Shown here: piece by piece, positions 1 to 64,000 of the stretch
Numbering within the stretch: position 1 is the first letter of the stretch
Layout of the letters: each line of letters begins with the position of its first letter
From: an uncultured Gemmatimonadales bacterium
GTDB taxonomy: Bacteria; Gemmatimonadota; Gemmatimonadetes; Gemmatimonadales; GWC2-71-9
Length of the DNA: 64,000 nt
Direction of reading: 5' to 3'
Assembly: GCA_963779755.1 (NCBI GenBank)
Contig: CAVZZO010000003.1
Coordinates: forward strand, 288,001-352,000
Position numbers and translations under genes: made by a program
The notes under the pieces: generated by a model
Seen by the model: only the letters and a program-made list of their open reading frames with translations
Told to the model about the DNA's origin: nothing
Database searches by the model: none

Positions 1-169
1 GCTGGTGCACGAACTCCGTGTAGGTGAATTCCTGGGTCGGGCTGCTCTGCCGGCGCATCATCTGAAAGAGCGCCAGGGCAAGCAGGCCCACGAGAACCCA
101 CAAGGCAACGTTCTTGGTCAGGTTGCCCCAGTTCGGGCCTTGCGGGCGGGGAGGTAGTCGTTCAGCCAT
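1..169 (-). CDS. ftsH: ATP-dependent zinc metalloprotease FtsH, 5' part (runs off the window)
   Basis: Manual translation from the ATG at 169: MAERLPPRPQGPNWGNLTKNVALWVLVGLLALALFQMM...EFTYTEFVHQ, an FtsH-type N-terminal TM plus 'YSEF'-like motif. Canonical tilS-hpt-ftsH synteny. Confidence 0.85.
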   Translation of the reverse strand, partial: MAERLPPRPQGPNWGNLTKNVALWVLVGLLALALFQMMRRQSSPTQEFTYTEFVHQ

Positions 170-727
170 CTATTCCAAATCCGCGATAAACGGGAGATGC
201 CGGTAATTCTCCGCGTGGTCCAGTCCGTAGCCCACCAGAAAGGCCGGCGGAGCCTTGAAGCCGACAAACCGGATTTCCTCCGGCGGGTCGACGGCGATCT
301 GCTTGTCCAGCAGGGCGCAGATCGCCAGGCTCCTGGGCTTACGGGCCCGCAGAACCTGCACGAGCCTGCGTAACGTCTGTCCTGAATCAATAATATCCTC
401 AACCAGCAGGATATGTTGGCCTTCCAACCGGGTTTCGGGGTCGTAGACCAGGTGTACATCGCCGCTGCTGACCTTCCGCGCGCCATAGCTCGAGGCGACC
501 AGAAAGTCGACCTGCAGCGGGCGCTCGATCTGGCGGACCAGGTCGCCCAGAAAAATGAAGCTCCCCTTGAGCAGCCCCAGCACCAGCAGCGGCCCATCGG
601 GATAGGCCTCGGTAATCTCCTGGCCCAGCTCGCGGACCCGGCCCGCCACCGTCTCCTCGTCGAACACGATGGACTTGATCGGTTGGCCGCCGGTCCGGCG
701 GAGAACCTCAGCCGAGTGTGACGTCAA
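170..727 (-). CDS. hpt: Hypoxanthine phosphoribosyltransferase
   Basis: LLVLGLLKGSFIF, VASSYG, PRPP-binding LLVEDIIDSGQTL, FLVGYGLD. Start near TTG 727 is approximate. Confidence 0.95.
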   Translation of the reverse strand: MTSHSAEVLRRTGGQPIKSIVFDEETVAGRVRELGQEITEAYPDGPLLVLGLLKGSFIFLGDLVRQIERPLQVDFLVASSYGARKVSSGDVHLVYDPETRLEGQHILLVEDIIDSGQTLRRLVQVLRARKPRSLAICALLDKQIAVDPPEEIRFVGFKAPPAFLVGYGLDHAENYRHLPFIADLE

Positions 728-2030
728 CACGCAGAGCCTCCGCTCCCGCCCGGGGTAGACGATGATCCGACCGGCACACGCCGGGGACCCACACCACGCC
801 ATCTGCCGCCACCAGCACCGGCCAGCGCTCCCGCCGGTGCCGCGGCACGCGCGCGTCCTGGAAGCAGCGGACCACGAGCCGGTTTCCGATGCCCCCGACC
901 GGCCGCAGCCGATCGCCGGGCCGCCAGGGCCGGACGGCGAGCTCGCCGGGACTGAACCAGGCCCGCAGTGCCATCCGTTCCTGTCGTGCCGGAGCGATTT
1001 CGCCGCTCCAGCGGAAGCGCCACCGGCCCCATTCCTGCGCGCCAGCCTCGCCGTCCAGGGGCCACTGCTCCCCGGGCGATGGAGACGGCGGCTCCACGAA
1101 ATGCGCCCGGCCGAACGCGAGCGCCAGGGCCCATCCACTCCCCAGTTCCACCCGCGCGCCACTGGCGCCGCGACGGAGAAACCGGACCACCCGCTCCGCC
1201 CGCCGCGGGCCCAACCGGCACCCGGCGCGCCGCGCAGCCGCCATCAGCAGGGCGGTCAGCAGCGGCGAATCATACCCGGCGGTTCCGGCCACAGCAACCG
1301 AAGCGCCGTCGACCTCCTGCCGCCAGTCAATGCCCGGGAGGCGCTCGAGCGCCTGGTCCCACGCGGCCCGATCCAGTGCCGCCTGGGCCGCGGTGCCGGT
1401 GAGCCTCGCGTGGAGATCGGGCACGCGAGCCTCGATGCCGGGCAGCACCCGCTGCCTGAGCCAGCTCCGCAGGTGGCGCGGATCGTGGTTGGCCGGATCG
1501 TCCCACACGTCCAGTCCACGTTCGAGCACATACCGCGCCAGTTCCTCGCGCCTGAATGGCAGGAGCGGGCGAACCAGCGATCCCGCCACCGCGGCCATTC
1601 CCGCCAACCCGGCGGGTCCGGAGCCATGCAACAGCCGCAGTACCACTGTTTCTACCTGATCATCCGCCTGATGCGCGGTGATAAGATACCCGGCGCCGGC
1701 TGATTGTCTGACCCGCTCCAGCCAGCGGTAACGGCGCTCGCGGGCGACGGTCTCCCCCGCCATCGGGCCCAGGTTCAGCTCGACGCTATAAAAAGGAAGG
1801 GAGACGTCGGCGGCACGGCGCCGCACCAGATCGGCCACCCCGGCACTCCCGGGGTGGATGCCGTGGTCGGCGTGCGCCACCAGCAATTCGAGGCCATGGG
1901 CCGCTCGGCTGGCCAGCAGGAGATCGAGCAGCGCGGCGGAATCGGCGCCGCCCGAGACGGCCACCAGGGCGCGGCCGGGAGCCAGGCCCAACGTGGCCAG
2001 ATGCCGGGTAAAGCGCTCCAGCAGATCCAT
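708..2030 (-). CDS. tilS: tRNA(Ile)-lysidine synthetase
   Basis: PP-loop VAVSGGADS, HADHG, TAHQADDQVET, RPLL, DDPAN, plus the TilS C-terminal domain. Confidence 0.95.
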   Translation of the reverse strand: MDLLERFTRHLATLGLAPGRALVAVSGGADSAALLDLLLASRAAHGLELLVAHADHGIHPGSAGVADLVRRRAADVSLPFYSVELNLGPMAGETVARERRYRWLERVRQSAGAGYLITAHQADDQVETVVLRLLHGSGPAGLAGMAAVAGSLVRPLLPFRREELARYVLERGLDVWDDPANHDPRHLRSWLRQRVLPGIEARVPDLHARLTGTAAQAALDRAAWDQALERLPGIDWRQEVDGASVAVAGTAGYDSPLLTALLMAAARRAGCRLGPRRAERVVRFLRRGASGARVELGSGWALALAFGRAHFVEPPSPSPGEQWPLDGEAGAQEWGRWRFRWSGEIAPARQERMALRAWFSPGELAVRPWRPGDRLRPVGGIGNRLVVRCFQDARVPRHRRERWPVLVAADGVVWVPGVCRSDHRLPRAGAEALRVDVTLG

Positions 2031-2115
2031 ACCGAAAGATAACCGTAGGCACCGGGATTCGGGGCGTCAGCACCCCCTTCGCCTCCGAAGAACCGGTGGC
2101 GCCGCCCCTTGGCGG

Positions 2116-2790
2116 CTACCCCCCGGCCTCCCTCGTCCGGCTGGCCCCAGGGCCGGACCGGCGACGCCGGATTTCCAGCGCCACCCGGGCCTCGATCATC
2201 TCCACGCCGATCCGGTTCTGCCCGCCCTCCGGCAGGATGATGTCGGCGTAACGTTTCTGCGGCTCGACAAACTCGAGGTGCATGGGCCGCACGGTGGAGA
2301 GGTACTGGTCGATGATCGAATCGAGCGAGCGGCCGCGCTCGGTCAGGTCCCGCTGGAGGCGCCGGATGAACCGGACGTCGTCGGCCACGTCGACGAAAAT
2401 GCGAATATCGAACAACGCACGCAGCGCCGGATCGGTGAAGAGCAGAATGCCCTCCACCAGAATCACGTCGCGCGGCTCGACCCGCACGGTGCCGGAGGCG
2501 CGGGTATGCGCGACGAAATCGTAGGTGGGCTTCTCCACCGGCTGCCATGCCGTCAGGGCCTGGAGATGCCGCACCAGGAGCGGCATGTCGAGAGCGTCGG
2601 GATGGTCGAAATTGACCCTGCGTCGCTCCTCCAGCGGAAGCGCGCCGAGATCGCGATAGTACGCGTCCTGGTCGAGCAGCAGCGCGTCCAGGCCCAGCGA
2701 CTGGTGGATGGCGCGGGCCACCGTGGTCTTGCCCGAACCCGTTCCACCCGCCACGCCGATCAGCAGCGGGCGCGGTATGAGAGCGTTCAT
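2116..2790 (-). CDS. udk: Uridine kinase
   Basis: IGVAGGTGSGKTT, DAYY, NFDHPDA, ILVEGIL, RRLQRD..ERGR. True start MNALIPRP at 2790. Confidence 0.95.
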   Translation of the reverse strand: MNALIPRPLLIGVAGGTGSGKTTVARAIHQSLGLDALLLDQDAYYRDLGALPLEERRRVNFDHPDALDMPLLVRHLQALTAWQPVEKPTYDFVAHTRASGTVRVEPRDVILVEGILLFTDPALRALFDIRIFVDVADDVRFIRRLQRDLTERGRSLDSIIDQYLSTVRPMHLEFVEPQKRYADIILPEGGQNRIGVEMIEARVALEIRRRRSGPGASRTREAGG

Positions 2791-3686
2791 GCGGCGCTCC
2801 GCCGGCGGCGGATCAGCTCCGCCGCGGTGATGCAGGCAACCAGCCACACCGTCCCCGCACCATAGCCGGCAACCACATCGCTGAAGTAGTGCACCCCCAG
2901 GTACACCCGGCTGAAGCCGATGAAGAGCACCAGCAGCGCCAGCGCCGGCACCACCCAGCGCGCCACCTGGCGGGAGAAGGCGAGGGTGATCAGATAGGCC
3001 AGCAGACCGTAGGTGATCAGGGAAACCATGGCGTGGCCGCTGGGAAAGCTCCAGGAGCGATAGGTAGCCGCAAACTCGGGACGGGCCCGCTGGAAGATCC
3101 ACTTCAACAGCTGGTTCAGCAGTCCGCCGCCGGCCAGTCCGGCGACCCAGACGGCCAGAAGATAATTCTGCCGTTCGAAGAGCAGCAGAAGCCCGGTGGC
3201 AATCCCGACCACGGTCACCGTGAAGCTCGACCCCAGGAGCGTAATCCGGAGCAACCAGCGAGTAAGCCCGGCGGTTCCATGCTGGTGCAATGCCAGCGTG
3301 AGCGCCAGGTCGAACCGGGTCAGCCCGGTCTGGCCCACAATGCGCTGGGCCAGGACTACGAAGAGAATGATCCCCGCGCTGGCGAAGAACCCCGCCGCCA
3401 GGTGAAAGCCCAGATATTCGCCGGGGGTAAGCCGACGGCGCAGAAACGCGAAGAGACGCGGATACCTGTGACGCAGGACCGCCACCGGCGGCTGGCGACG
3501 CAACCAGGCCCAGCCCTTCCCGGCAACGCGCCAGACCAGCCCGCGATGCCCCACCAGCCAGGGCCCGAGCACCGAAGCGGCAAGGTAGACAATGGCCGCC
3601 AGGACGAAGACGCCGAACACGGCCGCCAACGCATGGCGGCTGATCAGCTCGACCAGGAAGCGACCGGGGTAGCCCGCGCTTGGCAC
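2787..3686 (-). CDS. PAP2-family membrane phosphatase
   Basis: KWIFQRARP, SFPSGH and SRVYLGVHYFSDV motifs with multiple TM helices. Confidence 0.9.
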   Translation of the reverse strand: MPSAGYPGRFLVELISRHALAAVFGVFVLAAIVYLAASVLGPWLVGHRGLVWRVAGKGWAWLRRQPPVAVLRHRYPRLFAFLRRRLTPGEYLGFHLAAGFFASAGIILFVVLAQRIVGQTGLTRFDLALTLALHQHGTAGLTRWLLRITLLGSSFTVTVVGIATGLLLLFERQNYLLAVWVAGLAGGGLLNQLLKWIFQRARPEFAATYRSWSFPSGHAMVSLITYGLLAYLITLAFSRQVARWVVPALALLVLFIGFSRVYLGVHYFSDVVAGYGAGTVWLVACITAAELIRRRRSAA

Positions 3687-3693
3687 GGGCAGG

Positions 3694-4131
3694 TCAGGGC
3701 CGCAGCCGCCGTTCCAGGCGGGACACCAGCCGGAGGATCAGCAGCACCAGCAGGGTGGCGCCACCCGCGATGACATAGTATCGAAGTCCGGACGCCATTC
3801 CCACCGCCGCAGCCACCCAGATTCCGGCGGCTGTGGTCAGGCCGTGCACCTCGCCCTGCTTCCGCTGGACGAAGATGGTCCCGGCGCCGAGAAAGCCGAC
3901 ACCGGTGGCGATCGCCTGCACCAGGCGGATGGGATCATAGCTCATCCCCACGGGGCCCTGCTCCCGGATCAGCAGCTCCCCCACGACACAGAACAGCGCC
4001 GATCCGACGCCTACCATCATGTAGGTGCGCAGCCCGGCGGACTTGCCCGCGCTCTCACGCTCCCAGCCGAGGAGGCCGGTCAGCACTCCCGCCACCAGCA
4101 GACGCAGCAGAAGATCGAAACGAGGGTCCAC
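3694..4131 (-). CDS. MgtC/SapB family membrane protein
   Basis: LGWERE..GKSAGLRT, DPIRL, GVGFLGAG, GLTTAAGIW. Confidence 0.93.
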   Translation of the reverse strand: MDPRFDLLLRLLVAGVLTGLLGWERESAGKSAGLRTYMMVGVGSALFCVVGELLIREQGPVGMSYDPIRLVQAIATGVGFLGAGTIFVQRKQGEVHGLTTAAGIWVAAAVGMASGLRYYVIAGGATLLVLLILRLVSRLERRLRP

Positions 4132-4168
4132 CGGGCCTCCTCGATTGGGAGTGGGGCCTGCCGGCGGC

Positions 4169-4570
4169 CTACTCCAGCGAGCGCGCGGCGCGCTCCAGCT
4201 TGATGCGGGCTTCGCTGGCCAGCTCTCGCAGGTGCGGGTCCTGCTCCAGGTCTCCCACCCCCATGAGCACGTCGGGATTGCCGATCCGCACCAGACTCCC
4301 GTCGCCTGCCGCCTCGACCGTCACATTGCAGGGCAGCAGCAGACCGGCCTCGGCCTTCCGTTGCAGCGCCCGATGGGCCAGGGATGGATTACAGGCGCCG
4401 AGAATGACGTAGGGGCGGAAATCGGCGTTGATTTTCTCGCGCAGGACCTGCTGGACGTCAATCCGGGTGAGCACCCCGAAGCCCTCGGCTTTGAGAGCTT
4501 CCGTCACCCGCTCGATGGCCTGGTCGAGCGGCAGCTGCAGCCGGACCTCGAACCCGAGACCACTCGGCAT
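4169..4570 (-). CDS. DUF302 domain protein
   Basis: EGFGVLTRID, YVILGACNP, GLLLPCNV. Confidence 0.9.
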   Translation of the reverse strand: MPSGLGFEVRLQLPLDQAIERVTEALKAEGFGVLTRIDVQQVLREKINADFRPYVILGACNPSLAHRALQRKAEAGLLLPCNVTVEAAGDGSLVRIGNPDVLMGVGDLEQDPHLRELASEARIKLERAARSLE

Positions 4571-4582
4571 AAGGACCTCCCC

Positions 4583-5347
4583 TCAGTGTTCCTTCGGGCT
4601 GAAGCGCTCCAGACACTCGCGTTCGCCCGCCGTCAGACTGGCCAACCCGCTCCGGCTGATCTTGTCCAGAATGCGGTCGACCTCTTCCCGGTTTACCTCG
4701 TGCAGCCGCTCGCGCGGGATCCGGGCCCAGCGCTGCAGCGCGCCCAGGTCGGCGTTCGTCCTCTGAACTGAAGGTGCGGCCGCCTGCTTGCGGAACTTGT
4801 GGGCGGGCGAGCGGTACTCCCAGATGCGGAGAAAAAGAAACGCACCCGCGAAGCCGCCCAGGTGGGCATAATGGGCGATGCCCTGGCCGCCGAAGCCGAA
4901 GAGCGACATTACGGTCATCAGGACGATCAGCAGCCACGCCTCGATGGGCAGGACACCCCAGATATACAGCCGCTCGCGGGGCCAGTAGCGGGCGAATGCC
5001 AGAAACACCCCGAACACGCCGGCCGACGCACCGATAATGGCCGCGCCCGGGGTGATGAGCAGCGACAGCAACGCACCGGAAATGCCGCTCACAAAGTACA
5101 GGCCCAGAAAGGCCGGGCCGCCCAGGCGCATCTCCACCCGGGGGCCCAGAAAGTACAGCCCCAGCATATTGAAAAGGATGTGCCACAGGCCGCCATGAAC
5201 GAACATGTAGGTCACGATCGTCCAGGGGTGAGTGGCCAGCAGCGGAGGGTAGAAGGCCAGCGCATCGGTCAGGCCAGGCCCCAGCGTCTGCTGCAGGAAG
5301 AACACCATGGCATTCGCGACCATCAGTCGCAGCACCCAGCGGCTCAT
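4583..5347 (-). CDS. Rhomboid family intramembrane serine protease
   Basis: PWTIVTYMFVH, HILFNM, catalytic GASAG and AHLGG, C-terminal VDRILDKISRSG domain. Start taken at MSRWVLRL. Confidence 0.92.
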   Translation of the reverse strand: MSRWVLRLMVANAMVFFLQQTLGPGLTDALAFYPPLLATHPWTIVTYMFVHGGLWHILFNMLGLYFLGPRVEMRLGGPAFLGLYFVSGISGALLSLLITPGAAIIGASAGVFGVFLAFARYWPRERLYIWGVLPIEAWLLIVLMTVMSLFGFGGQGIAHYAHLGGFAGAFLFLRIWEYRSPAHKFRKQAAAPSVQRTNADLGALQRWARIPRERLHEVNREEVDRILDKISRSGLASLTAGERECLERFSPKEH

Positions 5348-5388
5348 GCTGCGAAGGCTAAAGCCATTCCGGGCCAGCGGGTAGGGGC

Positions 5389-5703
5389 CTAGTCGGTGTC
5401 CTCTTCGGCCGCCTCGCCGTGCTTCACGATATCGCCCGGCTGGAAGAGGATATCCTGCAGGGTCCGGCGCCACGCCGGACGGCGGCGCAACAGGAACTCG
5501 AGATCCATGCCGAAATGCTTGAATTCCTCCTGCTGCGCGTTGCGCATGATAGCCCGGGCCTCGCGGTCGGTTTCCACCGCCATACGCTGCTCGTACCAGC
5601 CGATGGCTTCGGCCTCCTCGATCAGCGACACCATCATCCGGGCGAAGGTGCGCGTCTCGGCCGGCAGTTCTCCGGGCGGTTCATGGTACTGGTCGAATCC
5701 CAT
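5389..5703 (-). CDS. Encapsulin-associated-type ferritin-like protein (EncFtn family), no targeting peptide
   Basis: YHEP...SLIEEAEAIGWYEQR...EEFKH..M.LE.L.R matches the EncFtn half-ferritin pattern (EExEAxxWYxQR / EExxH). Confidence 0.85.
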   Translation of the reverse strand: MGFDQYHEPPGELPAETRTFARMMVSLIEEAEAIGWYEQRMAVETDREARAIMRNAQQEEFKHFGMDLEFLLRRRPAWRRTLQDILFQPGDIVKHGEAAEEDTD

Positions 5704-5732
5704 GGTTCTCGGTTCTCGCTGGAAGGTGAAGG

Positions 5733-6134
5733 TCAGGCGCCGGTGCCGCCGTGCCCCAGCCGGAGCGCGGCGGAGTTGAGGCAGTAGCGCAGCCCGGTAG
5801 GCGCGGGCCCGTCGCCGAACACGTGTCCCAGATGCGCCCCGCAGCCGGCGCAGCTGATTTCCCTGCGGCGCATCCCATGACTCGGGTCGGTGGTCATCGA
5901 GACATTGGCCGCGGTATGGGGAGCGTAGAAGCTCGGCCAGCCCGTGCCTGAATCGAACTTGTGCTCCGAGGAGAAGAGGGGAAGCCCACAGCAGACGCAG
6001 CGATAGACTCCCGCCTCTTTGCAGTCCCAGTACTCCCCGGTGAACGGCAGTTCCGTCCCGTGCTCCTGGGTGACGCGGTATTGTTCCGGCGTCAGCTGGG
6101 TCCGCATGGCTTCATCCCGCCCTTTGGGACTCAT
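5733..6134 (-). CDS. msrB: Peptide-methionine (R)-S-oxide reductase
   Basis: [36 protein letters not shown], Zn-binding CxxC pairs. Confidence 0.96.
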
Positions 6135-6206
6135 GATTCCCCCTCTCGAAATGCCTGCCGTATGCTGCGGCGCCGTGCGGCGCGACGCTACGCGCCAGAT
6201 CACACC

Positions 6207-6677
6207 TCAGGCGAGCCGCCCCCGCCGCACCGCATGGATGAAATCCGTGTAGGCCGGTTCCCCTCCGGACTCGCGAACCCGGACGGCGATCTGGCCCCGG
6301 TGGTAGGATCCATGAAGCACGACGTGGAGGACGATGTCATCGACGCGGTTGCGCCATGCCTCGCCCTTGGAGTTGGTGTACGCCACGTCGCGGCCCGATG
6401 TGCCCGGAGTTTCCAGCGATGCCAGCACCGAATCCCAGCGCGACGGCAGCGCTGCGAGGCGAGTTGCACACTCCTCCAGCGTCCAGCGAGGCCAGACCGG
6501 CAGGGTGGGCGCGCTCGGCGCGATCCTCCCCAGCCACAGGTGCTCCGCCGCCACGATATGCGCCAGCAGCCGCGCCGGCTCGGACAGGTCGCCGGGCTCC
6601 TGCTTCAACCCTTCCAGCACTTCACGGTTGGCCCAATGATTGTGCCGCAACATGCGCCTGGCGTGCGTAAGGTCCAT
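6207..6677 (-). CDS. DinB family protein
   Basis: HNHWAN, LAHIVAAEHLW, HVVLHGSYHRGQ His triad. Confidence 0.9.
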   Translation of the reverse strand: MDLTHARRMLRHNHWANREVLEGLKQEPGDLSEPARLLAHIVAAEHLWLGRIAPSAPTLPVWPRWTLEECATRLAALPSRWDSVLASLETPGTSGRDVAYTNSKGEAWRNRVDDIVLHVVLHGSYHRGQIAVRVRESGGEPAYTDFIHAVRRGRLA

Positions 6678-6876
6678 CACTTCCTCCAGGTGACCGATTC
6701 CCGGCCTGTCTCGCCCGTGGCACACCCCTGTCCTCCTCCGGTATTCTCCCGCAGGCCGGGCAGGAAACCCAGGAGGGGTGTCGGGGCGACACCGGGCAGT
6801 GAACCCCCCGGAGGTGACCCCCTAGCTACTTGTCACAGAACGACTTGGAGCAACAGTGACAGTTGGCACACCCATT

Positions 6877-6893
6877 GGGGTACGGCGATTGCT
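6877..6893 (+). promoter_or_regulatory. Candidate sigma54 (-24/-12) promoter
   Basis: GGGGTACGGCGATTGCT gives GG-N10-GC, close to TGGCACG-N4-TTGC, 37 nt upstream of the ATG at 6931. Confidence 0.45.
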
Positions 6894-6930
6894 ACCTTTC
6901 AGCCGCCATGCACCTTCCTGTGAGGGCGCT

Positions 6931-7371
6931 ATGAAGAGGATAGCGACAGTGCAGCATCTCAAAGTACCGGGGCTTCTGTGGATGGTCGTGCTCGCGCTGG
7001 CATATGCCACGCCGGCGGCGGCGCAGCAGCCGTCGGTGCGTACGGTCATGAAGAAGCTGGGCGTTCCTGCCGAGGCCCTGAGCCAGGTGCAGGTCACGTC
7101 CATTCAGATCGATTGCCGCCCGGCCGCATCGGGCACGCAATGCGACGCGATCTATCCTACCAGTTCGGCGGAGGTTTGCCGGGCGGTCGCGGTGCAGGAA
7201 GGCATGACGCGGCGGAACCGGCAGATGGACGCCGGCGAATCGCCGATCATCCGCTTGACCGTTCAGTGCGCCGACGGGATGTCGGTGCTGTTCCAGGCGG
7301 ACGGGCGCACGGCCATCATGGGCTATCGCGACGGCCACGGTAACAGCGGACAGCATCAGATCCCGCTCTGA
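6931..7371 (+). CDS. Hypothetical secreted protein
   Basis: Signal-peptide-like N-terminus (WMVVLALAYATPAAAQQ) and four Cys. The only plus-strand gene in this block. No family recognised. Confidence 0.65.
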   Translation: MKRIATVQHLKVPGLLWMVVLALAYATPAAAQQPSVRTVMKKLGVPAEALSQVQVTSIQIDCRPAASGTQCDAIYPTSSAEVCRAVAVQEGMTRRNRQMDAGESPIIRLTVQCADGMSVLFQADGRTAIMGYRDGHGNSGQHQIPL

Positions 7372-7375
7372 TTTC

Positions 7376-7930
7376 TCAGGACGCTGGAGCAGCAGGCGCG
7401 GGGCCGGCATCACCGGATGCCGGCCCCGCGCGCATCGGAACATGGCGGATCTGCAATGAGACGGTCTTGCTACCGCCATCGGTGTCCTGTCGGCCCACCT
7501 CGCGAAACCCCTGGGCCGCGTGAAACGCCAGCGACCCCGGATTGGGCGGCCGCAGGTTTACCTCGCAGGTGAGCAGTTCGACCGTTGAACCGGCGCGCGA
7601 CAGCAGTTCGCGATAGAGCGCGGCGCCGACTCCGCGGCCCCGCATATCCCGCCGCACCACGATCCGATCGATATAGAGAAAGCCGGCGTACCGGCTGCGA
7701 AACCAGAGAAAGTTCGGACTGTCGTACGCGGCCTCCGGCGGCAAGACCAGGAGGAATCCCACCAGCCGGCCGCCGGAGTCCGCTACCAGAAATTCGCGCG
7801 CCGCGCCGGCCAGCCAGCGGAGCCGGTCCGCGGAGATGGCGTTGACCGCCGGCGGCGCCGTATTGTTGAGCGCGAGCACGCCAGGAAGATCGGCCGCCGT
7901 CGCGCTGCGCACCCGCACCGGCTCGCCCAT
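7376..7930 (-). CDS. GNAT family N-acetyltransferase
   Basis: YDSPNF.WF, YIDRIVV...RGRGVG, CEVN..PPN..SLAFH..GFREVG. Confidence 0.9.
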   Translation of the reverse strand: MGEPVRVRSATAADLPGVLALNNTAPPAVNAISADRLRWLAGAAREFLVADSGGRLVGFLLVLPPEAAYDSPNFLWFRSRYAGFLYIDRIVVRRDMRGRGVGAALYRELLSRAGSTVELLTCEVNLRPPNPGSLAFHAAQGFREVGRQDTDGGSKTVSLQIRHVPMRAGPASGDAGPAPAAPAS

Positions 7931-7935
7931 CCTCG

Positions 7936-8394
7936 TCAGCGCTCCGCGAAGGCCACGTAGCGGCCGCTGAAACGGGCCAGCACGTCCGCTCCGCCCCGCA
8001 CCTCGACCTCAAGGGCAATCCGCCCGCGCCCGTGTCGCCGCAGGGCGCTCAGTAACCGTTCCAGACCGACCGCCGGAATGGTGCAGCCGGCGTGGAAGTC
8101 CTCCAGGATCGGCCGCTGATATGCCATCCGGCTGTCCTGGATCACCACATGTGCGGCGAGCCTGGCGCGTCGCAGCGAGAGCCAGACCGCCGACCATCCC
8201 GCCAGGGTGGCCAGCGCGTGTACGCTGCCGGCGAAGGCGGTGCCCTCGTGGTTCACGTTCACCGCCAGCGGCGCCGCGAGCACCAGACGATTCCCGTCCC
8301 AGGCCACCGGGTGAATACCCAGATGGTGAGAAACAGGGATCTCGCCGCGCAGCTTGGCGGCCAGCGCAACCAGTTCCTGTTCCGGCTCAGGCAT
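7936..8394 (-). CDS. Hotdog-fold thioesterase (YiiD C-terminal-like)
   Basis: EIPVS..LGI, APLAVNVNHEGTAFAGS...LAGW, VVIQ...Y.RPI. Confidence 0.85.
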   Translation of the reverse strand: MPEPEQELVALAAKLRGEIPVSHHLGIHPVAWDGNRLVLAAPLAVNVNHEGTAFAGSVHALATLAGWSAVWLSLRRARLAAHVVIQDSRMAYQRPILEDFHAGCTIPAVGLERLLSALRRHGRGRIALEVEVRGGADVLARFSGRYVAFAER

Positions 8395-8764
8395 TGCCAC
8401 TACCGGCAGGCGCGGCGGGGCGCCGAGACCTTGGCTTCCAGCCATAGCGGTCGAGATCGATGCGGCCACGACCGTCAAACCGGACGCCCTCGCGTTCCAG
8501 CAGCAGTCGCTGCGACAGGCCGCCCCCGGGAGGCAGACTGATCCGGCCGGCGGCATTCACTACCCGATGCCAGGGAACGGCCCGGGCGGGGGTAAGGGCA
8601 TGCAGGGCGTAGCCCACCTGGCGCGCGCCCCGCGGAATGCCTCCCGCGAGCCCAGCCACTTGGCCGTAGGTCGCCACCCGCCCCCGGGGAATCCGGCGTA
8701 CCACGGCGTAGATGCGGGAATAGGTGTCCGATGTGGCCCCCGCGGCGGCGCGGCCCCCCCTCAC
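8387..8764 (-). CDS. Alkyltransferase-like protein (MGMT family, ATL/YbaZ type)
   Basis: IPRGRVATYGQVA and ARQVG. PWHRVV has Trp in place of the catalytic Cys of PCHRV. Confidence 0.9.
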   Translation of the reverse strand: MRGGRAAAGATSDTYSRIYAVVRRIPRGRVATYGQVAGLAGGIPRGARQVGYALHALTPARAVPWHRVVNAAGRISLPPGGGLSQRLLLEREGVRFDGRGRIDLDRYGWKPRSRRPAAPAGSGNA

Positions 8765-9048
8765 GGTGCGGTCCGGTTACGGTCGCCGTGCTGGTAGAAC
8801 CTGCCCCGCTTCACCACCAGGAGGACGGTCCGGGTGTTCCGGATGTCCTGCAGTGGATCGGCTTCCAGGACGAGCAGGTCGGCAATCCTGCCGGGCTGGA
8901 TGCTGCCCAGGGAGTCCTGCTGTCCATCCAGCACCACGCCGCCGGTAAGGGCTACGGGTGCGTCGTCCGGCGGCCAAGCCTGCGTGCGGGATACCGTGGG
9001 AAAAAGCAGGGCGGCGGCAATGCCGACTAACCTGAGTTTCCACATCAT
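8761..9048 (-). pseudogene. Secreted amidohydrolase relic (N- and C-terminal beta-strands fused, catalytic barrel missing)
   Basis: Signal peptide plus VALTGGVVLDG joined in frame to LGSIQPGRIADLLVLEADPLQDIRNTRTVLLVVKRGRFY. No HxH metal motif. Confidence 0.75.
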
Positions 9049-9093
9049 GTCACACGATTTAACTGACTATAGAGAAAGATGTTGCGTCGGCCG

Positions 9094-9107
9094 ATGTTAA
9101 TTAACAT
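9094..9107. promoter_or_regulatory. AT-rich perfect palindrome, candidate operator
   Basis: ATGTTAATTAACAT, 45 nt upstream of the amidohydrolase relic start. Confidence 0.5.
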
Positions 9108-9138
9108 GACCAGTGGCTGGCTGCCACGTCAGGTCCCG

Positions 9139-9474
9139 TCAGGACCGGTTGGAGTGTTCGTTTTCCAACCGCTGGATGGCCGAGCGCAGATCGGCCCATT
9201 CCCGGTGATCCAACTGGATGCTTCCGGCAACGGCGTCATCTGCCAGGCCGGCAATGATGTCCACGGCCCGGCGGATCCGGAACCGTTCCAGGGGAGCCGA
9301 GTCGTCGGTGCTCGCGGAGGCCATGATGCTCCAGACCCGGAGGCGGACGTCGTCCACCGCACGTTTGAAATCCTCCAGAGCCGGCCGGGGGATGCGCCCC
9401 TTGTCGAGCTGGGCCTCGATAGCCTGCAGAGTCGCCCGGATCGCGCCTACCTGGGTGGTCAGCGAGTGTGCCAT
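9139..9474 (-). CDS. Hypothetical helical protein
   Basis: 111-aa amphipathic ORF with RBS (GAGGAG) and plausible codon usage. Confidence 0.7.
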   Translation of the reverse strand: MAHSLTTQVGAIRATLQAIEAQLDKGRIPRPALEDFKRAVDDVRLRVWSIMASASTDDSAPLERFRIRRAVDIIAGLADDAVAGSIQLDHREWADLRSAIQRLENEHSNRS

Positions 9475-9582
9475 TGTACGATGCTCCTCGGGTCGATTAT
9501 TCCGTCCGCCTCTCCACCGCCGCCCTTGCCCGCGCGGGTATACCGTGACAGGAGCGGGGTGTTCGAGCGCGCATCCCGCGGC

Positions 9583-9867
9583 TCAGGGCTGCCCGCTCCC
9601 GGGAGGCTCTCCGCGTTCACCCCGGGTGAGCAGGCGCTCGGCGAAGTCCATCCGCTCGCTTACCTCCACCAATTCCTGCCGGAGTTCCTGAACCTCCTGC
9701 GCCAGCGCATCGAGCTCCGCGGCGGTTTCGGCGTTGAGCCCCGCGCGGGCCTTCGCCTCTTCCACCCGCAGCCGCATGTTCTTGTTGATCCCGCTGAAGA
9801 TCACGGCGGCCACGGGAATGGCCAGGGCCAGGATGGGAATGAAGAGCGCCAGGGTCTGCCGGTCCAT
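9583..9867 (-). CDS. Hypothetical TM plus coiled-coil protein (PspB-like architecture)
   Basis: N-terminal TM helix followed by a heptad region ending ERMDFAERLL. Confidence 0.7.
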   Translation of the reverse strand: MDRQTLALFIPILALAIPVAAVIFSGINKNMRLRVEEAKARAGLNAETAAELDALAQEVQELRQELVEVSERMDFAERLLTRGERGEPPGSGQP

Positions 9868-9877
9868 GATTGGGCTC

Positions 9878-10096
9878 TCAGTGACGAGAGGAAGCCTCGT
9901 TGCCCGGATTCTCCAGCTCGGAGCGGCTCCGCCGCCGCATGGCTGTGCTCAGGAGAAGAAACGCCAGGGCGATATAGAGGAATGTGCGGTTGAAGCCCAG
10001 GCCGGTGAACTTGGGCGCTACCGCAATCGCCAGGAACACGATTCCCAGAATAAGAGAGACCCGGTGGCCCGTGCGGGCAGCGTTGGCCGTCGACAT
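9878..10096 (-). CDS. Small two-TM membrane protein
   Basis: Two hydrophobic segments and an RBS (GGAGG). Confidence 0.6.
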   Translation of the reverse strand: MSTANAARTGHRVSLILGIVFLAIAVAPKFTGLGFNRTFLYIALAFLLLSTAMRRRSRSELENPGNEASSRH

Positions 10097-10175
10097 GAGG
10101 CCTCCCGACGAGGAAGATACGGCAGGGGATTCATTTCAAAATACTCGGCGGCAGGCGGATGGCGAGAGCCGCCGG

Positions 10176-10532
10176 TCAGCGCCGCACCGTCCCTCGTACC
10201 CGGCCGCTGTTACACTCGACCCGGACCAGCTGATCGGGAGCGAGGCCGTAGCTGCCAGGGGGCGCTTCGTAGTCGCCATCTCCGCCGTAGGAGCGGATCA
10301 TCCGCAGGCGAATGGCGCGCGACGGATCGGCCATGGGGCTGCGGCATCCGCTGCCGGCGATGGTATCCGCCGGCAGGATCCGGAGGCCTCCTGGCACCGG
10401 CTCGAGGCGCAGCGGCAGCGCGGGAACGGGACGGATAGTCTCATTGCCCGGCCAGGAAGAAGGACCGCCGGCGCAGGCGGCAAGAAGGCAGAGGGCGGCT
10501 GCCGGGAGCAGCCGCCCGGGAGAAGTCGGCAC
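10176..10532 (-). CDS. Putative lipoprotein
   Basis: Lipobox LAAC. C-terminal GDYEAPPGSYGL...LVRVEC. Confidence 0.65.
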   Translation of the reverse strand: MPTSPGRLLPAAALCLLAACAGGPSSWPGNETIRPVPALPLRLEPVPGGLRILPADTIAGSGCRSPMADPSRAIRLRMIRSYGGDGDYEAPPGSYGLAPDQLVRVECNSGRVRGTVRR

Positions 10533-10576
10533 CGCTCAAAGCTAACAGCCGGCCGCCTCCGGTGGCAGCCGCCTGA

Positions 10577-11035
10577 TCAGGGCGCCTTGACCAGCACGCC
10601 CACCGCGCTGGCGCTGGAGTCGGCGTGGGTCGAGTCGATAATGGGCCAATCCCATCGAATATCCCCGCTGTTGATCGCCATCGTCGTGGCGCTGGTCAGG
10701 TTGTAGGAGAAGTGCGCGGTGGTCGCGTTCACGTTGAACAACGGCAGCGTGATGGTCCGACCGACGGTATCAACCGTACCCGAGAGATTCGCGGTATCAC
10801 TACCCAAGATCCGCTGCGCCGATACCGATGTGTTGGCAATGGTGAGGGTGAGGTCGGGGTGTGCCTTGAGGGTGGTGTCGTTCACGTTGTAGATGGTGAA
10901 CGTCGAGGCGACCCAGGTGCCCGAGACATCCCCCCCGGTAGGGTTCGGTTTGGTCGAGGACGAGCCGCCGCAGGCACCCAGCGCCGCCGCGGCGGCCAGC
11001 AGGAAAAACCGTGAGCAACGCAGAGATGGTATCAT
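10577..11035 (-). CDS. Putative lipoprotein (beta-rich, lipocalin-like N-terminus)
   Basis: Lipobox LGAC, then GGSSS linker, DVSGTWV motif and Thr-rich beta strands. Confidence 0.7.
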   Translation of the reverse strand: MIPSLRCSRFFLLAAAAALGACGGSSSTKPNPTGGDVSGTWVASTFTIYNVNDTTLKAHPDLTLTIANTSVSAQRILGSDTANLSGTVDTVGRTITLPLFNVNATTAHFSYNLTSATTMAINSGDIRWDWPIIDSTHADSSASAVGVLVKAP

Positions 11036-11404
11036 GGCCCCGCTCGGTGAGGTAGGAATGCCGGCACGCCGGCGCGCAGCCGCGGATGAGCCCCAGAGGG
11101 AGACGACCAAACCGGCTTCCCTGACACGCCCCCCCGGAGGGCCTGCCCCGAAGTATGAAACCGCATAGCCGACTGGCGCAATCGCCGATGGGGCCGCCCG
11201 CCGGGGGCGGGAGGGGCTCCCTCCCGGTTTGAAAGAAGTCTTCACCCTTTCTTTCGCCGTCATTCACCCCCCCTTCATTACGATGTGCATGCCGGTCAGG
11301 CGAGTAGCCCGGCCGGCTTCGTCCGTGACCGCGGCCGCATCCCCCACGGTGGCCCGGTGGCAGTCCACGGACGGTCCTGGCCCCCGGACCCTCGGAGTCT
11401 GGTC

Positions 11405-13336
11405 ATGCCTACGTCTGTCGCAGGTTCTTCGTCCGCGCCCGCGATCGCGGCCACCCCCGCCACCACGCGCCGGCTTTCTGAGCATACCGTCGAGATCGTC
11501 TCCGATTCCGGCGAAGGCGCCCAGAAATGCGGCCAGATCTTCGGCGCTGTTTCGGCCAAGATGGGCAACGGGGTCTGGACGGTCGAGATCATCCCGGCGG
11601 AGATCCAGCCGCCGCCCCGGGTCCCGGAAGGGGCCAGCGGTATCCGGATCCGGTTCGGCACCGAGCCGGTGACCAACTGGGGCGACAATACCCGCCTGGT
11701 GGTGGCCTTCAACGAACAGGTACTCCTGGCCCGACACCGCCTGGGCGCGCTCGCGCCCGACGCCACCGTCCTGCTGGAGAACAAGTGGGCCAATCATCCG
11801 GATGACGATGTCCGCCGTGCCTGGGAATCGGCACTGCAGGAGCTGGCGGCGCATTCCTATCGCATCGTTCCCGTGCCCATGGACGAGCAGTGTCTGACCA
11901 TCGTGGATAATCCGCGCAAGGGCAAGAACATGTTTGCCCTGGGGATGCTGGCCTGGATCTACCAGCGCGACCTCGACCGGATCCGCGACCAGATCGCCTA
12001 CGCCTTCCGCAAGAAGTCCGAGGCGGTCTACACCCAGAACGTCGCCCTGCTGGAGCTGGGGTACGCCTGGGCGGGCGAGCATCTGGATTTCCGCTATGAG
12101 GTCCCGGCCGCGCCGGCGACGGAACCGATGGTAGTGATGAACGGCAACGAGGCGGCCGGCATGGGCGCCATCGCGGCGGGGTTCGAACTGTGCGCCATGT
12201 ACCCCATTACCCCGGCCACCTCCGCCTCGCATTACCTGGGCGAAGTCTTCCATCGTTTCGGCGGGGTGCTGCATCAGGCGGAGGACGAGATCGCCGCGGT
12301 GGGCGTGGCCATCGGCGCCTCCTATGCGGGCAAAGTCGCCCTCACCATCACCAGCGGACCGGGGCTGGCGCTCAAGACCGAGTTCCTGGGCCTCGCGGTC
12401 ATGGCGGAAATCCCGCTGGTGGTGCTGGACGTCCAGCGGGGCGGCCCCAGCACGGGGCTCCCCACCAAGGTGGAGCAGTCGGATCTGCTGGCGGTGCTGT
12501 TCGGCCAGCCGGGCGATGCGCCCAAGGTGGTGCTGGCTCCGGCCACCATCGAAGAGTGCTTCCACGTGATGCTCACCGCCCGCCGGCTGGCCGAGGCGTT
12601 CCGCTGTGTCGTAGTGGTGCTGTCGGATGCCAATCTCGCCACCGGCGTCCAGCCCTTCCCCCGGCCAGTCCCGGAGGAACGCTGGCTGCGTACGTCGCTG
12701 GACCTGGGGCCGGTGCCGGAGGGGCAGAAGGCCTACGACTGGAATCCCGAGACGGGCCTCTCGCGCCGGGTCATCCCGGGCCAGGCCAACGGGATGTACA
12801 CCCTGACGGGCCTGGCGCACGACAGCCGCAGCAAGGTGGCCTACAGCAGCGGCATTCACCAGCACAGCTCCGCCATGCGCAGCCGGAAACTGGCCACCCT
12901 GCAGCAGACCCTGCTGCCCCCGGCGGTCAATGGCGACGACTCGGGCGATCTCCTGCTGGTGGGCTGGGGAAGCACCAAGGGAGCCATCGAGGAAGCCGTG
13001 GCCCGGGCGCGTGCCGGCGGGCTCCGCGTGAGCTCGGTGCACCTCACCTTCCTCTCGCCGCTGCAGCCCGGACTGCGCGAGATCTTCGCCCGTTTCGGCC
13101 GGGTCTGCACCGTGGAGCTCAACTACAGCGACGACCCGTCGGCGCCCGGCATTACGCCGGAGAACCGCCGCATGGGCCAGCTCGCCTGGCTGCTGCGCGC
13201 CGCCACACTGGTGGACGTGGACTGCTGGACCCGTGTGCCAGGCGAGCCGCTGCGGCCGCAGGCCATTCTGGAAGCCATTCAGGCCCGGCTCGATGGAGCC
13301 GGGGCCGCCTCTCCGATGACGCGAGGTGCCAAGTGA
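11405..13336 (+). CDS. korA: 2-oxoacid:ferredoxin oxidoreductase subunit alpha (gamma-alpha fusion, KorA type)
   Basis: DSGEGAQ, KNMFALG, MNGNEA, YPITPA, QAEDEIAA, TSGPG, DVQRGGPSTGLPTK, GWGST. Confidence 0.92.
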   Translation: MPTSVAGSSSAPAIAATPATTRRLSEHTVEIVSDSGEGAQKCGQIFGAVSAKMGNGVWTVEIIPAEIQPPPRVPEGASGIRIRFGTEPVTNWGDNTRLVVAFNEQVLLARHRLGALAPDATVLLENKWANHPDDDVRRAWESALQELAAHSYRIVPVPMDEQCLTIVDNPRKGKNMFALGMLAWIYQRDLDRIRDQIAYAFRKKSEAVYTQNVALLELGYAWAGEHLDFRYEVPAAPATEPMVVMNGNEAAGMGAIAAGFELCAMYPITPATSASHYLGEVFHRFGGVLHQAEDEIAAVGVAIGASYAGKVALTITSGPGLALKTEFLGLAVMAEIPLVVLDVQRGGPSTGLPTKVEQSDLLAVLFGQPGDAPKVVLAPATIEECFHVMLTARRLAEAFRCVVVVLSDANLATGVQPFPRPVPEERWLRTSLDLGPVPEGQKAYDWNPETGLSRRVIPGQANGMYTLTGLAHDSRSKVAYSSGIHQHSSAMRSRKLATLQQTLLPPAVNGDDSGDLLLVGWGSTKGAIEEAVARARAGGLRVSSVHLTFLSPLQPGLREIFARFGRVCTVELNYSDDPSAPGITPENRRMGQLAWLLRAATLVDVDCWTRVPGEPLRPQAILEAIQARLDGAGAASPMTRGAK

Positions 13337-14295
13337 ACGCCGGCGAGATGCTCTGCCCGCTGCTCCATGCCGTTGCCGAGCCGGGCGATCTCTCCTTCGA
13401 GATGTCGGATTACGAGGGCGCGCAGGCGCGCTGGTGCCCGGGCTGCGGCGATCATTCGGTCCTCACCGCGGTCGAGAAGCTGCTGGTGAGCGAACAGCTC
13501 CGCCCGGAACAGACGGTGTTCGTCTCCGGGATCGGCTGCTCCAGCCGCTTTCCCCACTACCTCAAGACCTACGGTTTCCACGGCATTCACGGCCGCGCGC
13601 TGCCGGTGGCAACCGGCATCAAGCTGCACCGGCCCGACCTCACCGTCTTCGTGGTGATGGGCGACGGCGATTGCACCTCGATCGGCGCGGGGCACTGGCT
13701 GCATGCGCTGCGCTATAACGTGCGCATGGTCGCCATGGTGCTCGACAACGCCATCTACGGCCTGACCAAGAACCAGACCTCGCCCACGACGCCGCAGGGG
13801 CATCCCAGCAACACGCAGCCCGGGGGCAGCTATCTCCCTGCCCTGAACCCCATCTCCATGGCGCTGGGGGTAAGCAACGCATCCTTCGTGGCCCAGACGG
13901 CGGAGTGGGTGCCGGCGCACCTGCTGGCCACGCTGCGCGCGGCCTATCACCATGAGGGGCTTGCCTTCGTGCGGATACTGCAGCGCTGCCCGGTGTTCAC
14001 TCCGGGCATCTTCCAGCAGGCGGTCCAGAAGCCCGACCTGATCGAGCTTCTGGTGCACGACGACGGTGTCGCCGCCCCGGAGCTGGAGAAGACCTACAAG
14101 AACCGCATCACACATGACCCGCACGACCTGGATCAGGCCCGCCGGCTGGCCGAGATGTCGGACCGGGTACGGCTCGGCGTGTTCTACCGGGACGAGTCGC
14201 GTGCCCGGTACGACCTCATCCGGCAGGTGCCGGCCCGCACGGCGGCCGACCGGATCTCCCTGCTCAACGCGGAGCTCGACAAGTATGCCGTCTGA
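13333..14295 (+). CDS. korB: 2-oxoacid:ferredoxin oxidoreductase subunit beta (TPP-binding)
   Basis: WCPGCGD, SGIGCSSR, HGRALP, GDGD..., DNAIYGLTKNQ, QRCP. GTGA overlap with korA. Confidence 0.92.
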   Translation: MNAGEMLCPLLHAVAEPGDLSFEMSDYEGAQARWCPGCGDHSVLTAVEKLLVSEQLRPEQTVFVSGIGCSSRFPHYLKTYGFHGIHGRALPVATGIKLHRPDLTVFVVMGDGDCTSIGAGHWLHALRYNVRMVAMVLDNAIYGLTKNQTSPTTPQGHPSNTQPGGSYLPALNPISMALGVSNASFVAQTAEWVPAHLLATLRAAYHHEGLAFVRILQRCPVFTPGIFQQAVQKPDLIELLVHDDGVAAPELEKTYKNRITHDPHDLDQARRLAEMSDRVRLGVFYRDESRARYDLIRQVPARTAADRISLLNAELDKYAV

Positions 14296-15295
14296 TCCTC
14301 GACTGGAGCAGGTCCAGGCCCTGGTGGCCGATGCCCAGGTGCGCTGCCGGGCGGCCATTGCCGCCGCGGCCGACCAGGTGGGCGACTATCTCGACAGCCA
14401 TCGGCAGCCGGCCGCGGGCGGCGGCGAGCCGCCGACGCGGCTGGGCCGGTTCGCGGCGGGGCGGATCAGCGAAAGCCGGTTCGCCTCGCTTTTCGAGCCC
14501 GACACGGTAGCCCCCGGGAGGCTGGAGCCCATGGAACGCGCCGCGGCGGTGCTGGCCGACGTCCTGGCGCAGGACGGCACCGCCGCGCAGATCCTGCCCC
14601 GGGGCGGCGATCTGGCGCGCCTGGTGGAAGACCAGCTGGCACGAACGGGCCGCGCCTTCGGCGCCGCGCTGCTGTTCCAGGCCGCCCGGGCCGGGGCATA
14701 CCGCCCCGATGAGCACGACCGGCTCCTGGAGGGGCTGCCCTTCAGACGCTGGAACCGGAGCGAGCGGCAGCTGGCACCGCCGATGGTCGTCCTGCTGGAC
14801 GGCGCCGATGCCCGGGCCGAAGGCCTGGCGCCGTTCCTCGACGGCGGCATCAAGATCGTCCTCGTCCTGGAGCCGCCCGTCTCACCGGCGCCGCTGGTCC
14901 GGCTGATCACTCCCGGCGTGTTCGTCATGCAGACGTCCAATCCAGCCGACCTCTCCCGGCTGATGAGCTTCGGCGGCCCCGGGATCGCGGCCCTGGTGCC
15001 CGAGGGCGCCGCCCGGTTCGTACACGATCCGGCCGCTGGCGGCGCTCTGGGTCAGCGGCTCGAGATTCAGCAGTTGCCGCCGGAGCCGCCCCGGGCACCG
15101 CTGGGAGGGCGCAGCGCCTGGCAGCAGCGGGAGGAGTTGACCCAGCTGGCGCTGCTGGCCGATCTCGCAGCGGCCCCGCCTGCCCTGGCACCCACCGGCG
15201 CACCGGCGGGCGGCGCGCAGTCGGTCGATGCCCTGGCGTCCTGGCTGCTGGCACAGGCCGGGCTGTCCCCCGCTCCGGGAGCACCGGCGACATGA
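14285..15295 (+). CDS. Uncharacterised protein OrfX, degenerate paralogue of the PFOR TPP-binding (beta) domain
   Basis: ATG overlaps korB and the stop overlaps rnfB (ATGA). Manual alignment to the downstream PFOR C-terminal domain is described in findings. Confidence 0.8.
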   Translation: MPSDPRLEQVQALVADAQVRCRAAIAAAADQVGDYLDSHRQPAAGGGEPPTRLGRFAAGRISESRFASLFEPDTVAPGRLEPMERAAAVLADVLAQDGTAAQILPRGGDLARLVEDQLARTGRAFGAALLFQAARAGAYRPDEHDRLLEGLPFRRWNRSERQLAPPMVVLLDGADARAEGLAPFLDGGIKIVLVLEPPVSPAPLVRLITPGVFVMQTSNPADLSRLMSFGGPGIAALVPEGAARFVHDPAAGGALGQRLEIQQLPPEPPRAPLGGRSAWQQREELTQLALLADLAAAPPALAPTGAPAGGAQSVDALASWLLAQAGLSPAPGAPAT

Positions 15296-16122
15296 TCTTC
15301 GCCGCCGTCGCCATCCTGGGCAGCGTCGGTCTCGTCTTCGGGACCCTCATCGCCCTCGCCAACCGGAAGCTCAAGGTCTGGGAAGACCCGCGTATCGACG
15401 TGGTGAACGGCCTGCTGCCCAACGCCAACTGCGGCGCCTGCGGCGAGCCGGGCTGCCGCGCCTTTGCCGAAAAGCTGGTGGCGGGTGCGGTAAAGCCGGC
15501 GGACTGCAATGTGGCCACCGATGAGGCGCGGGCGCAGATCGCGAGCTACCTGGGGGTGGATGCGGGCCAGGCGGTGCGCATCGGCGCGCGTCTGCTCTGC
15601 GCCGGCGGTGCCGCGGTGGCCCGCCAGCAGGCGGAGTACCGCGGGCTGCCCACCTGTGCCGCCGCGGCGGCCGTGGGCGGCGGCGGCAAGGGCTGCACCT
15701 GGGGCTGCCTGGGGCTGGCCGACTGCGTCCGTGCGTGCACCTTCGACGCCATGCGCATGAGCGGCGACGGCCTCCCGCTCATCGACCTGGAGAAGTGCAC
15801 CGCCTGCGGCGACTGCGTCACCGCCTGCCCCAAGGACCTGCTCGCCATCATGCCGCTGGATCAGCACCTGCTGGTGCGGTGCCGCAATCTCATGGCCGGC
15901 GACGACATTCTGGAAGACTGCAAGGTGGCCTGTACCACGTGCGGCAAGTGCGTGGCCGACGCGGCGGCGGGACTCATCAGCATCAGCAGCGGCGTCGCGG
16001 TGGTGGACTACCGGCTCAACGCCATGGCCGACGCGGCGGCAATCGCGCGCTGTCCGACCGGGGCTATCGTCTGGCTGGAGACGGGCTCCACCGCCTCCCT
16101 ACTCGTCGGGAGCACAACGTGA
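15292..16122 (+). CDS. rnfB: Rnf electron transport complex subunit B
   Basis: N-terminal TM, LPNANCGACGEPGC Fe-S domain, CTWGCLGLADCVRAC, CTACGDCVTACP. Confidence 0.92.
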   Translation: MIFAAVAILGSVGLVFGTLIALANRKLKVWEDPRIDVVNGLLPNANCGACGEPGCRAFAEKLVAGAVKPADCNVATDEARAQIASYLGVDAGQAVRIGARLLCAGGAAVARQQAEYRGLPTCAAAAAVGGGGKGCTWGCLGLADCVRACTFDAMRMSGDGLPLIDLEKCTACGDCVTACPKDLLAIMPLDQHLLVRCRNLMAGDDILEDCKVACTTCGKCVADAAAGLISISSGVAVVDYRLNAMADAAAIARCPTGAIVWLETGSTASLLVGSTT

Positions 16123-19100
16123 AACTCATGAGCACGTCGGCCAAGCCGGCGCCCAGGACCGAGCCCGCTGCCCCCCCGTTTCCCGGGACGCTCGAGGCGA
16201 TGGATGGCAGCGCCGCGGTGGTCGCCATGGAAACCCGCGCCAGCGAAGCGGCCGGCGCCTATCCCATCACCCCCTCCACCCAGATGGGCGAGGGGTGGGC
16301 CGCCGCGGTGGCCGACGGCACCCGGAACGTGAACGGCCGCCGGCTGATCTTCTTCGAGCCGGAAGGTGAGCATGCCGCCGCCGCGGTCACCGCGGGGCTC
16401 AGCATGACCGGGCTGCGGGCCGCCAACTTCTCCAGCGGCCAGGGCGTAGTGTACATGCACGAGTCGCTCTACCCCGCCGTGGGCAAGCGGCTCACCTATG
16501 TGCTCAACGTTGCCGCCCGGGCGCTCACCAAGCAGGCGCTCAACGTGCATGCCGGGCACGACGATTACCACGCGGTGGACGACACCGGCTTCTTTCAGCT
16601 CTTCGCCAAGGATGTCCAGGAGGTCGCCGACCTCAACCTGATTGCGCACCGCATCGCCGAGTTGTCGCTCAACCCCGGCATCCTGGCGCAGGACGGCTTC
16701 CTCACCAGCCACGTGCTGGAATCGCTGCGGGTGCCGGAGCCGGAGCTGATCCGCCGCTACCTGGGCGACCCCTCCGATCGCATTCCCTCGCCCACCCCGG
16801 CCCAACGGATGGTGTTCGGCGACGAGCGGCGGCGGATTCCCGAGCTGTTCGACGTGGACTACCCCGCCATGCTGGGCGTGGTCCAGAACCAGGACAGCTA
16901 CGCCCAGGGGGTGGCGGCGCAGCGGCCGTTCTACTTCGACCATGTAGCCGAGCTGTCCGACCGGGCGTTTGCCGAATTCGCGGCGCTCACCGGGCGCGCC
17001 TACGCGCGTTGCGGGGCCTACCGGCTGGAAGACGCGCAGTTCGTCATCGCCGGCCAGGGCAGCGTCATCCCCAACGCCGAGGCGATAGCCGACTGGTTGC
17101 GGGACACGCGGGGCCTGAAGGTAGGGGTGCTGAACCTCACCATGTTCCGTCCCTTCCCGGCCGACCTGGTGACCCGGCTGCTGGCGGGCAAGCGGGGTGT
17201 CGTGGTGCTGGAGCGCACCGACCAGCCCCTGGCGATCGACCCGCCGCTCCTGCGCGAGATCCGCGCGGCCATGAGCCAGGCGCTGGAGAACGGGCGCGAG
17301 GCGCAGTCGGCGCCGGTCCCCTACCCCGGGCTGGCCGGGCTGCAGCCGCACCAGGTACCCACCTTCTACAGTGGGTGTTTCGGGCTGGGCAGCAGGGATC
17401 TGCAGCCGGGCGACCTGGTGGCGGCAATAGAGAACATGCTGCCCGGGGGCCGCGGGCGGCGGCAGTTCTACCTCGGCATCGACTTCATCCGGACCGGCAC
17501 CCGTCTCCCCAAGCTGCAGATCTGGCAGGAACAGCTGCTGGAGCACTATCCCCAGCTGAAGGATCTGGCCTTGCCGTCCGCGGGCGACATCAACCTCATG
17601 TCGCCCAGTTCGGTCTCGCTGCGGATCCACTCGGTGGGCGGCTGGGGCGCGATCACCACGGGCAAGAACCTTTCGCTCACCGTGTTCGAGCTGCTCGGGA
17701 TGCACATCAAGGCCAACCCGAAATACGGCTCGGAAAAGAAGGGCCAGCCCACCACCTTCTACGCCACCTTCTCGCATGATCCGATCCGGCCCAACTGCGA
17801 ACTACGGCATGTGGACGTGGTGCTCTCGCCCGATCCCAACGTGTTCCGCCACTCCAATCCGCTGGCGGGCCTCTGCGATGGCGGTGTCTTCGTCATCCAG
17901 AGCGATCAGGCACCCGAGGATTTCTGGCGCGGCCTGCCGGCCTTTGCCCGGCACGACATCATGGAGCGGAAGATCCGGGTCTATACGCTGGACGCGTTTG
18001 CCATCGCGGCCAGCGAGGCCTCGGACGCCGAGCTGCGCTACCGGATGCAGGGCATCGCCTTCATGGGTGCCTTCTTCGCCGCCTCGCCGCTGCGGGAGCG
18101 GGAGGGCCTGAGCGAAGACGCGCTCTACGAGGGCATCCGCTCGCAGCTCACCCGGAAGTTTGGCTCCAAGGGCCAGCGGGTGGTGGAGGACAACCTGCGG
18201 GTGATCCGCCGCGGCGCGGCCGAGCTGCACGCCGTCACGGCGGCGGAGATTGCCGACGAGGCGGCGCCCGGCAGCGTTCCCGTCATGCCCGAGCTACTCC
18301 GCGCCGACAGCGCGGAACCGGGCATCGGCAATCAGGGCCGCTTCTGGGAGCAGGTGTGCTCGCTCTGGAAACTGGGGCAGGACGGGATCGCCGATCCCTT
18401 CGCGGCGATCAGCGCCATTCCGGCCGCGACCAGCGCGGTGCGGGACATGACCGACGTGCGCATGGAGGTGCCCCGGTTCATCGCCGAGAACTGCACCGGC
18501 TGCGCCCAGTGCTGGACCCAGTGCCCCGATGCCGCGATCCCCGGGCTGGTGACCGACCCCGAGGAGCTGCTGGCCGCCGCGGTGGCCCAGGCGGGCAGCC
18601 AGACCCCCATGGAGCGGCTGAAGCCCATCCTCAAGCCCCTGGGCCGCGAGGTGCGCCGGCTGCTGGGCGCCGGCCCCTTCACCTCCTTCGCCGATACGGT
18701 GGATCAGGCGGTGCAGGCGTTGAGCCCCAAGCTGGGGCTGGACCAGGCCAAACAGCAGGCGCTCGCCGCCGAAGTCGCGGCGGTCCGGACGGTGGTGGAA
18801 CGCTTCCCGCTGGCCCGGACGGCGGCCTTCTGGGACAACGCCGAGCGCAAGCAGAAGGGGTCGGGCGGGCTGCTGTCCATTACCATCAATCCGGAAGCCT
18901 GCAAAGGCTGCAACATCTGCGTGGATGTGTGCCCCGATGACGCCCTGGTCGCGGTGCGGCAGGACGAGGCGATGGTCTCCGAGCTGCGGACCAACTGGGC
19001 CTTCTGGCAGCGCCTGCCCGATACCCCCGACCGGTTCATCAACGTGCCGGATCTGGAACAGGGCATCGGGGTTCTCCCCACCCTGCTGCTGAAGAAAGGG

Positions 19101-21182
19101 AACTACCGCTCGATGGCGGGCGGCGACGGCGCCTGCATGGGGTGCGGCGAGAAGACCGCGGTGCACCTGGTGGTTTCGACCATCGAAGCGCTCATGCGGC
19201 CGCGGGTCGAGAAGCGGGTGCGCTACCTGGACGAACTGATCGCCGGCCTGGGCACGAAGGTGCGGGCGCTCCTTACGGCGGACGCCGACCTGGACGCGCT
19301 GGCCCGGGGCGCCGCCGATCATGTGACGCTGGCGCTGGATCCCGAGCGGCGCGCCGAGGTCGAGCGCCTCGCCCGCAGTGCGCGCGAGCTGAAGGACCTG
19401 CGCTGGCGCTATACCGAAGGCCCCAGCGGGCGCGGCCGGGCGCACCTGGCCATGGCCAACAGCACCGGGTGCAGCTCGGTATGGGCCAGCACCTACCCCT
19501 ACAACCCCTATCCCTTCCCCTGGGTGAATCACCTCTTCCAGGATAGCCCGTCGATCGCCATCGGCGTCTTCGAAGGCCACATGCGAAAGATGGCGGACGG
19601 ATTCGCCGCGGTGCGCCGGGCGGAGGGGCTGCTCGACGGCAGCTACGACGCGCAGGAGACCGAACGCGAGCTGTCGGGGCTGGAATGGAAGGACTTTACC
19701 GATGAGGAGTTTGCCCTCTGCCCGCCGGTGCTGGCGCTGGGAGGCGATGGGGCCATGCTGGATATCGGCTTCCAGAACCTCTCCCGGCTCATGGCCTCGG
19801 GCAAGCCGGTCCGGGTCATCGTGCTCGACACCCAGGTGTACTCCAACACCGGCGGCCAGGCCTGCACCAGCGGCTATACCGGCCAGGTCTCGGACATGGC
19901 CTGGTACGGCAAGGCCTCGCACGGGAAGACCGAGGTCCGCAAGGAGCTGGCGCTGATCGCCATGGCACACCGCGGGGTCTTCGTCCACCAGTCGTCGCAG
20001 GCGTCCGCCTCGCACCTGATGGGCGGGGTACTGCGGGCGTTGCAGGTCAGGCGGCCGGTGCTGATCAACCTGTACACGCCGTGTCCGGTGGAGCACGGGC
20101 TGGCGGATGACTGGGCCCAGCATGCCGCCCGGCTGGCGCTGGAGAGCCGCGCGTTCCCCTTCCTGACCTACGACCCCGATGCGGGCGACTCGTGGGCGTC
20201 CTGCCTCAGCCTGGACGGGAATCCATCGGTGGAGGACGCCTGGCCGACCTATACCCTGGACTACCAGGACGAGCACGGTGCCTCCCAGTCGATGGAGCTG
20301 CCGCTCACCACGGCCGACTGGGCCGCCACCGAAGGCCGCTTCCGCAAGCACTTCAAGAAGCTGGCGGCCGACGCCGACGGCGACCTGCTCCCGTTCCACG
20401 AGGTGGTGGCATTGCCGCCGGCGGAACGCGAGGGCAAGCAACCGTTCATCTACATGATGGGAAAGGACAAGCGGCTGGAGCGCTGGTCGGTCTCCGAGGA
20501 GATGGTTCACCTGGCGCAGGAGCGCCAGCTCTTCTGGGCCCAGTTGCGCGAACTGGCCGGGGTCCGGGTGAGCGACGCGGTGCGCCAGCAGGTGGCGGAC
20601 ACGCTCGAGAGCGAGCTGGAGGAGAAGTTGAACGCCGCCCGGCGGGAGTATGAGACGAAGATCGCCGAACTGCAGTCGAGCTACCCGGTGGCGATCGCCC
20701 GCCGGCTGGCGCAGGGGCTGCTGCAGGCGACCAGCCAGGGACAGACGCTGGACCAGTTGCTGGCGTCACTGCCGGCTGCGGCTCCCCTCCCGGCCAACGG
20801 AACCGCTGCGCCGATGCCGGCGCCCGCGGCTCCGGGATCGAACGGCCAGGCCGCGGCCGCACCCTCGACCACCTCGACCGCCTCGACCGTCTCAGCCGCT
20901 GCGACCGAGTCGGCGGAAGACGACGGCGGTACCCTCGTCATCGAGCCCTACATCGAGAGTGAGCGCTGCACCACCTGTAACGAGTGCACCAATCTCAACA
21001 AGAAGATGTTCGCCTATAACGCGGACAAACAGGCCTATATCAAAGACCCGAAGGCCGGCACCTTTGCCCAGCTGGTCCAGGCGGCGGAGAAGTGCCCGGT
21101 GGGCGCCATCCATCCGGGCACGCCGCTCAATCCGAAGGAGAAGGATCTCGACAAATGGCTGAAGCGGGCGCAGGCCTTCTGA
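16119..21182 (+). CDS. Pyruvate:ferredoxin oxidoreductase (NifJ-like single chain, ~1690 aa) with fused C-terminal ferredoxin
   Basis: YPITPST, EGEH.AA, NVAARA, SVGGWGA, YGSEKKG, two CxxCxxCxxxCP motifs, GACMGCGE, NSTGCSSVW, GGDG, YSNTGGQ, YTPC, C-terminal CTTCNEC...CPVGAIHPG. Start GTG 16119 or ATG 16128. Confidence 0.92.
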   Translation: MKLMSTSAKPAPRTEPAAPPFPGTLEAMDGSAAVVAMETRASEAAGAYPITPSTQMGEGWAAAVADGTRNVNGRRLIFFEPEGEHAAAAVTAGLSMTGLRAANFSSGQGVVYMHESLYPAVGKRLTYVLNVAARALTKQALNVHAGHDDYHAVDDTGFFQLFAKDVQEVADLNLIAHRIAELSLNPGILAQDGFLTSHVLESLRVPEPELIRRYLGDPSDRIPSPTPAQRMVFGDERRRIPELFDVDYPAMLGVVQNQDSYAQGVAAQRPFYFDHVAELSDRAFAEFAALTGRAYARCGAYRLEDAQFVIAGQGSVIPNAEAIADWLRDTRGLKVGVLNLTMFRPFPADLVTRLLAGKRGVVVLERTDQPLAIDPPLLREIRAAMSQALENGREAQSAPVPYPGLAGLQPHQVPTFYSGCFGLGSRDLQPGDLVAAIENMLPGGRGRRQFYLGIDFIRTGTRLPKLQIWQEQLLEHYPQLKDLALPSAGDINLMSPSSVSLRIHSVGGWGAITTGKNLSLTVFELLGMHIKANPKYGSEKKGQPTTFYATFSHDPIRPNCELRHVDVVLSPDPNVFRHSNPLAGLCDGGVFVIQSDQAPEDFWRGLPAFARHDIMERKIRVYTLDAFAIAASEASDAELRYRMQGIAFMGAFFAASPLREREGLSEDALYEGIRSQLTRKFGSKGQRVVEDNLRVIRRGAAELHAVTAAEIADEAAPGSVPVMPELLRADSAEPGIGNQGRFWEQVCSLWKLGQDGIADPFAAISAIPAATSAVRDMTDVRMEVPRFIAENCTGCAQCWTQCPDAAIPGLVTDPEELLAAAVAQAGSQTPMERLKPILKPLGREVRRLLGAGPFTSFADTVDQAVQALSPKLGLDQAKQQALAAEVAAVRTVVERFPLARTAAFWDNAERKQKGSGGLLSITINPEACKGCNICVDVCPDDALVAVRQDEAMVSELRTNWAFWQRLPDTPDRFINVPDLEQGIGVLPTLLLKKGNYRSMAGGDGACMGCGEKTAVHLVVSTIEALMRPRVEKRVRYLDELIAGLGTKVRALLTADADLDALARGAADHVTLALDPERRAEVERLARSARELKDLRWRYTEGPSGRGRAHLAMANSTGCSSVWASTYPYNPYPFPWVNHLFQDSPSIAIGVFEGHMRKMADGFAAVRRAEGLLDGSYDAQETERELSGLEWKDFTDEEFALCPPVLALGGDGAMLDIGFQNLSRLMASGKPVRVIVLDTQVYSNTGGQACTSGYTGQVSDMAWYGKASHGKTEVRKELALIAMAHRGVFVHQSSQASASHLMGGVLRALQVRRPVLINLYTPCPVEHGLADDWAQHAARLALESRAFPFLTYDPDAGDSWASCLSLDGNPSVEDAWPTYTLDYQDEHGASQSMELPLTTADWAATEGRFRKHFKKLAADADGDLLPFHEVVALPPAEREGKQPFIYMMGKDKRLERWSVSEEMVHLAQERQLFWAQLRELAGVRVSDAVRQQVADTLESELEEKLNAARREYETKIAELQSSYPVAIARRLAQGLLQATSQGQTLDQLLASLPAAAPLPANGTAAPMPAPAAPGSNGQAAAAPSTTSTASTVSAAATESAEDDGGTLVIEPYIESERCTTCNECTNLNKKMFAYNADKQAYIKDPKAGTFAQLVQAAEKCPVGAIHPGTPLNPKEKDLDKWLKRAQAF

Positions 21183-22525
21183 GCCGCCTCTGGCGCGGCG
21201 CCGGCGCCTTCGGGTTCCAGCACGGGGTCCATCCCCCGGAATCCAAGGAGCTGACGGCCCACCTGCCTATCCGGCGCATGCCGTTCCCGGACGAGGTCGT
21301 GTTGCCGCTGCGGCAGCACGCGGGCAAGCCGGCGCGCCCGGTGGTGCAGAAGGGCGACCGGGTGGAACGGGGCGACACGCTGGCGCTGGCCGACGGGTAC
21401 ATCTCCTCGCCGGTCCACGCCTCGGCCTCCGGCACGGTGGCGGCCGTGGACTGGTGGCCGCACCCCGACGGATCGATGGCGCCGGCGGTTCGTATCGCGG
21501 TGGAGCGCTGGAGCAGCCAGCTGGCACGGCCCCGGCTGGTTCCGGACTGGCACGGGCTGACCCACGAGCAGGTGATCAAGGCGGTCCAGGATGCCGGCGT
21601 GGTGGGCCTGGGCGGTGCCGCCTTCCCCACTCACGTCAAGCTGGCACCGCCCAAGGACGCGGTGATCGATACGATCATCGTGAACGGCGCGGAATGCGAG
21701 CCCTATCTCACGACCGACCACCGGATCATGGTGGAGTACCCCGACCGGGTGCACTTCGGCGTGCGGATCATGCTCCACGCCCTGGGCGTGAAGCGGGCGA
21801 TCATCGGAGTGGAACGCAACAAACCCGATGCCATCGAGGCCCTGGAGCGCACCCGGCCGCAGGATCTCGACATCACCATCCTGCCGCTCACGGTGAAATA
21901 CCCGCAGGGCGCGGAGAAGATGCTGATCAAGTCGGTGCTCGACCGGGAAGTGCCCTCGGGCAAGCTGCCGGCCAGCGCGGGCGTCATCGTGCAGAACGTA
22001 GGGTCGGTGGCTACGCTGGCGGAGGTGTTCGAGACCGGCCTGCCGCTGGTCGAGCGGATCGTGACGGTGAGCGGGCACGGGGTGCGGCGGCCGTCCAATC
22101 TGATCGTCCCGGTGGGGACCAAGGTCTCCGACCTGCTGGCGTTCTGCGGTGGGCTCACCGACGATGCAGCCGAGGTGCTCTTCGGCGGCCCCATGATGGG
22201 CATCTCGCAGCCGCGTCTGGAGGCGCCGGTTCTGAAGGGCACCACCGGGGTGGTGGTCCTGAGCGAGGCGGAGGTCCGGAGCCGCCGCAGCTATCCCTGC
22301 ATCCACTGCGGACGCTGCCTCGACGCCTGCCCCATGTTTCTCAATCCCTCGCTGCTGGGCGACCTGGCCCGGACCGCCAACTACGAGGAAATGGCCGAGC
22401 TGCACCTGTCCGACTGCATGCTGTGCGGATCGTGCAGCTACGTCTGCCCATCCAACATCCCGCTGGCTCAGCTGTTCCAGTCGAGCAAGGTGGCGCTGCG
22501 GCGCCTCCAGGCGGCTGCCCCGTGA
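21155..22525 (+). CDS. rnfC: Rnf complex subunit C (NADH/FMN-binding)
   Basis: GVHPPE.K, PVHASASG, GVVGLGGAAFPT, NGAECEPYLTTD, YPQGAEK, GGPMMG, two CxxCxxCxxxCP. Confidence 0.95.
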   Translation: MAEAGAGLLSRLWRGAGAFGFQHGVHPPESKELTAHLPIRRMPFPDEVVLPLRQHAGKPARPVVQKGDRVERGDTLALADGYISSPVHASASGTVAAVDWWPHPDGSMAPAVRIAVERWSSQLARPRLVPDWHGLTHEQVIKAVQDAGVVGLGGAAFPTHVKLAPPKDAVIDTIIVNGAECEPYLTTDHRIMVEYPDRVHFGVRIMLHALGVKRAIIGVERNKPDAIEALERTRPQDLDITILPLTVKYPQGAEKMLIKSVLDREVPSGKLPASAGVIVQNVGSVATLAEVFETGLPLVERIVTVSGHGVRRPSNLIVPVGTKVSDLLAFCGGLTDDAAEVLFGGPMMGISQPRLEAPVLKGTTGVVVLSEAEVRSRRSYPCIHCGRCLDACPMFLNPSLLGDLARTANYEEMAELHLSDCMLCGSCSYVCPSNIPLAQLFQSSKVALRRLQAAAP

Positions 22526-23532
22526 GCGCCGACGTCCGGTCCCTGCTGCTGCAGGCCTCGCCCCATCTCAAGGGACGGGACAGCACGCCCCGCATCATGT
22601 GGAACGTGGTGGGGAGTCTGCTCCCGATCGTGGCCGCCTCGGCGTACTTCTTCGGCCCCAGCGCGCTGCTGGTGCTGGCCGCGTCGGTGCTGGGCGCGCT
22701 GGCCACCGAGCGGCTCTTCGGCCGGGGCGGCACTCTGGCCGACGGCTCCGCCATGATCACCGGGCTGTTGCTGGGCCTCACCCTGCCGGCCGGCATGCCG
22801 CTCTGGATGGTGGTGCTGGGCGCCGCGTTCGCCATCGGGTTCGGCAAGCTGCTCTTCGGCGGCCTGGGCTACAACGTCTTCAATCCGGCACTGCTGGGCC
22901 GCGCTTTTCTCCAGGCCGCCTTCCCCGTGGCCATCACCACCTGGCCGGCGGCGGGCGGCTCCTGGTGGGCGCTCCGGGGCGACAACTTCGCGCTCCCGCT
23001 CATGAGCCCCAGGCTCACCGATGCCGTAACCTCCGCGACGCCGCTCGGCGCCATGAAGTTCGAGCACCACGGCACGGCGCTCTCCCACCTGCTGCTGGGG
23101 ACCACGGGCGGCTCGCTGGGCGAGACGGCGGGCCTGCTGATCCTGCTCTGCGGCGCCTGGCTGGCCTGGCAGGGCTATCTCAACTGGCGGATTCCGGCAG
23201 GGATCCTGGCCACGGTCGCGGCGGCAAGCGGCCTCCTGCACACGCTGGCACCGGCGAAGTACCCGACGCCGCTCTTCATGCTCTTCTCCGGCGGCCTCAT
23301 TCTGGGCACGGTCTTCATGGCCACCGACATGGTCACCGCGCCGGTGACCAACGCGGGGCGCTGGATCTTCGCCGCGGGCATCGGTGCCCTGGTGGTGATC
23401 ATCCGTATCTGGGGCGGACTGCCGGAAGGGGTCATGTACGCGATTCTGCTGATGAACGCCTTTGTGCCGTTCATCAACCGGGCGACACAGCCGCGGGTCT
23501 TCGGAACCGGGCGGGTCAAGGTGGCCGCATGA
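22522..23532 (+). CDS. rnfD: Rnf complex subunit D
   Basis: SPH, DGSA.ITGLLL, FGGLGYNVFNPA, FMN site TSATPL, GSLGET, FMATD.VT.P. Confidence 0.95.
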   Translation: MSADVRSLLLQASPHLKGRDSTPRIMWNVVGSLLPIVAASAYFFGPSALLVLAASVLGALATERLFGRGGTLADGSAMITGLLLGLTLPAGMPLWMVVLGAAFAIGFGKLLFGGLGYNVFNPALLGRAFLQAAFPVAITTWPAAGGSWWALRGDNFALPLMSPRLTDAVTSATPLGAMKFEHHGTALSHLLLGTTGGSLGETAGLLILLCGAWLAWQGYLNWRIPAGILATVAAASGLLHTLAPAKYPTPLFMLFSGGLILGTVFMATDMVTAPVTNAGRWIFAAGIGALVVIIRIWGGLPEGVMYAILLMNAFVPFINRATQPRVFGTGRVKVAA

Positions 23533-24182
23533 GCGCCGGATCCCTTCCCGTGGTGGACACCCCGCAGGTCCCCAGTTGGCGGCTGCTGGCGACGCTGGGC
23601 GGCGCGGGCGCGCTGGCCGGGCTACTCATCGTGCTGGTGTACGGCTGGACCCGGCCGCGGATCGAGGCACACCGCGCGGCAGTGCTGCGCGACGCCATCG
23701 AGGAGGTGCTGCACGCGCCGGCCCGGGCCGACACGCTCTTTGTGCTGAACGGCGCCCTGGTGGCCGACCCGGGCAACGCCGCCCGGGAAAAGCTGGACCG
23801 GGTCTACCGGGGGTACGACGACGCGGGCCGCCCCACGGGGTATGCCATCGTGGCCTCGGAACCGGGCTTCCAGGACCAGGTGGAGCTGATCTTCGGCTAC
23901 AACCCGGCCACCCACGAAATCCTCGGCATGAAAATCCTCGAAAGCAAGGAAACACCGGGGCTGGGCGACCGGATCGAACGGCCGGCGTTCGGAGCGCAGT
24001 TCGCGGGCCGCACCGCACCGGTCACCGGGGTGAAGGGCTCCGCCCCGCCGGACGACCGGAGCGCGGTCGTGATGATCACCGGGGCCACCATCTCCTCGCG
24101 CACGGTGATCCGTGAAATCAATAACGCGGTGGCGCACTGGCAGCCGCTGATCGAGGCCTATCAGGCCGGGGCACAGCCATGA
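23529..24182 (+). CDS. rnfG: Rnf complex subunit G (FMN-binding)
   Basis: N-terminal TM, ETPGLG, flavinylation motif ITGATISS. Confidence 0.93.
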   Translation: MSAGSLPVVDTPQVPSWRLLATLGGAGALAGLLIVLVYGWTRPRIEAHRAAVLRDAIEEVLHAPARADTLFVLNGALVADPGNAAREKLDRVYRGYDDAGRPTGYAIVASEPGFQDQVELIFGYNPATHEILGMKILESKETPGLGDRIERPAFGAQFAGRTAPVTGVKGSAPPDDRSAVVMITGATISSRTVIREINNAVAHWQPLIEAYQAGAQP

Positions 24183-24931
24183 CCGATTCGTCCCCTCAGC
24201 CGCTCTCCTGCCACACGGTCCCGGCGCCCGGCGCCACGACGTCGGTGAGCGCGCGGGAAGACCTGCTCAAGGGCATCTGGCGGGACAACCCGGTACTGGT
24301 CCAGGTGCTGGGGCTCTGCCCCACCCTCGCGGTGACCAACAGCGTGGCCAACGCGCTGGCCATGGGCATCGCGACGCTCTTCGTGCTGGTGGGCTCGAGC
24401 TTCCTGGTATCGAGCCTGCGCAAGCTGATCCCCAACGAGGTCCGTATCACCAGCTACGTCCTGATCATCGCGACCTTCGTGACGGTGGCGGACATGGGAC
24501 TGCAGGCGGCCGTGCCCGACATCCACAAGGCGCTGGGGGCCTTCATCGCCCTCATCGTGGTCAACTGCATCATCCTGGGGCGCCAGGAAGCGTTCTCGTC
24601 GCGGAATACCATCGGGCGCTCGGTGCTCGACGCGCTGGGCATGGGCGCCGGATTCATGCTGACGCTGCTGCTCATGGGCGGCATCCGTGAGGTGATCGGA
24701 AACGGCACCTTCCTGGGCCATCCGCTGTTCGGCCCCCACTACGAGCCCTGGGTGGTGATGATCCTGCCGCCGGGCGGGTTCCTGACCCTGGGCGTGATTC
24801 TGCTGGGGATCGCCTGGGTCCATGAGCGGCGCAACCGTCGCGCGGCCGCGCGGGCGGTTCTGGCCGAGGCTCTGTCCGCGCCCGGGGCCCCGGGGCCGCA
24901 GCCGGCGCGCGAGCCGGCGGGAGCGATCTGA
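24179..24931 (+). CDS. rnfE: Rnf complex subunit E
   Basis: NPVLVQVLGLCPTLAVT, LIVVNCIILGR, REVIG, LPPGGF. Confidence 0.95.
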   Translation: MTDSSPQPLSCHTVPAPGATTSVSAREDLLKGIWRDNPVLVQVLGLCPTLAVTNSVANALAMGIATLFVLVGSSFLVSSLRKLIPNEVRITSYVLIIATFVTVADMGLQAAVPDIHKALGAFIALIVVNCIILGRQEAFSSRNTIGRSVLDALGMGAGFMLTLLLMGGIREVIGNGTFLGHPLFGPHYEPWVVMILPPGGFLTLGVILLGIAWVHERRNRRAAARAVLAEALSAPGAPGPQPAREPAGAI

Positions 24932-25509
24932 TGGGCGACCTGCTGTGGATCTTCGTCAGCGCCATGCTGGTGAACAACTTCACCCTGGTGCTGTTCCTGG
25001 GGCTCTGCCCCTTCCTGGGCGTCACCAAGAAGCTGGGGCCGGCCCTGCGGCTGGGCGCGGCGAACCTGTTCGTCCTGCTGCTCACCTCGCTCAGCGTCAC
25101 CTTCCTCAACACCTTCGTGCTGCGCTCGGCGCCCTACCTGCGGCTCATCGCGTTCATCGTGGTGATCGCCTCGCTGGTGCAGATCGTTGAAATGACGGTC
25201 AAGAAGTTCAGCCCCACGCTGTTCCGGGAGCTGGGAATCTATCTGCCGCTCATCACCACCAATTGCGCCATCCTGGCCCTGGCCATCTTCCAGACCAACC
25301 GGGCCTACAGCGTGCTGCAGGGCGTGGCGTTTGCGCTGGGAGCGGGCCTGGGGCTGACGCTCGCCCTGACGCTCATGGCGTCGATCCGCGAACGGCTGGA
25401 CTTCGCCGACGTGCCGGCCATCGCCAAGGGCGTCGGGCTGGTGCTGATCGTAGCGGGCAGCCTCTCGCTCGCCTTCATGGGCTTCGCCGGCCTGGGGAGC
25501 GGATCATGA
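24931..25509 (+). CDS. rnfA: Rnf complex subunit A
   Basis: VNNF.L..FLGLCPFLG, LGIYLPLITTNCA, IRERL, LAFMGFAG. Confidence 0.95.
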   Translation: MGDLLWIFVSAMLVNNFTLVLFLGLCPFLGVTKKLGPALRLGAANLFVLLLTSLSVTFLNTFVLRSAPYLRLIAFIVVIASLVQIVEMTVKKFSPTLFRELGIYLPLITTNCAILALAIFQTNRAYSVLQGVAFALGAGLGLTLALTLMASIRERLDFADVPAIAKGVGLVLIVAGSLSLAFMGFAGLGSGS

Positions 25510-25652
25510 GCCTGGCCACCCTGCTGACGGCGGCGCTGGGCGGCGCCGTCTTCTTCGTGCTCTTCGCCCTGCTGCCCCGACGCCGGAAGTGCTCCAGCGA
25601 CTGCGGCAGCTGTACCACGGCCTGCTCCAGCAGGCAAGGACAACCCCGATGA
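25506..25652 (+). CDS. Small TM plus Cys-rich protein (48 aa; FeoB-associated Cys-rich / NqrM-like architecture)
   Basis: MSLATLLTAALGGAVFFVLFALLPRRRKCSSDCGSCTTACSSRQGQPR, with ATGA overlaps to both rnfA and apbE. Confidence 0.8.
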   Translation: MSLATLLTAALGGAVFFVLFALLPRRRKCSSDCGSCTTACSSRQGQPR

Positions 25653-26653
25653 CTGCCGATTCCCCGCGGCGTTTCGACCGCCGCGAATTCATCGCGCTGG
25701 GCCTCGGCGCCTTTGTGGTCGCCTCGCTGCCGCTGGCGGCGCGGCGCGGCGCCCGGATCCGGCGCCCCGGGCTGGCCCGGCGCACCATCCCCGTCATGGG
25801 AACGATCGCCGAGCTGGCGGTGCTCGACCCCGATCCGCGCGGCGCCCAGGCGGCGCTGGACGCGGCGGTCGCCGAGTTGCGACGGGTCGAGGCCGCCTTC
25901 ACCAGGTTCGACGACCGATCGGACATCGGGCGGGCCAATCTCGGGGCCGCGCGGGAGGCCGTCGCGGTCTCTCCGGCCACCGCGTATGTCGTCGCCGAGG
26001 CGCTGCGCTGGGCGGCGGGAACATCGGGGTCCTACGATCCCGCCATCGGCGGCGCGATCGCGCTGTGGGATGTGACCCACCGGCACGAGCCGCCACCGGA
26101 GCGGCAGGTCTCCCGCTTTGCCGCCCGACGGCTGTACCACACGGTGGAGGTAGGGCGCGGGAAGGGAGGCCCGGTGCTGCGCTACCACGATCCCGACGCC
26201 CGGCTCGATCTGGGCGGCATCGCCAAGGGTTACGGGGTAGACCGGGCGGTGGAGGTATTGCGGCAGCATGGCATCACCCAGGCGCTGGTGGACGTGGGGG
26301 GCGACCTCTACGCACTGGGGACGGCGCCGGGCGGCGATCCCTGGGAAATCGGCATCCGCAATCCCGACGATTCCGAAGGCCTGATCGGCACGCTGAAGGT
26401 CGCCGACGCCGCCGTGGCAACCTCCGGGACCTACCTGCAGTACTTCCGGTATCGCGGCCGGCGCTATCACCACCTGATCGATCCGGTCACGGGATCGCCG
26501 CGCCAGACGCCGGAGGAGAGCCTCACAATCCGAGCCGACCGCTGCATGGAGGCCGATGTGGCCGCCACCGCGTTGTTCGGCCTGTCCCGGCCCGAGGCCG
26601 GCGCCCTGCTGGGCCGCCTGGCACCGGGGGCGGAGGTGGCGCGGATCGCGTGA
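25649..26653 (+). CDS. apbE: FAD:protein FMN transferase ApbE with twin-arginine signal
   Basis: MGT, DPAIG, DLGGIAKGYGVD, GGD, W.IGI.NP, VATSG.Y, HHLIDP.TG, AD..AT. N-terminal DRREFI motif. Confidence 0.93.
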   Translation: MTADSPRRFDRREFIALGLGAFVVASLPLAARRGARIRRPGLARRTIPVMGTIAELAVLDPDPRGAQAALDAAVAELRRVEAAFTRFDDRSDIGRANLGAAREAVAVSPATAYVVAEALRWAAGTSGSYDPAIGGAIALWDVTHRHEPPPERQVSRFAARRLYHTVEVGRGKGGPVLRYHDPDARLDLGGIAKGYGVDRAVEVLRQHGITQALVDVGGDLYALGTAPGGDPWEIGIRNPDDSEGLIGTLKVADAAVATSGTYLQYFRYRGRRYHHLIDPVTGSPRQTPEESLTIRADRCMEADVAATALFGLSRPEAGALLGRLAPGAEVARIA

Positions 26654-26701
26654 GGAAGGCTGGAAACCCGCACCATGGTCGTCGCGACCGGGGAGGGAGC
26701 G

Positions 26702-27061
26702 ATGAAAGTTCAGAAGATCTTCTGCTCGGCCTGCGATCGTGAAGTCAGCATCGTGCTGACCGCCGAGCCGATACACGACGGGCAGGCCAATCTGCCGGAC
26801 GCCGATTTTGTCTGCCTGGAGATCGGAGACACCTGCACCGGCTCCCTGTGCCCCCTGTTCGCGCTGCCACCGGAGGCGATGAAGGCGCGCCTGGCCCGGT
26901 CGGGGTTCGATACCGGCGGCCTGCGCCATCTGCGGGCGCACTGCGACGGCTGCGACCGGGAGACGGACATGGTGGTACTGAACCGCGAGTACTGCCACTG
27001 CATGGAATGCCACGCCACCAATCACTGGCGGGTGGCGGACCCCACCACACTCCCCGGCTGA
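26702..27061 (+). CDS. Cys-rich hypothetical protein (10 Cys, duplicated CxxCDRE motif)
   Basis: CSACDREV ... CLEIGDTCTGSLCP ... CDGCDRET ... CHCMECH, with RBS GGAGGGAG. Confidence 0.75.
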   Translation: MKVQKIFCSACDREVSIVLTAEPIHDGQANLPDADFVCLEIGDTCTGSLCPLFALPPEAMKARLARSGFDTGGLRHLRAHCDGCDRETDMVVLNREYCHCMECHATNHWRVADPTTLPG

Positions 27062-27083
27062 TCCGGGCTACCGCGAGGCGCTG

Positions 27084-28643
27084 ATGTTCCGTTTGGCCGC
27101 CGCCGTGCTTCCTCTGGCCGCCGCCGTCGAGGGCGGGGGCCATGCCATGCAGTCCACCACCGATGCCTTCTCCCAGTCGATCGTGGCCGCCATCATCGTG
27201 GCGGTCTTCGTGTCGCTGGCGCTGGAAAAGGTGCACCGGGTGCTGGTCGTGATCGGGGCGGTTGCCCTCATGTGGGCCATCACCTATCTCACGCCCTTCC
27301 ATCTGATAACGTTCGAAGGGGCGCAGACGGCGCTGGATTTCAACGTCCTCTTCCTGCTGGCGTCCATGATGGCGGTGGTCGGCGTGCTGAAGAGCACCGG
27401 CGTCTTCGAATGGGGTGTGGCCCGCATGCTGAACCGGGCCAACGGCGATCCCTACCTGATCCTGGTGTTGCTGCTCTGGTTCACCGCCATCCTCTCGGCG
27501 CTGTGCGACAACGTGACCACGGTGATCTTCGTGGCGCCCATGGCCCTGCAGATGGCACGCGCGGTCCGGGTGAAACCGGTGGCCTTCCTGCTGCCGGTGG
27601 TCATGGCCTCGAATATCGGCGGCACCGCCACCCTGATCGGCGACCCGCCCAACATCATGATCGGGTCGGGTGCGGGGCTCACGTTCCTTCAGTTCATCCT
27701 GGCCCTGGCGGCGCCGGTCGCCGTCATGATGTTTCTGCTGCCATGGTTTTCCGGGAAGTACTTCCACAAGTCACTGGAAGCCGCCCGGCAGAACGCGGGG
27801 GATACCACCATGGCGGTTCCGGCCATCACCGATCCGCTGCTGCTTCGGTGGTCGCTCTGGATCGGCGGCTTCATCCTGCTCGGCTTCTTTACCCATGGGC
27901 TCACCGGCATGCCCACCTCGGTTCCTGCCACAATCGGCGCCGGGGCATTGCTGGTGGTGCAGGACATACTCTACCTCCGCCGCTGGCAGCCCACGGAAGA
28001 AGAGCGACAGCACGGCCTGCTCCGGATCATCGAGAAAGAGATCGAGTGGCCGACGCTCAGCTTCTTCGGCTTTCTCTTCATCGCGGTAGGCGCGGCGGTG
28101 CAGACCGGCCTCATCGACACGCTGGCCCGTGGCCTGGGCCACGTGATCCTCGCCGGTGGGGGCGGCATGGGGCTGCGCGGCACCGGAATCCTGCTCTTCG
28201 CCGCGCTGCTCATCGTGTGGGTGAGTGGTATCGCCAGCGCCATCGTGGACAACATCCCCTTCGTGGCCGTCATGATTCCCATCATTCACCGGCTGGCGGG
28301 GCAGCTCCCGGGAGAGACCGGCGTGCTCTGGTGGGCGCTGGCGCTGGGCGCCTGTCTGGGCGGGAACGGCACCGCGGTGGGCGCATCGGCCAACGTGACG
28401 GTGATCGGGATGGCGGAACGGATGGGCGTGCACATCAGCTTCCGGGAGTTCACCCGCTTCGGCGCGTCGGTGACGGCGGTGACCCTGACCATTGCTTCCG
28501 TGTTCATCGCTTCCTACATCTATCTCGGCAGCAGGATGGCGATGGTGGCCTGGCTGGGTATCGTCGCGCTGGTCCTGCTGCTGAAGGCGATCTCGCGCAT
28601 GGCCCGGCGGCCCGAGCTGCGCACCGCGCCGGTGGCGCGATAA
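27084..28643 (+). CDS. ArsB/NhaD/SLC13 (IT superfamily) ion transporter
   Basis: SALCDNVTT, SNIGGTATLIGDPPNIMIG, EW.TL.FF, SAIVDNIPF, LGACLGGNGT.VGASAN. Confidence 0.9.
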   Translation: MFRLAAAVLPLAAAVEGGGHAMQSTTDAFSQSIVAAIIVAVFVSLALEKVHRVLVVIGAVALMWAITYLTPFHLITFEGAQTALDFNVLFLLASMMAVVGVLKSTGVFEWGVARMLNRANGDPYLILVLLLWFTAILSALCDNVTTVIFVAPMALQMARAVRVKPVAFLLPVVMASNIGGTATLIGDPPNIMIGSGAGLTFLQFILALAAPVAVMMFLLPWFSGKYFHKSLEAARQNAGDTTMAVPAITDPLLLRWSLWIGGFILLGFFTHGLTGMPTSVPATIGAGALLVVQDILYLRRWQPTEEERQHGLLRIIEKEIEWPTLSFFGFLFIAVGAAVQTGLIDTLARGLGHVILAGGGGMGLRGTGILLFAALLIVWVSGIASAIVDNIPFVAVMIPIIHRLAGQLPGETGVLWWALALGACLGGNGTAVGASANVTVIGMAERMGVHISFREFTRFGASVTAVTLTIASVFIASYIYLGSRMAMVAWLGIVALVLLLKAISRMARRPELRTAPVAR

Positions 28644-28658
28644 TTCACCGCGAAGGCA

Positions 28659-28705
28659 CGAAGAGCGCCGGGAGCATGCACACCCGCACGCCCCGGCGTT
28701 CTTCG
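28659..28705. terminator. Intergenic hairpin between convergent genes
   Basis: CGAAGAGCGCCGGG (28659-28672) pairs with CCCGGCGTTCTTCG (28692-28705), with one G:T pair. Confidence 0.55.
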
Positions 28706-28719
28706 CGTTCCGGTAGGGA

Positions 28720-29061
28720 TCAGGCAGTTCTGGTGGATGACCTGCGGGACCGGGGCGGAGCCGGCGGTTTCCCTGGCGTGGACGCGCCGGGATGGAGAAT
28801 CACCTCGACCTCCTGCCCCACCTCCAGTCCTCCCGCCCTGGCGATCTCCGAGTCGATCAGGAGGAAATAGCCACCGGCGCCCGCGACAATGGCGCTGTCG
28901 AAGGCCGTCCCGTTCAGCCGGCCATGCACCCGGTGGCCATGCCGGCCGGGTTCGAGGCGCAGGCTGGGGGTCGCCCACCGATGCGTGGGATCGAAGGGAA
29001 CCTCCACCGCCAGCCCCGTATGGCCCTCACGGACCACGGCCCTGAAGCGCTCGGTCTTCAT
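28720..29061 (-). CDS. DUF1905 domain protein
   Basis: AVEVPFDP...W, VHGRLNG..F.S.I, GLEVGQEVEV. Confidence 0.7.
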   Translation of the reverse strand: MKTERFRAVVREGHTGLAVEVPFDPTHRWATPSLRLEPGRHGHRVHGRLNGTAFDSAIVAGAGGYFLLIDSEIARAGGLEVGQEVEVILHPGASTPGKPPAPPRSRRSSTRTA

Positions 29062-29112
29062 GGAAGCCCCGGGTGAGAGGGACCCCTAAGATAGCAGAGG
29101 GGAGGCTGGGGA

Positions 29113-29193
29113 AGGAATGAAGGAATCAGGAATCAGGAATCAGGGGACGGGGCCCGGGAGCGGCCGGCCCCTGCCGCTGATTTCCGTTCCTGA
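29113..29193. repeat. Heptamer microsatellite (AGGAATC)x3 with degenerate complementary arm
   Basis: AGGAATG plus AGGAATC x3 at 29113-29141, and CTGATTTCCGTTCCTGA at 29177-29193. Confidence 0.7.
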
Positions 29194-29198
29194 CGTTC

Positions 29199-30677
29199 TC
29201 AGTCGAGGATAGGCTTCCCGGCCGCGAAATCGTACAGCGTCGCCTTCCGCAGGCGGTAATAGGCCAGCCAGTAGCCGCGCAGCGCCTGCACGAACTGGCT
29301 CAGCGCCGCGTTCTTTTCCGACTGGGCGATATAGAGGTTGTCGATGGTGATCCGGCCGATCACGTAGCGATTGTAGGCGACCTCGAAGCGTTTGTCCGCG
29401 ACCGTATCCGCCTTGGCCAGCAGGGCGAGGTTGCGCTCGGCCTGGCCCAGGTCGAGCGCGGCGAAGTGGGCCTGATGATCGGACTGCTCCAGCGCGGCCT
29501 CGGCCAGGCTGGTCACCTCTTCCCGGTCCAGCTTTGCCGCGGATACTTCCTGTCCATGCGCGCCCCATTGCCAGAGCGGAAACTGCACCGACAGGGAGAA
29601 CTGCTGCGCCTGGAGCAGGTTCTGGTACGCCGAACTGGCCTGGGAGGCTGTGGCATTGAAGCCGAAACTGGCCTGCACCGTCGCGCCGATGCCCTGCCCC
29701 AGCCGGGCTTCGGCGATCCGCCGCTGCGCCTGCACATCCTGCAGCTCCGCCTGGGTCACAATGGCGAGGTTCTGCCGCGCTTCCGCTACCGCCCTGGCGG
29801 TGTCCACTTCCACCGTAGGCAGGGCGGTGGATACGCTGATGGCGATCGGCGTATCCGGCGGCAGGTTGAGGGCCAGCCGGAGCGCCGCGGCGGCCCGATC
29901 GTAGTCCAGTTGCGCCTGCTGGGCCGAGGTGCGGGCCTGCAGCAGCGCCAGCTCACTCTGCAGCAGGTCGTTCTCGCCGATCTTGCCGACTTCATACCGG
30001 CCCTGATTCAGCCGGTAGAGGGTATCGTTCACGGCGGCGTTGCGGGTCGCGTTCTGCAATCCCACCCGGGCGGAGTAGAGGTCGAAAAAGACCTGGGTGG
30101 TCTGGATCGCCACATCCTCCATGGCCTCGCGATACTGGCGCTCCGCCAGCTCTTCCTCGATGCCCGATTCCCGGCGGTCCCACCCCACGGTGTTGGGACG
30201 GAAGATGTCCTGCCGCAGTCCGATCAGCACCGGGGTTGATGACCAGGTCTCCACGGACTGCTGGCCGCTCAAAGCCAGGCGCGAGAGCGACGAGGAAATG
30301 AAGAAGTCGCCCCCGGTGACCGGCAGCTGCTGGGACAGGGTCATCGACAGGGAGGTGCTGGTCTGCTGCTGGGCCCGGAAGAGCGTGCTGCCGTCCGGCT
30401 GGAGCACCGGGATGATGGAGCGATTGTAGGACGGCAGGGTTCCGCTGAGCGAGAGCTGCGGCAGCTGGCGGGCGCTGAAGGCGCTCCGCCGCCGGCGTGC
30501 GGCCCCGCGCGCGGCCCGGGCGGCCCGGGCCTGGAACCCGTCGGCCTGGGCCCGGGTAATTGCGTCCTGCAGGGTGAACGGCTCCGGGTCCTGGGCGGCA
30601 AGCGGGCCGGCGGCGATCGTAGCCAGCAGGGCGCAGGCAGCCAGCAGGGCGCGCGGGCGGAGGGCAGATATGGGCAT
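29199..30677 (-). CDS. TolC family outer membrane efflux protein
   Basis: Signal peptide, TLQDAI..A, two OEP repeats (RYEVGKI..DLLQ / RYVIGRI..NL..AQ), YDF C-terminus. Confidence 0.9.
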   Translation of the reverse strand: MPISALRPRALLAACALLATIAAGPLAAQDPEPFTLQDAITRAQADGFQARAARAARGAARRRRSAFSARQLPQLSLSGTLPSYNRSIIPVLQPDGSTLFRAQQQTSTSLSMTLSQQLPVTGGDFFISSSLSRLALSGQQSVETWSSTPVLIGLRQDIFRPNTVGWDRRESGIEEELAERQYREAMEDVAIQTTQVFFDLYSARVGLQNATRNAAVNDTLYRLNQGRYEVGKIGENDLLQSELALLQARTSAQQAQLDYDRAAAALRLALNLPPDTPIAISVSTALPTVEVDTARAVAEARQNLAIVTQAELQDVQAQRRIAEARLGQGIGATVQASFGFNATASQASSAYQNLLQAQQFSLSVQFPLWQWGAHGQEVSAAKLDREEVTSLAEAALEQSDHQAHFAALDLGQAERNLALLAKADTVADKRFEVAYNRYVIGRITIDNLYIAQSEKNAALSQFVQALRGYWLAYYRLRKATLYDFAAGKPILD

Positions 30678-30681
30678 GGGC

Positions 30682-32082
30682 TTACTCGTACCGGAGACAG
30701 TCGACCGGATCTTGCCGCGCGGCCCGATAGGCGGGCATGATCCCGAAGGCGATGCCCACCGTGATCGACACCCCGAAGGCCACGATCACGGACAGCATGG
30801 ACACGATGGTGACAATGCCGGCAGCCCGTTGAATGCCGGCACTGAGCGCGGCGCCGACCACGATCCCGGCCAGGCCGCCGGTCACGCTGATGAGCACCGC
30901 TTCGCTCAGGAATTGGAAGAGGATGTCCTTCTGGGTGGCCCCGACCGCGCGCCGGACTCCGATTTCCCGGATCCGCTCCAGCACACTGGCCAGCATGATG
31001 TTCATGATGCCGATGCCGCCGACGACCAGGGAGATGGACGCGATAGCACCGAGCACCACGTTGAAGATGGTCTTGGTGCGGCGCTCCTGCAGCAGCAGCA
31101 GCTCGGGGACGGTGACCTCGAAATCCACTACCGTGTTGTGCCGCCGCTTCAGCATCCGTTGCAGCACGTCCGCCACCGAGGGGACCAGCCGGGAGTCCTT
31201 CACCCGGACGATGATCCGGTCGAGCTGGTTGGGGTTGGTCCGCTCCTGCCGCTGCTGCTCGCTCTCCTGCTGGTCGTCATTGGTGGTCACGGTGACTTCG
31301 CGGGAGGCCTGCTCCACTGCCTGCTGCGTCACCAGCGCACGGTTACGGTAGCGCAGCAGCAGCGTCTGCACCGGGACATAGACGTCCATGTTGGCGTCGC
31401 GAATGCCGAGCCGCTGGACCGTCTCTCCGGTGACGTGCCGGTCCTCCAGTACGCCCACCACGGTGAGCCAGGTATCGCCCACCTTGAGCGGCTTGCCGAC
31501 AGGATCTTCGGTGGTGAAGAAGCGGGTCCGGACGCCCTGCCCGATGATCGCCACCGGCATGCCTTCCTCCACCTCCAGGGGCCGGAACCAGCTTCCGCGA
31601 CGCAGCGAGAGATTGGTCAGGCGGAAGTAGGAGGTGTCCACCCCCACCACCTTCCCGGACCGCCGGTGCCCTTCCCGCGTCAGGCTGGTATTGAGCACCA
31701 CCTCGGCGCTGGCGGCATCCACTCCCGGCAGTACCCGTTCGATGGCGCGAACGTCCTGAACCGTCAGGCCGGGTGAAAAGCGCTTGACCTCCCGGCTGCT
31801 GTTCTGGTCGCCGACTTTCCCTTCCTTCTGTTCCACCAGCGGGGTGATCACGACGTTGTTGGAGCCCAGCAGCTGCATCTGCTGGAGGATCTCCCGCTCC
31901 GCTCCCTTGCCGATGGCCAGCATGGCGATGACGGAGGCCACACCGAAGAGAATGCCGAGCGAAGTGAGGCCGGCCCGCAGCTTGTTGTGCCGCACCGCTT
32001 CCAGCGCGGAGCGCATGCTGAAGATCACGTGGGCGATGATCTGGCTGCGCAGCTCGTTAAGCCGCTCCCGGTTGGACGCCAT
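30682..32082 (-). CDS. MacB-like ABC transporter permease (no nucleotide-binding domain)
   Basis: NKLR..LT.LGI.FGV, SLVVGGIGIMNIML.SV.ER.REIG.R.A.GA, FG..PA.RAA..DP..LRYE. Confidence 0.92.
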   Translation of the reverse strand: MASNRERLNELRSQIIAHVIFSMRSALEAVRHNKLRAGLTSLGILFGVASVIAMLAIGKGAEREILQQMQLLGSNNVVITPLVEQKEGKVGDQNSSREVKRFSPGLTVQDVRAIERVLPGVDAASAEVVLNTSLTREGHRRSGKVVGVDTSYFRLTNLSLRRGSWFRPLEVEEGMPVAIIGQGVRTRFFTTEDPVGKPLKVGDTWLTVVGVLEDRHVTGETVQRLGIRDANMDVYVPVQTLLLRYRNRALVTQQAVEQASREVTVTTNDDQQESEQQRQERTNPNQLDRIIVRVKDSRLVPSVADVLQRMLKRRHNTVVDFEVTVPELLLLQERRTKTIFNVVLGAIASISLVVGGIGIMNIMLASVLERIREIGVRRAVGATQKDILFQFLSEAVLISVTGGLAGIVVGAALSAGIQRAAGIVTIVSMLSVIVAFGVSITVGIAFGIMPAYRAARQDPVDCLRYE

Positions 32083-32091
32083 CGCCCGGAC

Positions 32092-33468
32092 TCAGTTCCG
32101 CGGCTGGGTGCCCGGGTTCTCCGCGGTATCGCCGCCCGCCACCGGGGCGCTGTCGCCGACCGCCTTCCCGGCCGGGGGCTCTCCGGCCTGGGACCCCGGT
32201 AGCCGCTCGATTTCCATATGGTCGTGGTCGGCGGGTGCGGTGAGCAGCACGCGATCGTCCACCTTCAGGCCTTTGGCAATGACGACCTCGTCGTCGTTCA
32301 TGGCGCCGGTGACCACCTCCTGCTTCACCACGTGCCCGCCGGACATCCGGTAGACATAGGGAATGCCCTGGTCGCTGTTCACCGCCTCGAGGGGCACGAA
32401 GAGGACGCTGTCCGTGCTGAAGGTCTGGATGGCGTTGCCGGTAGTCATGCCCGGCCGCAACGTCGTATCCGGCTGCGCGACGTTGATCTTGACTTCGAAA
32501 ACCTTGGCGTCGGCATTGGGGCGCTGCTCGCCCACATTGGCCACGCTGGTCACGGTCCCGCTCAGGTGCTTGGTGGGATCGGCATCCAGGGTGATCACGA
32601 CCGGCTGCCCCGCCTTGATGTGGCGGATGTCGATCTCGTTGACGTAGGTCACCGATTCCATCTTGCTCAGGTCGGGGAGGGTGGCGACCCCGGGATCCCA
32701 GGAGGTGACCTGCGAGCCGGTGGTTCGTTTGCGGCCGTTCCATTCTTTCACGTAGATGACCATTCCGGAGGACGGCGCCCGGATAGTGAACCCGGCCATG
32801 ACGTCCTGCACCACCTTCAGCAGGTTCTGCTGCCGGGCAAGATCGGCACCGACCTCGCGCATCTTGGCCTTGGCCTGCTCCACCTTGGTGTCGTAATCGG
32901 ACTTGGCCTGTGCCAGCGCACGGGTGGCCTTCTCGTAGTCGATTTCCGCCTGGCGCTTGACGGTGGGAGCCTCATAGACCGCCTGCTCCTTGGCCAACCG
33001 CTTTTCTTCGAGGCCCAGGTCCATGGAGCGGATGTTCTCCCGGGCCGTGGAGAGATTGAGGGTCGAATCGAGCATCGCCTGCTCATACTGCGCCTGCGCC
33101 TTCTGCAGGGCGAGCGTCACCTCGTTCATCTTGCTGGCCAGCGTCGAGCGATCCAGCTCGGCGACGACGTCGCCCTGCTTGACCAGGCTCCCCTCGGGCA
33201 CGATCGACTGGATCTTCATCTGGTAGGCACCCGCCTGCTGCGCGTTGGCCGGCGCCGTGATCTCGACAAACTCCTGGGCCTGCAGCTCCCCGGAAGAGTT
33301 GATGGTGACGGTGAATTTTCCCCGCTTCACCGGCGCCACCAGGGCGGCATCGCCCGCGTCGGCCCGGTGGGCGGCAAACCAGAGTGCGGGCACCCCGATC
33401 ACGGCCGCCAGCAGGAAGAGACGGCCGCCACGGGTGCGCGGCAGGCGCAGATAGGATGTGGCTGTCAT
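32092..33468 (-). CDS. Efflux periplasmic adaptor (MacA/HlyD family)
   Basis: N-terminal TM, EG..VK.GD.V.ELD, long coiled coil, IRAP..G, LRPGMT, GL...D.V. Confidence 0.9.
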   Translation of the reverse strand: MTATSYLRLPRTRGGRLFLLAAVIGVPALWFAAHRADAGDAALVAPVKRGKFTVTINSSGELQAQEFVEITAPANAQQAGAYQMKIQSIVPEGSLVKQGDVVAELDRSTLASKMNEVTLALQKAQAQYEQAMLDSTLNLSTARENIRSMDLGLEEKRLAKEQAVYEAPTVKRQAEIDYEKATRALAQAKSDYDTKVEQAKAKMREVGADLARQQNLLKVVQDVMAGFTIRAPSSGMVIYVKEWNGRKRTTGSQVTSWDPGVATLPDLSKMESVTYVNEIDIRHIKAGQPVVITLDADPTKHLSGTVTSVANVGEQRPNADAKVFEVKINVAQPDTTLRPGMTTGNAIQTFSTDSVLFVPLEAVNSDQGIPYVYRMSGGHVVKQEVVTGAMNDDEVVIAKGLKVDDRVLLTAPADHDHMEIERLPGSQAGEPPAGKAVGDSAPVAGGDTAENPGTQPRN

Positions 33469-33828
33469 GTCGATTTCCCCGGAAAAATGCCGGCCCGGCC
33501 CGGCCGGCTATCCCTTTGATGCCGCACCGCGGCGAAGGGTTGCATCGGGCCGTCACGGCCCCTGTGGGATAAGCTACGCCTGGTCAGGGAAGCGCAAGGG
33601 GGGAACCGGCCGAGAGTTGCGGATTGGGGGCCGCCCGGCTGCCACGGCCGGCGGTGTTCCACCGCGCATCTCCCCCCACCGAACCAAGCTGGGAGCGGCG
33701 ACTTGCGGACTCGTGGGCCGCAGATTACGGAAGCATGACAGCCGGGTGACATTCCCGCACCGGCAATTCCGCAGTCGTGTCTTCGCCCGCAGCCGGCGGA
33801 GACACGACCGAAGGAGTACCGGCCTGCT

Positions 33829-34044
33829 TCAGGCGGAGGCCGGAGGCTGTTTCCGCGTCGAGATGCGAAACAGGGTGTAAAGAGGACACCAACCGATCAG
33901 GCTGGTCACGAAGAAGGCGACTGCCACGACAGCCAGAATGATGGCCACGACGCCGCTCAGCCTGCCGCTGTACCAGAGCCAGGCAATGGCGGCGACGATG
34001 AGCAGTCGGATGAACCGGTCGGCGTTGCCCATATTTCTGGTCAT
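33829..34044 (-). CDS. DUF2892 (YgaP-like) membrane protein
   Basis: MTRNMGNADRFIR...T...GWCPLY.LF.IST. Confidence 0.9.
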   Translation of the reverse strand: MTRNMGNADRFIRLLIVAAIAWLWYSGRLSGVVAIILAVVAVAFFVTSLIGWCPLYTLFRISTRKQPPASA

Positions 34045-34073
34045 GAGATCCTCTCGATCGGGGCCAGGCCCCG

Positions 34074-34715
34074 CTAGTGGTTGTACCGCCAACCGCAGAC
34101 TCCGGCCACGTAGAGCGCGCGGATGTCCTGCAGCAGCTCGGGCGCCACGGTGAAGGAATCCGGGCCGATCCGCCCGCGCAGACTGCGCACCGCCGCCAGG
34201 CGCCGGAACTGGCCGGGGCTCAGCGAGATCAGATAGACCCACAGGTCGTTCGGCGCCAGCGGGCGGTACGGCGAGAGTCGGGCGGCGCCCAGATTCAGCG
34301 TGGTGCCGTCGAGCTCCAGCACGACCGCCCGCTGATCCAGCGGCAGCGAATCGCGGCGCCCCACTTCGAGTTGCAGGATCAGGCCCGGCGCCGGCGTGGG
34401 CGGCGGCCCGGCGAACTGCATCCGTGCGGCCACCGACCGCACACCCGGTCGCTCCGATTTCGGCAGGCCACGATACAGCCCTGCGCTGGTACGGCCGAGG
34501 TCGGTCCGGAAGCTCCCGCTGATATGGCCCGCCATACGCTCGCCATGCGTCCCGATGGCGCTGTCGGAGGCGGGGCAGGCCCGGGCGAAGATCGGCCGCG
34601 CGAGGAGGCCGGAGTCCTGGGCCGCCAGTGGCCGGAACCACCCGGCCGCGAGCAGCAACAGGACCGACACACTCCGCGGCGGCCGGAGGCGAATTCGATA
34701 TCCAGGCGTCATCAT
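34074..34715 (-). CDS. Hypothetical secreted protein
   Basis: Signal-like LLLLAAGWFRPLAAQ and C-terminal RALYVAGVCG. No family recognised. Confidence 0.6.
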   Translation of the reverse strand: MMTPGYRIRLRPPRSVSVLLLLAAGWFRPLAAQDSGLLARPIFARACPASDSAIGTHGERMAGHISGSFRTDLGRTSAGLYRGLPKSERPGVRSVAARMQFAGPPPTPAPGLILQLEVGRRDSLPLDQRAVVLELDGTTLNLGAARLSPYRPLAPNDLWVYLISLSPGQFRRLAAVRSLRGRIGPDSFTVAPELLQDIRALYVAGVCGWRYNH

Positions 34716-34778
34716 GTCTTTCGAAGATCGGGAGGAATCGATGAAGACAGCATGAAAGCCGGGGGAACCCCGGCGCCC

Positions 34779-35336
34779 TCAGCCCCCCGGCGAGGCGTCG
34801 ACGGGGCCGCCCCAGCGGACCCGGTAGAGACAGCGGGTGGCACCCTCCAGCTGGAAATGCCGGTCGAATACCAGGCCGCACTTGCGCAGCACGTGCTGCG
34901 AACCATGGTTGTCCTGGTTGGTCACGGCGACCACGGTCTCGCACCCGAGTATTCCACGGGCATGCTCCAGACACGCGGTGGCCGTCTCGGTGGCATAGCC
35001 CCTGCCCCACCAGGGCTGGTAGAACGCGTAGCCGACCTCGATCTCGTCCCTGCCCTCGACATCGAGGTGCCGCAGCAGGGCCCGCCCGATCGGCTCGGCA
35101 CCGCCGCGCTCGTAGACGATCCAGAGGCCGAAGTTGTACTGCACCCAGTGCCGCAGGTTGCGCTCGAGATACTGGGCGGTCTCCCCCTCGTCGCGCAGTC
35201 CGCCCAGGTGTGCCATCACCGCTTCATCGCGGTGCATGCGCAGGAGCTCGGCAGCATCGGCCTCCCGGAGACGCCGGGCCACCAGACGCGCGGTGGTGAA
35301 AGCGTCGGGCCAGCCATCGCGAGATGACAGGATCAT
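34779..35336 (-). CDS. GNAT acetyltransferase (RimJ/RimL family)
   Basis: T.RL..R, FGLW, EVGY....WWGRGYATE, N..SQHVL.K.G. Confidence 0.9.
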   Translation of the reverse strand: MILSSRDGWPDAFTTARLVARRLREADAAELLRMHRDEAVMAHLGGLRDEGETAQYLERNLRHWVQYNFGLWIVYERGGAEPIGRALLRHLDVEGRDEIEVGYAFYQPWWGRGYATETATACLEHARGILGCETVVAVTNQDNHGSQHVLRKCGLVFDRHFQLEGATRCLYRVRWGGPVDASPGG

Positions 35337-35435
35337 GTTTCTCTCAGGAGGTCGCAGGTCCGGAGCAGGGCGCTGCCGGGAGCAGAGCGGGGGGATGCTG
35401 AATGGCAGGGGCAGATGGCCGCGCAGAGTGCGCCC

Positions 35436-35795
35436 TCATTCCTTCTTTCGGCTCCTGCGGGGCCGTTTCCGCCGGGCCTCGGCGACCGCGATGGCCTTGT
35501 GCATCCACCTCTCCAGCGCCGCGGTGTCCTCCAGCAGGTCACCCGGAATCTCGTAGTACTGCATCACCTCGCCCTCCGGGCCGCCGGGACGGAACGGTCC
35601 CAACCCGAGCTCCAGGTAGTCGCCGCGATTGGAATCGTCCACCTTGAAGTAGACGATATCGTCGTCCATGAGCGCGAAGAACAACTCGCCCGCGTAGATC
35701 CCGACCCCGCCGAACATGTTGCGGGCACGGATATCCGATCGGACCCGGCCAAGCTGGTCGAGCGCAAAGGCGCGGAAGCCGGGGCTGACCGGCAT
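35436..35795 (-). CDS. TfoX/Sxy N-terminal domain protein
   Basis: RNMFGGVGIY...FFALM, YFKVD, MQYYEIP.D.LED. Confidence 0.9.
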   Translation of the reverse strand: MPVSPGFRAFALDQLGRVRSDIRARNMFGGVGIYAGELFFALMDDDIVYFKVDDSNRGDYLELGLGPFRPGGPEGEVMQYYEIPGDLLEDTAALERWMHKAIAVAEARRKRPRRSRKKE

Positions 35796-35982
35796 CAGGA
35801 CCCCGGATTCAAACGCAGGTCGGCGGGCTGGGACAGCATGCCGGCATGGCCGGCATGGATGTCCGTGATCCAGTCCTGCCCGCACCGCGGCCGGAGATGA
35901 TAGTCCGCCGGCGGCGCGCACTCCGGGACGGCGCCGCGCGAATACATCGCGGCCGCCACCGGGGAGTCGTGCCGCGCGAGCG

Positions 35983-36264
35983 TCACGGAGCGGCGTGGGC
36001 CGAGTCGGACGCCGGCCAGGGCCAGCCGGCCCGGGTACGGATCTCCATGCATCGGTCGCGGCCGCTGGGGACGGTGCTGTCGGCCCGGGCGGTATCGGCG
36101 GCGGTGCGGGCGGACTGGTAGAGCTCGGCGCACTGCCGGGAGGCTCGGCTGGTATAGAGATGGGTCATCACCCAGCCAGCCGCCACGAGAAAGATGGCCG
36201 CGGCCAGCAGTACCACCAGGCGCGGCGGCCGGGAGCCCGGCCCCCGCTCAGGAGGGGCGGTCAT
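35983..36264 (-). CDS. Hypothetical membrane-anchored protein
   Basis: Single TM followed by C..LY..ARTAADT..AD. Confidence 0.5.
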   Translation of the reverse strand: MTAPPERGPGSRPPRLVVLLAAAIFLVAAGWVMTHLYTSRASRQCAELYQSARTAADTARADSTVPSGRDRCMEIRTRAGWPWPASDSAHAAP

Positions 36265-36300
36265 GGCCGCACCGCCGCGTGAGCGGCATCAAGGGGTTGT

Positions 36301-36575
36301 CTACCGCTGTTCCTGTGCCCATGCCGCGTACCCCACCACCAGAGGCCCGAAGGTCCCCAGCAGCAGACCGGAATAGAACAGGGCTTCGCCATAGTCATAC
36401 GCCTCGATGTGGAAGCTCAGGGCGAGCAGGCCCACACCCGCGAGTAGAAAGCCAGCGAGACCAGGATGACCCCGCAGATCCGTCGCCGGACGCGGCGCTC
36501 TTCCTGTCGGGTCCACTCAGCGTGCCGTCGCTCCTGCGCCAGCCGCTCGTCGGAGAGGGTGAGGAGATTCGCCAT
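36301..36575 (-). pseudogene. Small membrane protein gene with a 1-nt frameshift near 36443
   Basis: ATG 36575 reads MANLLTLSDERLAQERR...ICGVILVSLAF. The second frame continues LAGVGLLALSFH...WAQEQR. The span is 275 nt, and restoring one C gives a 91-aa ORF. Confidence 0.6.
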
Positions 36576-36674
36576 GGCTGCAGCGCCGGACGGTCTCCCG
36601 GCGTCTTCTCAATTTCCTGCCCGGCGGCCGGAACTGCAAGCCTGGGGGAGATAGCGCCGGAGCGCCGGGCGGCG

Positions 36675-37328
36675 TCAACGCGGGCCGGCGACGCCCTTCA
36701 GTGCCGCGCGGTGACTGGCCAGGGCTTCGTCATAGGAGGCGGCGGCAAACCCCAGATCGCGCAGAAGGCCATCCTGCAGCCGGTAGATCCACCCGTGCAC
36801 CGCGAGGGGCTGGCCTCGCGCCCAGGCGTCCTGGACCACCGTTGTCCGGCAGACATGCACCGCCTGCTCCAGCACGTTGAGGGCGCAGAGCAGGTCGATG
36901 CGCGCCGCGTCGTCGGCGCAGCCGCCCAGCAGGCCCGCATGCCGCTCGGCCACATCCTGCACATGCCGGAGCCAGTTGTCGATCAGTCCGAGCGGCTGGG
37001 CGCGCCAGGCCGCCTGGACGCCGCCGCAGCCGTAATGACCGCAGACAATGATGTGCTCGACCTTGAGAACCTCGACCGCATACTGCACCACCGAAAGGCA
37101 GTTGAGATCGGTGTGCACCACCACGTTCGCCACATTACGATGGACGAACATCTCCCCCGGGTCCAGCCCGGTGATCTCATTGGCGGGGACCCGGCTGTCG
37201 GCGCAGCCGATCCAGAGGTAGCGGGGATTCTGCTGATGGGCCAGCCGGTCAAAGAACCGCGGGTTCCGTGCGGTCATGCCACGGGCCCAGGCCTGGTTCC
37301 TGGCGAGCAGGTTTGCGAGGGGGTCCAT
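36675..37328 (-). CDS. can: Beta-class carbonic anhydrase
   Basis: WIGCADSRV, FVHRNVAN, CGHYGCGG, HGWIY...G. Confidence 0.95.
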   Translation of the reverse strand: MDPLANLLARNQAWARGMTARNPRFFDRLAHQQNPRYLWIGCADSRVPANEITGLDPGEMFVHRNVANVVVHTDLNCLSVVQYAVEVLKVEHIIVCGHYGCGGVQAAWRAQPLGLIDNWLRHVQDVAERHAGLLGGCADDAARIDLLCALNVLEQAVHVCRTTVVQDAWARGQPLAVHGWIYRLQDGLLRDLGFAAASYDEALASHRAALKGVAGPR

Positions 37329-37546
37329 GGCGGTGGAAGATACTCAAGCCGCGCCCGGGGACAGGCCGGTCCATCTCAAGTGCTTGCCCTGCAATGGGAT
37401 GCCATCGCCGGCCGGCAGCGTCAGGAGCGTCGCCCGCAGCCGGGAAACGGGGGGACGTATGGTCCGTGTTGTCCCGGAGAGGAGTCGCGCTCATCGCTGG
37501 CCGCCACCCTGCCGCGAGGATGCCGGCAGACAACCCTGCATCTCAC

Positions 37547-37575
37547 TTGACGTGGCGGCGGCCGCTCAACACCTT
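37547..37575 (+). promoter_or_regulatory. Candidate sigma70 promoter for susC
   Basis: TTGACG-N17-CACCTT, followed by the LacI-like TTGGAGCGTTTCCG at 37599-37612. Confidence 0.35.
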
Positions 37576-37888
37576 AAAGCGGCTGCAGGCGCGCAGAGTT
37601 GGAGCGTTTCCGTGCCTCCCCCCTCTGGCGTCCGCGTTACCTGATCCGTAGACTAACCCCCGCCCCAGGACATGTCCCCCTGCCCTGGCGCAATCGATGT
37701 GCTGCCAAGGTGATAACACAGGGCAACATGCGGGATCTTCGATCTCCTGCAGGGTCCAGTTGTCCGTCCTCTTACCGCGCTCCAGGCGCGGCGTCGGGCC
37801 GTCGGCCCGGCGCCTTGGTGTTTTCCACCGCTCCGGACGCTCTCCGACGGGGCTTTTCCAGTAGCTCACATCTGAAAGGACGTAGCAC

Positions 37889-40849
37889 ATGAAATGGCTA
37901 CGCTACGGAACCGGCGTGGTCCTGGCAGCACTCTGGATTACGCCGCTCGGCGCCCAGGAGCCCACAGGCACCATCCGCGGGCAGGTGACTGACGCCACCT
38001 CGCAAAAGCCGCTGCAGGGCGTGACCATCAGCATCGGCGGTCATGTCGCGCAGAGCGGGACCGATGGTCGCTATTCCATCGGCGGTATCGCGGCCGGTAC
38101 CGATACCCTCCATGCGCGGATGATCGGCTATGATGCGATCGGGCGTGCAGTGACCGTGCGGGCGGGCGAAACGATCGACGTCGCTCTCGCCATGAGCGCG
38201 CATGCGCTGAACCTGGCGGAGATCGTGGCCGTCGGCTACGGCGAGCAACAGGCGGGTAACATCACGGGCGCCGTCTCCCAACTCAACTCGGACGAGTTCA
38301 ACACCGGGCGGGTCGTAACCCCCTCCGAGCTGATTCAGAACAAGGTGGCCGGCGTTCAGGTGGTCGAGAGCAACGAGCCCGGCGGGACCACGCAGATCCG
38401 GATCCGCGGCAACACTTCCACCACGGCGAGCAACAACCCGCTGATCGTGGTTGACGGCATGCCGCTGGCATCCGGGACGAACATCGGACGTGACCCTCTC
38501 AATTTCATCAACTCCGAGGATATCGCGAGCATCACCGTGCTGCGCGACGCCTCGGCTGCCTCGATCTACGGGACCAATTCGGCCAACGGCGTGATCCTGA
38601 TCACCACCAAGAAGGGCCAGGGCGCACCGAGCATCGAGTACAGCGGCAGCGTGTCGGCCTCCACGGTGAACGGCCTGCCCTCGATGCTGAACAACGCCCA
38701 GTTCCGGACCGCGGTGGAGCAGTACGCGCCCCAGAACGTGAACCAGCTGGGCAATTCCGCCACCTACTGGTTCAACCAGGTGGACCGCACGGCGATCGGA
38801 CAGGAGCAGAACGTGGCCATTTCCGGGGCGGGCGAAAGCAACAACTACCGGATCTCGGCCAACTACCTGGACCAGCAGGGCGTGATGAAGGGGACGGAAA
38901 CCCAGCGCATGTCACTGGGGGTCAACTACAACCAGCTGCTCTTCAAGGACAAACTGAACCTCCGGCTGAGCCTGCGCGGATCGCGGGCCGTGGAGCACTT
39001 CACGCCCGGCGGCGTGATTTCGAACGCGGCCCAGATGGGCCCGACCCAGCCAATTTACGACAGCACCAGCGCGACGGGTTTCTTCAATTGGACCGGCGGC
39101 ATCCAGTCGGCCGATAATCCGGTCGAAATCCTGGACCTGTCGAAGAACCAGGGCAACACCCTGCGCAGCGTGGGGAACGTCCAGGCCAGCTATCAGCTGC
39201 CGCGCATCAGCGGTCTCTCGGCGAACGTCAACCTCGGCTACGACGTGAGCAAAGCCAGCCAGGTCAGCTTCAGTCCGAGCGTGCTGCACGCGCAGATCAA
39301 GAACGGGAACTACGGCAACTACTTCCGGCAGGATCCCTACCAGCTCAACAGCACCATCGAGCCGTACCTGGATTATCTGGTTCCCCGCCAGCTGGGGCCG
39401 GGGAACCTGGAGCTGACGGCAGGGTATTCCTACACGAAGTTGCACTCCGAGTTTCCGCAGACCTCGGTCGACAGTTTGAGCACCAACCAGCTGGGCATCA
39501 ACGGAATTCCGGCGGCCAAGACCGTCAACAGCCGGCAATACGTGGCCGAGAGCAAGCTCATCTCGTTCTTCGGTCGAGCGAACTACAATATCAAGGACCG
39601 CTACATCCTTAACATGAGCCTCCGGCGCGACGGCTCGTCGCGGTTCGGCCCCGGCAACCAGTGGGGCACGTTCCCCTCGGTGGCCGCCGCGTGGCGTATC
39701 TCGGAGGAATCGTTCATTCCACGCTCCTGGAACCTCTCGGATCTCAAGCTGCGGGCCTCCTGGGCGGAGACTGGGAACCAGAGCTTCGGTGATTATCTCT
39801 GGTCCACCGCCTACACCGTGAGCGACGCCGAGGCGCAGTACTGGATGGGCGCCGACGGGTTCGTAACCACGATCCGTCCCAGCGCGGTGGATACCAACGT
39901 CAAGTGGGAGCAGACCCGCTCGGTCGACGTGGGTCTTGATTTCGGGTTTGCCAACCAGCGGTTCACCGGCTCGATAGACTGGTACGACAAGAAGACCAGC
40001 GACCTGATCTTCTCTGTCCCGGCGGCTGCCGGAACCGTCCCGGGCGACTTCATCACCACCAACCTGGGAAGCATGCGCAACCGGGGCATCGAGTTCAGCC
40101 TGAGTGCCAACGTGTTGCGCGGCGGGTCGACCGGACGGGGACTCCGCTGGACGACCGATTTCACCGCTTCCCACCTCAGCAATGAGCTGCTGACCATCAC
40201 GCCGTACGGCGGCGGGGGCCAGCAGATCCTGGTGGGCGGCATCGCCGGCGGCGTGGGCCAGACCATCCAGGTCTATACTCCGGGCGTGCCGGTCAATTCG
40301 TTCTTCGTGTACAAGCAGAAGTACGATGCCGCCGGCAAGCCGATCCAGGGCGAGTATGAGGACCTGAACGGCGACGGGATCATCAATCAGCTCGATCTCC
40401 GGCCGTTCCATGATCCGGCCCCACACTGGATGTTCGGCCACTCCTCCTACCTGAATTACAGGAATTTCGACCTGAGCTTCACCCTGCGGGCATACCTGGG
40501 CAACTACGTCTACAACAACGTCGCGTCCAACCTGGGTAGCTATTCCGAGGTCACCCGCGGCTCACCCTATAACTTGCACTCCTCCGTGCTGGAGACCGGG
40601 TTCACCACGCCGCAGTACTTCTCGGATTACTACGTGGAGAAGGCGTCGTTCCTCCGCATGGATAACCTGACGCTCGGGTATTCCTTCAACCTCCGGGGAC
40701 AGGCCGCGCGACTGTACGGAACCGTGCAGGACGTCTTCACGATCACCGGTTACAGCGGCGTGGATCCTACCGCCGGCATCAACGGCATTGACAACAACCT
40801 CTATCCCCGCTCCCGCATCTTCACCGGCGGCATGAGCATCCGGTTCTGA
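37889..40849 (+). CDS. susC: SusC/RagA family TonB-dependent receptor
   Basis: Signal peptide, carboxypeptidase-like N domain, VGYG, IRIRG, PLIVVDG, DIASITVLRDASAASIYG...NGVI.ITTK, DGSSRF, YSGVDP, YPR, terminal F. Confidence 0.95.
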   Translation: MKWLRYGTGVVLAALWITPLGAQEPTGTIRGQVTDATSQKPLQGVTISIGGHVAQSGTDGRYSIGGIAAGTDTLHARMIGYDAIGRAVTVRAGETIDVALAMSAHALNLAEIVAVGYGEQQAGNITGAVSQLNSDEFNTGRVVTPSELIQNKVAGVQVVESNEPGGTTQIRIRGNTSTTASNNPLIVVDGMPLASGTNIGRDPLNFINSEDIASITVLRDASAASIYGTNSANGVILITTKKGQGAPSIEYSGSVSASTVNGLPSMLNNAQFRTAVEQYAPQNVNQLGNSATYWFNQVDRTAIGQEQNVAISGAGESNNYRISANYLDQQGVMKGTETQRMSLGVNYNQLLFKDKLNLRLSLRGSRAVEHFTPGGVISNAAQMGPTQPIYDSTSATGFFNWTGGIQSADNPVEILDLSKNQGNTLRSVGNVQASYQLPRISGLSANVNLGYDVSKASQVSFSPSVLHAQIKNGNYGNYFRQDPYQLNSTIEPYLDYLVPRQLGPGNLELTAGYSYTKLHSEFPQTSVDSLSTNQLGINGIPAAKTVNSRQYVAESKLISFFGRANYNIKDRYILNMSLRRDGSSRFGPGNQWGTFPSVAAAWRISEESFIPRSWNLSDLKLRASWAETGNQSFGDYLWSTAYTVSDAEAQYWMGADGFVTTIRPSAVDTNVKWEQTRSVDVGLDFGFANQRFTGSIDWYDKKTSDLIFSVPAAAGTVPGDFITTNLGSMRNRGIEFSLSANVLRGGSTGRGLRWTTDFTASHLSNELLTITPYGGGGQQILVGGIAGGVGQTIQVYTPGVPVNSFFVYKQKYDAAGKPIQGEYEDLNGDGIINQLDLRPFHDPAPHWMFGHSSYLNYRNFDLSFTLRAYLGNYVYNNVASNLGSYSEVTRGSPYNLHSSVLETGFTTPQYFSDYYVEKASFLRMDNLTLGYSFNLRGQAARLYGTVQDVFTITGYSGVDPTAGINGIDNNLYPRSRIFTGGMSIRF

Positions 40850-40884
40850 ACGGGAAACCCGATCCTATGATAAGGGACAGAATC

Positions 40885-42450
40885 ATGACTCGCAGATTCC
40901 GCAGCCTTCTCCTCGGTGCCGCCGCCGCGCTGAGTCTGGGCCTGGGTGCCTGCACCGACCCGACCACCAGCCCGCTGAGCACCATCGGCGAGGGAGTGAC
41001 CTTCAACGACCCGAGCTCGTATCTGGCGTTCCTGGCCAAGATCTACGCCGGGCTTTCGACCAGCGGCCAGCAGGGGCCGGCGGGCGACGGGGACATTTCC
41101 ACCATCAACGACGAGGGCTTCTCGCAGTACATGCGGCTCTACTGGGAGCACCAGGAGCTGCCGACGGACGAGGCCGTGCTCGCCTGGAACGACGGTTCGG
41201 TCCAGGACTTCAATAGCATGGTGTGGGGATCGGCCAACGATTTCCTCTCCGCCATGTTCGCCCGGATTTATCTCCAAGTCACGTGGAGCAACCTCTTCCT
41301 GGCCGAAACCACGGATGAGAAGCTCGCGGAACGGGGCGTCAGTAACGCGCTGAAGACCAAGATCACGCAGTACCGCGCCGAAGCCCGTTTCCTCCGAGCG
41401 TTGAGTTACTGGCACGGACTGGACCTGTTCGGCTCGATTCCGATCGTGACGGCGAACAACCCCACCCCACCGCAGCAGAACACCCGGCAGGAGGTCTACG
41501 ATTTCGTGGTGAGCGAGTTGAATGATATCAAGCCGGACCTGCCCTCAGCGGGCCCCGGCACCTACGGCCGCGCCACCAAGGAAGCCGCCGACATGCTGCT
41601 GGCCAACATCTACCTCAACGCCGAAGTGTACACCGGCACGCCCCACTATGCCGAGGCGCTGGCGGCGGCGCAGGCGGTGATCGCCGGCCCGTTCTCGCTG
41701 GATCCATCCTATGCCCATCTGTTCCAGGCGGATAACAATACCTCGCCGGAAATCATCTTCCCGGTCGTTCAGGACGGGATTCACAGCCAGAGTTACGGCG
41801 GAACGACGTTCCTGATCCATGCCGCCTGCGGTGGGGATATGGATCCGAGTGTGTATGGGGTGGACGGCTGCTGGTGGGGGCTGCGACTGAAGCCCGAGGC
41901 GTACAACATGGTTTCGACGGACCCTCGACACAGCGGATACCTGTTCAGCACGAACCAGACGGTGGGGATCTCCTCCCTGACCAATTTCAACGACGGGATC
42001 GCCGCGCCCAAGTTCACCAACAAGACTTCGACCGGCGGTACGGGCTCGAACATCGCGTTCCCGGACACCGATTTCCCGATGTTCCGGCTGGGAGAGGCGT
42101 ACCTGATCTATGCCGAGGCCGCCGTTCGCACCAACAGCAATCTGCCGCAGGCGCTCGCCTATGTGAACGCCCTGCGCGAACGCGCCTATGGAAACACCAG
42201 CGGTGATATCACCGCGCCCGAGCTCACCTTGCAGTTCCTGCTGGACGAGCGCATGCGAGAGCTCCTCTGGGAAGCCCACCGGCGCACCGACCTGATCCGC
42301 TTCGGCGTGTTCACGGGCGGCACGTACCTCTGGGCCTGGAAGGGCAACGTCGAGGCGGGCCAGGCAACCGATGCCCACCTGGACCTGTATCCGATTCCGG
42401 CCAAGCAGCTTTCGGCCAACCCCAACCTCACGCAGAACCCCGGATACTGA
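40885..42450 (+). CDS. susD: SusD/RagB family glycan-binding lipoprotein (starch-SusD-like)
   Basis: Lipobox LGAC, DEGFSQY.R..W..QELPTDE, EARFLRA..Y, FRL.E.YL..AEA, ERMRELLWE.HRRTDL.RF, QNPGY. Confidence 0.93.
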   Translation: MTRRFRSLLLGAAAALSLGLGACTDPTTSPLSTIGEGVTFNDPSSYLAFLAKIYAGLSTSGQQGPAGDGDISTINDEGFSQYMRLYWEHQELPTDEAVLAWNDGSVQDFNSMVWGSANDFLSAMFARIYLQVTWSNLFLAETTDEKLAERGVSNALKTKITQYRAEARFLRALSYWHGLDLFGSIPIVTANNPTPPQQNTRQEVYDFVVSELNDIKPDLPSAGPGTYGRATKEAADMLLANIYLNAEVYTGTPHYAEALAAAQAVIAGPFSLDPSYAHLFQADNNTSPEIIFPVVQDGIHSQSYGGTTFLIHAACGGDMDPSVYGVDGCWWGLRLKPEAYNMVSTDPRHSGYLFSTNQTVGISSLTNFNDGIAAPKFTNKTSTGGTGSNIAFPDTDFPMFRLGEAYLIYAEAAVRTNSNLPQALAYVNALRERAYGNTSGDITAPELTLQFLLDERMRELLWEAHRRTDLIRFGVFTGGTYLWAWKGNVEAGQATDAHLDLYPIPAKQLSANPNLTQNPGY

Positions 42451-42541
42451 TCCGGGGTCGCTGCGTGCACCAACCCTCCGCAGCTCCGCCGCCAGACCGG
42501 CGGCGGGGCTGTGGCCCGTGCCTGAATCTGCTACCTATAAC

Positions 42542-42760
42542 ATGAGGCGTCCTCTCCCGCTGGCCGCGGGCGGCGTACTCCTGTTCGGCGAGCATTGCTA
42601 CCGGCATGCCCCCCAGTACGTACTGCGACCGCCTTTCGGGGGGGGATCCAAGGCGCAAGGTGTGCCGGCCGGAGCATCACGGTCGCCGCGGACGGCACGG
42701 TCCAGGTCGCCCTGCCGCCCATGACGGCACTGGTGATCGATGCCGCGACCGGGCTCCGAA
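42542..42760 (+). pseudogene. Alpha-amylase relic: signal peptide joined to an Aamy_C (GH13 C-terminal) domain, frameshifted
   Basis: MRRPLPLAAGGVLLF, then in another frame TGMPPSTYCDRLSGG, a G8 run at 42638-42645, then IQGARCAGRSITVAADGTVQVALPPMTALVID. This resembles the TxLPAGTYCD..SG...C.G..V.V..DG pattern. Confidence 0.75.
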
Positions 42761-42808
42761 ATTGTTTCGCTGTCAGCTGCCTCCAGGCTGCCTCCGGTCG
42801 TTCATGGA

Positions 42809-42986
42809 GAATCCACAGATTACACAGATTGTCACAGATTCTGCTCTGATAGAACCGTGGTTCCAGCCGGGTTCTCCGGCTACGGGATGAAAACGCAATC
42901 AACGTTTGAGTGGTCAGGGCAAGGCTCCGTGGAGCTGCGCAAGTGAAGGAGATAAATCTGTGTCAATCTGTGTAATCTGTGGATTC
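42809..42986. repeat. MITE/REP-like element with 32-bp terminal inverted repeats
   Basis: GAATCCACAGATTACACAGATTGTCACAGATT (42809-42840) and AATCTGTGTCAATCTGTGTAATCTGTGGATTC (42955-42986) are complementary at 31 of 32 positions. Confidence 0.85.
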
Positions 42987-43065
42987 CCAACCGGACCGAA
43001 GCCCGTCGGACACCGCGAGGGTCCGCCGTAAGGAACCGGCGTTTCTAGCTGAGGAGACTTCTTTG

Positions 43066-44424
43066 ATGCGATATGCTCGCTGGTGCCTCCAGGCCGCCCT
43101 GGCACTGGGCACTCTGCTCGCCGCGCCTGCCCTGCGGGCGCAGCAGGCCTCGGCCGACACCTCGTGGGTCGCCCGCAGCGCGCTCTACGAGGTGTTTACC
43201 CAGGACTTCTCGGCGCGGGGCACGCTGCAGGGCGTCACCGACGGCCTGGACCGCATCCAGGCCTCGGGCGCCAACGTGATCTGGCTCATGCCGGTGCAGC
43301 CGGTGGGCATTCTGAAGCACAAAGGTACCCTGGGCTCTCGCTACGCCATCAGGGACTACATGGCGATCGATTCCACCTATGGGACCGCGGCGGACTTCCG
43401 GGCCCTGGTGGACGCGGCGCACGAGCGGGGCATGAAGGTCATCCTCGACTGGGTGCCGGACCACACCGCCCCGGATCATCCCTGGGTGCGGCAACACCCT
43501 GACTGGTACATCCACGACGCGCAGGGGAACCCGGCCGTTCCCCGCGACCCGGGTGGCAAGCCGACCGACTGGACCGACGTGGTCCAGCTCGACTACCAGA
43601 GCCCGGAGCTGCGGCAGGTGATGATCAATGCCATGCGGGACTGGCTCACGCACTTCGACCTGGACGGCTTCCGGATGGACGTGGCCGGGTTCATTCCGGG
43701 CGATTTCTGGCGCCAGGCGATCCCGGCGCTCCGGGCGTCGGTCTCCCGGCGCATCCTGCTGCTGGCGGAGGCGGGCGAGCCTGAGCTCACGAGCGACGGG
43801 TTCGACCTCATCTACGCCTGGGACAGCTATGCCCGCCTCAAGGCCGTCTGGCGCGGGGCCCCGGCCGCGAGCTTCCTGCCCCCGGAGATCGCCGACCTCC
43901 GGGCCCTGCCACCCACTGGCGCGCGGATGCGGTTCACCACCAACCACGACGAAACGGCATGGGACGCTCCGCCGGTGAAGCTCTTTGGTGGACCCGACGG
44001 GGCCCGGGCCGCTTTTGTCGCGATGGCGCTGCTGCCGGGGCGCCCCCTGCTCTACAACGGGCAGGAGGTGGAAAGCCCACAGCAACTCGGCATCTTCGAG
44101 AAAGAGGCGATCGCCTGGAACCAGCCGGACGCAGACGTGGCCCGCGCCTTCTACGCCCGGGTCGTGCGGCTGGATACGAGCGACCCGTCCCTGCTGCGCC
44201 GGGACCTGGAGCAGGTGACCACCACCGATCCGGCGGATCTGATCGCTTACCGCCGGGGCGACCTTCTGATCGTGGTCAATACGCGAGATCATCCGCTCCA
44301 GCTGACGATCCCGGGACTCGAGCTCCGCGGAACCCGCAATCTGCTCACCGATGAGATCATGCCGGGCGGCCCCATCACCCTGCGGGCCTACGGCGCCCTG
44401 CTGCTCCGGGCGCCGGCTCCATGA
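43066..44424 (+). CDS. GH13 alpha-amylase family, secreted
   Basis: Signal peptide, DWVPDH, GFRMDVAG, LLAEA, FTTNHD. Confidence 0.92.
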   Translation: MRYARWCLQAALALGTLLAAPALRAQQASADTSWVARSALYEVFTQDFSARGTLQGVTDGLDRIQASGANVIWLMPVQPVGILKHKGTLGSRYAIRDYMAIDSTYGTAADFRALVDAAHERGMKVILDWVPDHTAPDHPWVRQHPDWYIHDAQGNPAVPRDPGGKPTDWTDVVQLDYQSPELRQVMINAMRDWLTHFDLDGFRMDVAGFIPGDFWRQAIPALRASVSRRILLLAEAGEPELTSDGFDLIYAWDSYARLKAVWRGAPAASFLPPEIADLRALPPTGARMRFTTNHDETAWDAPPVKLFGGPDGARAAFVAMALLPGRPLLYNGQEVESPQQLGIFEKEAIAWNQPDADVARAFYARVVRLDTSDPSLLRRDLEQVTTTDPADLIAYRRGDLLIVVNTRDHPLQLTIPGLELRGTRNLLTDEIMPGGPITLRAYGALLLRAPAP

Positions 44425-46895
44425 CCCCCCGGGCCACGGTTCCGTTGCTGCTCCTGCTGCTGGCCCTCTCCGCCCTGCCCGCACCGGCGGCGGCGCAGCG
44501 GCAGCGGTTTTCCATGGATCCGGGCTGGCGTTTCACCCGGGGCGATCCCGCCGGTGCCGAGCAGCCCGATTTCGACGATAACCAGTGGCGGCGGCTGGAC
44601 CTGCCGCACGACTGGAGCATCGAGGGGGTGCCCGACTCTCTGGCAGCGGGCGGCGGCCGGGTGGGCTATTTCCCCACCGGGATCGGCTGGTACCGGAAAT
44701 CCTTCCGGCTGCCGGCCGGAGCCAGCGGCCACGAGGTGCGGCTGGAGTTCGACGGCGTCTACATGAACAGCGACGTCTGGATCAATGGGGTGCACCTGGG
44801 CCGGCGGCCCTACGGCTACAGCAGCTTCGCTTATGATATCACCCGCCACCTGGTCCCGGGTATCAATGTGGTGGCGGTGCGGGTGGACAACTCCCACCAG
44901 CCCAACTCCCGCTGGTACACCGGCAGCGGGATCTACCGCCATACCTGGCTCACCGTCCTGGCGCCGCTGCATGTGGCGCACTGGGGCAGCGTCATCACCA
45001 CCCCGCGGGCCGACAGCGCGGGCGCCCGCGTTCTGGTCCGCACCCGCATCCGGAACCGCACCGGCGCCGTACGGCGTGGCGTGCTGCGGTCGCTGGTGCT
45101 GGACAGCGCGGGGACGATCCTCGCACGAGCAGAGGCGCCGTTTACGGCGCGCGCGGGCGACAGCGCGGCGGTGGAGCAGAATCTGGAGGTCGCGCGGCCC
45201 AGTCTCTGGTCGGTGGAATCGCCCGCGCTCTACACCCTGCGGCAGGAGGTGCTGGCCGGGGGGAAGACGGTGGACACCGCCGCCACTCCGTTCGGAATCC
45301 GGAGCATCGCCTGGGATGCCGACCGCGGCTTCCTGCTCAATGGCCGGCGGGTGAAGCTGCGCGGCGTCAACCTGCACCACGATGCCGGCGGACTCGGCGC
45401 GGCGGTGCCGGAACGGGTGTGGGAAACCCGGCTCAGCACCCTCAAGGCAATGGGCGCCAACGCCATCCGGACCTCGCACAACCCGCCCGCCCCCGAGTTC
45501 CTGGCTCTGTGCGACCGGCTCGGCTTCCTGGTCATGGCCGAGGCGTTCGACGAATGGACCATGGGCAAGGTACCGGGCGGCTATCACAACTACTTCGACG
45601 AGTGGTCGGAGCGCGACGTGGTGGATTTCATCCACCGCGACCACAACCATCCGTCCATCGTCCTCTGGAGTGCCGGCAACGAGATCGGCGAACAGAGCGC
45701 CCCGGACGGCGCCGCCGTGCTCCGCCGGCTGGTGTCGATCTTCCACCGGGAGGACCCGACCAGGCCGGTTACCACCGGCAACGATCAGATCGCCGCCGAC
45801 GGCCACGCGGCCACCCTGGAGTTTCTCAACAGTGAAGACATCGTCGGCTATAACTACGTGGACCGCTGGCACGAACGGCGGGAGTTGTTCGCCGAGGAGG
45901 ACCGGCACGACCATCCCGACTGGAAGATGGTGGGGACGGAGAGCGGCAACATCTTCCAGAGCTTCGACGACAGCTATTCCCTGGGCGACGATTCCGCCGT
46001 GGTGCACGCCAACTATACCAGCGGCATGATCCAGGCGGAGCGGCTGTGGAAGTGGGTCGAGACGCATGACTACTTTGCCGGCGACTTCATGTGGACCGGC
46101 ATTGACTATCTGGGTGAGGCGACCTGGCCCTTCAAGGGTTTCCCCTCCGGCGATCTGGACATCACCGGCCGTCCCAAGGACGGCTACTATCTCTACCAGA
46201 GCCTCTGGACCGGCCGTCCCGTGCTGCACCTCCAGCCCCACTGGACCTGGCCCGGACGCGAGGGGCAGACCATACCCGTCCTGGCCTACACCAACTGCAA
46301 CACGGTGGAGTTGTTCCTGAACGGCCGCTCCCTGGGCGAGAAGCGGCTGGAATTCCCCGCTCAGGGAACCTCCGGAGGCTGGAACAGCTATGCCCAGCCG
46401 GTGGTGCACAGCACCACAGACGATCTCCACCTGAGTTGGGACGTGCCCTATGAACCCGGAACGCTGAAGGCGGTCGGACGGCGGCGGGACGGCACGGTGG
46501 CCTGTCTCGACTCGGCGCGGACCGCGGGCGAGCCGGCCGCCATCCGCCTCAGTCCGGACCGCGACACCATCACCACTGCACCCGGGGATGTCCTCGAGTT
46601 GCGGTTTGCCATCGTGGACCGCGGGGGCACCGTGGTCCCCGGCGCCGCCCCGATGGTCCACGTCGCTGCCCGGGGCGGGACCCTGCTGGCGATGGATAAC
46701 GCCGATCTCCGGGATCACGAGCCGTACCAGACCGACAGCCGCCGGGCCTATCAAGGGCGCGGCATCGCCTATTTGCGCGCTGGCGCTCGCGGCGTGCTGA
46801 GGGTGCGGGTATCGTCCGAGGGATTGGCACCGGTGGAGGTGGAGATTCGCGTCGTTCCCGGGATGGTGCCGGAAACCGTGCCTCCCGCCCACTGA
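44421..46895 (+). CDS. GH2 beta-galactosidase-like glycoside hydrolase, secreted
   Basis: LPHDWSI, FDGVY, PYGY, RWYTGSGIYR, GVNLHHD, RTSHNP, WSAGNE, F.WTGIDYLGE. Confidence 0.93.
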   Translation: MTPRATVPLLLLLLALSALPAPAAAQRQRFSMDPGWRFTRGDPAGAEQPDFDDNQWRRLDLPHDWSIEGVPDSLAAGGGRVGYFPTGIGWYRKSFRLPAGASGHEVRLEFDGVYMNSDVWINGVHLGRRPYGYSSFAYDITRHLVPGINVVAVRVDNSHQPNSRWYTGSGIYRHTWLTVLAPLHVAHWGSVITTPRADSAGARVLVRTRIRNRTGAVRRGVLRSLVLDSAGTILARAEAPFTARAGDSAAVEQNLEVARPSLWSVESPALYTLRQEVLAGGKTVDTAATPFGIRSIAWDADRGFLLNGRRVKLRGVNLHHDAGGLGAAVPERVWETRLSTLKAMGANAIRTSHNPPAPEFLALCDRLGFLVMAEAFDEWTMGKVPGGYHNYFDEWSERDVVDFIHRDHNHPSIVLWSAGNEIGEQSAPDGAAVLRRLVSIFHREDPTRPVTTGNDQIAADGHAATLEFLNSEDIVGYNYVDRWHERRELFAEEDRHDHPDWKMVGTESGNIFQSFDDSYSLGDDSAVVHANYTSGMIQAERLWKWVETHDYFAGDFMWTGIDYLGEATWPFKGFPSGDLDITGRPKDGYYLYQSLWTGRPVLHLQPHWTWPGREGQTIPVLAYTNCNTVELFLNGRSLGEKRLEFPAQGTSGGWNSYAQPVVHSTTDDLHLSWDVPYEPGTLKAVGRRRDGTVACLDSARTAGEPAAIRLSPDRDTITTAPGDVLELRFAIVDRGGTVVPGAAPMVHVAARGGTLLAMDNADLRDHEPYQTDSRRAYQGRGIAYLRAGARGVLRVRVSSEGLAPVEVEIRVVPGMVPETVPPAH

Positions 46896-46908
46896 AGAAG
46901 GACGAGCT

Positions 46909-49557
46909 ATGCGACCGCGCCCCCTTGCCGCCCTGCTGTTCCTGGGCCTGGCCGGTCCCGGCCATCGCGACGCCCCGGCCCTGCCGGAGGGGCCCGATCC
47001 CGGGGTCGCTGCCACCCGCGCCGTGTATCTCGACTCTCACGGCGTGATCCGCTGGAAGGATTCGCGCCGGGAGGTGGCGCTGTTCGGCGCGAATTACGTT
47101 CTCACCACCGCCAGCGATTACCGGGCCGCCGGCTATCTGCACGCCGACCGGAAGCGGATGATCGACGAGGACATGGCCCAGTTCGCGCGGATGGGCTGGG
47201 ACGGCATGCGGCTCACCTTCTGGGGAGACTGGGAGGCCTCGGACTCCGCCGGGAATCTCCTCGCCAACGATCACCTGGACCTGCTGGATTATCTCATCGC
47301 CCGGGCCCGCGAGCGCGGGATCTACATGCTGTTCAGCCCGATTCAGCTCTACAGCGCGAACTGGCCCGACGCCATGCAAGACACCACCGACCCCGGGTTC
47401 GGCCGCCGCTATGGCCGGGACGTGATGGGCACCGACCCGGCCGCCATCGCCACCCAGGCCATCTACCTGCGGCAGATCCTGGACCATGTGAATCCCTACA
47501 CCGGCGTGGCCCTGAAAGACGAGCCGGCCATTCTGTTCATCGAGCTGGTGAACGAGCCGGTGCACCACCCGGCGGATACCGCGGGCTCCATCCGCTACAT
47601 CAACACCCTGGTGGACGCGGTGCGCAGCACCGGCTGCCGCAAGCTCATCTTCTACAACGTGAGCCAGGATTTCCGGATCGGCGAGGCAATCCGGCGCTCG
47701 AAGGCCCAGGGGGTCACCTTCGGCTGGTACCCTACCGGTCTCAATTCGGGCCATGAGCTTCAAGGCAACTACCTGCGCGGGGTGGATGCCTATCCCGACA
47801 TGCTGCGACCCGAACTGGCCCGGCTGCCCCGCATCGTGTACGAATTCGACACGCCCGATCTGCGCAGCGGGACCATGTATCCCGCCATGGCCCGAACCTA
47901 CCGCTCCGTCGGGGCGCAGTTCGCCGCCATGTTCGCCTATGACATGCTGGAAACCGCCTCGCGGAATCTGGGCTGGCAGACCCATTACCTCAATCTGGTC
48001 TACACCCCGCGCAAGGCGATGAGCGCCGTCATCGCGGCCGAGGCCATGCGTCGCCTGCCCCGGATGAAGTCGTACGGGACGTATCCGGAAAACACCCGGT
48101 TCGGCGATTTCCATGTTTCGGCGGATTCGAACCTGGGCGAGTTGGTGTCGCGCGATGCCTTCCTCTATGCCGGTTCGACCGGCTCCGTCCCGCCCGATCC
48201 GGGGGCCCTGCGACGACTCGCCGGATACGGCTCCTCACCCGTCGTCCAGTATCCCGGACTGGGGACCTACTTCCTGGACAAGATGCGCCCCGGGCTCTGG
48301 CGGCTGGAGGTGTATGCTGACGCCGTGCCGGTGGCCGACCCCTTCGAGCCGCCGCGGGCGGACAAGCTGGTGACCCGCGCGATCAGCCGCGCCTGGCCCA
48401 TGACGGTGCACCTGCCGGATCTGGGCGATTCCTTCACCGTCCAGCCCTTGGCGGCCGGGAATCCGCAGACCGAGCGGGCCCGGGACGGCCGCTTCCGGGT
48501 GACTCCCGGGGTATACGTCCTGAGCGCCGCCGGCCCGGTGGACCGCGGCATCCTGCCGCGCACACTGGGCGCGATCGGGTTCGCCGAGTATCACGCGCCG
48601 CCGCCGGATACCCTCCCACCAGTAGTACGGTCGCTCGCCGCTCCGTCGTATCTGGCCGGCCACGATGCCCACTTCGCGGCAGAGGTGGTGGACCGCACCA
48701 ATGCCGATTCGGTCAAGCTCTTCCTCCGGCGCACCGCCGCGGACTTCTATCACGGCTACCGGATGGAGCGGGCCGGCGCCTACCGCTATGGCGTATCCGT
48801 TCCCGCCGCATCGCTCCAGCCGGGACCGTACGAGTTCGTGATCACCCTCTACCGGGGCGACTCGGCCGCCACCTTCCCCGGCGGCGCCCGACAGCAGCCC
48901 TGGGACTGGAATTACGACAACCGCGCCTCATGGAAGGTCAGCATTATCGCCCCCGGGACACCGCTGGCGCTTTTCCAGCCGGGCAGCGATGCGAACTGGC
49001 TGGCCTTCAGCCGCATCGGCGACGCCGGGCGGCGGGGCCTGTATCGGCTGATCCTCTCGCCCCGGACCGGCCAGCCCCTCTTCCAGTTCAGCCTCCCAGT
49101 GGCTCCGAGCGGCTGGACGCCGCCGGATTACACCGCCTCCCTGATGATCGCGGATCGGGTTCGGGCCCGGGGCGGGGAGATGCGCATGGCCGACAGCGTA
49201 CACCTGCGGCTCCGGGGGATGGGGCCGCATCAAGTGCTGTATCTGACGTTGATGGAGGACGACGGCACCAGTTGGACCGAGGCGTTACCGCTGGACTCGG
49301 CATGGAGTGAGCCGAGCCTGCCGCTCACGGCCTTCCAACCCGGCCGCGGGGTCCTGCTGCCCGAGGGGTTTCCCGGGGAATGGAATTACTGGGTGAAGCC
49401 GGCTCAGGGCCGGGGCGGGCCGGGCGACCACCCCCGGCTCGACCACCTGGAACGGTTGCAGTTGTCACTCCGGCCCGAGCCGGGGGACATCCCCCGGCCC
49501 GGAGCCTATGGCGTCCTGGTGGAATGGGTGCATCTCGACTTCAGCACGGCGCCCTGA
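46909..49557 (+). CDS. Clan GH-A glycoside hydrolase (GH5-like / possibly GH147 beta-galactosidase) with C-terminal accessory domains
   Basis: Signal peptide, FG.NY, HVNPYTG...KDEP.I..IELVNEP (acid/base), VYEFD (candidate nucleophile), FAYD. Confidence 0.7.
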   Translation: MRPRPLAALLFLGLAGPGHRDAPALPEGPDPGVAATRAVYLDSHGVIRWKDSRREVALFGANYVLTTASDYRAAGYLHADRKRMIDEDMAQFARMGWDGMRLTFWGDWEASDSAGNLLANDHLDLLDYLIARARERGIYMLFSPIQLYSANWPDAMQDTTDPGFGRRYGRDVMGTDPAAIATQAIYLRQILDHVNPYTGVALKDEPAILFIELVNEPVHHPADTAGSIRYINTLVDAVRSTGCRKLIFYNVSQDFRIGEAIRRSKAQGVTFGWYPTGLNSGHELQGNYLRGVDAYPDMLRPELARLPRIVYEFDTPDLRSGTMYPAMARTYRSVGAQFAAMFAYDMLETASRNLGWQTHYLNLVYTPRKAMSAVIAAEAMRRLPRMKSYGTYPENTRFGDFHVSADSNLGELVSRDAFLYAGSTGSVPPDPGALRRLAGYGSSPVVQYPGLGTYFLDKMRPGLWRLEVYADAVPVADPFEPPRADKLVTRAISRAWPMTVHLPDLGDSFTVQPLAAGNPQTERARDGRFRVTPGVYVLSAAGPVDRGILPRTLGAIGFAEYHAPPPDTLPPVVRSLAAPSYLAGHDAHFAAEVVDRTNADSVKLFLRRTAADFYHGYRMERAGAYRYGVSVPAASLQPGPYEFVITLYRGDSAATFPGGARQQPWDWNYDNRASWKVSIIAPGTPLALFQPGSDANWLAFSRIGDAGRRGLYRLILSPRTGQPLFQFSLPVAPSGWTPPDYTASLMIADRVRARGGEMRMADSVHLRLRGMGPHQVLYLTLMEDDGTSWTEALPLDSAWSEPSLPLTAFQPGRGVLLPEGFPGEWNYWVKPAQGRGGPGDHPRLDHLERLQLSLRPEPGDIPRPGAYGVLVEWVHLDFSTAP

Positions 49558-49569
49558 CCCGCCGGGAGA

Positions 49570-49947
49570 TCAGGGGCGAAGTGTCGCCGTGCTGTTGAAC
49601 AGCTGCGCGGTAACCATGAAGTCCACTACGGTACCGGGGGCGAGCAGAAGCGGCCCGGACTCGAAGGGGCGGCGGTGGACTTCGTTGGGCTGCGCCCGCA
49701 GATAGAGCGAGCCGTTCCCGATCATTCCCTGTGGAATAGTGAACTGGGCCTGCAGCCCGGGATTCACCATGCCCAGGCGGTGGGTGGTTCCACCCCCGAT
49801 GACATAGATCTCGACCGGCAGGGCGTTGTGGTTGGCAACCACGACCGTCACCGGATCGCCGGGAGCCGGTTGTTCCGCCTGCTTGTTATGAGCGCAGGCC
49901 GCCGTGAGCAGTAGCCCGCATGCCAGCACCACCCAGCCTCTCATCAT
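49570..49947 (-). CDS. Putative lipoprotein
   Basis: Lipobox TAAC, V.V.N.N...V.IYV, RLG.V, and RBS AGGAGG. Confidence 0.75.
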   Translation of the reverse strand: MMRGWVVLACGLLLTAACAHNKQAEQPAPGDPVTVVVANHNALPVEIYVIGGGTTHRLGMVNPGLQAQFTIPQGMIGNGSLYLRAQPNEVHRRPFESGPLLLAPGTVVDFMVTAQLFNSTATLRP

Positions 49948-50024
49948 GTAGACCTCCTGTGGTCGGCGGCAGCTACCGCCGAGCGCTGATCGGGCGGTTG
50001 TCCGGAGACCGCCGCCCGGCCCGC

Positions 50025-50246
50025 CTACTCGGGATCGCCGCGGCTTCCGGCTCCGGCGCCGCCGCGAAGCGCGAGGGCCAGCATCAGCGCGCCGAACACC
50101 AGGAGCGCCAGACCCCACCAGAGGTTCACGTTGATCCCCAGCGAGCGCTGGTAGATCGCGCGATTCGACAGCAGCCCGAACACTACGAGCATGCCGCCGA
50201 CGATGCTGAACATGAGCCCTATGGGCAACCGCAGATCGAGCCTCAT
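50025..50246 (-). CDS. Small two-TM protein accompanying the SSS symporter
   Basis: MRLDLRLPIGLMF..G......G...GINVNLWWG, directly downstream of the SSS gene. Confidence 0.8.
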   Translation of the reverse strand: MRLDLRLPIGLMFSIVGGMLVVFGLLSNRAIYQRSLGINVNLWWGLALLVFGALMLALALRGGAGAGSRGDPE

Positions 50247-50254
50247 CGGAGCCT

Positions 50255-51964
50255 CTACCGGAAGATAATGTTGAGCACCAGCGTGAGGGCCAGGACCACC
50301 ACCCCCAGGGTGGCCGGGCGCTTCCACCATACCAGGTCCCTGTTGGTCAGGCGAGGCGTCAAGGCATAGACCAGGCCGTGCAGTTCCTCGTCCGTCCGAT
50401 CCTGCCGGGTAGCCAGCGAAATGAGGATGGTCGTGCTGAAGCAGACGGTCCAGGCGATGATGGCGGTCCAGAAGTTCTGCGCCATCTCGCTGGGATAGGT
50501 ATGCAGGTTGGCCCCGAGGAAGGCGCCGTTGAGGCCGGCGCTGGCGTCCTGCGGCAGAGTGAGCCCATGGTGCACCGCGGCCGCGAGCGTCCCTAGCAGC
50601 AGGCCGAAGAAGGCGCCGTGGCCGGTCGAGCGGCGCCAGAACATGCCCAGCAGGAAAGTGGCGAAGAGCGGGGCATTCACGAAGGCAAACACCAGTTGCA
50701 GCATGTCCATGATGTTGTTGAACCGCGTCGTGGCATAGGCCGCCGCCACGCTGAGCAGGATTCCGGCCACCGTGGCCGTATGCCCCATGCGTAGATAGTG
50801 GCTGTCGGTCTGTCCCGGACGGATGTACGACTGGTAGATGTCGTAGGTCCACACGGTATTGAACGCGGTGACGTTCCCCGCCATGCCCGACATGAACGAC
50901 GCCATCAGCGCCGTAAGCCCCAGTCCCAGGAGTCCCGTCGGCAGGTAGTGGGCCAGCAGCATGGGCATGGCCAGGTTGTAGTTGGGCACCCCATTGGCCC
51001 CGACCGGCAGGAGGCCGCCGTGGCCCGCCTGCAACGCGATGGCGATCATCCCCGGCACAATCACCAGAAAGGGAAAGAGCATCTTGGGGACGGCGGCAAG
51101 GAGCGGGGTCCGGCGGGCGGCGGTCATGGACTCGGCGGCCATGGCGCGCTGGATCACGAGGAAGTCGGTGCACCAGTAGCCGAACGACAGCACGAAGCCC
51201 AGTCCCATCACCATGCCGAACCACTCGACGCCCATGGGATTCGCCGCGGCCGACCCCAGGTGGCTCCAGGAGGCGGACCAGGCATCGGGGGCATATCCCG
51301 CACCGGTGGCCACCGGCGCCAGCCGGGCGGTGAGCCCACTCCAGCCACCCACGTCCTTGAGCCCGAGAAGCACCAGGGGGAGAAAGCCCAGCACGATCAG
51401 GAAGAACTGCAGCACCTCGTTGTAGATCGCGGAGGTGAGGCCGCCCAGGAAGATGTACGCCAGGACGATGACCGCCGAGAGGAGCACGCTGGTGTGGAAG
51501 TTCCAGCCCAGGATGAGCTCGAGCAGCTTGGCCAGCGCGTACATCGAGATGCCGGAAGAGAAGACCGTCATCACCGCGAAAGTGATGGCGTTGAATGCCC
51601 GGGTCTTTTCGTCGAAGCGCAGCCGGAGGTACTCGGGCACCGATCGCGCCCGGGAACCGTAGTAGAACGGCATCATGAAGATGCCCACGAATACCATGGC
51701 CGGGATGGCGCCCACCCAGTAGAAATGGCTGGTCATCATCCCGTACTTGGCGCCTGAGGCCGCCATGCCGATCACTTCCTGGGCACCCAGGTTGGCCGAG
51801 AGGAAGGCGAGCCCGGCGATCCAGGTCGGGATCCGGCGGCCGGACAGAAAGAAGTCGTCGCTGCTCTTCACCTGCCGGCGCAACACCCAGCCGATGCCCA
51901 GCACAAAGGCGAAGTAAACGATCAGGATGGCGTAGTCGATCGAGCCCAGCTGGATCTGGTGCAC
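50255..51964 (-). CDS. Sodium:solute symporter (Na+/galactose cotransporter-like)
   Basis: FFLSGR, SANLGAQE.IG, SVPEYL.LRF, YWCTDF..IQR, SFMSGMAGN.TAF.T. Confidence 0.92.
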   Translation of the reverse strand: MHQIQLGSIDYAILIVYFAFVLGIGWVLRRQVKSSDDFFLSGRRIPTWIAGLAFLSANLGAQEVIGMAASGAKYGMMTSHFYWVGAIPAMVFVGIFMMPFYYGSRARSVPEYLRLRFDEKTRAFNAITFAVMTVFSSGISMYALAKLLELILGWNFHTSVLLSAVIVLAYIFLGGLTSAIYNEVLQFFLIVLGFLPLVLLGLKDVGGWSGLTARLAPVATGAGYAPDAWSASWSHLGSAAANPMGVEWFGMVMGLGFVLSFGYWCTDFLVIQRAMAAESMTAARRTPLLAAVPKMLFPFLVIVPGMIAIALQAGHGGLLPVGANGVPNYNLAMPMLLAHYLPTGLLGLGLTALMASFMSGMAGNVTAFNTVWTYDIYQSYIRPGQTDSHYLRMGHTATVAGILLSVAAAYATTRFNNIMDMLQLVFAFVNAPLFATFLLGMFWRRSTGHGAFFGLLLGTLAAAVHHGLTLPQDASAGLNGAFLGANLHTYPSEMAQNFWTAIIAWTVCFSTTILISLATRQDRTDEELHGLVYALTPRLTNRDLVWWKRPATLGVVVLALTLVLNIIFR

Positions 51965-52298
51965 GGCCGGTCTTCCGATAGAATGTTCTCTGACGGGGAA
52001 ATTGCCCAGACAAGTTCGGTCGCGCGGGGCCGCGGCGCAAGACGCCAGACCGGTTCCTCAATGGAACCACAATGAACCCGCAGAGTACGCGGATTTTCGC
52101 AGATACTTCGGTTGGGCTCGCCCTCGTGGCTGGACCATCACACCATGCTGAAATCTTTGGCAACAGCACCGGCGTCGTCTGCAAGCCTGCGGTTTCATCA
52201 GTCGGAAGCCCGCCGCCTAGCGCGACGGCGTCAGATGCCCTAAGTTATTGCAGGGCAGCAACCTCGCCCTGCTCACACCATCCCAAGAGAAACGCTCC

Positions 52299-54338
52299 AT
52301 GCGCCGATTTTCCGGCCTCCTGGTGCCCTGCCTCGCGCTGACGGCCGCCGCTGCGCTTCCAGCCGCCGCCCAGGTCCGCGTCCAGAGCCCTGACGGCCGC
52401 AACGTGGTCGCGGTGGCCGTGCATGACGGCCACCTTACCTGGAGTCTGGATCGGGACGGCCGACCCCTCGTGCTCCCCTCGCTGCTGGGCTTCGCTTTCC
52501 GGGGCGCTCCCGCCCTGCGCGACAGCCTGCGGATCACCGATTCGACCAGACAGTCCCACGACGAATGGTGGACCCAGCCCTGGGGCGAGGTCGCCCGGGT
52601 GCACGACCACCACAACGAGCTCGCCGTCGGCGTGGAAGAAACCACCGCCCCCTACCGCCGCTTTACCCTGCGGGTCCGGGCCTTCGACGACGGGATCGGC
52701 TTTCGCTACGAGTTCCCCGCCCAGCCCGGACTCGGCGCCTTCGAAATCAGCGACGAGCTGACCGAATTCGCCCTGGCCGACAACGCGCGGGCCTGGTGGA
52801 TCCCCTCGAATTACGCGCGGAAAGACCGCTCCGAGATGCTGTTCTCCTCCGGGCCGGTGAGCGTGCTTGACAGCGTGCAGACCCCGCTCACCATGCAGAC
52901 CGAAGGCGGGAAGACCTACCTGGTAATTCACGAGGCGAACCTGGAGAACTACGCCCGGATGTTTCTCGCCGGGACACGCGATGAAAGCCGAACCCTCCAC
53001 GCCGCGCTCGCCCCGATGGCGGACGGTGTCAAGGTGCGCGGCCACACGCCCTTCGTGACACCCTGGCGGACGGTGCAGGTGGCGGACAAGGCGACCCAGT
53101 TGGCCCCCTCGGTGCTGGGGCTCAATCTCAACCCGCCCAGCCGCATCGCCAACACCGACTGGATCCACCCCATGAAGTATGTCGGTATCTGGTGGGGGAT
53201 GCACCTCGGCATCATGACCTGGAGCGAGGGGCCGAAACACGGGGCAACCACGGAGCGGGCGAAGCAGTACATCGATTTCGCGGCCCGGAACGGAATCGGC
53301 GGCGTGCTGGTTGAGGGATGGAACGTCGGCTGGGACGGTGACTGGATCGCCAACCGCAACGCCTTTTCCTTCACGAAATCCTATCCCGACTACGATCTCG
53401 ACTCGGTCGCGGCCTACGCACAGCGCAAGGGCGTGCGGCTCATCGTTCACAACGAGACCTCGGGCGGCATCGCGAACTACGAGCGCCAGCTGGACAGCGC
53501 CTACACGCTCTACCGTTCGCTGGGGCTCGACGCGATCAAGAGCGGCTACGTCACCGACCTGACCAGCGCGGGCGACTCGCACTATTCGCAGGTCATGGTG
53601 AACCACTACCGGAAGGTGATCGAGACGGCCGCCCGCTATCACATCATGCTGGATGTGCACGAACCGATGCACGATACCGGCGAGCGCCGCACCTGGCCCA
53701 ACATGATGAGCCGGGAGGGCGCCCGGGGACAGGAGTACAACGCCTGGAGCGGCGACGGAGGAAACCCGCCGGAGCACGAGACCATCCTCTTCTTCACCCG
53801 GCTGCTGGACGGGCCCATGGACTACACCCCCGGCATCTTCGATATCCTGGAGAAGAGCGGCGGCCACGCCCGGAAGCCGTGGGAGTCGCGGGTCCGCACC
53901 ACCCTGGCCAAGCAGCTCGCGCTCTACGTCGTCATCTACTCCCCGCTCCAGATGGCGGCGGACCTGCCGGAGAATTACGAGGGGCAACCGGCCTTCCAGT
54001 TCATCAGGGATGTGGCGGTGGACTGGGACACCACCCGGGTGATCGACGGGCGGATCGGGGATTATGTGATTGTGGCGCGGCGGGTTCGCGGGAAACAGAC
54101 CTGGTTCCTGGGCGCCATCACCGACGAGCAGGGCCGCACGTTTGACGTCCCCCTCGACTTCCTGACCCCGGGCCGGAGATACATCGCCGAGATCTACGCC
54201 GACGGCCCCAAGGCCGACTGGCTCGCCCATCCCCTGCCCATCACCATCACCCGCCGGACCGTCACGTCTGCCAGCCGGCTGCACATGGTTCTGGCGCCGG
54301 GCGGAGGCCAGGCGATCCGGATCCGGCCGGCGCCGTAG
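52299..54338 (+). CDS. GH97 alpha-glucosidase (SusB-like)
   Basis: SPDG, RAFDDG.GFRY, HEA.L..Y, TPWR, YVGIWW.MH, VEGWN.GW, REGARGQEY, PMDYTPGIF. Confidence 0.93.
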   Translation: MRRFSGLLVPCLALTAAAALPAAAQVRVQSPDGRNVVAVAVHDGHLTWSLDRDGRPLVLPSLLGFAFRGAPALRDSLRITDSTRQSHDEWWTQPWGEVARVHDHHNELAVGVEETTAPYRRFTLRVRAFDDGIGFRYEFPAQPGLGAFEISDELTEFALADNARAWWIPSNYARKDRSEMLFSSGPVSVLDSVQTPLTMQTEGGKTYLVIHEANLENYARMFLAGTRDESRTLHAALAPMADGVKVRGHTPFVTPWRTVQVADKATQLAPSVLGLNLNPPSRIANTDWIHPMKYVGIWWGMHLGIMTWSEGPKHGATTERAKQYIDFAARNGIGGVLVEGWNVGWDGDWIANRNAFSFTKSYPDYDLDSVAAYAQRKGVRLIVHNETSGGIANYERQLDSAYTLYRSLGLDAIKSGYVTDLTSAGDSHYSQVMVNHYRKVIETAARYHIMLDVHEPMHDTGERRTWPNMMSREGARGQEYNAWSGDGGNPPEHETILFFTRLLDGPMDYTPGIFDILEKSGGHARKPWESRVRTTLAKQLALYVVIYSPLQMAADLPENYEGQPAFQFIRDVAVDWDTTRVIDGRIGDYVIVARRVRGKQTWFLGAITDEQGRTFDVPLDFLTPGRRYIAEIYADGPKADWLAHPLPITITRRTVTSASRLHMVLAPGGGQAIRIRPAP

Positions 54339-54364
54339 GGGCGACGCATGCGTCGCCCCTACGG
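54333..54364. repeat. GTAG-family REP palindrome
   Basis: Perfect 32-bp palindrome CCGTAGGGGCGACGCATGCGTCGCCCCTACGG. Its TAG is the GH97 stop codon. Confidence 0.85.
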
Positions 54365-54398
54365 GCGCCGGCCATCCCCTTACTCGAGACCGAAATCC

Positions 54399-55946
54399 AT
54401 GGCAACACGCGCGGCCCAATCCACAATCACCACCCGGCCGAAGCCCCGGCTCTCGTTCTGGGAGATCTGGAACATGAGCTTCGGGTTTCTGGGCATCCAG
54501 TTCGGGTTTGCCCTGCAGAATGCCAACGTGAGCCGGATCTTCGAAACACTGGGCGCGCGGGTGGAGAACATTCCCATCCTGTGGATCGCCGCCCCGGTCA
54601 CCGGCTTGCTGGTCCAGCCGGTGGTCGGCTACTTCAGCGACCGTACCTGGAGCCGGCTGGGCCGGCGGCGTCCCTATTTCCTGGTGGGCGCGCTGCTCGC
54701 CTCCCTGGCGCTGATCGCCATTCCCAACTCCTCCGCGCTGTGGGTGGCTGCCGGGATCTTCTGGATCATGGACGCCTCCATCAACATTTCGATGGAGCCG
54801 TTCCGCGCCTTCGTGGGCGACAATCTCCCCGCGGCGCAGCGCACTACCGGATTCGCCGCGCAGAGCTTCTTCATCGGTACCGGCGCGGTTGTCGCTTCCC
54901 TGCTCCCCTGGGTGCTCACCAACTGGTTCCACGTGAGCAACCAGGCACCGCAACATCAGATTCCCGATTCCGTCCGCTGGTCGTTCTACCTGGGGGCGGG
55001 GGCATTCTTCGGGGCGGTGCTGTGGACGGTACTCCGCTCCCGCGAGTATTCCGCCGAGGAACGGGCGTCCTTCGAGGAAGACCAGGCGAGGGAGAGCACG
55101 GTAGGGGAGCGCCGGACCGACCGGGAGTTTGCCCGCAACGGGAGCCGCCAGATCCGCCTCGGCGCCGCGTTGATCGCTGCCGGCGGCCTGCTCAGCTGGT
55201 GGCTCGTTTCCCGGGCCGTGTACCAGGTGCTGATCCTGTCGGGCGGCCTGGGTCTGGTGGGAGTGCTGCTCTGCGTAAGCGGTGCCATGCAGCGCGGAGG
55301 CAAGTACGACAACGGCTTCATCACGATTCTGAACGATTTACAGGACATGCCGCGCACCATGCGCCAGCTCGCCTGGGTGCAGTTCTTCTCCTGGTTCGCC
55401 CTTTTCGCGCTCTGGATCTATACCACCGCGGCGGTCACCAGCCACCTGTACCACACGACCGATACGTCGAGCGCACTGTACAACCAGGGCGCCAACTGGG
55501 TGGGGGTGGGGTTCGCCGTCTACAACGGCGTCGCCGCCATCGTGGCCTTCGGGCTCCCGCTCCTTGCGGCGAGAACCAGCCGGCGAATGACCCACGCCAT
55601 CTGCCTCCTCCTTGGAGCGGCGGGCGTCATCTCGATCGTCGTGATCGCCGACCCGCGCATGCTGCTGGGCTCGATGGTGGGCATCGGCATCGCCTGGGCC
55701 AGCATTCTTTCGATGCCCTACGCGATTCTCTGCGGCGCCCTCCCCCCCTCGAAGATGGGCTACTACATGGGGGTCTTCAATTTCTTCATCGTCATTCCCC
55801 AGATCGTCGCAGCATCGCTGCTGGGCTTCCTGGTGGGGCACTTCTTCGGAGGCGAGGCAATCTACGCCCTGGTTATCGGCGGCGGGTCCCTGGCCCTGGC
55901 CGCCGCGCTGACCCTCGGGGTGGACGACCGGGACGAGACCCGCTGA
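54399..55946 (+). CDS. MFS maltose/sugar transporter (MalT/SLC45-like)
   Basis: KPRLSFWEIWNMSFGFLGIQ, QP.VG.FSDRT, GRRRPY, N.SMEPFRA, MG.FN.FIVIPQ. Confidence 0.92.
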   Translation: MATRAAQSTITTRPKPRLSFWEIWNMSFGFLGIQFGFALQNANVSRIFETLGARVENIPILWIAAPVTGLLVQPVVGYFSDRTWSRLGRRRPYFLVGALLASLALIAIPNSSALWVAAGIFWIMDASINISMEPFRAFVGDNLPAAQRTTGFAAQSFFIGTGAVVASLLPWVLTNWFHVSNQAPQHQIPDSVRWSFYLGAGAFFGAVLWTVLRSREYSAEERASFEEDQARESTVGERRTDREFARNGSRQIRLGAALIAAGGLLSWWLVSRAVYQVLILSGGLGLVGVLLCVSGAMQRGGKYDNGFITILNDLQDMPRTMRQLAWVQFFSWFALFALWIYTTAAVTSHLYHTTDTSSALYNQGANWVGVGFAVYNGVAAIVAFGLPLLAARTSRRMTHAICLLLGAAGVISIVVIADPRMLLGSMVGIGIAWASILSMPYAILCGALPPSKMGYYMGVFNFFIVIPQIVAASLLGFLVGHFFGGEAIYALVIGGGSLALAAALTLGVDDRDETR

Positions 55947-57631
55947 TGCGATTCCCCCGGCCCGGTGCCCTGCTCTGCTTCCTCGGCGCCGGCCTGGCTG
56001 CCTGCGCCGGCACATCCTCCACCCCGGCGCCGGCGCGCCCGCCAATCGTCGCGGCACAGCAACAGGTAGCGGATTTCTGGAACGGCGCCACCATCTATTT
56101 CCTCCTGCTTGACCGCTTCGCCGACGGCGACAGTGCCAACGATCATGCCCTGGGGCGGCGACACGACGGCGCCGTGCTGCGCAACTTCGAGGGCGGCGAT
56201 CTCGCCGGTGTGCGCGCGAAGATCGAACAAGGCTGGTTCGACAGCCTGGGCGTGACGGCGATCTGGATGACGCCGTTCGTCGAGCAGATCCACGGCAGCG
56301 TGGACGAGGGCACCGGCAAGACCTACGGCTATCACGGTTACTGGACTCGCGACTGGACCGCGGTGGATCCGGCCTTCGGCACGGAACAGGAGCTGCGCGC
56401 GCTGGTAGCCGCGGCCCACCGCCACGGGATCCGGGTGCTGATGGATGCCGTGGTGAACCATACCGGTCCGGTAACGCCGGAGGACCCGGCCTGGCCCGAC
56501 GACTGGGTCCGGATGACCCCGCTCTGCAACTACAGGAATTACGCAACCACCGTCACCTGCGCCCTGGTGAGGACCCTGCCGGACGTGCGCACCGAGCGTG
56601 ATGCCCCGGTGGACCTCCCTCCCGCCCTGGTCGAGAAGTGGCGAAAGCAAGGCCGCCTGGACCAGGAGCGGGCTTCGCTGGACAGCTTTTTCCAGCGCAC
56701 CGGTTACCCCCGGGCGCCGCGCTACTACATCATCAAGTGGCTCACGGACTGGGTGCGGAGGTGCGGCATCGACGGCTACCGGGTGGATACCGCCAAGCAC
56801 TTCGAGGCCACGGTCAGCGCCGACCTCAGGCGCCAGGCCGAGGCGGCCTACGCAGACTGGAAGCGGAGCCACCCGGGCGAGGTGCCGGACAGCCTGCCTT
56901 TCTACCTGGTGGGCGAGGTCTACGGCTGGGCACCGGAGCAGGGCCGGTCCTACAATTACGGCGACCGGTCGGTGGACTTCCTCAACTTCGGCTACGACGG
57001 GCTCATCAATTTCGCCTTCAAGAGCGACGCCGCGTGGCCGGTGGACAGCCTCTTCACCGCCTACGGCGCCATGTTGCACGGCCCGCTCGCGGGCAAGACG
57101 TTCCTCAACTATCTCAGTTCGCACGACGACGGCGCCCCCTACGACCGGGATCGCGCGCATCCCTTCGACGCGGGCACCCGGCTCCTGCTGACCCCCGGGA
57201 CGGCGCAGATCTACTACGGCGACGAGCTGGCCCGGCCGCTTCAGGTTCCGGGGGCCGAGACCGATGCCAACCTCCGCGCCATGATGAACTGGAGCGATCT
57301 TCGCCCCGGCGATCGCACCGCCATGATCCTGGAACACTGGCGCAAGCTGGGCCGCTTCCGCCGAGCCCATCCGGCGGTAGGGGCAGGCGAGCACCGGACC
57401 CTGCAGGAGCGTCCGTTCGTCTTCAGTCGGATCCTGGACGAGGGTGCACTGCACGACCGCGTACTCGTCGCCCTGGACCAGCCTGCCGGGCCGAAGGACA
57501 TCCCGGCCTTCGGCGTGTTCCCCGACGGTACCGTGCTGACGGACGGATATTCCGGCGTGACGGCCACCGTGCGCGACGGCCGGATCCGGCTCAGCAGTCC
57601 CTTCGGCATCGTACTGCTGGGGGAACGGTAA
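55946..57631 (+). CDS. GH13 alpha-amylase, lipoprotein (MalS-like catalytic domain)
   Basis: Lipobox LAAC, YF.L.DRF.DGD, GGDL.G, YHGYW, GYRVDTAKH, VGEVY, YLSSHD. Confidence 0.92.
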   Translation: MRFPRPGALLCFLGAGLAACAGTSSTPAPARPPIVAAQQQVADFWNGATIYFLLLDRFADGDSANDHALGRRHDGAVLRNFEGGDLAGVRAKIEQGWFDSLGVTAIWMTPFVEQIHGSVDEGTGKTYGYHGYWTRDWTAVDPAFGTEQELRALVAAAHRHGIRVLMDAVVNHTGPVTPEDPAWPDDWVRMTPLCNYRNYATTVTCALVRTLPDVRTERDAPVDLPPALVEKWRKQGRLDQERASLDSFFQRTGYPRAPRYYIIKWLTDWVRRCGIDGYRVDTAKHFEATVSADLRRQAEAAYADWKRSHPGEVPDSLPFYLVGEVYGWAPEQGRSYNYGDRSVDFLNFGYDGLINFAFKSDAAWPVDSLFTAYGAMLHGPLAGKTFLNYLSSHDDGAPYDRDRAHPFDAGTRLLLTPGTAQIYYGDELARPLQVPGAETDANLRAMMNWSDLRPGDRTAMILEHWRKLGRFRRAHPAVGAGEHRTLQERPFVFSRILDEGALHDRVLVALDQPAGPKDIPAFGVFPDGTVLTDGYSGVTATVRDGRIRLSSPFGIVLLGER

Positions 57632-57632
57632 G

Positions 57633-57660
57633 AGGGATCAGGAAGCAGGGACCAGGGAGC
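57633..57660. repeat. Degenerate heptamer tandem (AGGRANC)x4
   Basis: AGGGATC AGGAAGC AGGGACC AGGGAGC between convergent GH13 genes. Confidence 0.55.
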
Positions 57661-57699
57661 GGCGAAACGGCCAAGGCACCCTGGAAACGTGCGGTGCGG

Positions 57700-59574
57700 T
57701 TATGGCTGGCGGAGCCACACCTCCGCCGACCGGGCCGGCAGCGTGACCTGAAGGTCCCCTGCCCCGGGGCTCGCACTCGAATCGGGCCACTCCCGCCGGT
57801 ATCGCCCCTGCACGCCCAGATCCACCCGCTGCGGACGGGTTGAGACGTTGAACGCGACGATGGCGGATTGATTCGCCAGGCTCCGCGCATACGCGAGAAT
57901 CCCCCGCGCGTCATCCCGCACCAGCCACCTGGTCCCGCCATCCACGAACAGCCGCAGGTGTGCCTTCCGGAGCGCGATCAGGCTCTGATAGACGCGGAAG
58001 AGGGCCGTGTCGGGGGCCACCGTGCTGCGGGGCCGCGACCGGCCGAACGGGCCGGCCACCTCGTCATCGTAGTGCAGGTCTCCCCAGACCACCGGTTTTC
58101 GGTTGTCGGGATCGTCGGCGCCCCACATGCCCGCCTCGTCGCCGTTCCAGATCTCCGGGGCGCCGATCCAGGTGAACTGCTGCGCCAGGATCATCGCCTC
58201 GGTTCGCCGGGTGGCGGTGCCCGGCCGGTCGATCCGGTAGGTGGAGTCCTCGCGCGGATTCGCATGATACTTGTACCGCACCGGATTGAAGACGGAGGTC
58301 GCGAAGCGGGGCGTATCGTGGCTCGCCGTCAGGTTCATCATCGCCTGCTGCTCGTCGCACGGGATGCCCAGTCCCAGCGAGTCCAGCGCCGCGGCGTAGG
58401 CGGAGGCAGTGAGTTGGGGCGGCGCCCCCGCGAAGAAGCTCCGGGTGGGCGCGTACCACTGGTAGTGCATCACCGCGTCGAACACGTCGCCCTGGAGCCA
58501 GGGGGCCGGGTCCCACATCCGGTCGGGCCAGGAGTCCCACCAGACCTCGCCCACGAGATACGCCCCCGGGTTCACGCCGCGTACGAAGCGGCGGTAATCG
58601 CGCCAGAAGCCGAGGGGGACCACATCGGCCACGTCGAGGCGGAAGCCGTCCACGCCATCCGAGGGATCGCCGTCGCCGTTCGGGTCCAGCCAGCGCCGGG
58701 TCACCGCGAAAACCAGCTGCTTCACCGGCGGCACCAGATCTCCCGGGATCGGGCCGCGTGTTTCTCCCTCGGGACGGCCCACCTTCTTCCATTCGGGCAG
58801 CGACTGCGCGCCGGCCCAGCCGCGATAGGCGAACTCGCTGGTATCGGGCGTGGCCGGGTCGTCGAACCGCTGGATCTCGTACCAGCCGGCGTAGGGCGAG
58901 GCCTGCTGCCGCTTCAGGATATCCTGCCAGGCCCAGAAGCTGGTCCCGGTGTGATTCCAGGAGTAGTCCATGATGATGCGCATGCCACGCCGGTGGACCT
59001 CGCGCACCAGGGCCAGGAAGAGGCTGTCGGCGGCGGTCCAGCGCCAGGTGCCGGGGTCGGCGGGGTTCTCCGCCGCCATCCGCGCTTCATCCCCCCGCGG
59101 ATCCGGTCCGAAGTTGCGGTCGATATGCCGGTAGTTGCGGGCGTCGTACTTGTGGAGCGACGGAGCGTCGTTCACCGGATTCAGGAAGAGTGCCGTTACG
59201 CCCAGCCGCTGGAGGTAATCCAGTTCGTCCAGCACCCCCTGGAGGTCGCCGCCGTAGCGGCGGAACTGCACCGTGGCGTAGAAGTCCTTCCCGGTCGCTT
59301 TCGCCCAGGGTTCTTCCTGATACCAGTCGTGGGACCATGGTGTCACCCGCCAGCCGGCCGGCACCCTCCGGGGGCTGAAACCCTGGATATCGTGCGGCGT
59401 CGGATCGTTCGCGGTATCGCCGTTGCGGAATCGCTCGACGAAGATCTGGTACCAGATCGCATCCTTGGACCAGGTGGGCACCGCCATGGAGGGAGCAACC
59501 GCGGGATGCCGCGCGGGGGGACCGTCCCACCATCCGGCCAGCGCCGTCGCGACGATCAGGAGGAGCCGGTTCAT
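57700..59574 (-). CDS. GH13 cyclomaltodextrinase/neopullulanase-like enzyme
   Basis: WYQIF.ERF.NGD, GGDLQG, S.HKYD, GFRLDVA, VGEVW, ASHDT.R, DDPDNR. Confidence 0.92.
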   Translation of the reverse strand: MNRLLLIVATALAGWWDGPPARHPAVAPSMAVPTWSKDAIWYQIFVERFRNGDTANDPTPHDIQGFSPRRVPAGWRVTPWSHDWYQEEPWAKATGKDFYATVQFRRYGGDLQGVLDELDYLQRLGVTALFLNPVNDAPSLHKYDARNYRHIDRNFGPDPRGDEARMAAENPADPGTWRWTAADSLFLALVREVHRRGMRIIMDYSWNHTGTSFWAWQDILKRQQASPYAGWYEIQRFDDPATPDTSEFAYRGWAGAQSLPEWKKVGRPEGETRGPIPGDLVPPVKQLVFAVTRRWLDPNGDGDPSDGVDGFRLDVADVVPLGFWRDYRRFVRGVNPGAYLVGEVWWDSWPDRMWDPAPWLQGDVFDAVMHYQWYAPTRSFFAGAPPQLTASAYAAALDSLGLGIPCDEQQAMMNLTASHDTPRFATSVFNPVRYKYHANPREDSTYRIDRPGTATRRTEAMILAQQFTWIGAPEIWNGDEAGMWGADDPDNRKPVVWGDLHYDDEVAGPFGRSRPRSTVAPDTALFRVYQSLIALRKAHLRLFVDGGTRWLVRDDARGILAYARSLANQSAIVAFNVSTRPQRVDLGVQGRYRREWPDSSASPGAGDLQVTLPARSAEVWLRQP

Positions 59575-60878
59575 TGCCGGGGCCGGCCGAAGATGAACGT
59601 GAGCGGGTCCTCCAGCCTGGCCCGCCAGGAGGCCTCGTTGTGGGTGGCGCCTTCATACCGCTTGATCACGAAGTCGCGGCCCTCGACCTTGCCCTGCGCC
59701 AGCAGCCAGCGGCGGACGGCCTCATGCGTGGGCCCGTAGGCGGCGTCCAGCCCTTCGCTGCCGTAGTCGAAGCGGTAGCGGGCGTGGGACGGCGCTTTCA
59801 TGCCGCCCTCGATATCACGGATCACATAGGGCACCGTGTCGGAGGACGCGGCGGCGCTGTCGCCCTGCATGATCTGCCCCGCCACCGCCGGCGACAGGGG
59901 AAAGTGGGTGGACTCGCAGCCGCAGGCGCCGAAGACCTCCGGGTGATGCGTCACCAGGTAGAAAGAGAGCAGCCCGCCCATCGAGCTCCCCATGGTCGCG
60001 GTGTTTGCCGGGCCGGTACGCGCGCGGAACTCGTGATTCACCCGCGGCATCAACTCCTCGATGAGAAACCGGGCGTACTGCGGCGCATCCTGCCAGGGGG
60101 AATACTCTTCGAATCGCTTCTCGGTGCTCCAGGCCCCGACCACGATGATCGGCGGGATGACGCCCTTCCGCACCAGCCGCATCACCGCCTCGTCGACGCC
60201 CCAGTCCGTTCCGGTATTCGCGATGCGCGGATCAAACAGGTTCTGGCCGTCGTGCATGTAGAGCACGGGATAGCGCCGGGTCGTGTCCTGGTCGTAGCCC
60301 GGCGGCAGCCAGATCTCCACGTTCCGGGTGGGACCGAGAAACGCCGACTTGACGTCGGTCCAGTAGACCAGCCGGCCCTCCACGCCGGATCCCTCCGGGT
60401 GGGCCACCGCGTCCCGGATCCGCGCCGCGGTGGCCTGCCGCTCGGCCGCCGCCTGTTCCGGCGTCTTGAACCTCGGGAGCTCGTGGCTGACCGTGGTGTC
60501 GTGGGTCAGGACCAGCCGGTAGTTCGGCGGGGCCTGGCCGGCGGCGGTGAGCGCCTCGGTGTCCCAGGAGCCGAGCGTGAACTTGTATTCCAGGACGGTG
60601 CCGGAGTCGGCGCTGAGCTCGATGCTCCGCTCCGGGCCCCTGCCGGTGAGGGCGCGCGCGGCCGGGTTCCACGGGCCCAGCTCGGGAAGACTGCCGGTGA
60701 GATAGACTGTGCCGGTGCCCTCGGGTACCCGCACCCGGATCGTCGCCCGGCAGCAGGTTCGAGGTAGCGTATGCGCCCCGTCTCCGCAGGCCATCGCCGG
60801 GTGGGCGAGCAGAACGACACCCAGGAGTGCCACTGCGCCTGAAGCGGCCCCTCGGGACCTGTCGGAGCGGATGCTCAT
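59571..60878 (-). CDS. CBM20 starch-binding domain fused to alpha/beta-hydrolase esterase
   Basis: VYLTGSLPELGPWNP and EYKFTLGSW (CBM20-like), WLPPGY, YPVLYMHDGQNLFD, GSSMGG nucleophile, HNEASW. Confidence 0.88.
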   Translation of the reverse strand: MSIRSDRSRGAASGAVALLGVVLLAHPAMACGDGAHTLPRTCCRATIRVRVPEGTGTVYLTGSLPELGPWNPAARALTGRGPERSIELSADSGTVLEYKFTLGSWDTEALTAAGQAPPNYRLVLTHDTTVSHELPRFKTPEQAAAERQATAARIRDAVAHPEGSGVEGRLVYWTDVKSAFLGPTRNVEIWLPPGYDQDTTRRYPVLYMHDGQNLFDPRIANTGTDWGVDEAVMRLVRKGVIPPIIVVGAWSTEKRFEEYSPWQDAPQYARFLIEELMPRVNHEFRARTGPANTATMGSSMGGLLSFYLVTHHPEVFGACGCESTHFPLSPAVAGQIMQGDSAAASSDTVPYVIRDIEGGMKAPSHARYRFDYGSEGLDAAYGPTHEAVRRWLLAQGKVEGRDFVIKRYEGATHNEASWRARLEDPLTFIFGRPRQ

Positions 60879-61006
60879 ATGCTGGCGGATGTTGGCTCTT
60901 GGATCAGGTGAATGTTCCCTCCCCTGCGCACTTGTGCGGACTGTGGGTACCGGCCCGCGCTGTGGTGGTGATGGTCCGGCGCGCGATGGGGCCGATATTC
61001 CCCTGC

Positions 61007-61273
61007 AGGGGGCGGAGGCCTCATACCCGGACCACCTCTCGGGCCTTGCCCCGTGCGATCGCGCACTCCGGTACCGGGCTGCGCGTTTCTGGCGATGATC
61101 GGGTCAGGTGTGTGCCCGATATTCCCCCAATAGGGGGCGGAGGCCTCATACCCGGGACCACCTCTCGGGCCTTGCCCCGTGCGATCGCGCACTCCGGTAC
61201 CGGGCTGCGCGTTTCTGGCGATGATCGGGTCAGGTGTGTGCCCGATATTCCCCCAATAGGCGGCGGAGGCCTC
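61007..61273. repeat. ~125-bp tandem duplication (two near-identical copies plus partial copy)
   Basis: 61007-61131 and 61132-61257 differ only by one extra G. A third copy starts at 61258, and a degenerate partial copy lies at ~60940-61006. Confidence 0.92.
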
Positions 61274-61304
61274 GGAGCCTCCTGCTGCGGCCGGCCACCG
61301 CGGC

Positions 61305-62495
61305 TCAGTCGCTGGTCATGATGAATAGCGGCGCCTTGTCGAAATCGTAGATCGGGCGCAGACGTTCGGTCTGGTAGTACTTCGGCACGTTGACCACCTT
61401 CTTCTCGGCCGTAACGTTCTGGATGGGGACGCTGTCGTAGAAGCCGCGGTGCACGCTGACCAGCCGCCCATACTGCTTCTTCAGGATGAGATCGAGCGCC
61501 AGGTTGCCAAACGCCATCGGCACGATGGAATCGAGCGCATCGGGATCGCCGGAGCGAACGAGATAGCCGAGGCGCTGATTAACGACGTCGATCCGGCGGC
61601 CGTTGTTGTAGCGGGGTGAGGCGTCCGCCAGCGCGCCGGCAACCTTGTCACCGATGCCGCCCAGCTTGCGATGGCCGAACATGTCCGTATCCTCACCCTC
61701 GAAGCTCATGCCGTCGTGCCCCGTCAGGCGGGCTCCTTCCGAGACCAGCACCACGGCGTAGCGGCTGGGATGGCGGTTGCGGTCGAAGGTGAGGAGCTCC
61801 GCGAGCTGGTCCACGTCCACCGGGTGTTCGGGGATGACGCACCGGTCGGCGGCGCCGGCCATGGTGGGCAGGAGCGCGGTGAACCCGGCATACCGGCCGA
61901 AGACCTCGATGACCAGAAAGCGTTCGTGGGACCCCGCCGAGGTGCGCAGCCGGTGCGTCAGTTCGATAGTACGAGTGACGCAGGTGCTGAACCCGATGCA
62001 ATAGTCGGTGCCGTAGACGTCGTTGTCCATGGTCTTGGGGATCCCCACCACGTGCACGCCTTCGTCGTGCAGCCGCTTCGCATAGCTCAGCGTGTCGTCC
62101 CCGCCGATGGGGATCAACGCGTCCACCCCGATGTGCTCCAGGTTGGCGAGCACAGTCCTGGTGATGTCGTTGACATCCTGGTCATGGCCGCGCAGATGTT
62201 CCGGCACCCGGCTGCGCGGCAGGTGGCTGGGCCGGGTTCGGGAGGTGTGCAGGAACGTGCCGCCGGTCCGCCCCGCGCGATTGACGATCGCCTCGGAGAG
62301 CAGCTGGATATTGGCGCTGTTGTCGACGGCGTGATCGGGCACGTAGTCGACCAGGCCGGCCCAGCCCCGCCGGATGCCGATCACCCGATAACCCTCGCGC
62401 AGCGCCCGGATGGTAATGGCCCGGATGGCAGGATTGAGGCCGGGGACGTCGCCCCCGCCGGTCAGAATCGCGATAGTCCCGTGGTAATTCGGCAT
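61305..62495 (-). CDS. pfkA: 6-phosphofructokinase, PPi-dependent signature
   Basis: LTGGGDVPGLN, GGTFL.TSR, IGGDDT, PKTMDND, EVFGR.AG, LGY.VRSG. Confidence 0.92.
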   Translation of the reverse strand: MPNYHGTIAILTGGGDVPGLNPAIRAITIRALREGYRVIGIRRGWAGLVDYVPDHAVDNSANIQLLSEAIVNRAGRTGGTFLHTSRTRPSHLPRSRVPEHLRGHDQDVNDITRTVLANLEHIGVDALIPIGGDDTLSYAKRLHDEGVHVVGIPKTMDNDVYGTDYCIGFSTCVTRTIELTHRLRTSAGSHERFLVIEVFGRYAGFTALLPTMAGAADRCVIPEHPVDVDQLAELLTFDRNRHPSRYAVVLVSEGARLTGHDGMSFEGEDTDMFGHRKLGGIGDKVAGALADASPRYNNGRRIDVVNQRLGYLVRSGDPDALDSIVPMAFGNLALDLILKKQYGRLVSVHRGFYDSVPIQNVTAEKKVVNVPKYYQTERLRPIYDFDKAPLFIMTSD

Positions 62496-62579
62496 GCCCT
62501 CAATTCCAGTCAGGTCCACTGGATACTATACCGGGAACGCCGTTCCCGACCAGCCGATTTCCTTGCGTCTGCCGGGCGC

Positions 62580-63173
62580 TCAGCGCGTGGAGCAGGCCAT
62601 CCGCGCCGAGCGGGAGATCAGGAGATCGACCGTCAGCCGGGACGGCGCCGCCCTCACCGATCGCAGAGTGATGTCCTGCGGGGCCGGACAGCCGAAGCCG
62701 CGCAGCCGCGGGCCGGGCAGGGTGCTGTCGCGCGCCGCGAGGGCGAGCCGCCCGGCCAGATCCCACGGATTCTGCCGGATGGCGTCGCGCACCGAGGTGG
62801 CGAGACGCCCCACGATGGTGGAGCAGACCGGATTAGGGGCGGCCAGATTGACATCCGTCAGGCCAAGATAGTTGCCGATCAGGATGGGACGCCCGCTGAT
62901 CTGGACGTCGCAGGCCATCATTCCCAGCCGCGCAGTGCCGAAAAACGTCACCTGGCTGCTGGAGATGCCGACATCATTCACCTGCAGTTCGCCCCAGCGC
63001 AGGCCGGCGCCATCGGCCAGGGCCTCCCGGGCCAGCTCCACACCGTCCGATGGAACCAGAGTGATGCTTGCCTGACGCGGAGACTTTCCGGACTGGGCGA
63101 GCGCGGCAGAGGCAGGGATAGCGGCGAAAATCGCACCGAGCAACACGGCTCGGCAGAACACGTGCGTAAACAT
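62580..63173 (-). CDS. Hypothetical secreted protein
   Basis: Signal-like VLLGAIFAAIPASAALAQ. Start uncertain and no family recognised. Confidence 0.5.
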   Translation of the reverse strand: MFTHVFCRAVLLGAIFAAIPASAALAQSGKSPRQASITLVPSDGVELAREALADGAGLRWGELQVNDVGISSSQVTFFGTARLGMMACDVQISGRPILIGNYLGLTDVNLAAPNPVCSTIVGRLATSVRDAIRQNPWDLAGRLALAARDSTLPGPRLRGFGCPAPQDITLRSVRAAPSRLTVDLLISRSARMACSTR

Positions 63174-63237
63174 CGCCGAAAGATGAGCCCGGACCGCTTC
63201 CCGCGCCAGAGAAGCGGAGGCACCCGACGCCCCGCCC

Positions 63238-63284
63238 TTGACGGGTCCCGTCCCGGGCCCTAGCTTGTGCTGAAAATTCAGCAC
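63238..63284 (+). promoter_or_regulatory. sigma70 promoter plus palindromic operator of blaI
   Basis: TTGACG-N17-TAGCTT, immediately followed by GTGCTGAA-AA-TTCAGCAC (63267-63284), 13 nt before the ATG. Confidence 0.75.
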
Positions 63285-63297
63285 CCGGGAGACCTCG

Positions 63298-63684
63298 ATG
63301 GCTCAGGTCAAATCCGCCCTCAGCCGGCGGGAGCGCGAAGTGATGGACGTGCTGTATCGCTGGGGGGAGTGCACCGTGGCAGAGGTCATGGAGGCGCTGC
63401 CCAATCCTCCCACCTACTCCGCCGTCCGGTCCATCCTGCGGGTCCTGACCCGCAAGGGACACGTCGTCTACCGGGAAGACGGACCCCGCTATGTCTATGC
63501 GCCGGCGGTGGAGCGCGACCGCGCCCGCACCGCCGCCATTGATCACCTGGTGAACACGTTCTTCGAGGGATCGGCCGAAGGAGCGCTGGCCGCCTTGCTG
63601 CGGCGGTCGGATCTCGAGCTCAGCGAAGAACAGGTCCGCCGCCTGGCGCAGAGCATTCGCCGGGCCCGCGAGGAAGGACGCTGA
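63298..63684 (+). CDS. BlaI/MecI/CopY family transcriptional repressor
   Basis: LSRREREVMDVL, TYSAVR..L..L..KG.V, RYVY, TFFEGS. Confidence 0.93.
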   Translation: MAQVKSALSRREREVMDVLYRWGECTVAEVMEALPNPPTYSAVRSILRVLTRKGHVVYREDGPRYVYAPAVERDRARTAAIDHLVNTFFEGSAEGALAALLRRSDLELSEEQVRRLAQSIRRAREEGR

Positions 63685-63686
63685 CC

Positions 63687-64000
63687 ATGCACGACCTGGC
63701 CCCCCTCTGGACCGTGAGCATGCTGCTCAAGATCACCGCCGCGCTGCTGACGGCGTGGCTCGTCACTCTGGGTCTCCGGCGTTCCTCCGCCGCCCTCCGG
63801 CACCTGGTCTGGAGCGCCGCCCTGCTGGCGGTGCTCGCCCTGCCGCTTCTGTCCGCCCTGCCCTGGCGGCTGCCCGTCATCCTGCCGCAGCAGGCAGCCA
63901 TCGAGCATGCCGGCTCGGGCGCCGGCGACTCGCCGGCCGGTACCGGCATGGCAGCGCCCGAATCGGCTCCGCAGGAAAGGACGGATGGTGCAGCGCCGGC
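63687..64000 (+). CDS. M56 family (BlaR1-like) metallopeptidase, 5' part
   Basis: MHDL...LLKITAALL.AW......RRSSAALRHLVW.AAL...LALP, directly after blaI. Confidence 0.85.
   Translation, partial: MHDLAPLWTVSMLLKITAALLTAWLVTLGLRRSSAALRHLVWSAALLAVLALPLLSALPWRLPVILPQQAAIEHAGSGAGDSPAGTGMAAPESAPQERTDGAAP

Follow-up and report, generated by a model that had tools for sequence, protein, structure and literature searches.

The question raised by this locus, which lies in a window of 64,000 nucleotides from an uncultured Gemmatimonadales bacterium, is whether two 2-oxoacid:ferredoxin oxidoreductases (OFORs) encoded together with a complete Rnf complex are wired to that ion pump. Rnf is usually pictured as being fed by a free ferredoxin pool, and OFORs as one-, two-, four- or five-subunit types.

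Gene order and its conservation

The twelve open frames of the order korA-korB-orfX-rnfB-PFOR-rnfCDGEA-peptide-apbE lie where the original prediction placed them (Table 1) and overlap as it described, successive junctions measuring −4, −11, −4, −4, −28, −4, −4, −4, −1, −4 and −4 nt. Family assignments were confirmed with Pfam and NCBIfam, the PFOR gene is indeed located inside the rnf cluster between rnfB and rnfC, and a Cys-rich gene and then an ion transporter gene follow apbE as claimed, after gaps of ∼40–50 nt and 22 nt, respectively. This tight packing is not due to chance. A sigma-70-type promoter looked for at the operon was not found, terminator-like matches there fall mostly within genes and no FNR-like box is present in the 140 nt upstream of korA.

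Table 1. Coordinates of the genes in the window and the matches on which their assignment is based.
Feature	Position	Strand	Product	Evidence
korA	11405..13336	+	643 aa, alpha subunit, two-subunit 2-oxoacid:ferredoxin oxidoreductase	TIGR03710 517 bits, cut-off 483
korB	13333..14295	+	320 aa, beta subunit	Pfam TPP_enzyme_C + PFO_beta_C
orfX	14285..15295	+	336 aa, predicted dead paralogue of PFOR domain VI	profile, fold and motif comparisons
rnfB	15292..16122	+	276 aa, polyferredoxin type	closest solved chains 9ERI_B, 7ZC6_B
long single-chain PFOR-type enzyme	16119..21182	+	1687 aa	Pfam POR_N, PFOR_II, POR, Fer4, TPP_enzyme_C, Fer4_13
rnfC	21155..22525	+	456 aa	TIGR01945 527 bits, cut-off 246
rnfD	22522..23532	+	336 aa	TIGR01946 above cut-off
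rnfG	23529..24182	+	217 aa	TIGR01947 97 bits, cut-off 102; Pfam FMN_bind
rnfE	24179..24931	+	250 aa	TIGR01948 above cut-off
rnfA	24931..25509	+	192 aa	TIGR01943 213 bits, cut-off 229
membrane-anchored Cys-rich peptide	25506..25652	+	48 aa	no Pfam or NCBIfam match
apbE flavin transferase	25649..26653	+	334 aa	PF02424, E 1e-72
Cys-rich protein, optional member	about 26702..27061	+	about 119 aa	no Pfam or NCBIfam family
CitMHS/ArsB/NhaD-type ion transporter	27084..28643	+	519 aa	PF03600

The order recurs in relatives, the synteny on which the original prediction was to stand or fall. Among the best 80 of 190 OrfX-bearing loci, picked by OrfX and mostly from kin, adjacency was observed, where the contig permits, in 79/79 cases for korB-orfX, 78/78 for orfX-rnfB, 68/69 for rnfB-PFOR and 51/51 for PFOR-rnfC; the order is broken after rnfB in locus L017. 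The cluster is distributed patchily, being detected in 31 of 201 Gemmatimonadota genomes, which rules out presence throughout the phylum, and the long PFOR domain occurs in about 15% of those sampled. The full cluster is found in the cultured Gemmatirosa kalamazoonensis, where the Cys-rich protein gene is its last member, and a korAB-less form, in the order PFOR-rnfCDGEA-oxidoreductase-rnfB, in Persicobacter psychrovividus. In other lineages korAB is inverted or located behind rnfB.

A hydrophobic helix with a Cys cluster is encoded between rnfA and apbE in 9/9 loci examined, and the Cys-rich protein gene follows apbE in four of the eight relatives L002–L009. The transporter gene was not found behind apbE in any of these eight, all of which extend past apbE, ruling it out as a core operon member; its relatives in L008, L076 and L082 lie on the opposite strand or upstream.

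Cofactor sites of the two OFORs and of Rnf

KorAB has the alpha chain III-I-II and beta chain VI architecture with all TPP and cluster motifs present, YPITP and DVQR in KorA, and WCPGCG, GIGCSSR, GDGD and DN, covering TPP and a proximal [4Fe-4S] cluster, in KorB, which has no ferredoxin domain of its own. In architecture, motifs and the possession of only one cluster it resembles the two-subunit OGOR/OFOR enzymes of M. marinus (6N2N) and S. tokodaii (5B46, 5B48), but differs in that a third gene follows, whose product is a putatively dead subunit derived from PFOR, with a predicted binding surface on the alpha chain. The GCSSR of KorB is the same as in 6N2N, Sulfolobus enzymes having GCSGK, and its Arg is linked to 2-oxoglutarate specificity. 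As judged from family and this one motif, the substrate is probably 2-oxoglutarate.

The second OFOR consists of PFOR domains I-II-III-V-VI with insertions, followed by a long C-terminal helix, a linker rich in Ala, Pro, Ser and Thr, and a terminal one-cluster ferredoxin (Pfam Fer4_13, residues 1613–1665). The four tail cysteines (1617, 1620, 1623 and 1659) are invariant in 58 sequences and the linker preceding them spans 60–114 aa across 50 homologues. YPITP, VAAR, YSNTGG, the TPP/Mg motif and the twelve ligands for three clusters are retained, and in two sets of full-length PFORs the catalytic motifs are present in 48–49 of 49 and 50–52 of 52 and the tail ferredoxin in 48/49 and 52/52, respectively. 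The closest structures are the one-subunit homodimeric enzymes 6CIN and 1B0P (NifJ, TIGR02176), with which domain order, YPITP, TPP/Mg motif and cluster ligands are shared; unlike these, it has about 500 more residues, comprising helical insertions in domains V and VI, the tail helix, the linker and a fourth cluster. With 400 bits against a TIGR02176 cut-off of 911, and a length outside 1170–1230 aa, its sequence places it in a distinct long clade which would nevertheless work like a PFOR. Family and motifs suggest that its substrate is probably pyruvate, although a review describes substrate boundaries among OFORs as ill-defined (PMC13768988). Section 3 of the same 2026 review, which sets out domains I–VII, describes no type like it. 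A candidate for a characterised member, the M. marinus PFOR (Mmc1_1741/1742), was set apart by description, as passages on it report three clusters and make no mention of Rnf (PMC12337175). Intact long PFORs are also encoded without rnf genes in L208, L211 and L226, so that adjacent rnf genes are not a requirement for the enzyme. The original prediction missed the two features that say most about the locus, namely what OrfX is and that the PFOR carries a tethered ferredoxin.

All six Rnf subunits, A, B, C, D, E and G, are encoded in the operon by Pfam and NCBIfam, the rnfC being the sole rnfC match in the genome. RnfC, RnfD and RnfE, as well as KorA, score above their own TIGR cut-offs, and for KorB, RnfB, RnfG and RnfA the best match is their own family at slightly below the cut-off. 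RnfD contains the flavinylation motif SATP and RnfG contains a TGAT motif; ApbE flavinylates RnfD and RnfG. Subunit composition, polyferredoxin-type RnfB and RnfA/E ion-binding residues are as in the Rnf of Acetobacterium woodii (9ERI) and Clostridium tetanomorphum (7ZC6). Alignments to 9ERI indicated that the cluster cysteines and the ion-site residues named in PMC11889175 are present, R67, L103, V106, N107 and E115 (A. woodii positions) being kept in RnfE and Q85, E88, Y105, P107, T110, T111 and N112 in RnfA; as regards Na+ or H+ as the coupling ion, 8AHX has these RnfA residues just as 9ERI does. In contrast to these complexes, RnfB is minus one cluster motif, the second motif of its last ferredoxin domain having no cysteines in the alignment to 7ZC6_B, and the ferredoxin, a separate substrate in 9ERI and 7ZC6, is here fused to an OFOR encoded within the operon.

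OrfX and its relatives

OrfX has no match in Pfam, NCBIfam or the sequences of solved structures. Profile comparison with hhalign aligns it to PFOR domain VI at 79% and E 1.6e-5, compared with E of at least 0.0067 for nine controls, and the best matches in fold searches are PFOR chains (Foldseek E 0.011; VIA Z 7.5, with helical bundles at 7.3), the individual sequence and fold scores of short OrfX all being weak. Longer intermediate forms have 25–29% identity to PFOR residues 1152–1542. The alignment places a 27-residue deletion across the TPP/Mg loop, the GDG...N motif and the proximal cluster cysteines are absent, leaving no redox centre, and among 261 homologues YxNTGG is kept in none and GDG in five, with a mean of 1.5 Cys. 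OrfX is, by its motif content, a paralogue of the thiamine-binding domain VI of the long PFOR, lineage-specific helices included, that can no longer be catalytic. An ATPase-like identity suggested by ESM Atlas was rejected, all rows being below 0.8. Longer fused forms were not found among 8000 candidates scored, a search restricted to 698–2000 aa which carries little weight. The sole loose parallel is the epsilon subunit of five-subunit PFORs, which matches none of the seven domains according to the review (PMC13768988).

Among the complexes whose modelling had been proposed, OrfX was predicted to dock on KorA with a score of 0.72, compared with 0.00 for the best of three controls. In calibration 116 of 157 solved pairs and 2 of 215 mismatched pairs attained the score mark, conditions from which the run differed in using three chains, custom alignments and KorA minus its N-terminal domain. 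Model runs had at least 38% of contacts in common with a partner pLDDT of at least 72, and the score fell to 0.00 on replacement of KorA. The predicted interface comprises KorA residues 377–398, 450–452, 498–507 and 548–554 and, in OrfX, a hairpin-tip motif at residues 52–70, in which ten positions within 53–66 are 78–100% conserved in the 261 homologues. This motif was not found in 114 long PFORs; it is clear in four long forms of the paralogue and weak or undetected in most of ten Acidobacteriota paralogues.

The dead paralogue travels with korAB. It lies immediately behind korB in 79/79 OrfX loci, 4/4 long forms and 9/10 Acidobacteriota forms, is inverted together with korAB relative to rnf in the long-form locus L165, and no copy was found where korAB is missing, as in Persicobacter; in L127, L128, L158, L167 and L200 the sequence ends behind korB. 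Its ferredoxin content is complementary to that of the PFOR. Where the PFOR carries a ferredoxin the korB-linked paralogue lacks one (260 of 261 OrfX proteins and 4/4 long forms). In Acidobacteriota, where the protein at the PFOR position is dead and tail-less in seven loci and absent in three, the korB-linked paralogue carries the ferredoxin in all ten. These dead PFOR-position proteins, of 1200–1500 residues, are encoded inside rnf operons between rnfB and rnfC and both domain V clusters are kept in 5/7; thus, both PFOR-like genes can be dead with complementary iron-sulfur parts retained. The OrfX relative behind korB in P0167 also has a ferredoxin, and L210 has both dead paralogues, with neither korAB in the upstream 7 kb nor domain V motifs. 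In three Acidobacteriota genomes without an rnfC match, the unit of KorAB and dead ferredoxin-bearing paralogue follows NfnAB-like genes instead of adjoining Rnf. A quick domain VI tree of 52 rows placed the dead copies in several clades on long branches, with the base left open; neither one common origin nor a sequence of events is accordingly proposed.

Proposed function and competing explanations

The OFOR-Rnf module of the original prediction is supported in part, by the conserved order, by cofactor motifs that are intact in all six Rnf subunits as well as in the two OFORs, and by a link within the module, seen in the predicted OrfX-KorA contact and in the retention of dead PFOR paralogues inside rnf operons. 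Its novelty is diminished, as the layout was partly described in the Solemya velum gill symbiont, whose rnf2 operon has PFOR genes between rnfB2 and rnfC2 (Dmytrenko et al. 2014, PMC4287430). The two operons share the rnfBCDGEA order with PFOR inserted, and pyruvate was proposed there as the Rnf electron donor; the comparison is by description only, the passage on rnf2 being one sentence without biochemistry, korAB, dead paralogue or tethered ferredoxin. A description of the dead subunit or the tethered ferredoxin was not found in the literature covered, mostly main texts of non-subscription papers; supplementary tables of the PFOR review and of the Gemmatimonadota papers could bear on novelty. 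Low-oxygen capacity in Gemmatimonadota is already in print, and the main text of two genome papers covering the phylum is silent on Rnf.

Complex I, three oxidases of the aa3 type, one of the bd type and a NapA-like enzyme are encoded in the genome. It also has PDH, SucA, a second korAB, a small free ferredoxin and, next to a V/A-type ATPase, a membrane NiFe hydrogenase; acetate kinase gave no match. Replacement of ODH by the operon was ruled out, as all 14 kin that carry the cluster, and 60 of the 61 kin overall, have a SucA match. On balance, we favour reading the operon as a module for 2-oxoacid oxidation at low oxygen, acting in addition to PDH and ODH or in their place, in which a tethered ferredoxin delivers electrons to Rnf. 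As their motifs suggest, the long PFOR and KorAB would form acyl-CoA and CO2 through oxidation of 2-oxoacids, of which pyruvate and 2-oxoglutarate are the probable substrates. Electrons from PFOR would exit through the tail ferredoxin, whose anatomy is consistent with swinging to RnfB, and KorAB would borrow the same arm. OrfX is predicted to bind KorA through its hairpin tip and may also join PFOR through the helices common to both, which would keep KorAB within reach of the arm and Rnf. In the Rnf reaction, NAD+ oxidises ferredoxin with export of Na+ or H+. The resulting NADH could enter complex I and the oxidases, and the cell would therefore gain ion pumping that is forgone by PDH and ODH.

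Several observations are also accommodated by a co-regulated ferredoxin regulon, in which OrfX would be a KorAB subunit and soluble enzymes would reach Rnf by free or transiently visiting tethered ferredoxin: the gene order is shuffled in Persicobacter and in lineages with korAB inverted or behind rnfB, long PFORs exist without rnf and KorAB with its paralogue without rnfC, a free ferredoxin is encoded, and PFORs are loose in partner choice in vitro according to the review (PMC13768988). We consider this rather unlikely, as retention of a dead PFOR with its two clusters between rnfB and rnfC is difficult to account for unless the protein serves in structure or wiring, and PFOR lies directly upstream of rnfC in 51/51 testable OrfX loci. 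Operation mainly in reverse, with ion-motive force and NADH driving reduction of the tethered ferredoxin by Rnf for carboxylation of acetyl-CoA and succinyl-CoA, during acetate assimilation or in a citrate-synthase-based reverse cycle on H2, appears improbable. Rnf and OFORs are reversible (PMC12337175), oxidative PDH and ODH are already encoded and the hydrogenase adjoins the ATPase; however, co-occurrence of hydrogenase and cluster is weak (8 of 14 carriers compared with 17 of 47 other kin), leaving six carriers without a match, and the window holds glycoside-uptake and amylase genes, heterotroph-like. The reverse TCA cycle via ATP citrate lyase that was raised originally is not supported, as a search with the citrate-synthase family PF00285 gave only one match, full length, in a genome 97% complete, leaving no second match for an ATP citrate lyase or citryl-CoA lyase.

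There is little probability that OrfX, rather than bridging KorAB to PFOR and Rnf, regulates KorAB or protects it from oxygen, as an inhibitory pseudoenzyme or a chaperone. Its lack of a redox centre, KorA as its sole predicted contact, oxygen respiration by the hosts and the protective domain known in D. africanus PFOR (PMC13768988) would all fit, but korB-linked relatives carry a conserved ferredoxin in 10/10 Acidobacteriota cases and in P0167, favouring electron delivery over inhibition.

Returning to the oxidative module with its tethered ferredoxin, PDH and ODH complexes move a carrier domain on a flexible Ala/Pro-rich arm between active sites, and the module would work like these in substrates, products and mobile-arm principle. 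It differs in having no scaffold or carrier homology and in an arm that would carry electrons at ferredoxin potential and could feed an ion pump. Tentatively, and with less confidence than in the module itself, we suggest a ferredoxin-based counterpart of these megacomplexes, in which a PFOR-derived scaffold would hold two OFORs and one swinging arm with Rnf or NfnAB as sink, the dead paralogues being exchangeable scaffold subunits that split wire (domain V clusters) and arm (tail ferredoxin), and low-potential electrons would be kept off the free ferredoxin pool in oxygen-respiring cells. If the proposal is correct, the known OFOR types would be joined by one that brings its own ferredoxin arm, KorAB would gain a family of pseudoenzyme subunits, and electrons would pass directly from OFOR to Rnf in bacteria that are abundant in soil and sediment and are oxygen-respiring as well. 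The proposal is testable in G. kalamazoonensis and P. psychrovividus, and residues suited to mutation can be read from the OrfX-KorA model. The long form of the paralogue also appears in ESM Atlas in unnamed clusters from Myxococcota and Pseudomonadota, as a lead only.

Anatomy and conservation of the operon

The operon is real and conserved, and it is made of known parts. Twelve open frames extend from korA to apbE, their stop/start overlaps being exactly as claimed in the original prediction, and rnfC is present as one copy in the source genome, which its named relatives assign to the Gemmatimonadota. OrfX, the 336-aa protein encoded between korB and rnfB, has matches in 14 of 61 relatives. 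At one genome per species, 190 OrfX-encoding loci were found, and the best 80 of these, mostly from Gemmatimonadota and also from Planctomycetota, Acidobacteriota, Rokubacteria and Acidimicrobiia, were examined. Where the contig permits the test in these 80 loci, which were chosen via OrfX and are kin to one another, adjacency is observed for korA-korB in 73/73, korB-orfX in 79/79, orfX-rnfB in 78/78, rnfB-PFOR in 68/69 (the exception, L017, is broken there), PFOR-rnfC in 51/51 and rnfE-rnfA in 33/34, bearing out the conserved gene order sought by synteny. The domain VI profile of the long PFOR, the 1687-aa enzyme between rnfB and rnfC, matches 31 of 201 genomes in an even Gemmatimonadota sample, one of the 31 being a weaker, different type, which makes the distribution of the cluster patchy rather than general. 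Other gene orders occur in a second set, the best 80 of 528 metagenome loci selected by likeness to the Persicobacter PFOR, namely korAB-less rnfB-PFOR-rnfCDGEA and PFOR-rnfCDGEA-gap-rnfB; the stable core is PFOR immediately ahead of rnfC. In Persicobacter the rnfA/rnfB interval encodes an oxidoreductase, and a similar-sized gap recurs at this position in many low-GC loci. Three loci (L053, L055, L060) carry an additional, distant korAB pair, located ~600 nt ahead of the operon korA.

Positions of the operon, its variants and accompanying features (G000, source genome; C1 and C3, its contigs)
Feature	Location	Remarks
Operon: KorA, KorB, unknown, RnfB, PFOR-type enzyme, RnfC, D, G, E, A, 48-aa peptide, ApbE	window 11405..26653	order by Pfam and NCBIfam
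NAD(P)-binding oxidoreductase (PF00175) between rnfA and rnfB	L124:20202-21056	Persicobacter
NfnAB-like pair, korA, korB, dead domain VI with tethered ferredoxin	L214:9051-16550, L216:9224-16875, L218:9367-16924	Acidobacteriota set
Long PFORs with changed substrate-site motifs, all cluster ligands present	P0262-P0265, P0279, P0290, P0294, P0305, P0306; L087, L088	one named as Rokubacteria
Gene behind korB starting as degenerate PFOR domain I-II	L167:2-1189, L200:3-749 (minus strand)	locus end cuts both
Membrane NiFe hydrogenase and V/A-type ATPase operons	G000:C3:750000-770000 (L111, L112)	
NapA-like molybdoenzyme operon	G000:C1:719500-725500 (L116)	
SusC/SusD locus and hydrolases	window 37889-60734	

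The long PFOR and OrfX

The long PFOR aligns with the solved PFORs 6CIN and 1B0P, from which it differs by ~500 extra residues. YPITP, VAAR, both domain V cluster motifs, GACMGC, GGDGA, YSNTGG and the other proximal cysteines are kept. In a structure model of residues 986-1540, a long hairpin of helices is seen together with a terminal helix of 53 residues. The Ala/Pro/Ser/Thr linker that follows is not conserved and measures 60-114 residues (50 sequences); the protein ends with a ferredoxin that has one cluster and four invariant cysteines. This tail ferredoxin is present in 48/49 and 52/52 full-length homologues from the two locus sets, the one exception being cut by a contig end, and section 3 of a 2026 review (PMC13768988) describes no PFOR type like it. 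Active-site motifs are altered and both domain V motifs kept in 11 of 113 further long PFORs; altered enzymes at two loci (L087, L088) are located inside OrfX operons. Their sequences would be compatible with either new specificity or early decay.

Kinship of OrfX with PFOR domain VI was first hinted at by pairwise comparison. Profile alignment gave 79% (E 1.6e-5; nine control profiles, E 0.0067 or worse) and 68% on repetition, the domain VI profile detects 53 of 83 OrfX sequences at E < 0.001, and PFOR chains ranked top, but weakly, in both fold searches. The clearest sequence evidence for paralogy comes from four intermediate forms, encoded by ~490-aa genes behind korB, which are 25-29% identical to PFOR 1152-1542 (E 1e-29 to 1e-37) and also match OrfX. 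The TPP/Mg loop of OrfX is deleted and its cluster cysteines are lost, with YxNTGG found in 0/261 and GDG in 5/261 homologues. Judged by these comparisons, OrfX is a catalytically dead paralogue of PFOR domain VI. P0167, in which OrfX is joined to the PFOR tail, is a single case from a contig of 3.7 kb and may be chimeric. The degenerate genes of L167 and L200 lack YPITP.

OrfX belongs with KorAB. At L165, korAB and a long OrfX form are inverted as one block relative to the rnf genes, and a separate OrfX-like copy was not found in korAB-less loci, including Persicobacter with 10 kb upstream. OrfX is predicted to bind KorA, as a model in which KorA 240-632, KorB and OrfX were folded together scored 0.72, the best of three controls 0.00, with at least 38% of contacts shared between runs and a partner pLDDT of at least 72. 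Among solved pairs 116 of 157 come up to the docking mark, among mismatched pairs 2 of 215; the complex job, with three chains and custom alignments, differs from this calibration and the model therefore supports OrfX-KorA binding but is not proof. The modelled interface, OrfX 52-70 on KorA, disappears once KorA is replaced. The secondary-structure pattern suggests that this segment is the tip of a hairpin insertion absent from solved PFORs, so the prediction is less likely to echo a solved complex. In OrfX 53-66, ten positions are 78-100% conserved among 261 homologues and a counterpart of this docking motif is visible in the four ~490-aa forms; none scores among 114 long PFORs, and in most Acidobacteriota paralogues the motif is faint or escapes detection. 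KorA stretches contacted by OrfX are common to operon KorAs and different in four stand-alone KorAs, a pattern that kinship alone could explain.

Acidobacteriota variants

In the Acidobacteriota sample 23 of 201 genomes matched, and 20 regions were fetched from 16 of these. Seven rnf operons (L207, L209, L210, L212, L213, L215, L223) contain two dead PFOR-like genes flanking rnfB. The first, directly preceded by korB in 6/7, has lost all catalytic motifs and kept the tail ferredoxin; the second, in the rnfB/rnfC interval, is without catalytic motifs and tail, with both domain V motifs in 5/7. At L210 korAB is not present within 7 kb, and domain V motifs are likewise missing. Elsewhere in three of the seven genomes lies a long PFOR with catalytic motifs (L208, L226 and L211, the last split in two frames), rnf genes being absent from the fetched regions around them. 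In L214, L216 and L218 the pair ahead of korA belongs to families that we take to be NfnAB, and rnfC had no match in these genomes. L219 reproduces the gene layout of the window. Near the long PFORs of L217, L220, L221, L222, L224 and L225, a different clade of ~1560-1600 aa with intact motifs and without the tail ferredoxin, rnf genes were not found.

Proposed working and direction of use

The explanation that we hold, with confidence slightly above even, is a low-oxygen unit in which long PFOR and KorAB oxidise 2-oxoacids and feed Rnf through the swinging tethered ferredoxin. This ferredoxin would be common to the operon's enzymes, the assembly would be attached to Rnf and the operon would be used oxidatively. 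The source genome encodes PDH with lipoyl synthase, SucA (matched in 14/14 OrfX-carrying kin genomes), complex I genes, a bd oxidase and five haem-copper family matches, three of them aa3-type, as well as a NapA-like enzyme, formate dehydrogenase, membrane NiFe hydrogenase, second korAB and small free ferredoxin; acetate kinase had no match there. Coexistence with PDH, SucA, complex I and oxidases makes the operon an addition to an oxygen-respiring chain, thus favouring an oxidative role when oxygen is low, with ion pumping gained on top. The reverse TCA cycle through citrate lyase, raised originally, is disfavoured by this context and by the single citrate synthase match, while the operon may still run in reverse.

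PFOR genes between rnfB2 and rnfC2 are already in print for a Solemya symbiont, in a one-sentence mention (PMC4287430). Descriptions of the dead subunit or of the tethered ferredoxin did not turn up in the literature searched. Interspersed kor, hdr-flx and rnf genes of tubeworm symbionts, proposed in PMC6315080 to form a complex, constitute a different system. The Rnf ion-site residues indicated for A. woodii in PMC11889175 are kept and do not discriminate Na+ from H+.

The hydrogenase operon includes maturation genes and stands back to back with the V/A-type ATPase operon. The c/K subunit of this ATPase has Gln and Glu-Thr at positions presumed to form the Na+ signature; the F-type c subunit on C1 is without them. 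The NapA-like molybdoenzyme (704 aa) shares its operon with DsrO-/DsrP-like subunits instead of the usual nap partners. The SusC/SusD locus of the window is accompanied by amylases, beta-galactosidase-like and alpha-galactosidase-like hydrolases and a sodium/solute symporter.

Follow-up and report, generated by a model that had tools for sequence, protein, structure and literature searches.

A conserved gene between korB and rnfB in Gemmatimonadota encodes a remote, very probably non-catalytic relative of the PFOR thiamine-diphosphate domain

Results

The window analysed here is a stretch of 64,000 nucleotides from a genome with 68% G+C, a composition that yields Ala/Arg/Gly-rich proteins. It carries an operon with the gene order korA-korB-orfX-rnfB-PFOR-rnfCDGEA; nucleotide positions are those of the window, and all features described below lie on the forward (+) strand. 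The korA gene (11405..13336) encodes the alpha subunit of a 2-oxoacid:ferredoxin oxidoreductase, matching TIGR03710 and, at E=7e-80, the structure 6n2n_A, while korB (13348..14295; PF02775, TIGR02177) encodes an intact beta, thiamine-diphosphate-binding subunit, which keeps the conserved cysteine and GDG columns. The orfX coding sequence (14285..15295) specifies a protein of 336 aa and is followed by rnfB (15292..16122; Pfam/NCBIfam). A long single-chain PFOR (1684 aa) that carries a Fer4_13 domain at its C-terminus (16128..21182; Pfam/NCBIfam) is encoded between rnfB and rnfC, and the Pfam-assigned genes rnfC, rnfD, rnfG, rnfE and rnfA (21092..25509) come next; the sole strong terminator-like hairpin lies directly past rnfA (25529-25550). 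The operon is unusual in that the genes of a complete Rnf complex are intermingled with those of two 2-oxoacid:ferredoxin oxidoreductases. A search with the PFOR region returned long Gemmatimonadota-type proteins in all of the 120 matches listed.

The arrangement is conserved in other genomes. Among loci all seeded with OrfX, KorB was encoded upstream in 78/78 cases, RnfB downstream in 77/77 and PFOR downstream in 61/62. In the sequence of the window, the start of orfX (ATG at 14285) overlaps the stop of korB (14293-14295) by 11 nt (14285..14295), and the identical overlap was found in 53/53 assessable loci; this invariance points to equimolar synthesis of the two proteins. At its other end the orfX stop overlaps the rnfB start in an ATGA (15292..15295), whereas elsewhere the two genes are mostly separated by a gap of 4-36 nt (65/72 loci), with a 4-nt overlap in 4/72. 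A previous reading made from the sequence only had described orfX as an intact, translationally coupled reading frame, and both junctions bear this out.

Besides its open frame and translation, the GC content at the three codon positions of orfX (0.82/0.56/0.86) follows the pattern of a coding frame. The protein has 646 homologues at E<=1e-3, forming 419 representative clusters at 50% identity, nearly all of them from Gemmatimonadota. In 21/21 independent pairs dN/dS was between 0.10 and 0.34, indicating purifying selection; the ratio exceeded that of KorB in 19/21 pairs, and the median identity to the window protein was 44% for OrfX versus 60-71% for its neighbours. OrfX is therefore a real, conserved and syntenic gene under purifying selection. 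Scans of Pfam and NCBIfam, Rnf family models (RnfA-E, G, H) included, matched OrfX to 0 families at E<=1, while KorB and PFOR were matched in the same scans. The best score in the ESM Atlas was 0.78, to viral ATPase-like clusters and under the lead threshold of the tool. Among proteins of 589-2000 aa the sole match was an apparent KorB-OrfX fusion (P0382, 651 aa), which we read as a frameshifted read-through: its KorB part continues, out of frame, into the frame that lies open ahead of OrfX, and the OrfX part has a garbled sequence around the conserved motif described below. In full-text searches of the literature outside subscription journals, we found no description of the OrfX protein, of a PFOR-in-rnf operon in Gemmatimonadota or of a dead thiamine-diphosphate (PP) domain partner in oxidoreductase or Rnf systems.

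The OrfX monomer was modelled with a pLDDT of 88.3. Its residues 52-70 (14438..14494) form a nearly invariant motif with the consensus ELGxFAAGRIDxxRF, in which L53, G54, F56, A57, G59, R60, D62 and R65 hardly vary. This motif stood out before any complex was predicted, being nearly invariant and yet modelled with a pLDDT of just 60-71. It is followed by an alpha/beta core resembling a PP domain (residues 100-297; 14582..15175), as indicated by the core model, Foldseek and hhalign, and, after a variable linker, by a C-terminal amphipathic helix (residues 312-324; 15218..15256) with nearly invariant D315, L317, W320, L321 and L322, delimited from conservation and the model.

The sequence-only reading had aligned, without gaps, 50 residues of OrfX (14633-14782) to 50 of the PFOR (19578-19727), and the two stretches and their 13/50 identities were confirmed. 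Taken alone, 13/50 identities are no better than chance: between PFOR and 200 shuffles of OrfX, the best ungapped 50-residue window had 14.5 identities on average and 19 at most. With BLOSUM62 the best window scored 54 (the 13/50 window 51) against 34.5 +/- 6.2 for the shuffles, 4/200 of which reached 54. At the DNA level the stretches agree at 71/150 positions, and 2000 random in-frame window pairs gave a mean of 48.7 +/- 5.9 and a maximum of 70. Gapped BLASTP of this one pair only aligned OrfX 113-199 with PFOR 1147-1237 (28.5 bits, E=0.001, 25/91 identities).

Comparison of family profiles with hhalign gave a score of 42.9 (P=3.3e-4, probability 38%), the closest block being OrfX 125-168 (14657..14788) on PFOR 1159-1202 (19602..19733). 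Reversed profiles scored 21.1 and 20.0, 40 column shuffles 19.0 +/- 3.4 and at most 30.9, and even the true homologues KorB and PFOR scored just 30.5. OrfX was colinear with PFOR 1017-1401, its residues 125-168, 169-196, 203-222 and 246-272 corresponding to PFOR 1159-1202, 1204-1234, 1268-1290 and 1347-1373; the further colinear blocks proposed earlier are all present in the BLASTP or hhalign alignments. When the best block was removed, OrfX 169-300 ranked PFOR 1347-1373 first (score 29.4, P=0.0063, shuffle maximum 22.8), and OrfX 240-300 alone gave P=9.8e-4, making OrfX 246-272 (15020..15100) a second, independent block. To its partner (20166..20246) solved PFORs align too; PFOR 1159-1202 is specific to the long PFOR subtype, and solved PFORs do not align at 1155-1195. 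A search of 10,694 ORFs with the OrfX HMM gave 19 non-self matches at E<=0.1, all of them PFOR ORFs and all at the same place, the window's own PFOR being found at E=1.0. Homology to a bona fide PP-domain member was thus detectable by hhalign, by the second block and by the HMM.

The profiles of KorA, KorB, RnfB and RnfC scored at background level with OrfX (12.5-19.6; RnfB 12.5, RnfC 16.7), with P=0.1 for KorB. No significant similarity of the N-terminal 120 residues to anything was found, and P=0.18 for OrfX 1-120 against PFOR gives no support for homology in the N-terminal part. Searches of PDB sequences with the OrfX family profiles retrieved no thiamine enzyme; the sole matches, SigA (E=0.2) and ATP synthase c (E=0.85), were taken as chance. 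Each of these homology tests is marginal by itself.

A Foldseek comparison with PFOR structures had been suggested as a check of the proposed relationship, and its outcome was mixed. Against 350,542 PDB chains, the full OrfX model ranked seven PFOR chains first, and 14/15 of the first listed rows were thiamine-diphosphate enzymes (best E 3.3e-3). The core refolded alone (residues 98-300, pLDDT 93.8) found thiamine-diphosphate enzymes in all of the first 11 rows, with a best E of 0.086, worse than for the full model. PFOR, transketolase and DXS lead both lists, but neither contains anything at E<=1e-3, and the TM-scores are 0.21-0.41 with large rmsd. The predicted structural similarity to PFOR is accordingly to be read as a ranking signal only.

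The thiamine-diphosphate/Mg motif has the form GDG-(about 25-30 residues)-N/NN, and the beta subunits of 2-oxoacid:ferredoxin oxidoreductases, like PFOR domain VI, supply four cysteine ligands for a proximal [4Fe-4S] cluster. The PFOR of the window has the motif intact, from GDG (1205-1207) through YSNTGGQ (1238-1244) at 19740..19859. Aligned to its G-D1206-G1207, OrfX has a remnant, D172-G173-A-D175 (14798..14809), with D172 kept in 99/107, G173 in 106/107 and D175 in 105/107 family sequences; D186 and G187 are also nearly invariant. Neither the BLASTP nor the hhalign alignment contains an OrfX counterpart of YSNTGGQ, so that only the D-G of the motif remains. The family has no conserved cysteine: no column holds one in more than 36/107 sequences, and the mean is 1.4 per sequence. 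With the loop absent and no cysteine conserved, OrfX is, as far as its sequence tells, very probably non-catalytic. The earlier description of lost motifs is therefore right for the loop, the cysteines and the integrity of GDG, of which the Asp-Gly is kept. The retained D-G-x-D leaves room for a possible residual ligand site.

Complex prediction with OrfX and KorA gave a score of 0.68 (runs 0.68, 0.55 and 0.70); the best of 3 controls, like the prediction in which KorA was replaced, reached 0.00. In calibration, the mark that this prediction reached was attained by 116 out of 157 complexes of solved structure and by 2 out of 215 mismatched pairs, counts that hold only roughly because own alignments were used here. 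The runs share at least 50% of contacts, with a partner pLDDT of at least 70. Confident contacts were predicted with KorA only, and residues 52-70 make up the whole confident side of OrfX, facing KorA residues 377-398, 426-427, 450-452, 498-504 and 548-554 (12533-12598, 12680-12685, 12752-12760, 12896-12916 and 13046-13066) in the model. OrfX is thus predicted to bind KorA through its N-terminal motif. As the prediction used KorA 240-600, that is, KorA cut free of domain III, of its last 43 residues (part of domain II when KorA is aligned to 6n2n_A) and of the second alpha-beta pair, the groove may be artificially exposed. The docking motif lies outside the PFOR-like core of OrfX.

Discussion

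The sequence, profile and fold-ranking data agree on one region and on the order within it, and support the view that OrfX is a remote paralogue of the PP domain of PFOR, which we take to be "domain VI" in the numbering of the Desulfovibrio africanus enzyme. The sequence-only reading had reached this view from an alignment whose 13/50 identities are non-significant by themselves; it now draws support from BLASTP, the profiles and the fold ranking, tempered by weak Foldseek statistics and by scans in which no Pfam, NCBIfam or PDB sequence profile was matched. Of the other checks which that reading had named, dN/dS and linkage to RnfB and PFOR came out in its favour. The complex prediction (with KorA residues 240-600) placed OrfX on KorA by a motif outside the PFOR-like core and lends no support to the roles put forward there, the replacement of a PFOR protomer surface or a bridge to RnfB. 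OrfX would represent a family that is new, restricted to one phylum and descended from a degenerate thiamine-binding domain, with a putative partner and function.

Its closest likeness is to the PP domain of single-chain PFORs, those of D. africanus (1b0p, 2c3y) and M. thermoacetica (6cin-6ciq) taking the top Foldseek ranks, and to the neighbouring PFOR, with which its blocks are colinear. Unlike that domain, OrfX is free-standing, and its N-terminal 120 residues carry the predicted docking motif, which has no PFOR counterpart; moreover, the solved PFORs lie beyond the range of its sequence profiles. KorB/PorB beta subunits (such as 6n2n_B, 9bt4_C and 5exe_F), each a separate PP-domain protein of some 300 aa with an alpha subunit as its partner, occur among the Foldseek matches. 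OrfX is likewise predicted on the alpha subunit, but through a linear motif on domains I/II of KorA rather than through the PP:Pyr active-site interface, and its profile similarity to KorB is at background. Since KorB is intact in the same operon, OrfX comes in addition to it and does not replace it. A catalytic-domain fold that is probably kept, cofactor residues that are lost and purifying selection are also features of pseudoenzymes and inactive paralogue subunits in general.

We consider it reasonably probable that OrfX is a non-catalytic descendant of the PP domain of the long PFOR and most likely serves the KorAB 2-oxoacid:ferredoxin oxidoreductase as a third, accessory subunit. Its core, about residues 100-297, would descend from the PFOR encoded two genes downstream. 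Having lost the Mg/diphosphate loop and all four cluster cysteines, it could, we propose, carry out neither thiamine catalysis nor electron transfer. The invariant start/stop overlap would let OrfX be synthesised in step with KorB, and the motif 52-70, disordered alone, is predicted to clamp onto KorA at a site flanked by the end of domain I and by domain II. The PFOR-like body would then remain free, as would the conserved C-terminal helix. As this body has a subtype-specific surface segment in common with PFOR, KorAB, itself devoid of a ferredoxin domain, might gain a PFOR-like docking surface to RnfB, ferredoxin or PFOR; it is from this that we infer an adaptor role.

It is very unlikely that the resemblance to PFOR is a matter of chance or composition and OrfX an unrelated alpha/beta protein in the operon. 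Such an origin would fit the 13/50 identities, which lie under the chance optimum, the Foldseek values (E>=3e-3, TM<=0.41), the hhalign probability of 38% without Pfam or PDB profile matches, and the Ala/Arg/Gly-rich proteins of a G+C-rich genome. However, two independent blocks fall at colinear positions of one domain and both score above all shuffles, PFOR alone was matched at E<=0.1 among 10,694 ORFs of like composition, and PFORs top both searches of the PDB chains. Even less credence is due to the idea that OrfX is a sensor regulating KorAB, with the D-G-x-D turn binding a diphosphate or nucleotide-like effector. D172, G173, D175, D186 and G187 are indeed nearly invariant despite the loss of the remaining motif; yet the metal/diphosphate motif has had its second half deleted, a PP domain alone, without a Pyr domain, cannot bind thiamine diphosphate productively, and the D-G may be a mere structural turn after a strand.

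A PFOR-derived, non-catalytic OrfX could, as the sequence-only reading proposed, act on RnfB or the long PFOR instead of KorA, tethering an oxidoreductase to the Rnf complex or capping a PFOR surface, and this we hold to be unlikely. The segment that the OrfX core has in common with PFOR 1155-1195, absent from solved PFORs, fits a subtype-specific surface, orfX directly precedes rnfB in 77/77 loci, and the C-terminal helix, which is left free in the model with KorA, might engage another partner; such contacts are compatible with the KorAB subunit if OrfX is a bridge. On the other hand, the invariant translational coupling is to korB, the spacing to rnfB being mostly a gap of 4-36 nt, and the complex prediction, which covered KorA 240-600, has its only confident contacts with KorA. 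It is improbable, too, that OrfX is not a stoichiometric subunit but a factor that assists KorAB only transiently in its assembly or protection, for instance as an oxygen shield or as a chaperone during the insertion of a cofactor or cluster. Its faster evolution than the neighbours (44% vs 60-71% median identity), its dN/dS above that of KorB and the predicted docking by a short linear motif would suit such a factor. Cultured Gemmatimonadota are aerobes and oxidoreductases of the KorAB class are often oxygen-sensitive, which would suit it as well. Against it, the 11-nt overlap speaks for equimolar production, and the scans of Pfam and NCBIfam showed no similarity of OrfX to a known maturation factor.

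A bolder extension of the KorAB subunit, which we regard as doubtful, is that the OrfX adaptor wires KorAB into a PFOR-Rnf assembly, as a 2-oxoacid:NAD+ ion-translocating supercomplex. The N-terminal motif would sit on KorA, the fossil PP domain would display the subtype-specific surface of PFOR, and the C-terminal helix would extend to RnfB or the membrane. If this were true, ion pumping and the reduction of NAD+ would be linked directly to the oxidation of 2-oxoglutarate and pyruvate in aerobic Gemmatimonadota, and the reverse direction, for reductive carboxylation, would also be conceivable.

For a family labelled only as hypothetical protein in databases, these data give a fold origin and a candidate partner. 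Should OrfX prove to be a structural subunit, it would illustrate how a thiamine domain with a catalytic past can be turned into a scaffold, and it would give a handle on the coupling of ferredoxin-dependent oxidoreductases to Rnf. The same operon is carried by the cultured Gemmatirosa kalamazoonensis KBS708, and the idea is therefore testable at the bench.

A conserved gene between korB and rnfB

The gene orfX (14285-15295; 336 aa) belongs to a string of plus-strand genes in which it is preceded by korA (11405-13336) and korB (13348-14295) and followed by rnfB (15292-16122), a gene for a single-chain PFOR of 1684 aa (16128-21182), the genes rnfC, rnfD, rnfG, rnfE and rnfA (to 25509) and apbE (25589-26653). 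The only strong terminator-like hairpin (25529-25550) is located directly 3' of rnfA. The ATG of orfX lies within the end of korB (an 11-nt overlap that takes in the korB stop), its stop codon shares the overlap ATGA with the start of rnfB, and its G+C content by codon position (0.82/0.56/0.86) is like that of the adjoining genes, in a window of about 68% G+C. The 11-nt overlap with korB was present in all 53 loci with both ends readable, which agrees with the sequence-only reading of OrfX as an intact, translationally coupled ORF. Downstream, a gap of 4-36 nt separates orfX from rnfB in 65 of 72 loci, with a 4-nt overlap in four and an aberrant arrangement in three. The OrfX frame is also open for 219 nt 5' of its ATG, within korB (14066-14284), and one database protein of 651 aa (P0382) reads through from KorB into OrfX in this frame, apparently because of a frameshift.

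OrfX is a real, conserved and strictly syntenic gene product. A word-indexed search in which 8000 candidates were scored gave 646 homologues at E<=1e-3, all similar in length, and every named one is a "hypothetical protein" from Gemmatimonadota. An exhaustive search returned 419 cluster representatives at E<=1e-3, 264 of them at E<=1e-30, and the 107-sequence alignment has a mean column identity of 51%. No description of the protein was found in the portion of the literature reached by full-text searches. Synteny was counted in loci found through OrfX itself, the best 80 of 144 relatives in a genome scan: KorB is encoded immediately upstream in 78/78 assessable loci, RnfB immediately downstream in 77/77, and a long PFOR follows in 61/62, its gene lying between rnfB and rnfC. 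The sole locus with enough flank yet without a PFOR match downstream of OrfX is L005 (CP070716.1), where the RnfB match stops at residue 175 and a run of 200 N occurs elsewhere; this may reflect faulty assembly or a genuine rearrangement.

By record title, 72 of these best 80 loci are from Gemmatimonadota, Longimicrobiales included. The other eight (L027, L034, L038, L044, L047, L054, L055 and L065) belong to bins that bear the labels Acidimicrobiia, Planctomycetia, Acidobacteriota, Rokubacteria, Myxococcaceae or "uncultured bacterium"; the operon is the same in them, and mis-binning or lateral transfer could be the reason. The cultured Gemmatirosa kalamazoonensis KBS708 carries this operon too, on plasmid 1 (1.1 Mb), with the whole korAB-orfX-rnfB-PFOR-rnfC cluster at 6040-17283 of NZ_CP007129.1 (L081), a replicon annotated as a plasmid and not the main chromosome.

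OrfX is under purifying selection, with dN/dS of 0.10-0.34 in 21/21 independent pairs, values that exceed those of KorB in 19 of the 21. Relative to the proteins of the window, the median identity of OrfX is 44%, as opposed to 60-71% for its neighbours. One pair (L057/L032) gave a dN/dS of 1.07 for KorB and normal-looking values for OrfX (0.24) and RnfB (0.09), and the KorB value is probably explained by one korB having a frameshift or a misaligned HSP.

Relationship of OrfX to the long PFOR

On the basis of a manual ungapped alignment, OrfX had been proposed to be a hidden, catalytically dead paralogue of the thiamine-diphosphate-binding (PP) domain of PFOR. The 13/50 identities are present as described, but the count is no better than chance and is meaningless alone, because shuffled OrfX sequences average 14.5 identities in their best ungapped 50-residue window against PFOR (200 shuffles). 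Other measures do exceed chance. By BLOSUM62, the best window sums to 54 (51 for the window originally reported), against 34.5 +/- 6.2 in the shuffles, of which 4/200 reached 54. At the DNA level the two stretches share 71/150 positions, the maximum among 2000 random in-frame window pairs being 70, and gapped BLASTP aligned OrfX 113-199 with PFOR 1147-1237 (E=0.001, 25/91 identities).

When the OrfX profile was compared by hhalign with one built from 44 long PFORs taken from the loci, OrfX 125-168 matched PFOR 1159-1202 with a score of 42.9 (P=3.3e-4, probability 38%). Reversed PFOR and reversed OrfX scored 21.1 and 20.0, 40 column shuffles gave 19.0 +/- 3.4 (maximum 30.9), and OrfX against KorA, KorB, RnfB and RnfC gave 12.5-19.6; even KorB and PFOR, which are undoubted homologues, reached only 30.5. 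After removal of this block, the top match of OrfX 169-300 was again to PFOR (1347-1373; score 29.4, P=0.0063; 30 shuffles, 16.8 +/- 2.9, maximum 22.8), and OrfX 240-300 alone gave P=9.8e-4. A third colinear match (OrfX 211-221 with PFOR 1283-1293) has P=0.096, and PFOR 578-597 competes out of order for the same OrfX strand. A low-stringency alignment extends colinearly over OrfX 9-297 and PFOR 1017-1401, with gaps at the PFOR catalytic loops; the further colinear blocks named in the sequence-only reading all turn up in the hhalign or BLASTP alignments.

Moreover, an OrfX-family HMM was run against every stop-to-stop ORF of 60 aa or longer in the 80 loci and the window (10,694 ORFs), a set of the same composition as OrfX that includes many spurious frames. 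Besides 81 self matches, everything it retrieved at E<=0.1 was a PFOR ORF (19 in all), and at E<=1 there were 33 PFOR ORFs and one other, a 660-aa ORF within the PFOR gene of locus L069. The best domains begin without exception at HMM positions 120-129; the PFOR of the window itself reached only E=1.0.

OrfX had no Pfam or NCBIfam match at E<=1, and its profiles gave only chance matches to PDB sequences. Solved PFORs do not align to PFOR residues ~1155-1195, the site of the strongest OrfX block, which explains this silence and points to the long PFOR subtype as the probable source of OrfX; the second block falls in the part common to solved PFORs. This PFOR is unusually long: it scores 400 bits to TIGR02176 against a cut-off of 911, has two Fer4 motifs (782-800 and 918-940) with a spacing of about 120 residues and, where the PP domain begins, about 80 additional residues after the CxxC and before the following cluster Cys, and carries a C-terminal extension of about 270 residues whose end is a ferredoxin domain for a single cluster (Fer4_13, 1610-1662).

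In the AlphaFold2 model of OrfX (pLDDT 88.3, pTM 0.81), a long helix forms the N-terminus and confidence is lower over residues 41-80; the alpha/beta core has a hairpin and strands at 167-172, 190-196, 213-217 and 233-237, and two helices make up the C-terminus. Among 350,542 PDB chains, Foldseek placed PFOR chains at ranks 1-7 (best 2c3y_B, E=3.3e-3, probability 0.82), followed by DXS, a split transketolase, a PorB and SucA, so that thiamine-diphosphate enzymes make up 14 of the first 15 matches listed; none reached E<=1e-3, and the query-normalised TM was 0.18-0.24. With the core alone (98-300; pLDDT 93.8) PFOR was again first and the first 11 matches listed were all thiamine enzymes (best E 0.086, TM 0.26-0.41). 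Thus, PFORs lead both searches but with weak scores, and the predicted structure is consistent with a heavily trimmed PP domain, although it is not proof by itself.

Probable loss of catalysis and possible role of OrfX

The motif loss previously proposed for OrfX holds. The PFOR stretch bearing YSNTGGQ has no counterpart in OrfX, and no Cys is conserved (no column has Cys in more than 36/107 sequences), the Cys and GDG motifs being kept in PFOR and KorB. A remnant of GDG persists: D172 and G173 align with its D-G and are nearly invariant (99/107 and 106/107). Thiamine diphosphate binding by a PP domain further depends on a Pyr domain, and together with the missing motifs this makes it very likely that OrfX has lost catalysis.

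As the korB/orfX coupling is invariant, KorA (240-600) and KorB (19-315) were chosen as partners for a complex prediction with OrfX, using a separate alignment for each chain. The score was 0.68 (runs 0.68, 0.55 and 0.70) against 0.00 for the best of three controls, and was abolished when KorA was replaced; in calibration, the mark was reached by 116/157 solved complexes and 2/215 mismatched pairs, counts that are only rough here. Contact agreement between runs was at least 50% and partner pLDDT at least 70. All confident contacts join OrfX 52-70 to KorA 377-398, 426-427, 450-452, 498-504 and 548-554, and residues 52-70 are exactly the nearly invariant motif of low monomer confidence, which in the model behaves as expected for a docking peptide. 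We know of no comparable complex of three chains, which makes it unlikely that the score reflects a memorised structure. The modelled KorA lacks domain III and its last 43 residues, which alignment to 6n2n_A assigns to domain II, and the second alpha-beta pair is not part of the model, which may leave the groove artificially open; the predicted docking expresses model confidence and is not a measurement.

Most likely, OrfX is the relic of a PP domain that now serves KorAB as an accessory protein without catalysis; KorAB is an OGOR-like pair, with KorA matching 6n2n_A at E=7e-80. OrfX would be anchored to KorA through residues 52-70, and its PFOR-like body, together with the conserved C-terminal helix (312-324), may present RnfB, ferredoxin or PFOR with a docking surface like that of PFOR. 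Docking is our preferred guess for this body and helix; protection and assembly are the main alternatives. OrfX is derived from a PP domain yet lacks the motifs that define that family, and its role would be new and non-catalytic.

Other features of the gene string

In its longest version the rnfC ORF begins inside the PFOR gene, for an overlap of 91 nt (21092-21182). In most loci the RnfC match begins at residue 38-42 of this ORF, so the true start is probably further downstream. Divergent from korA, an ORF of 227 aa on the minus strand (10577-11263) has no Pfam match; it looks like a lipoprotein, with a hydrophobic stretch in its mid-region and, after this, a Cys and a region rich in Ser/Thr.
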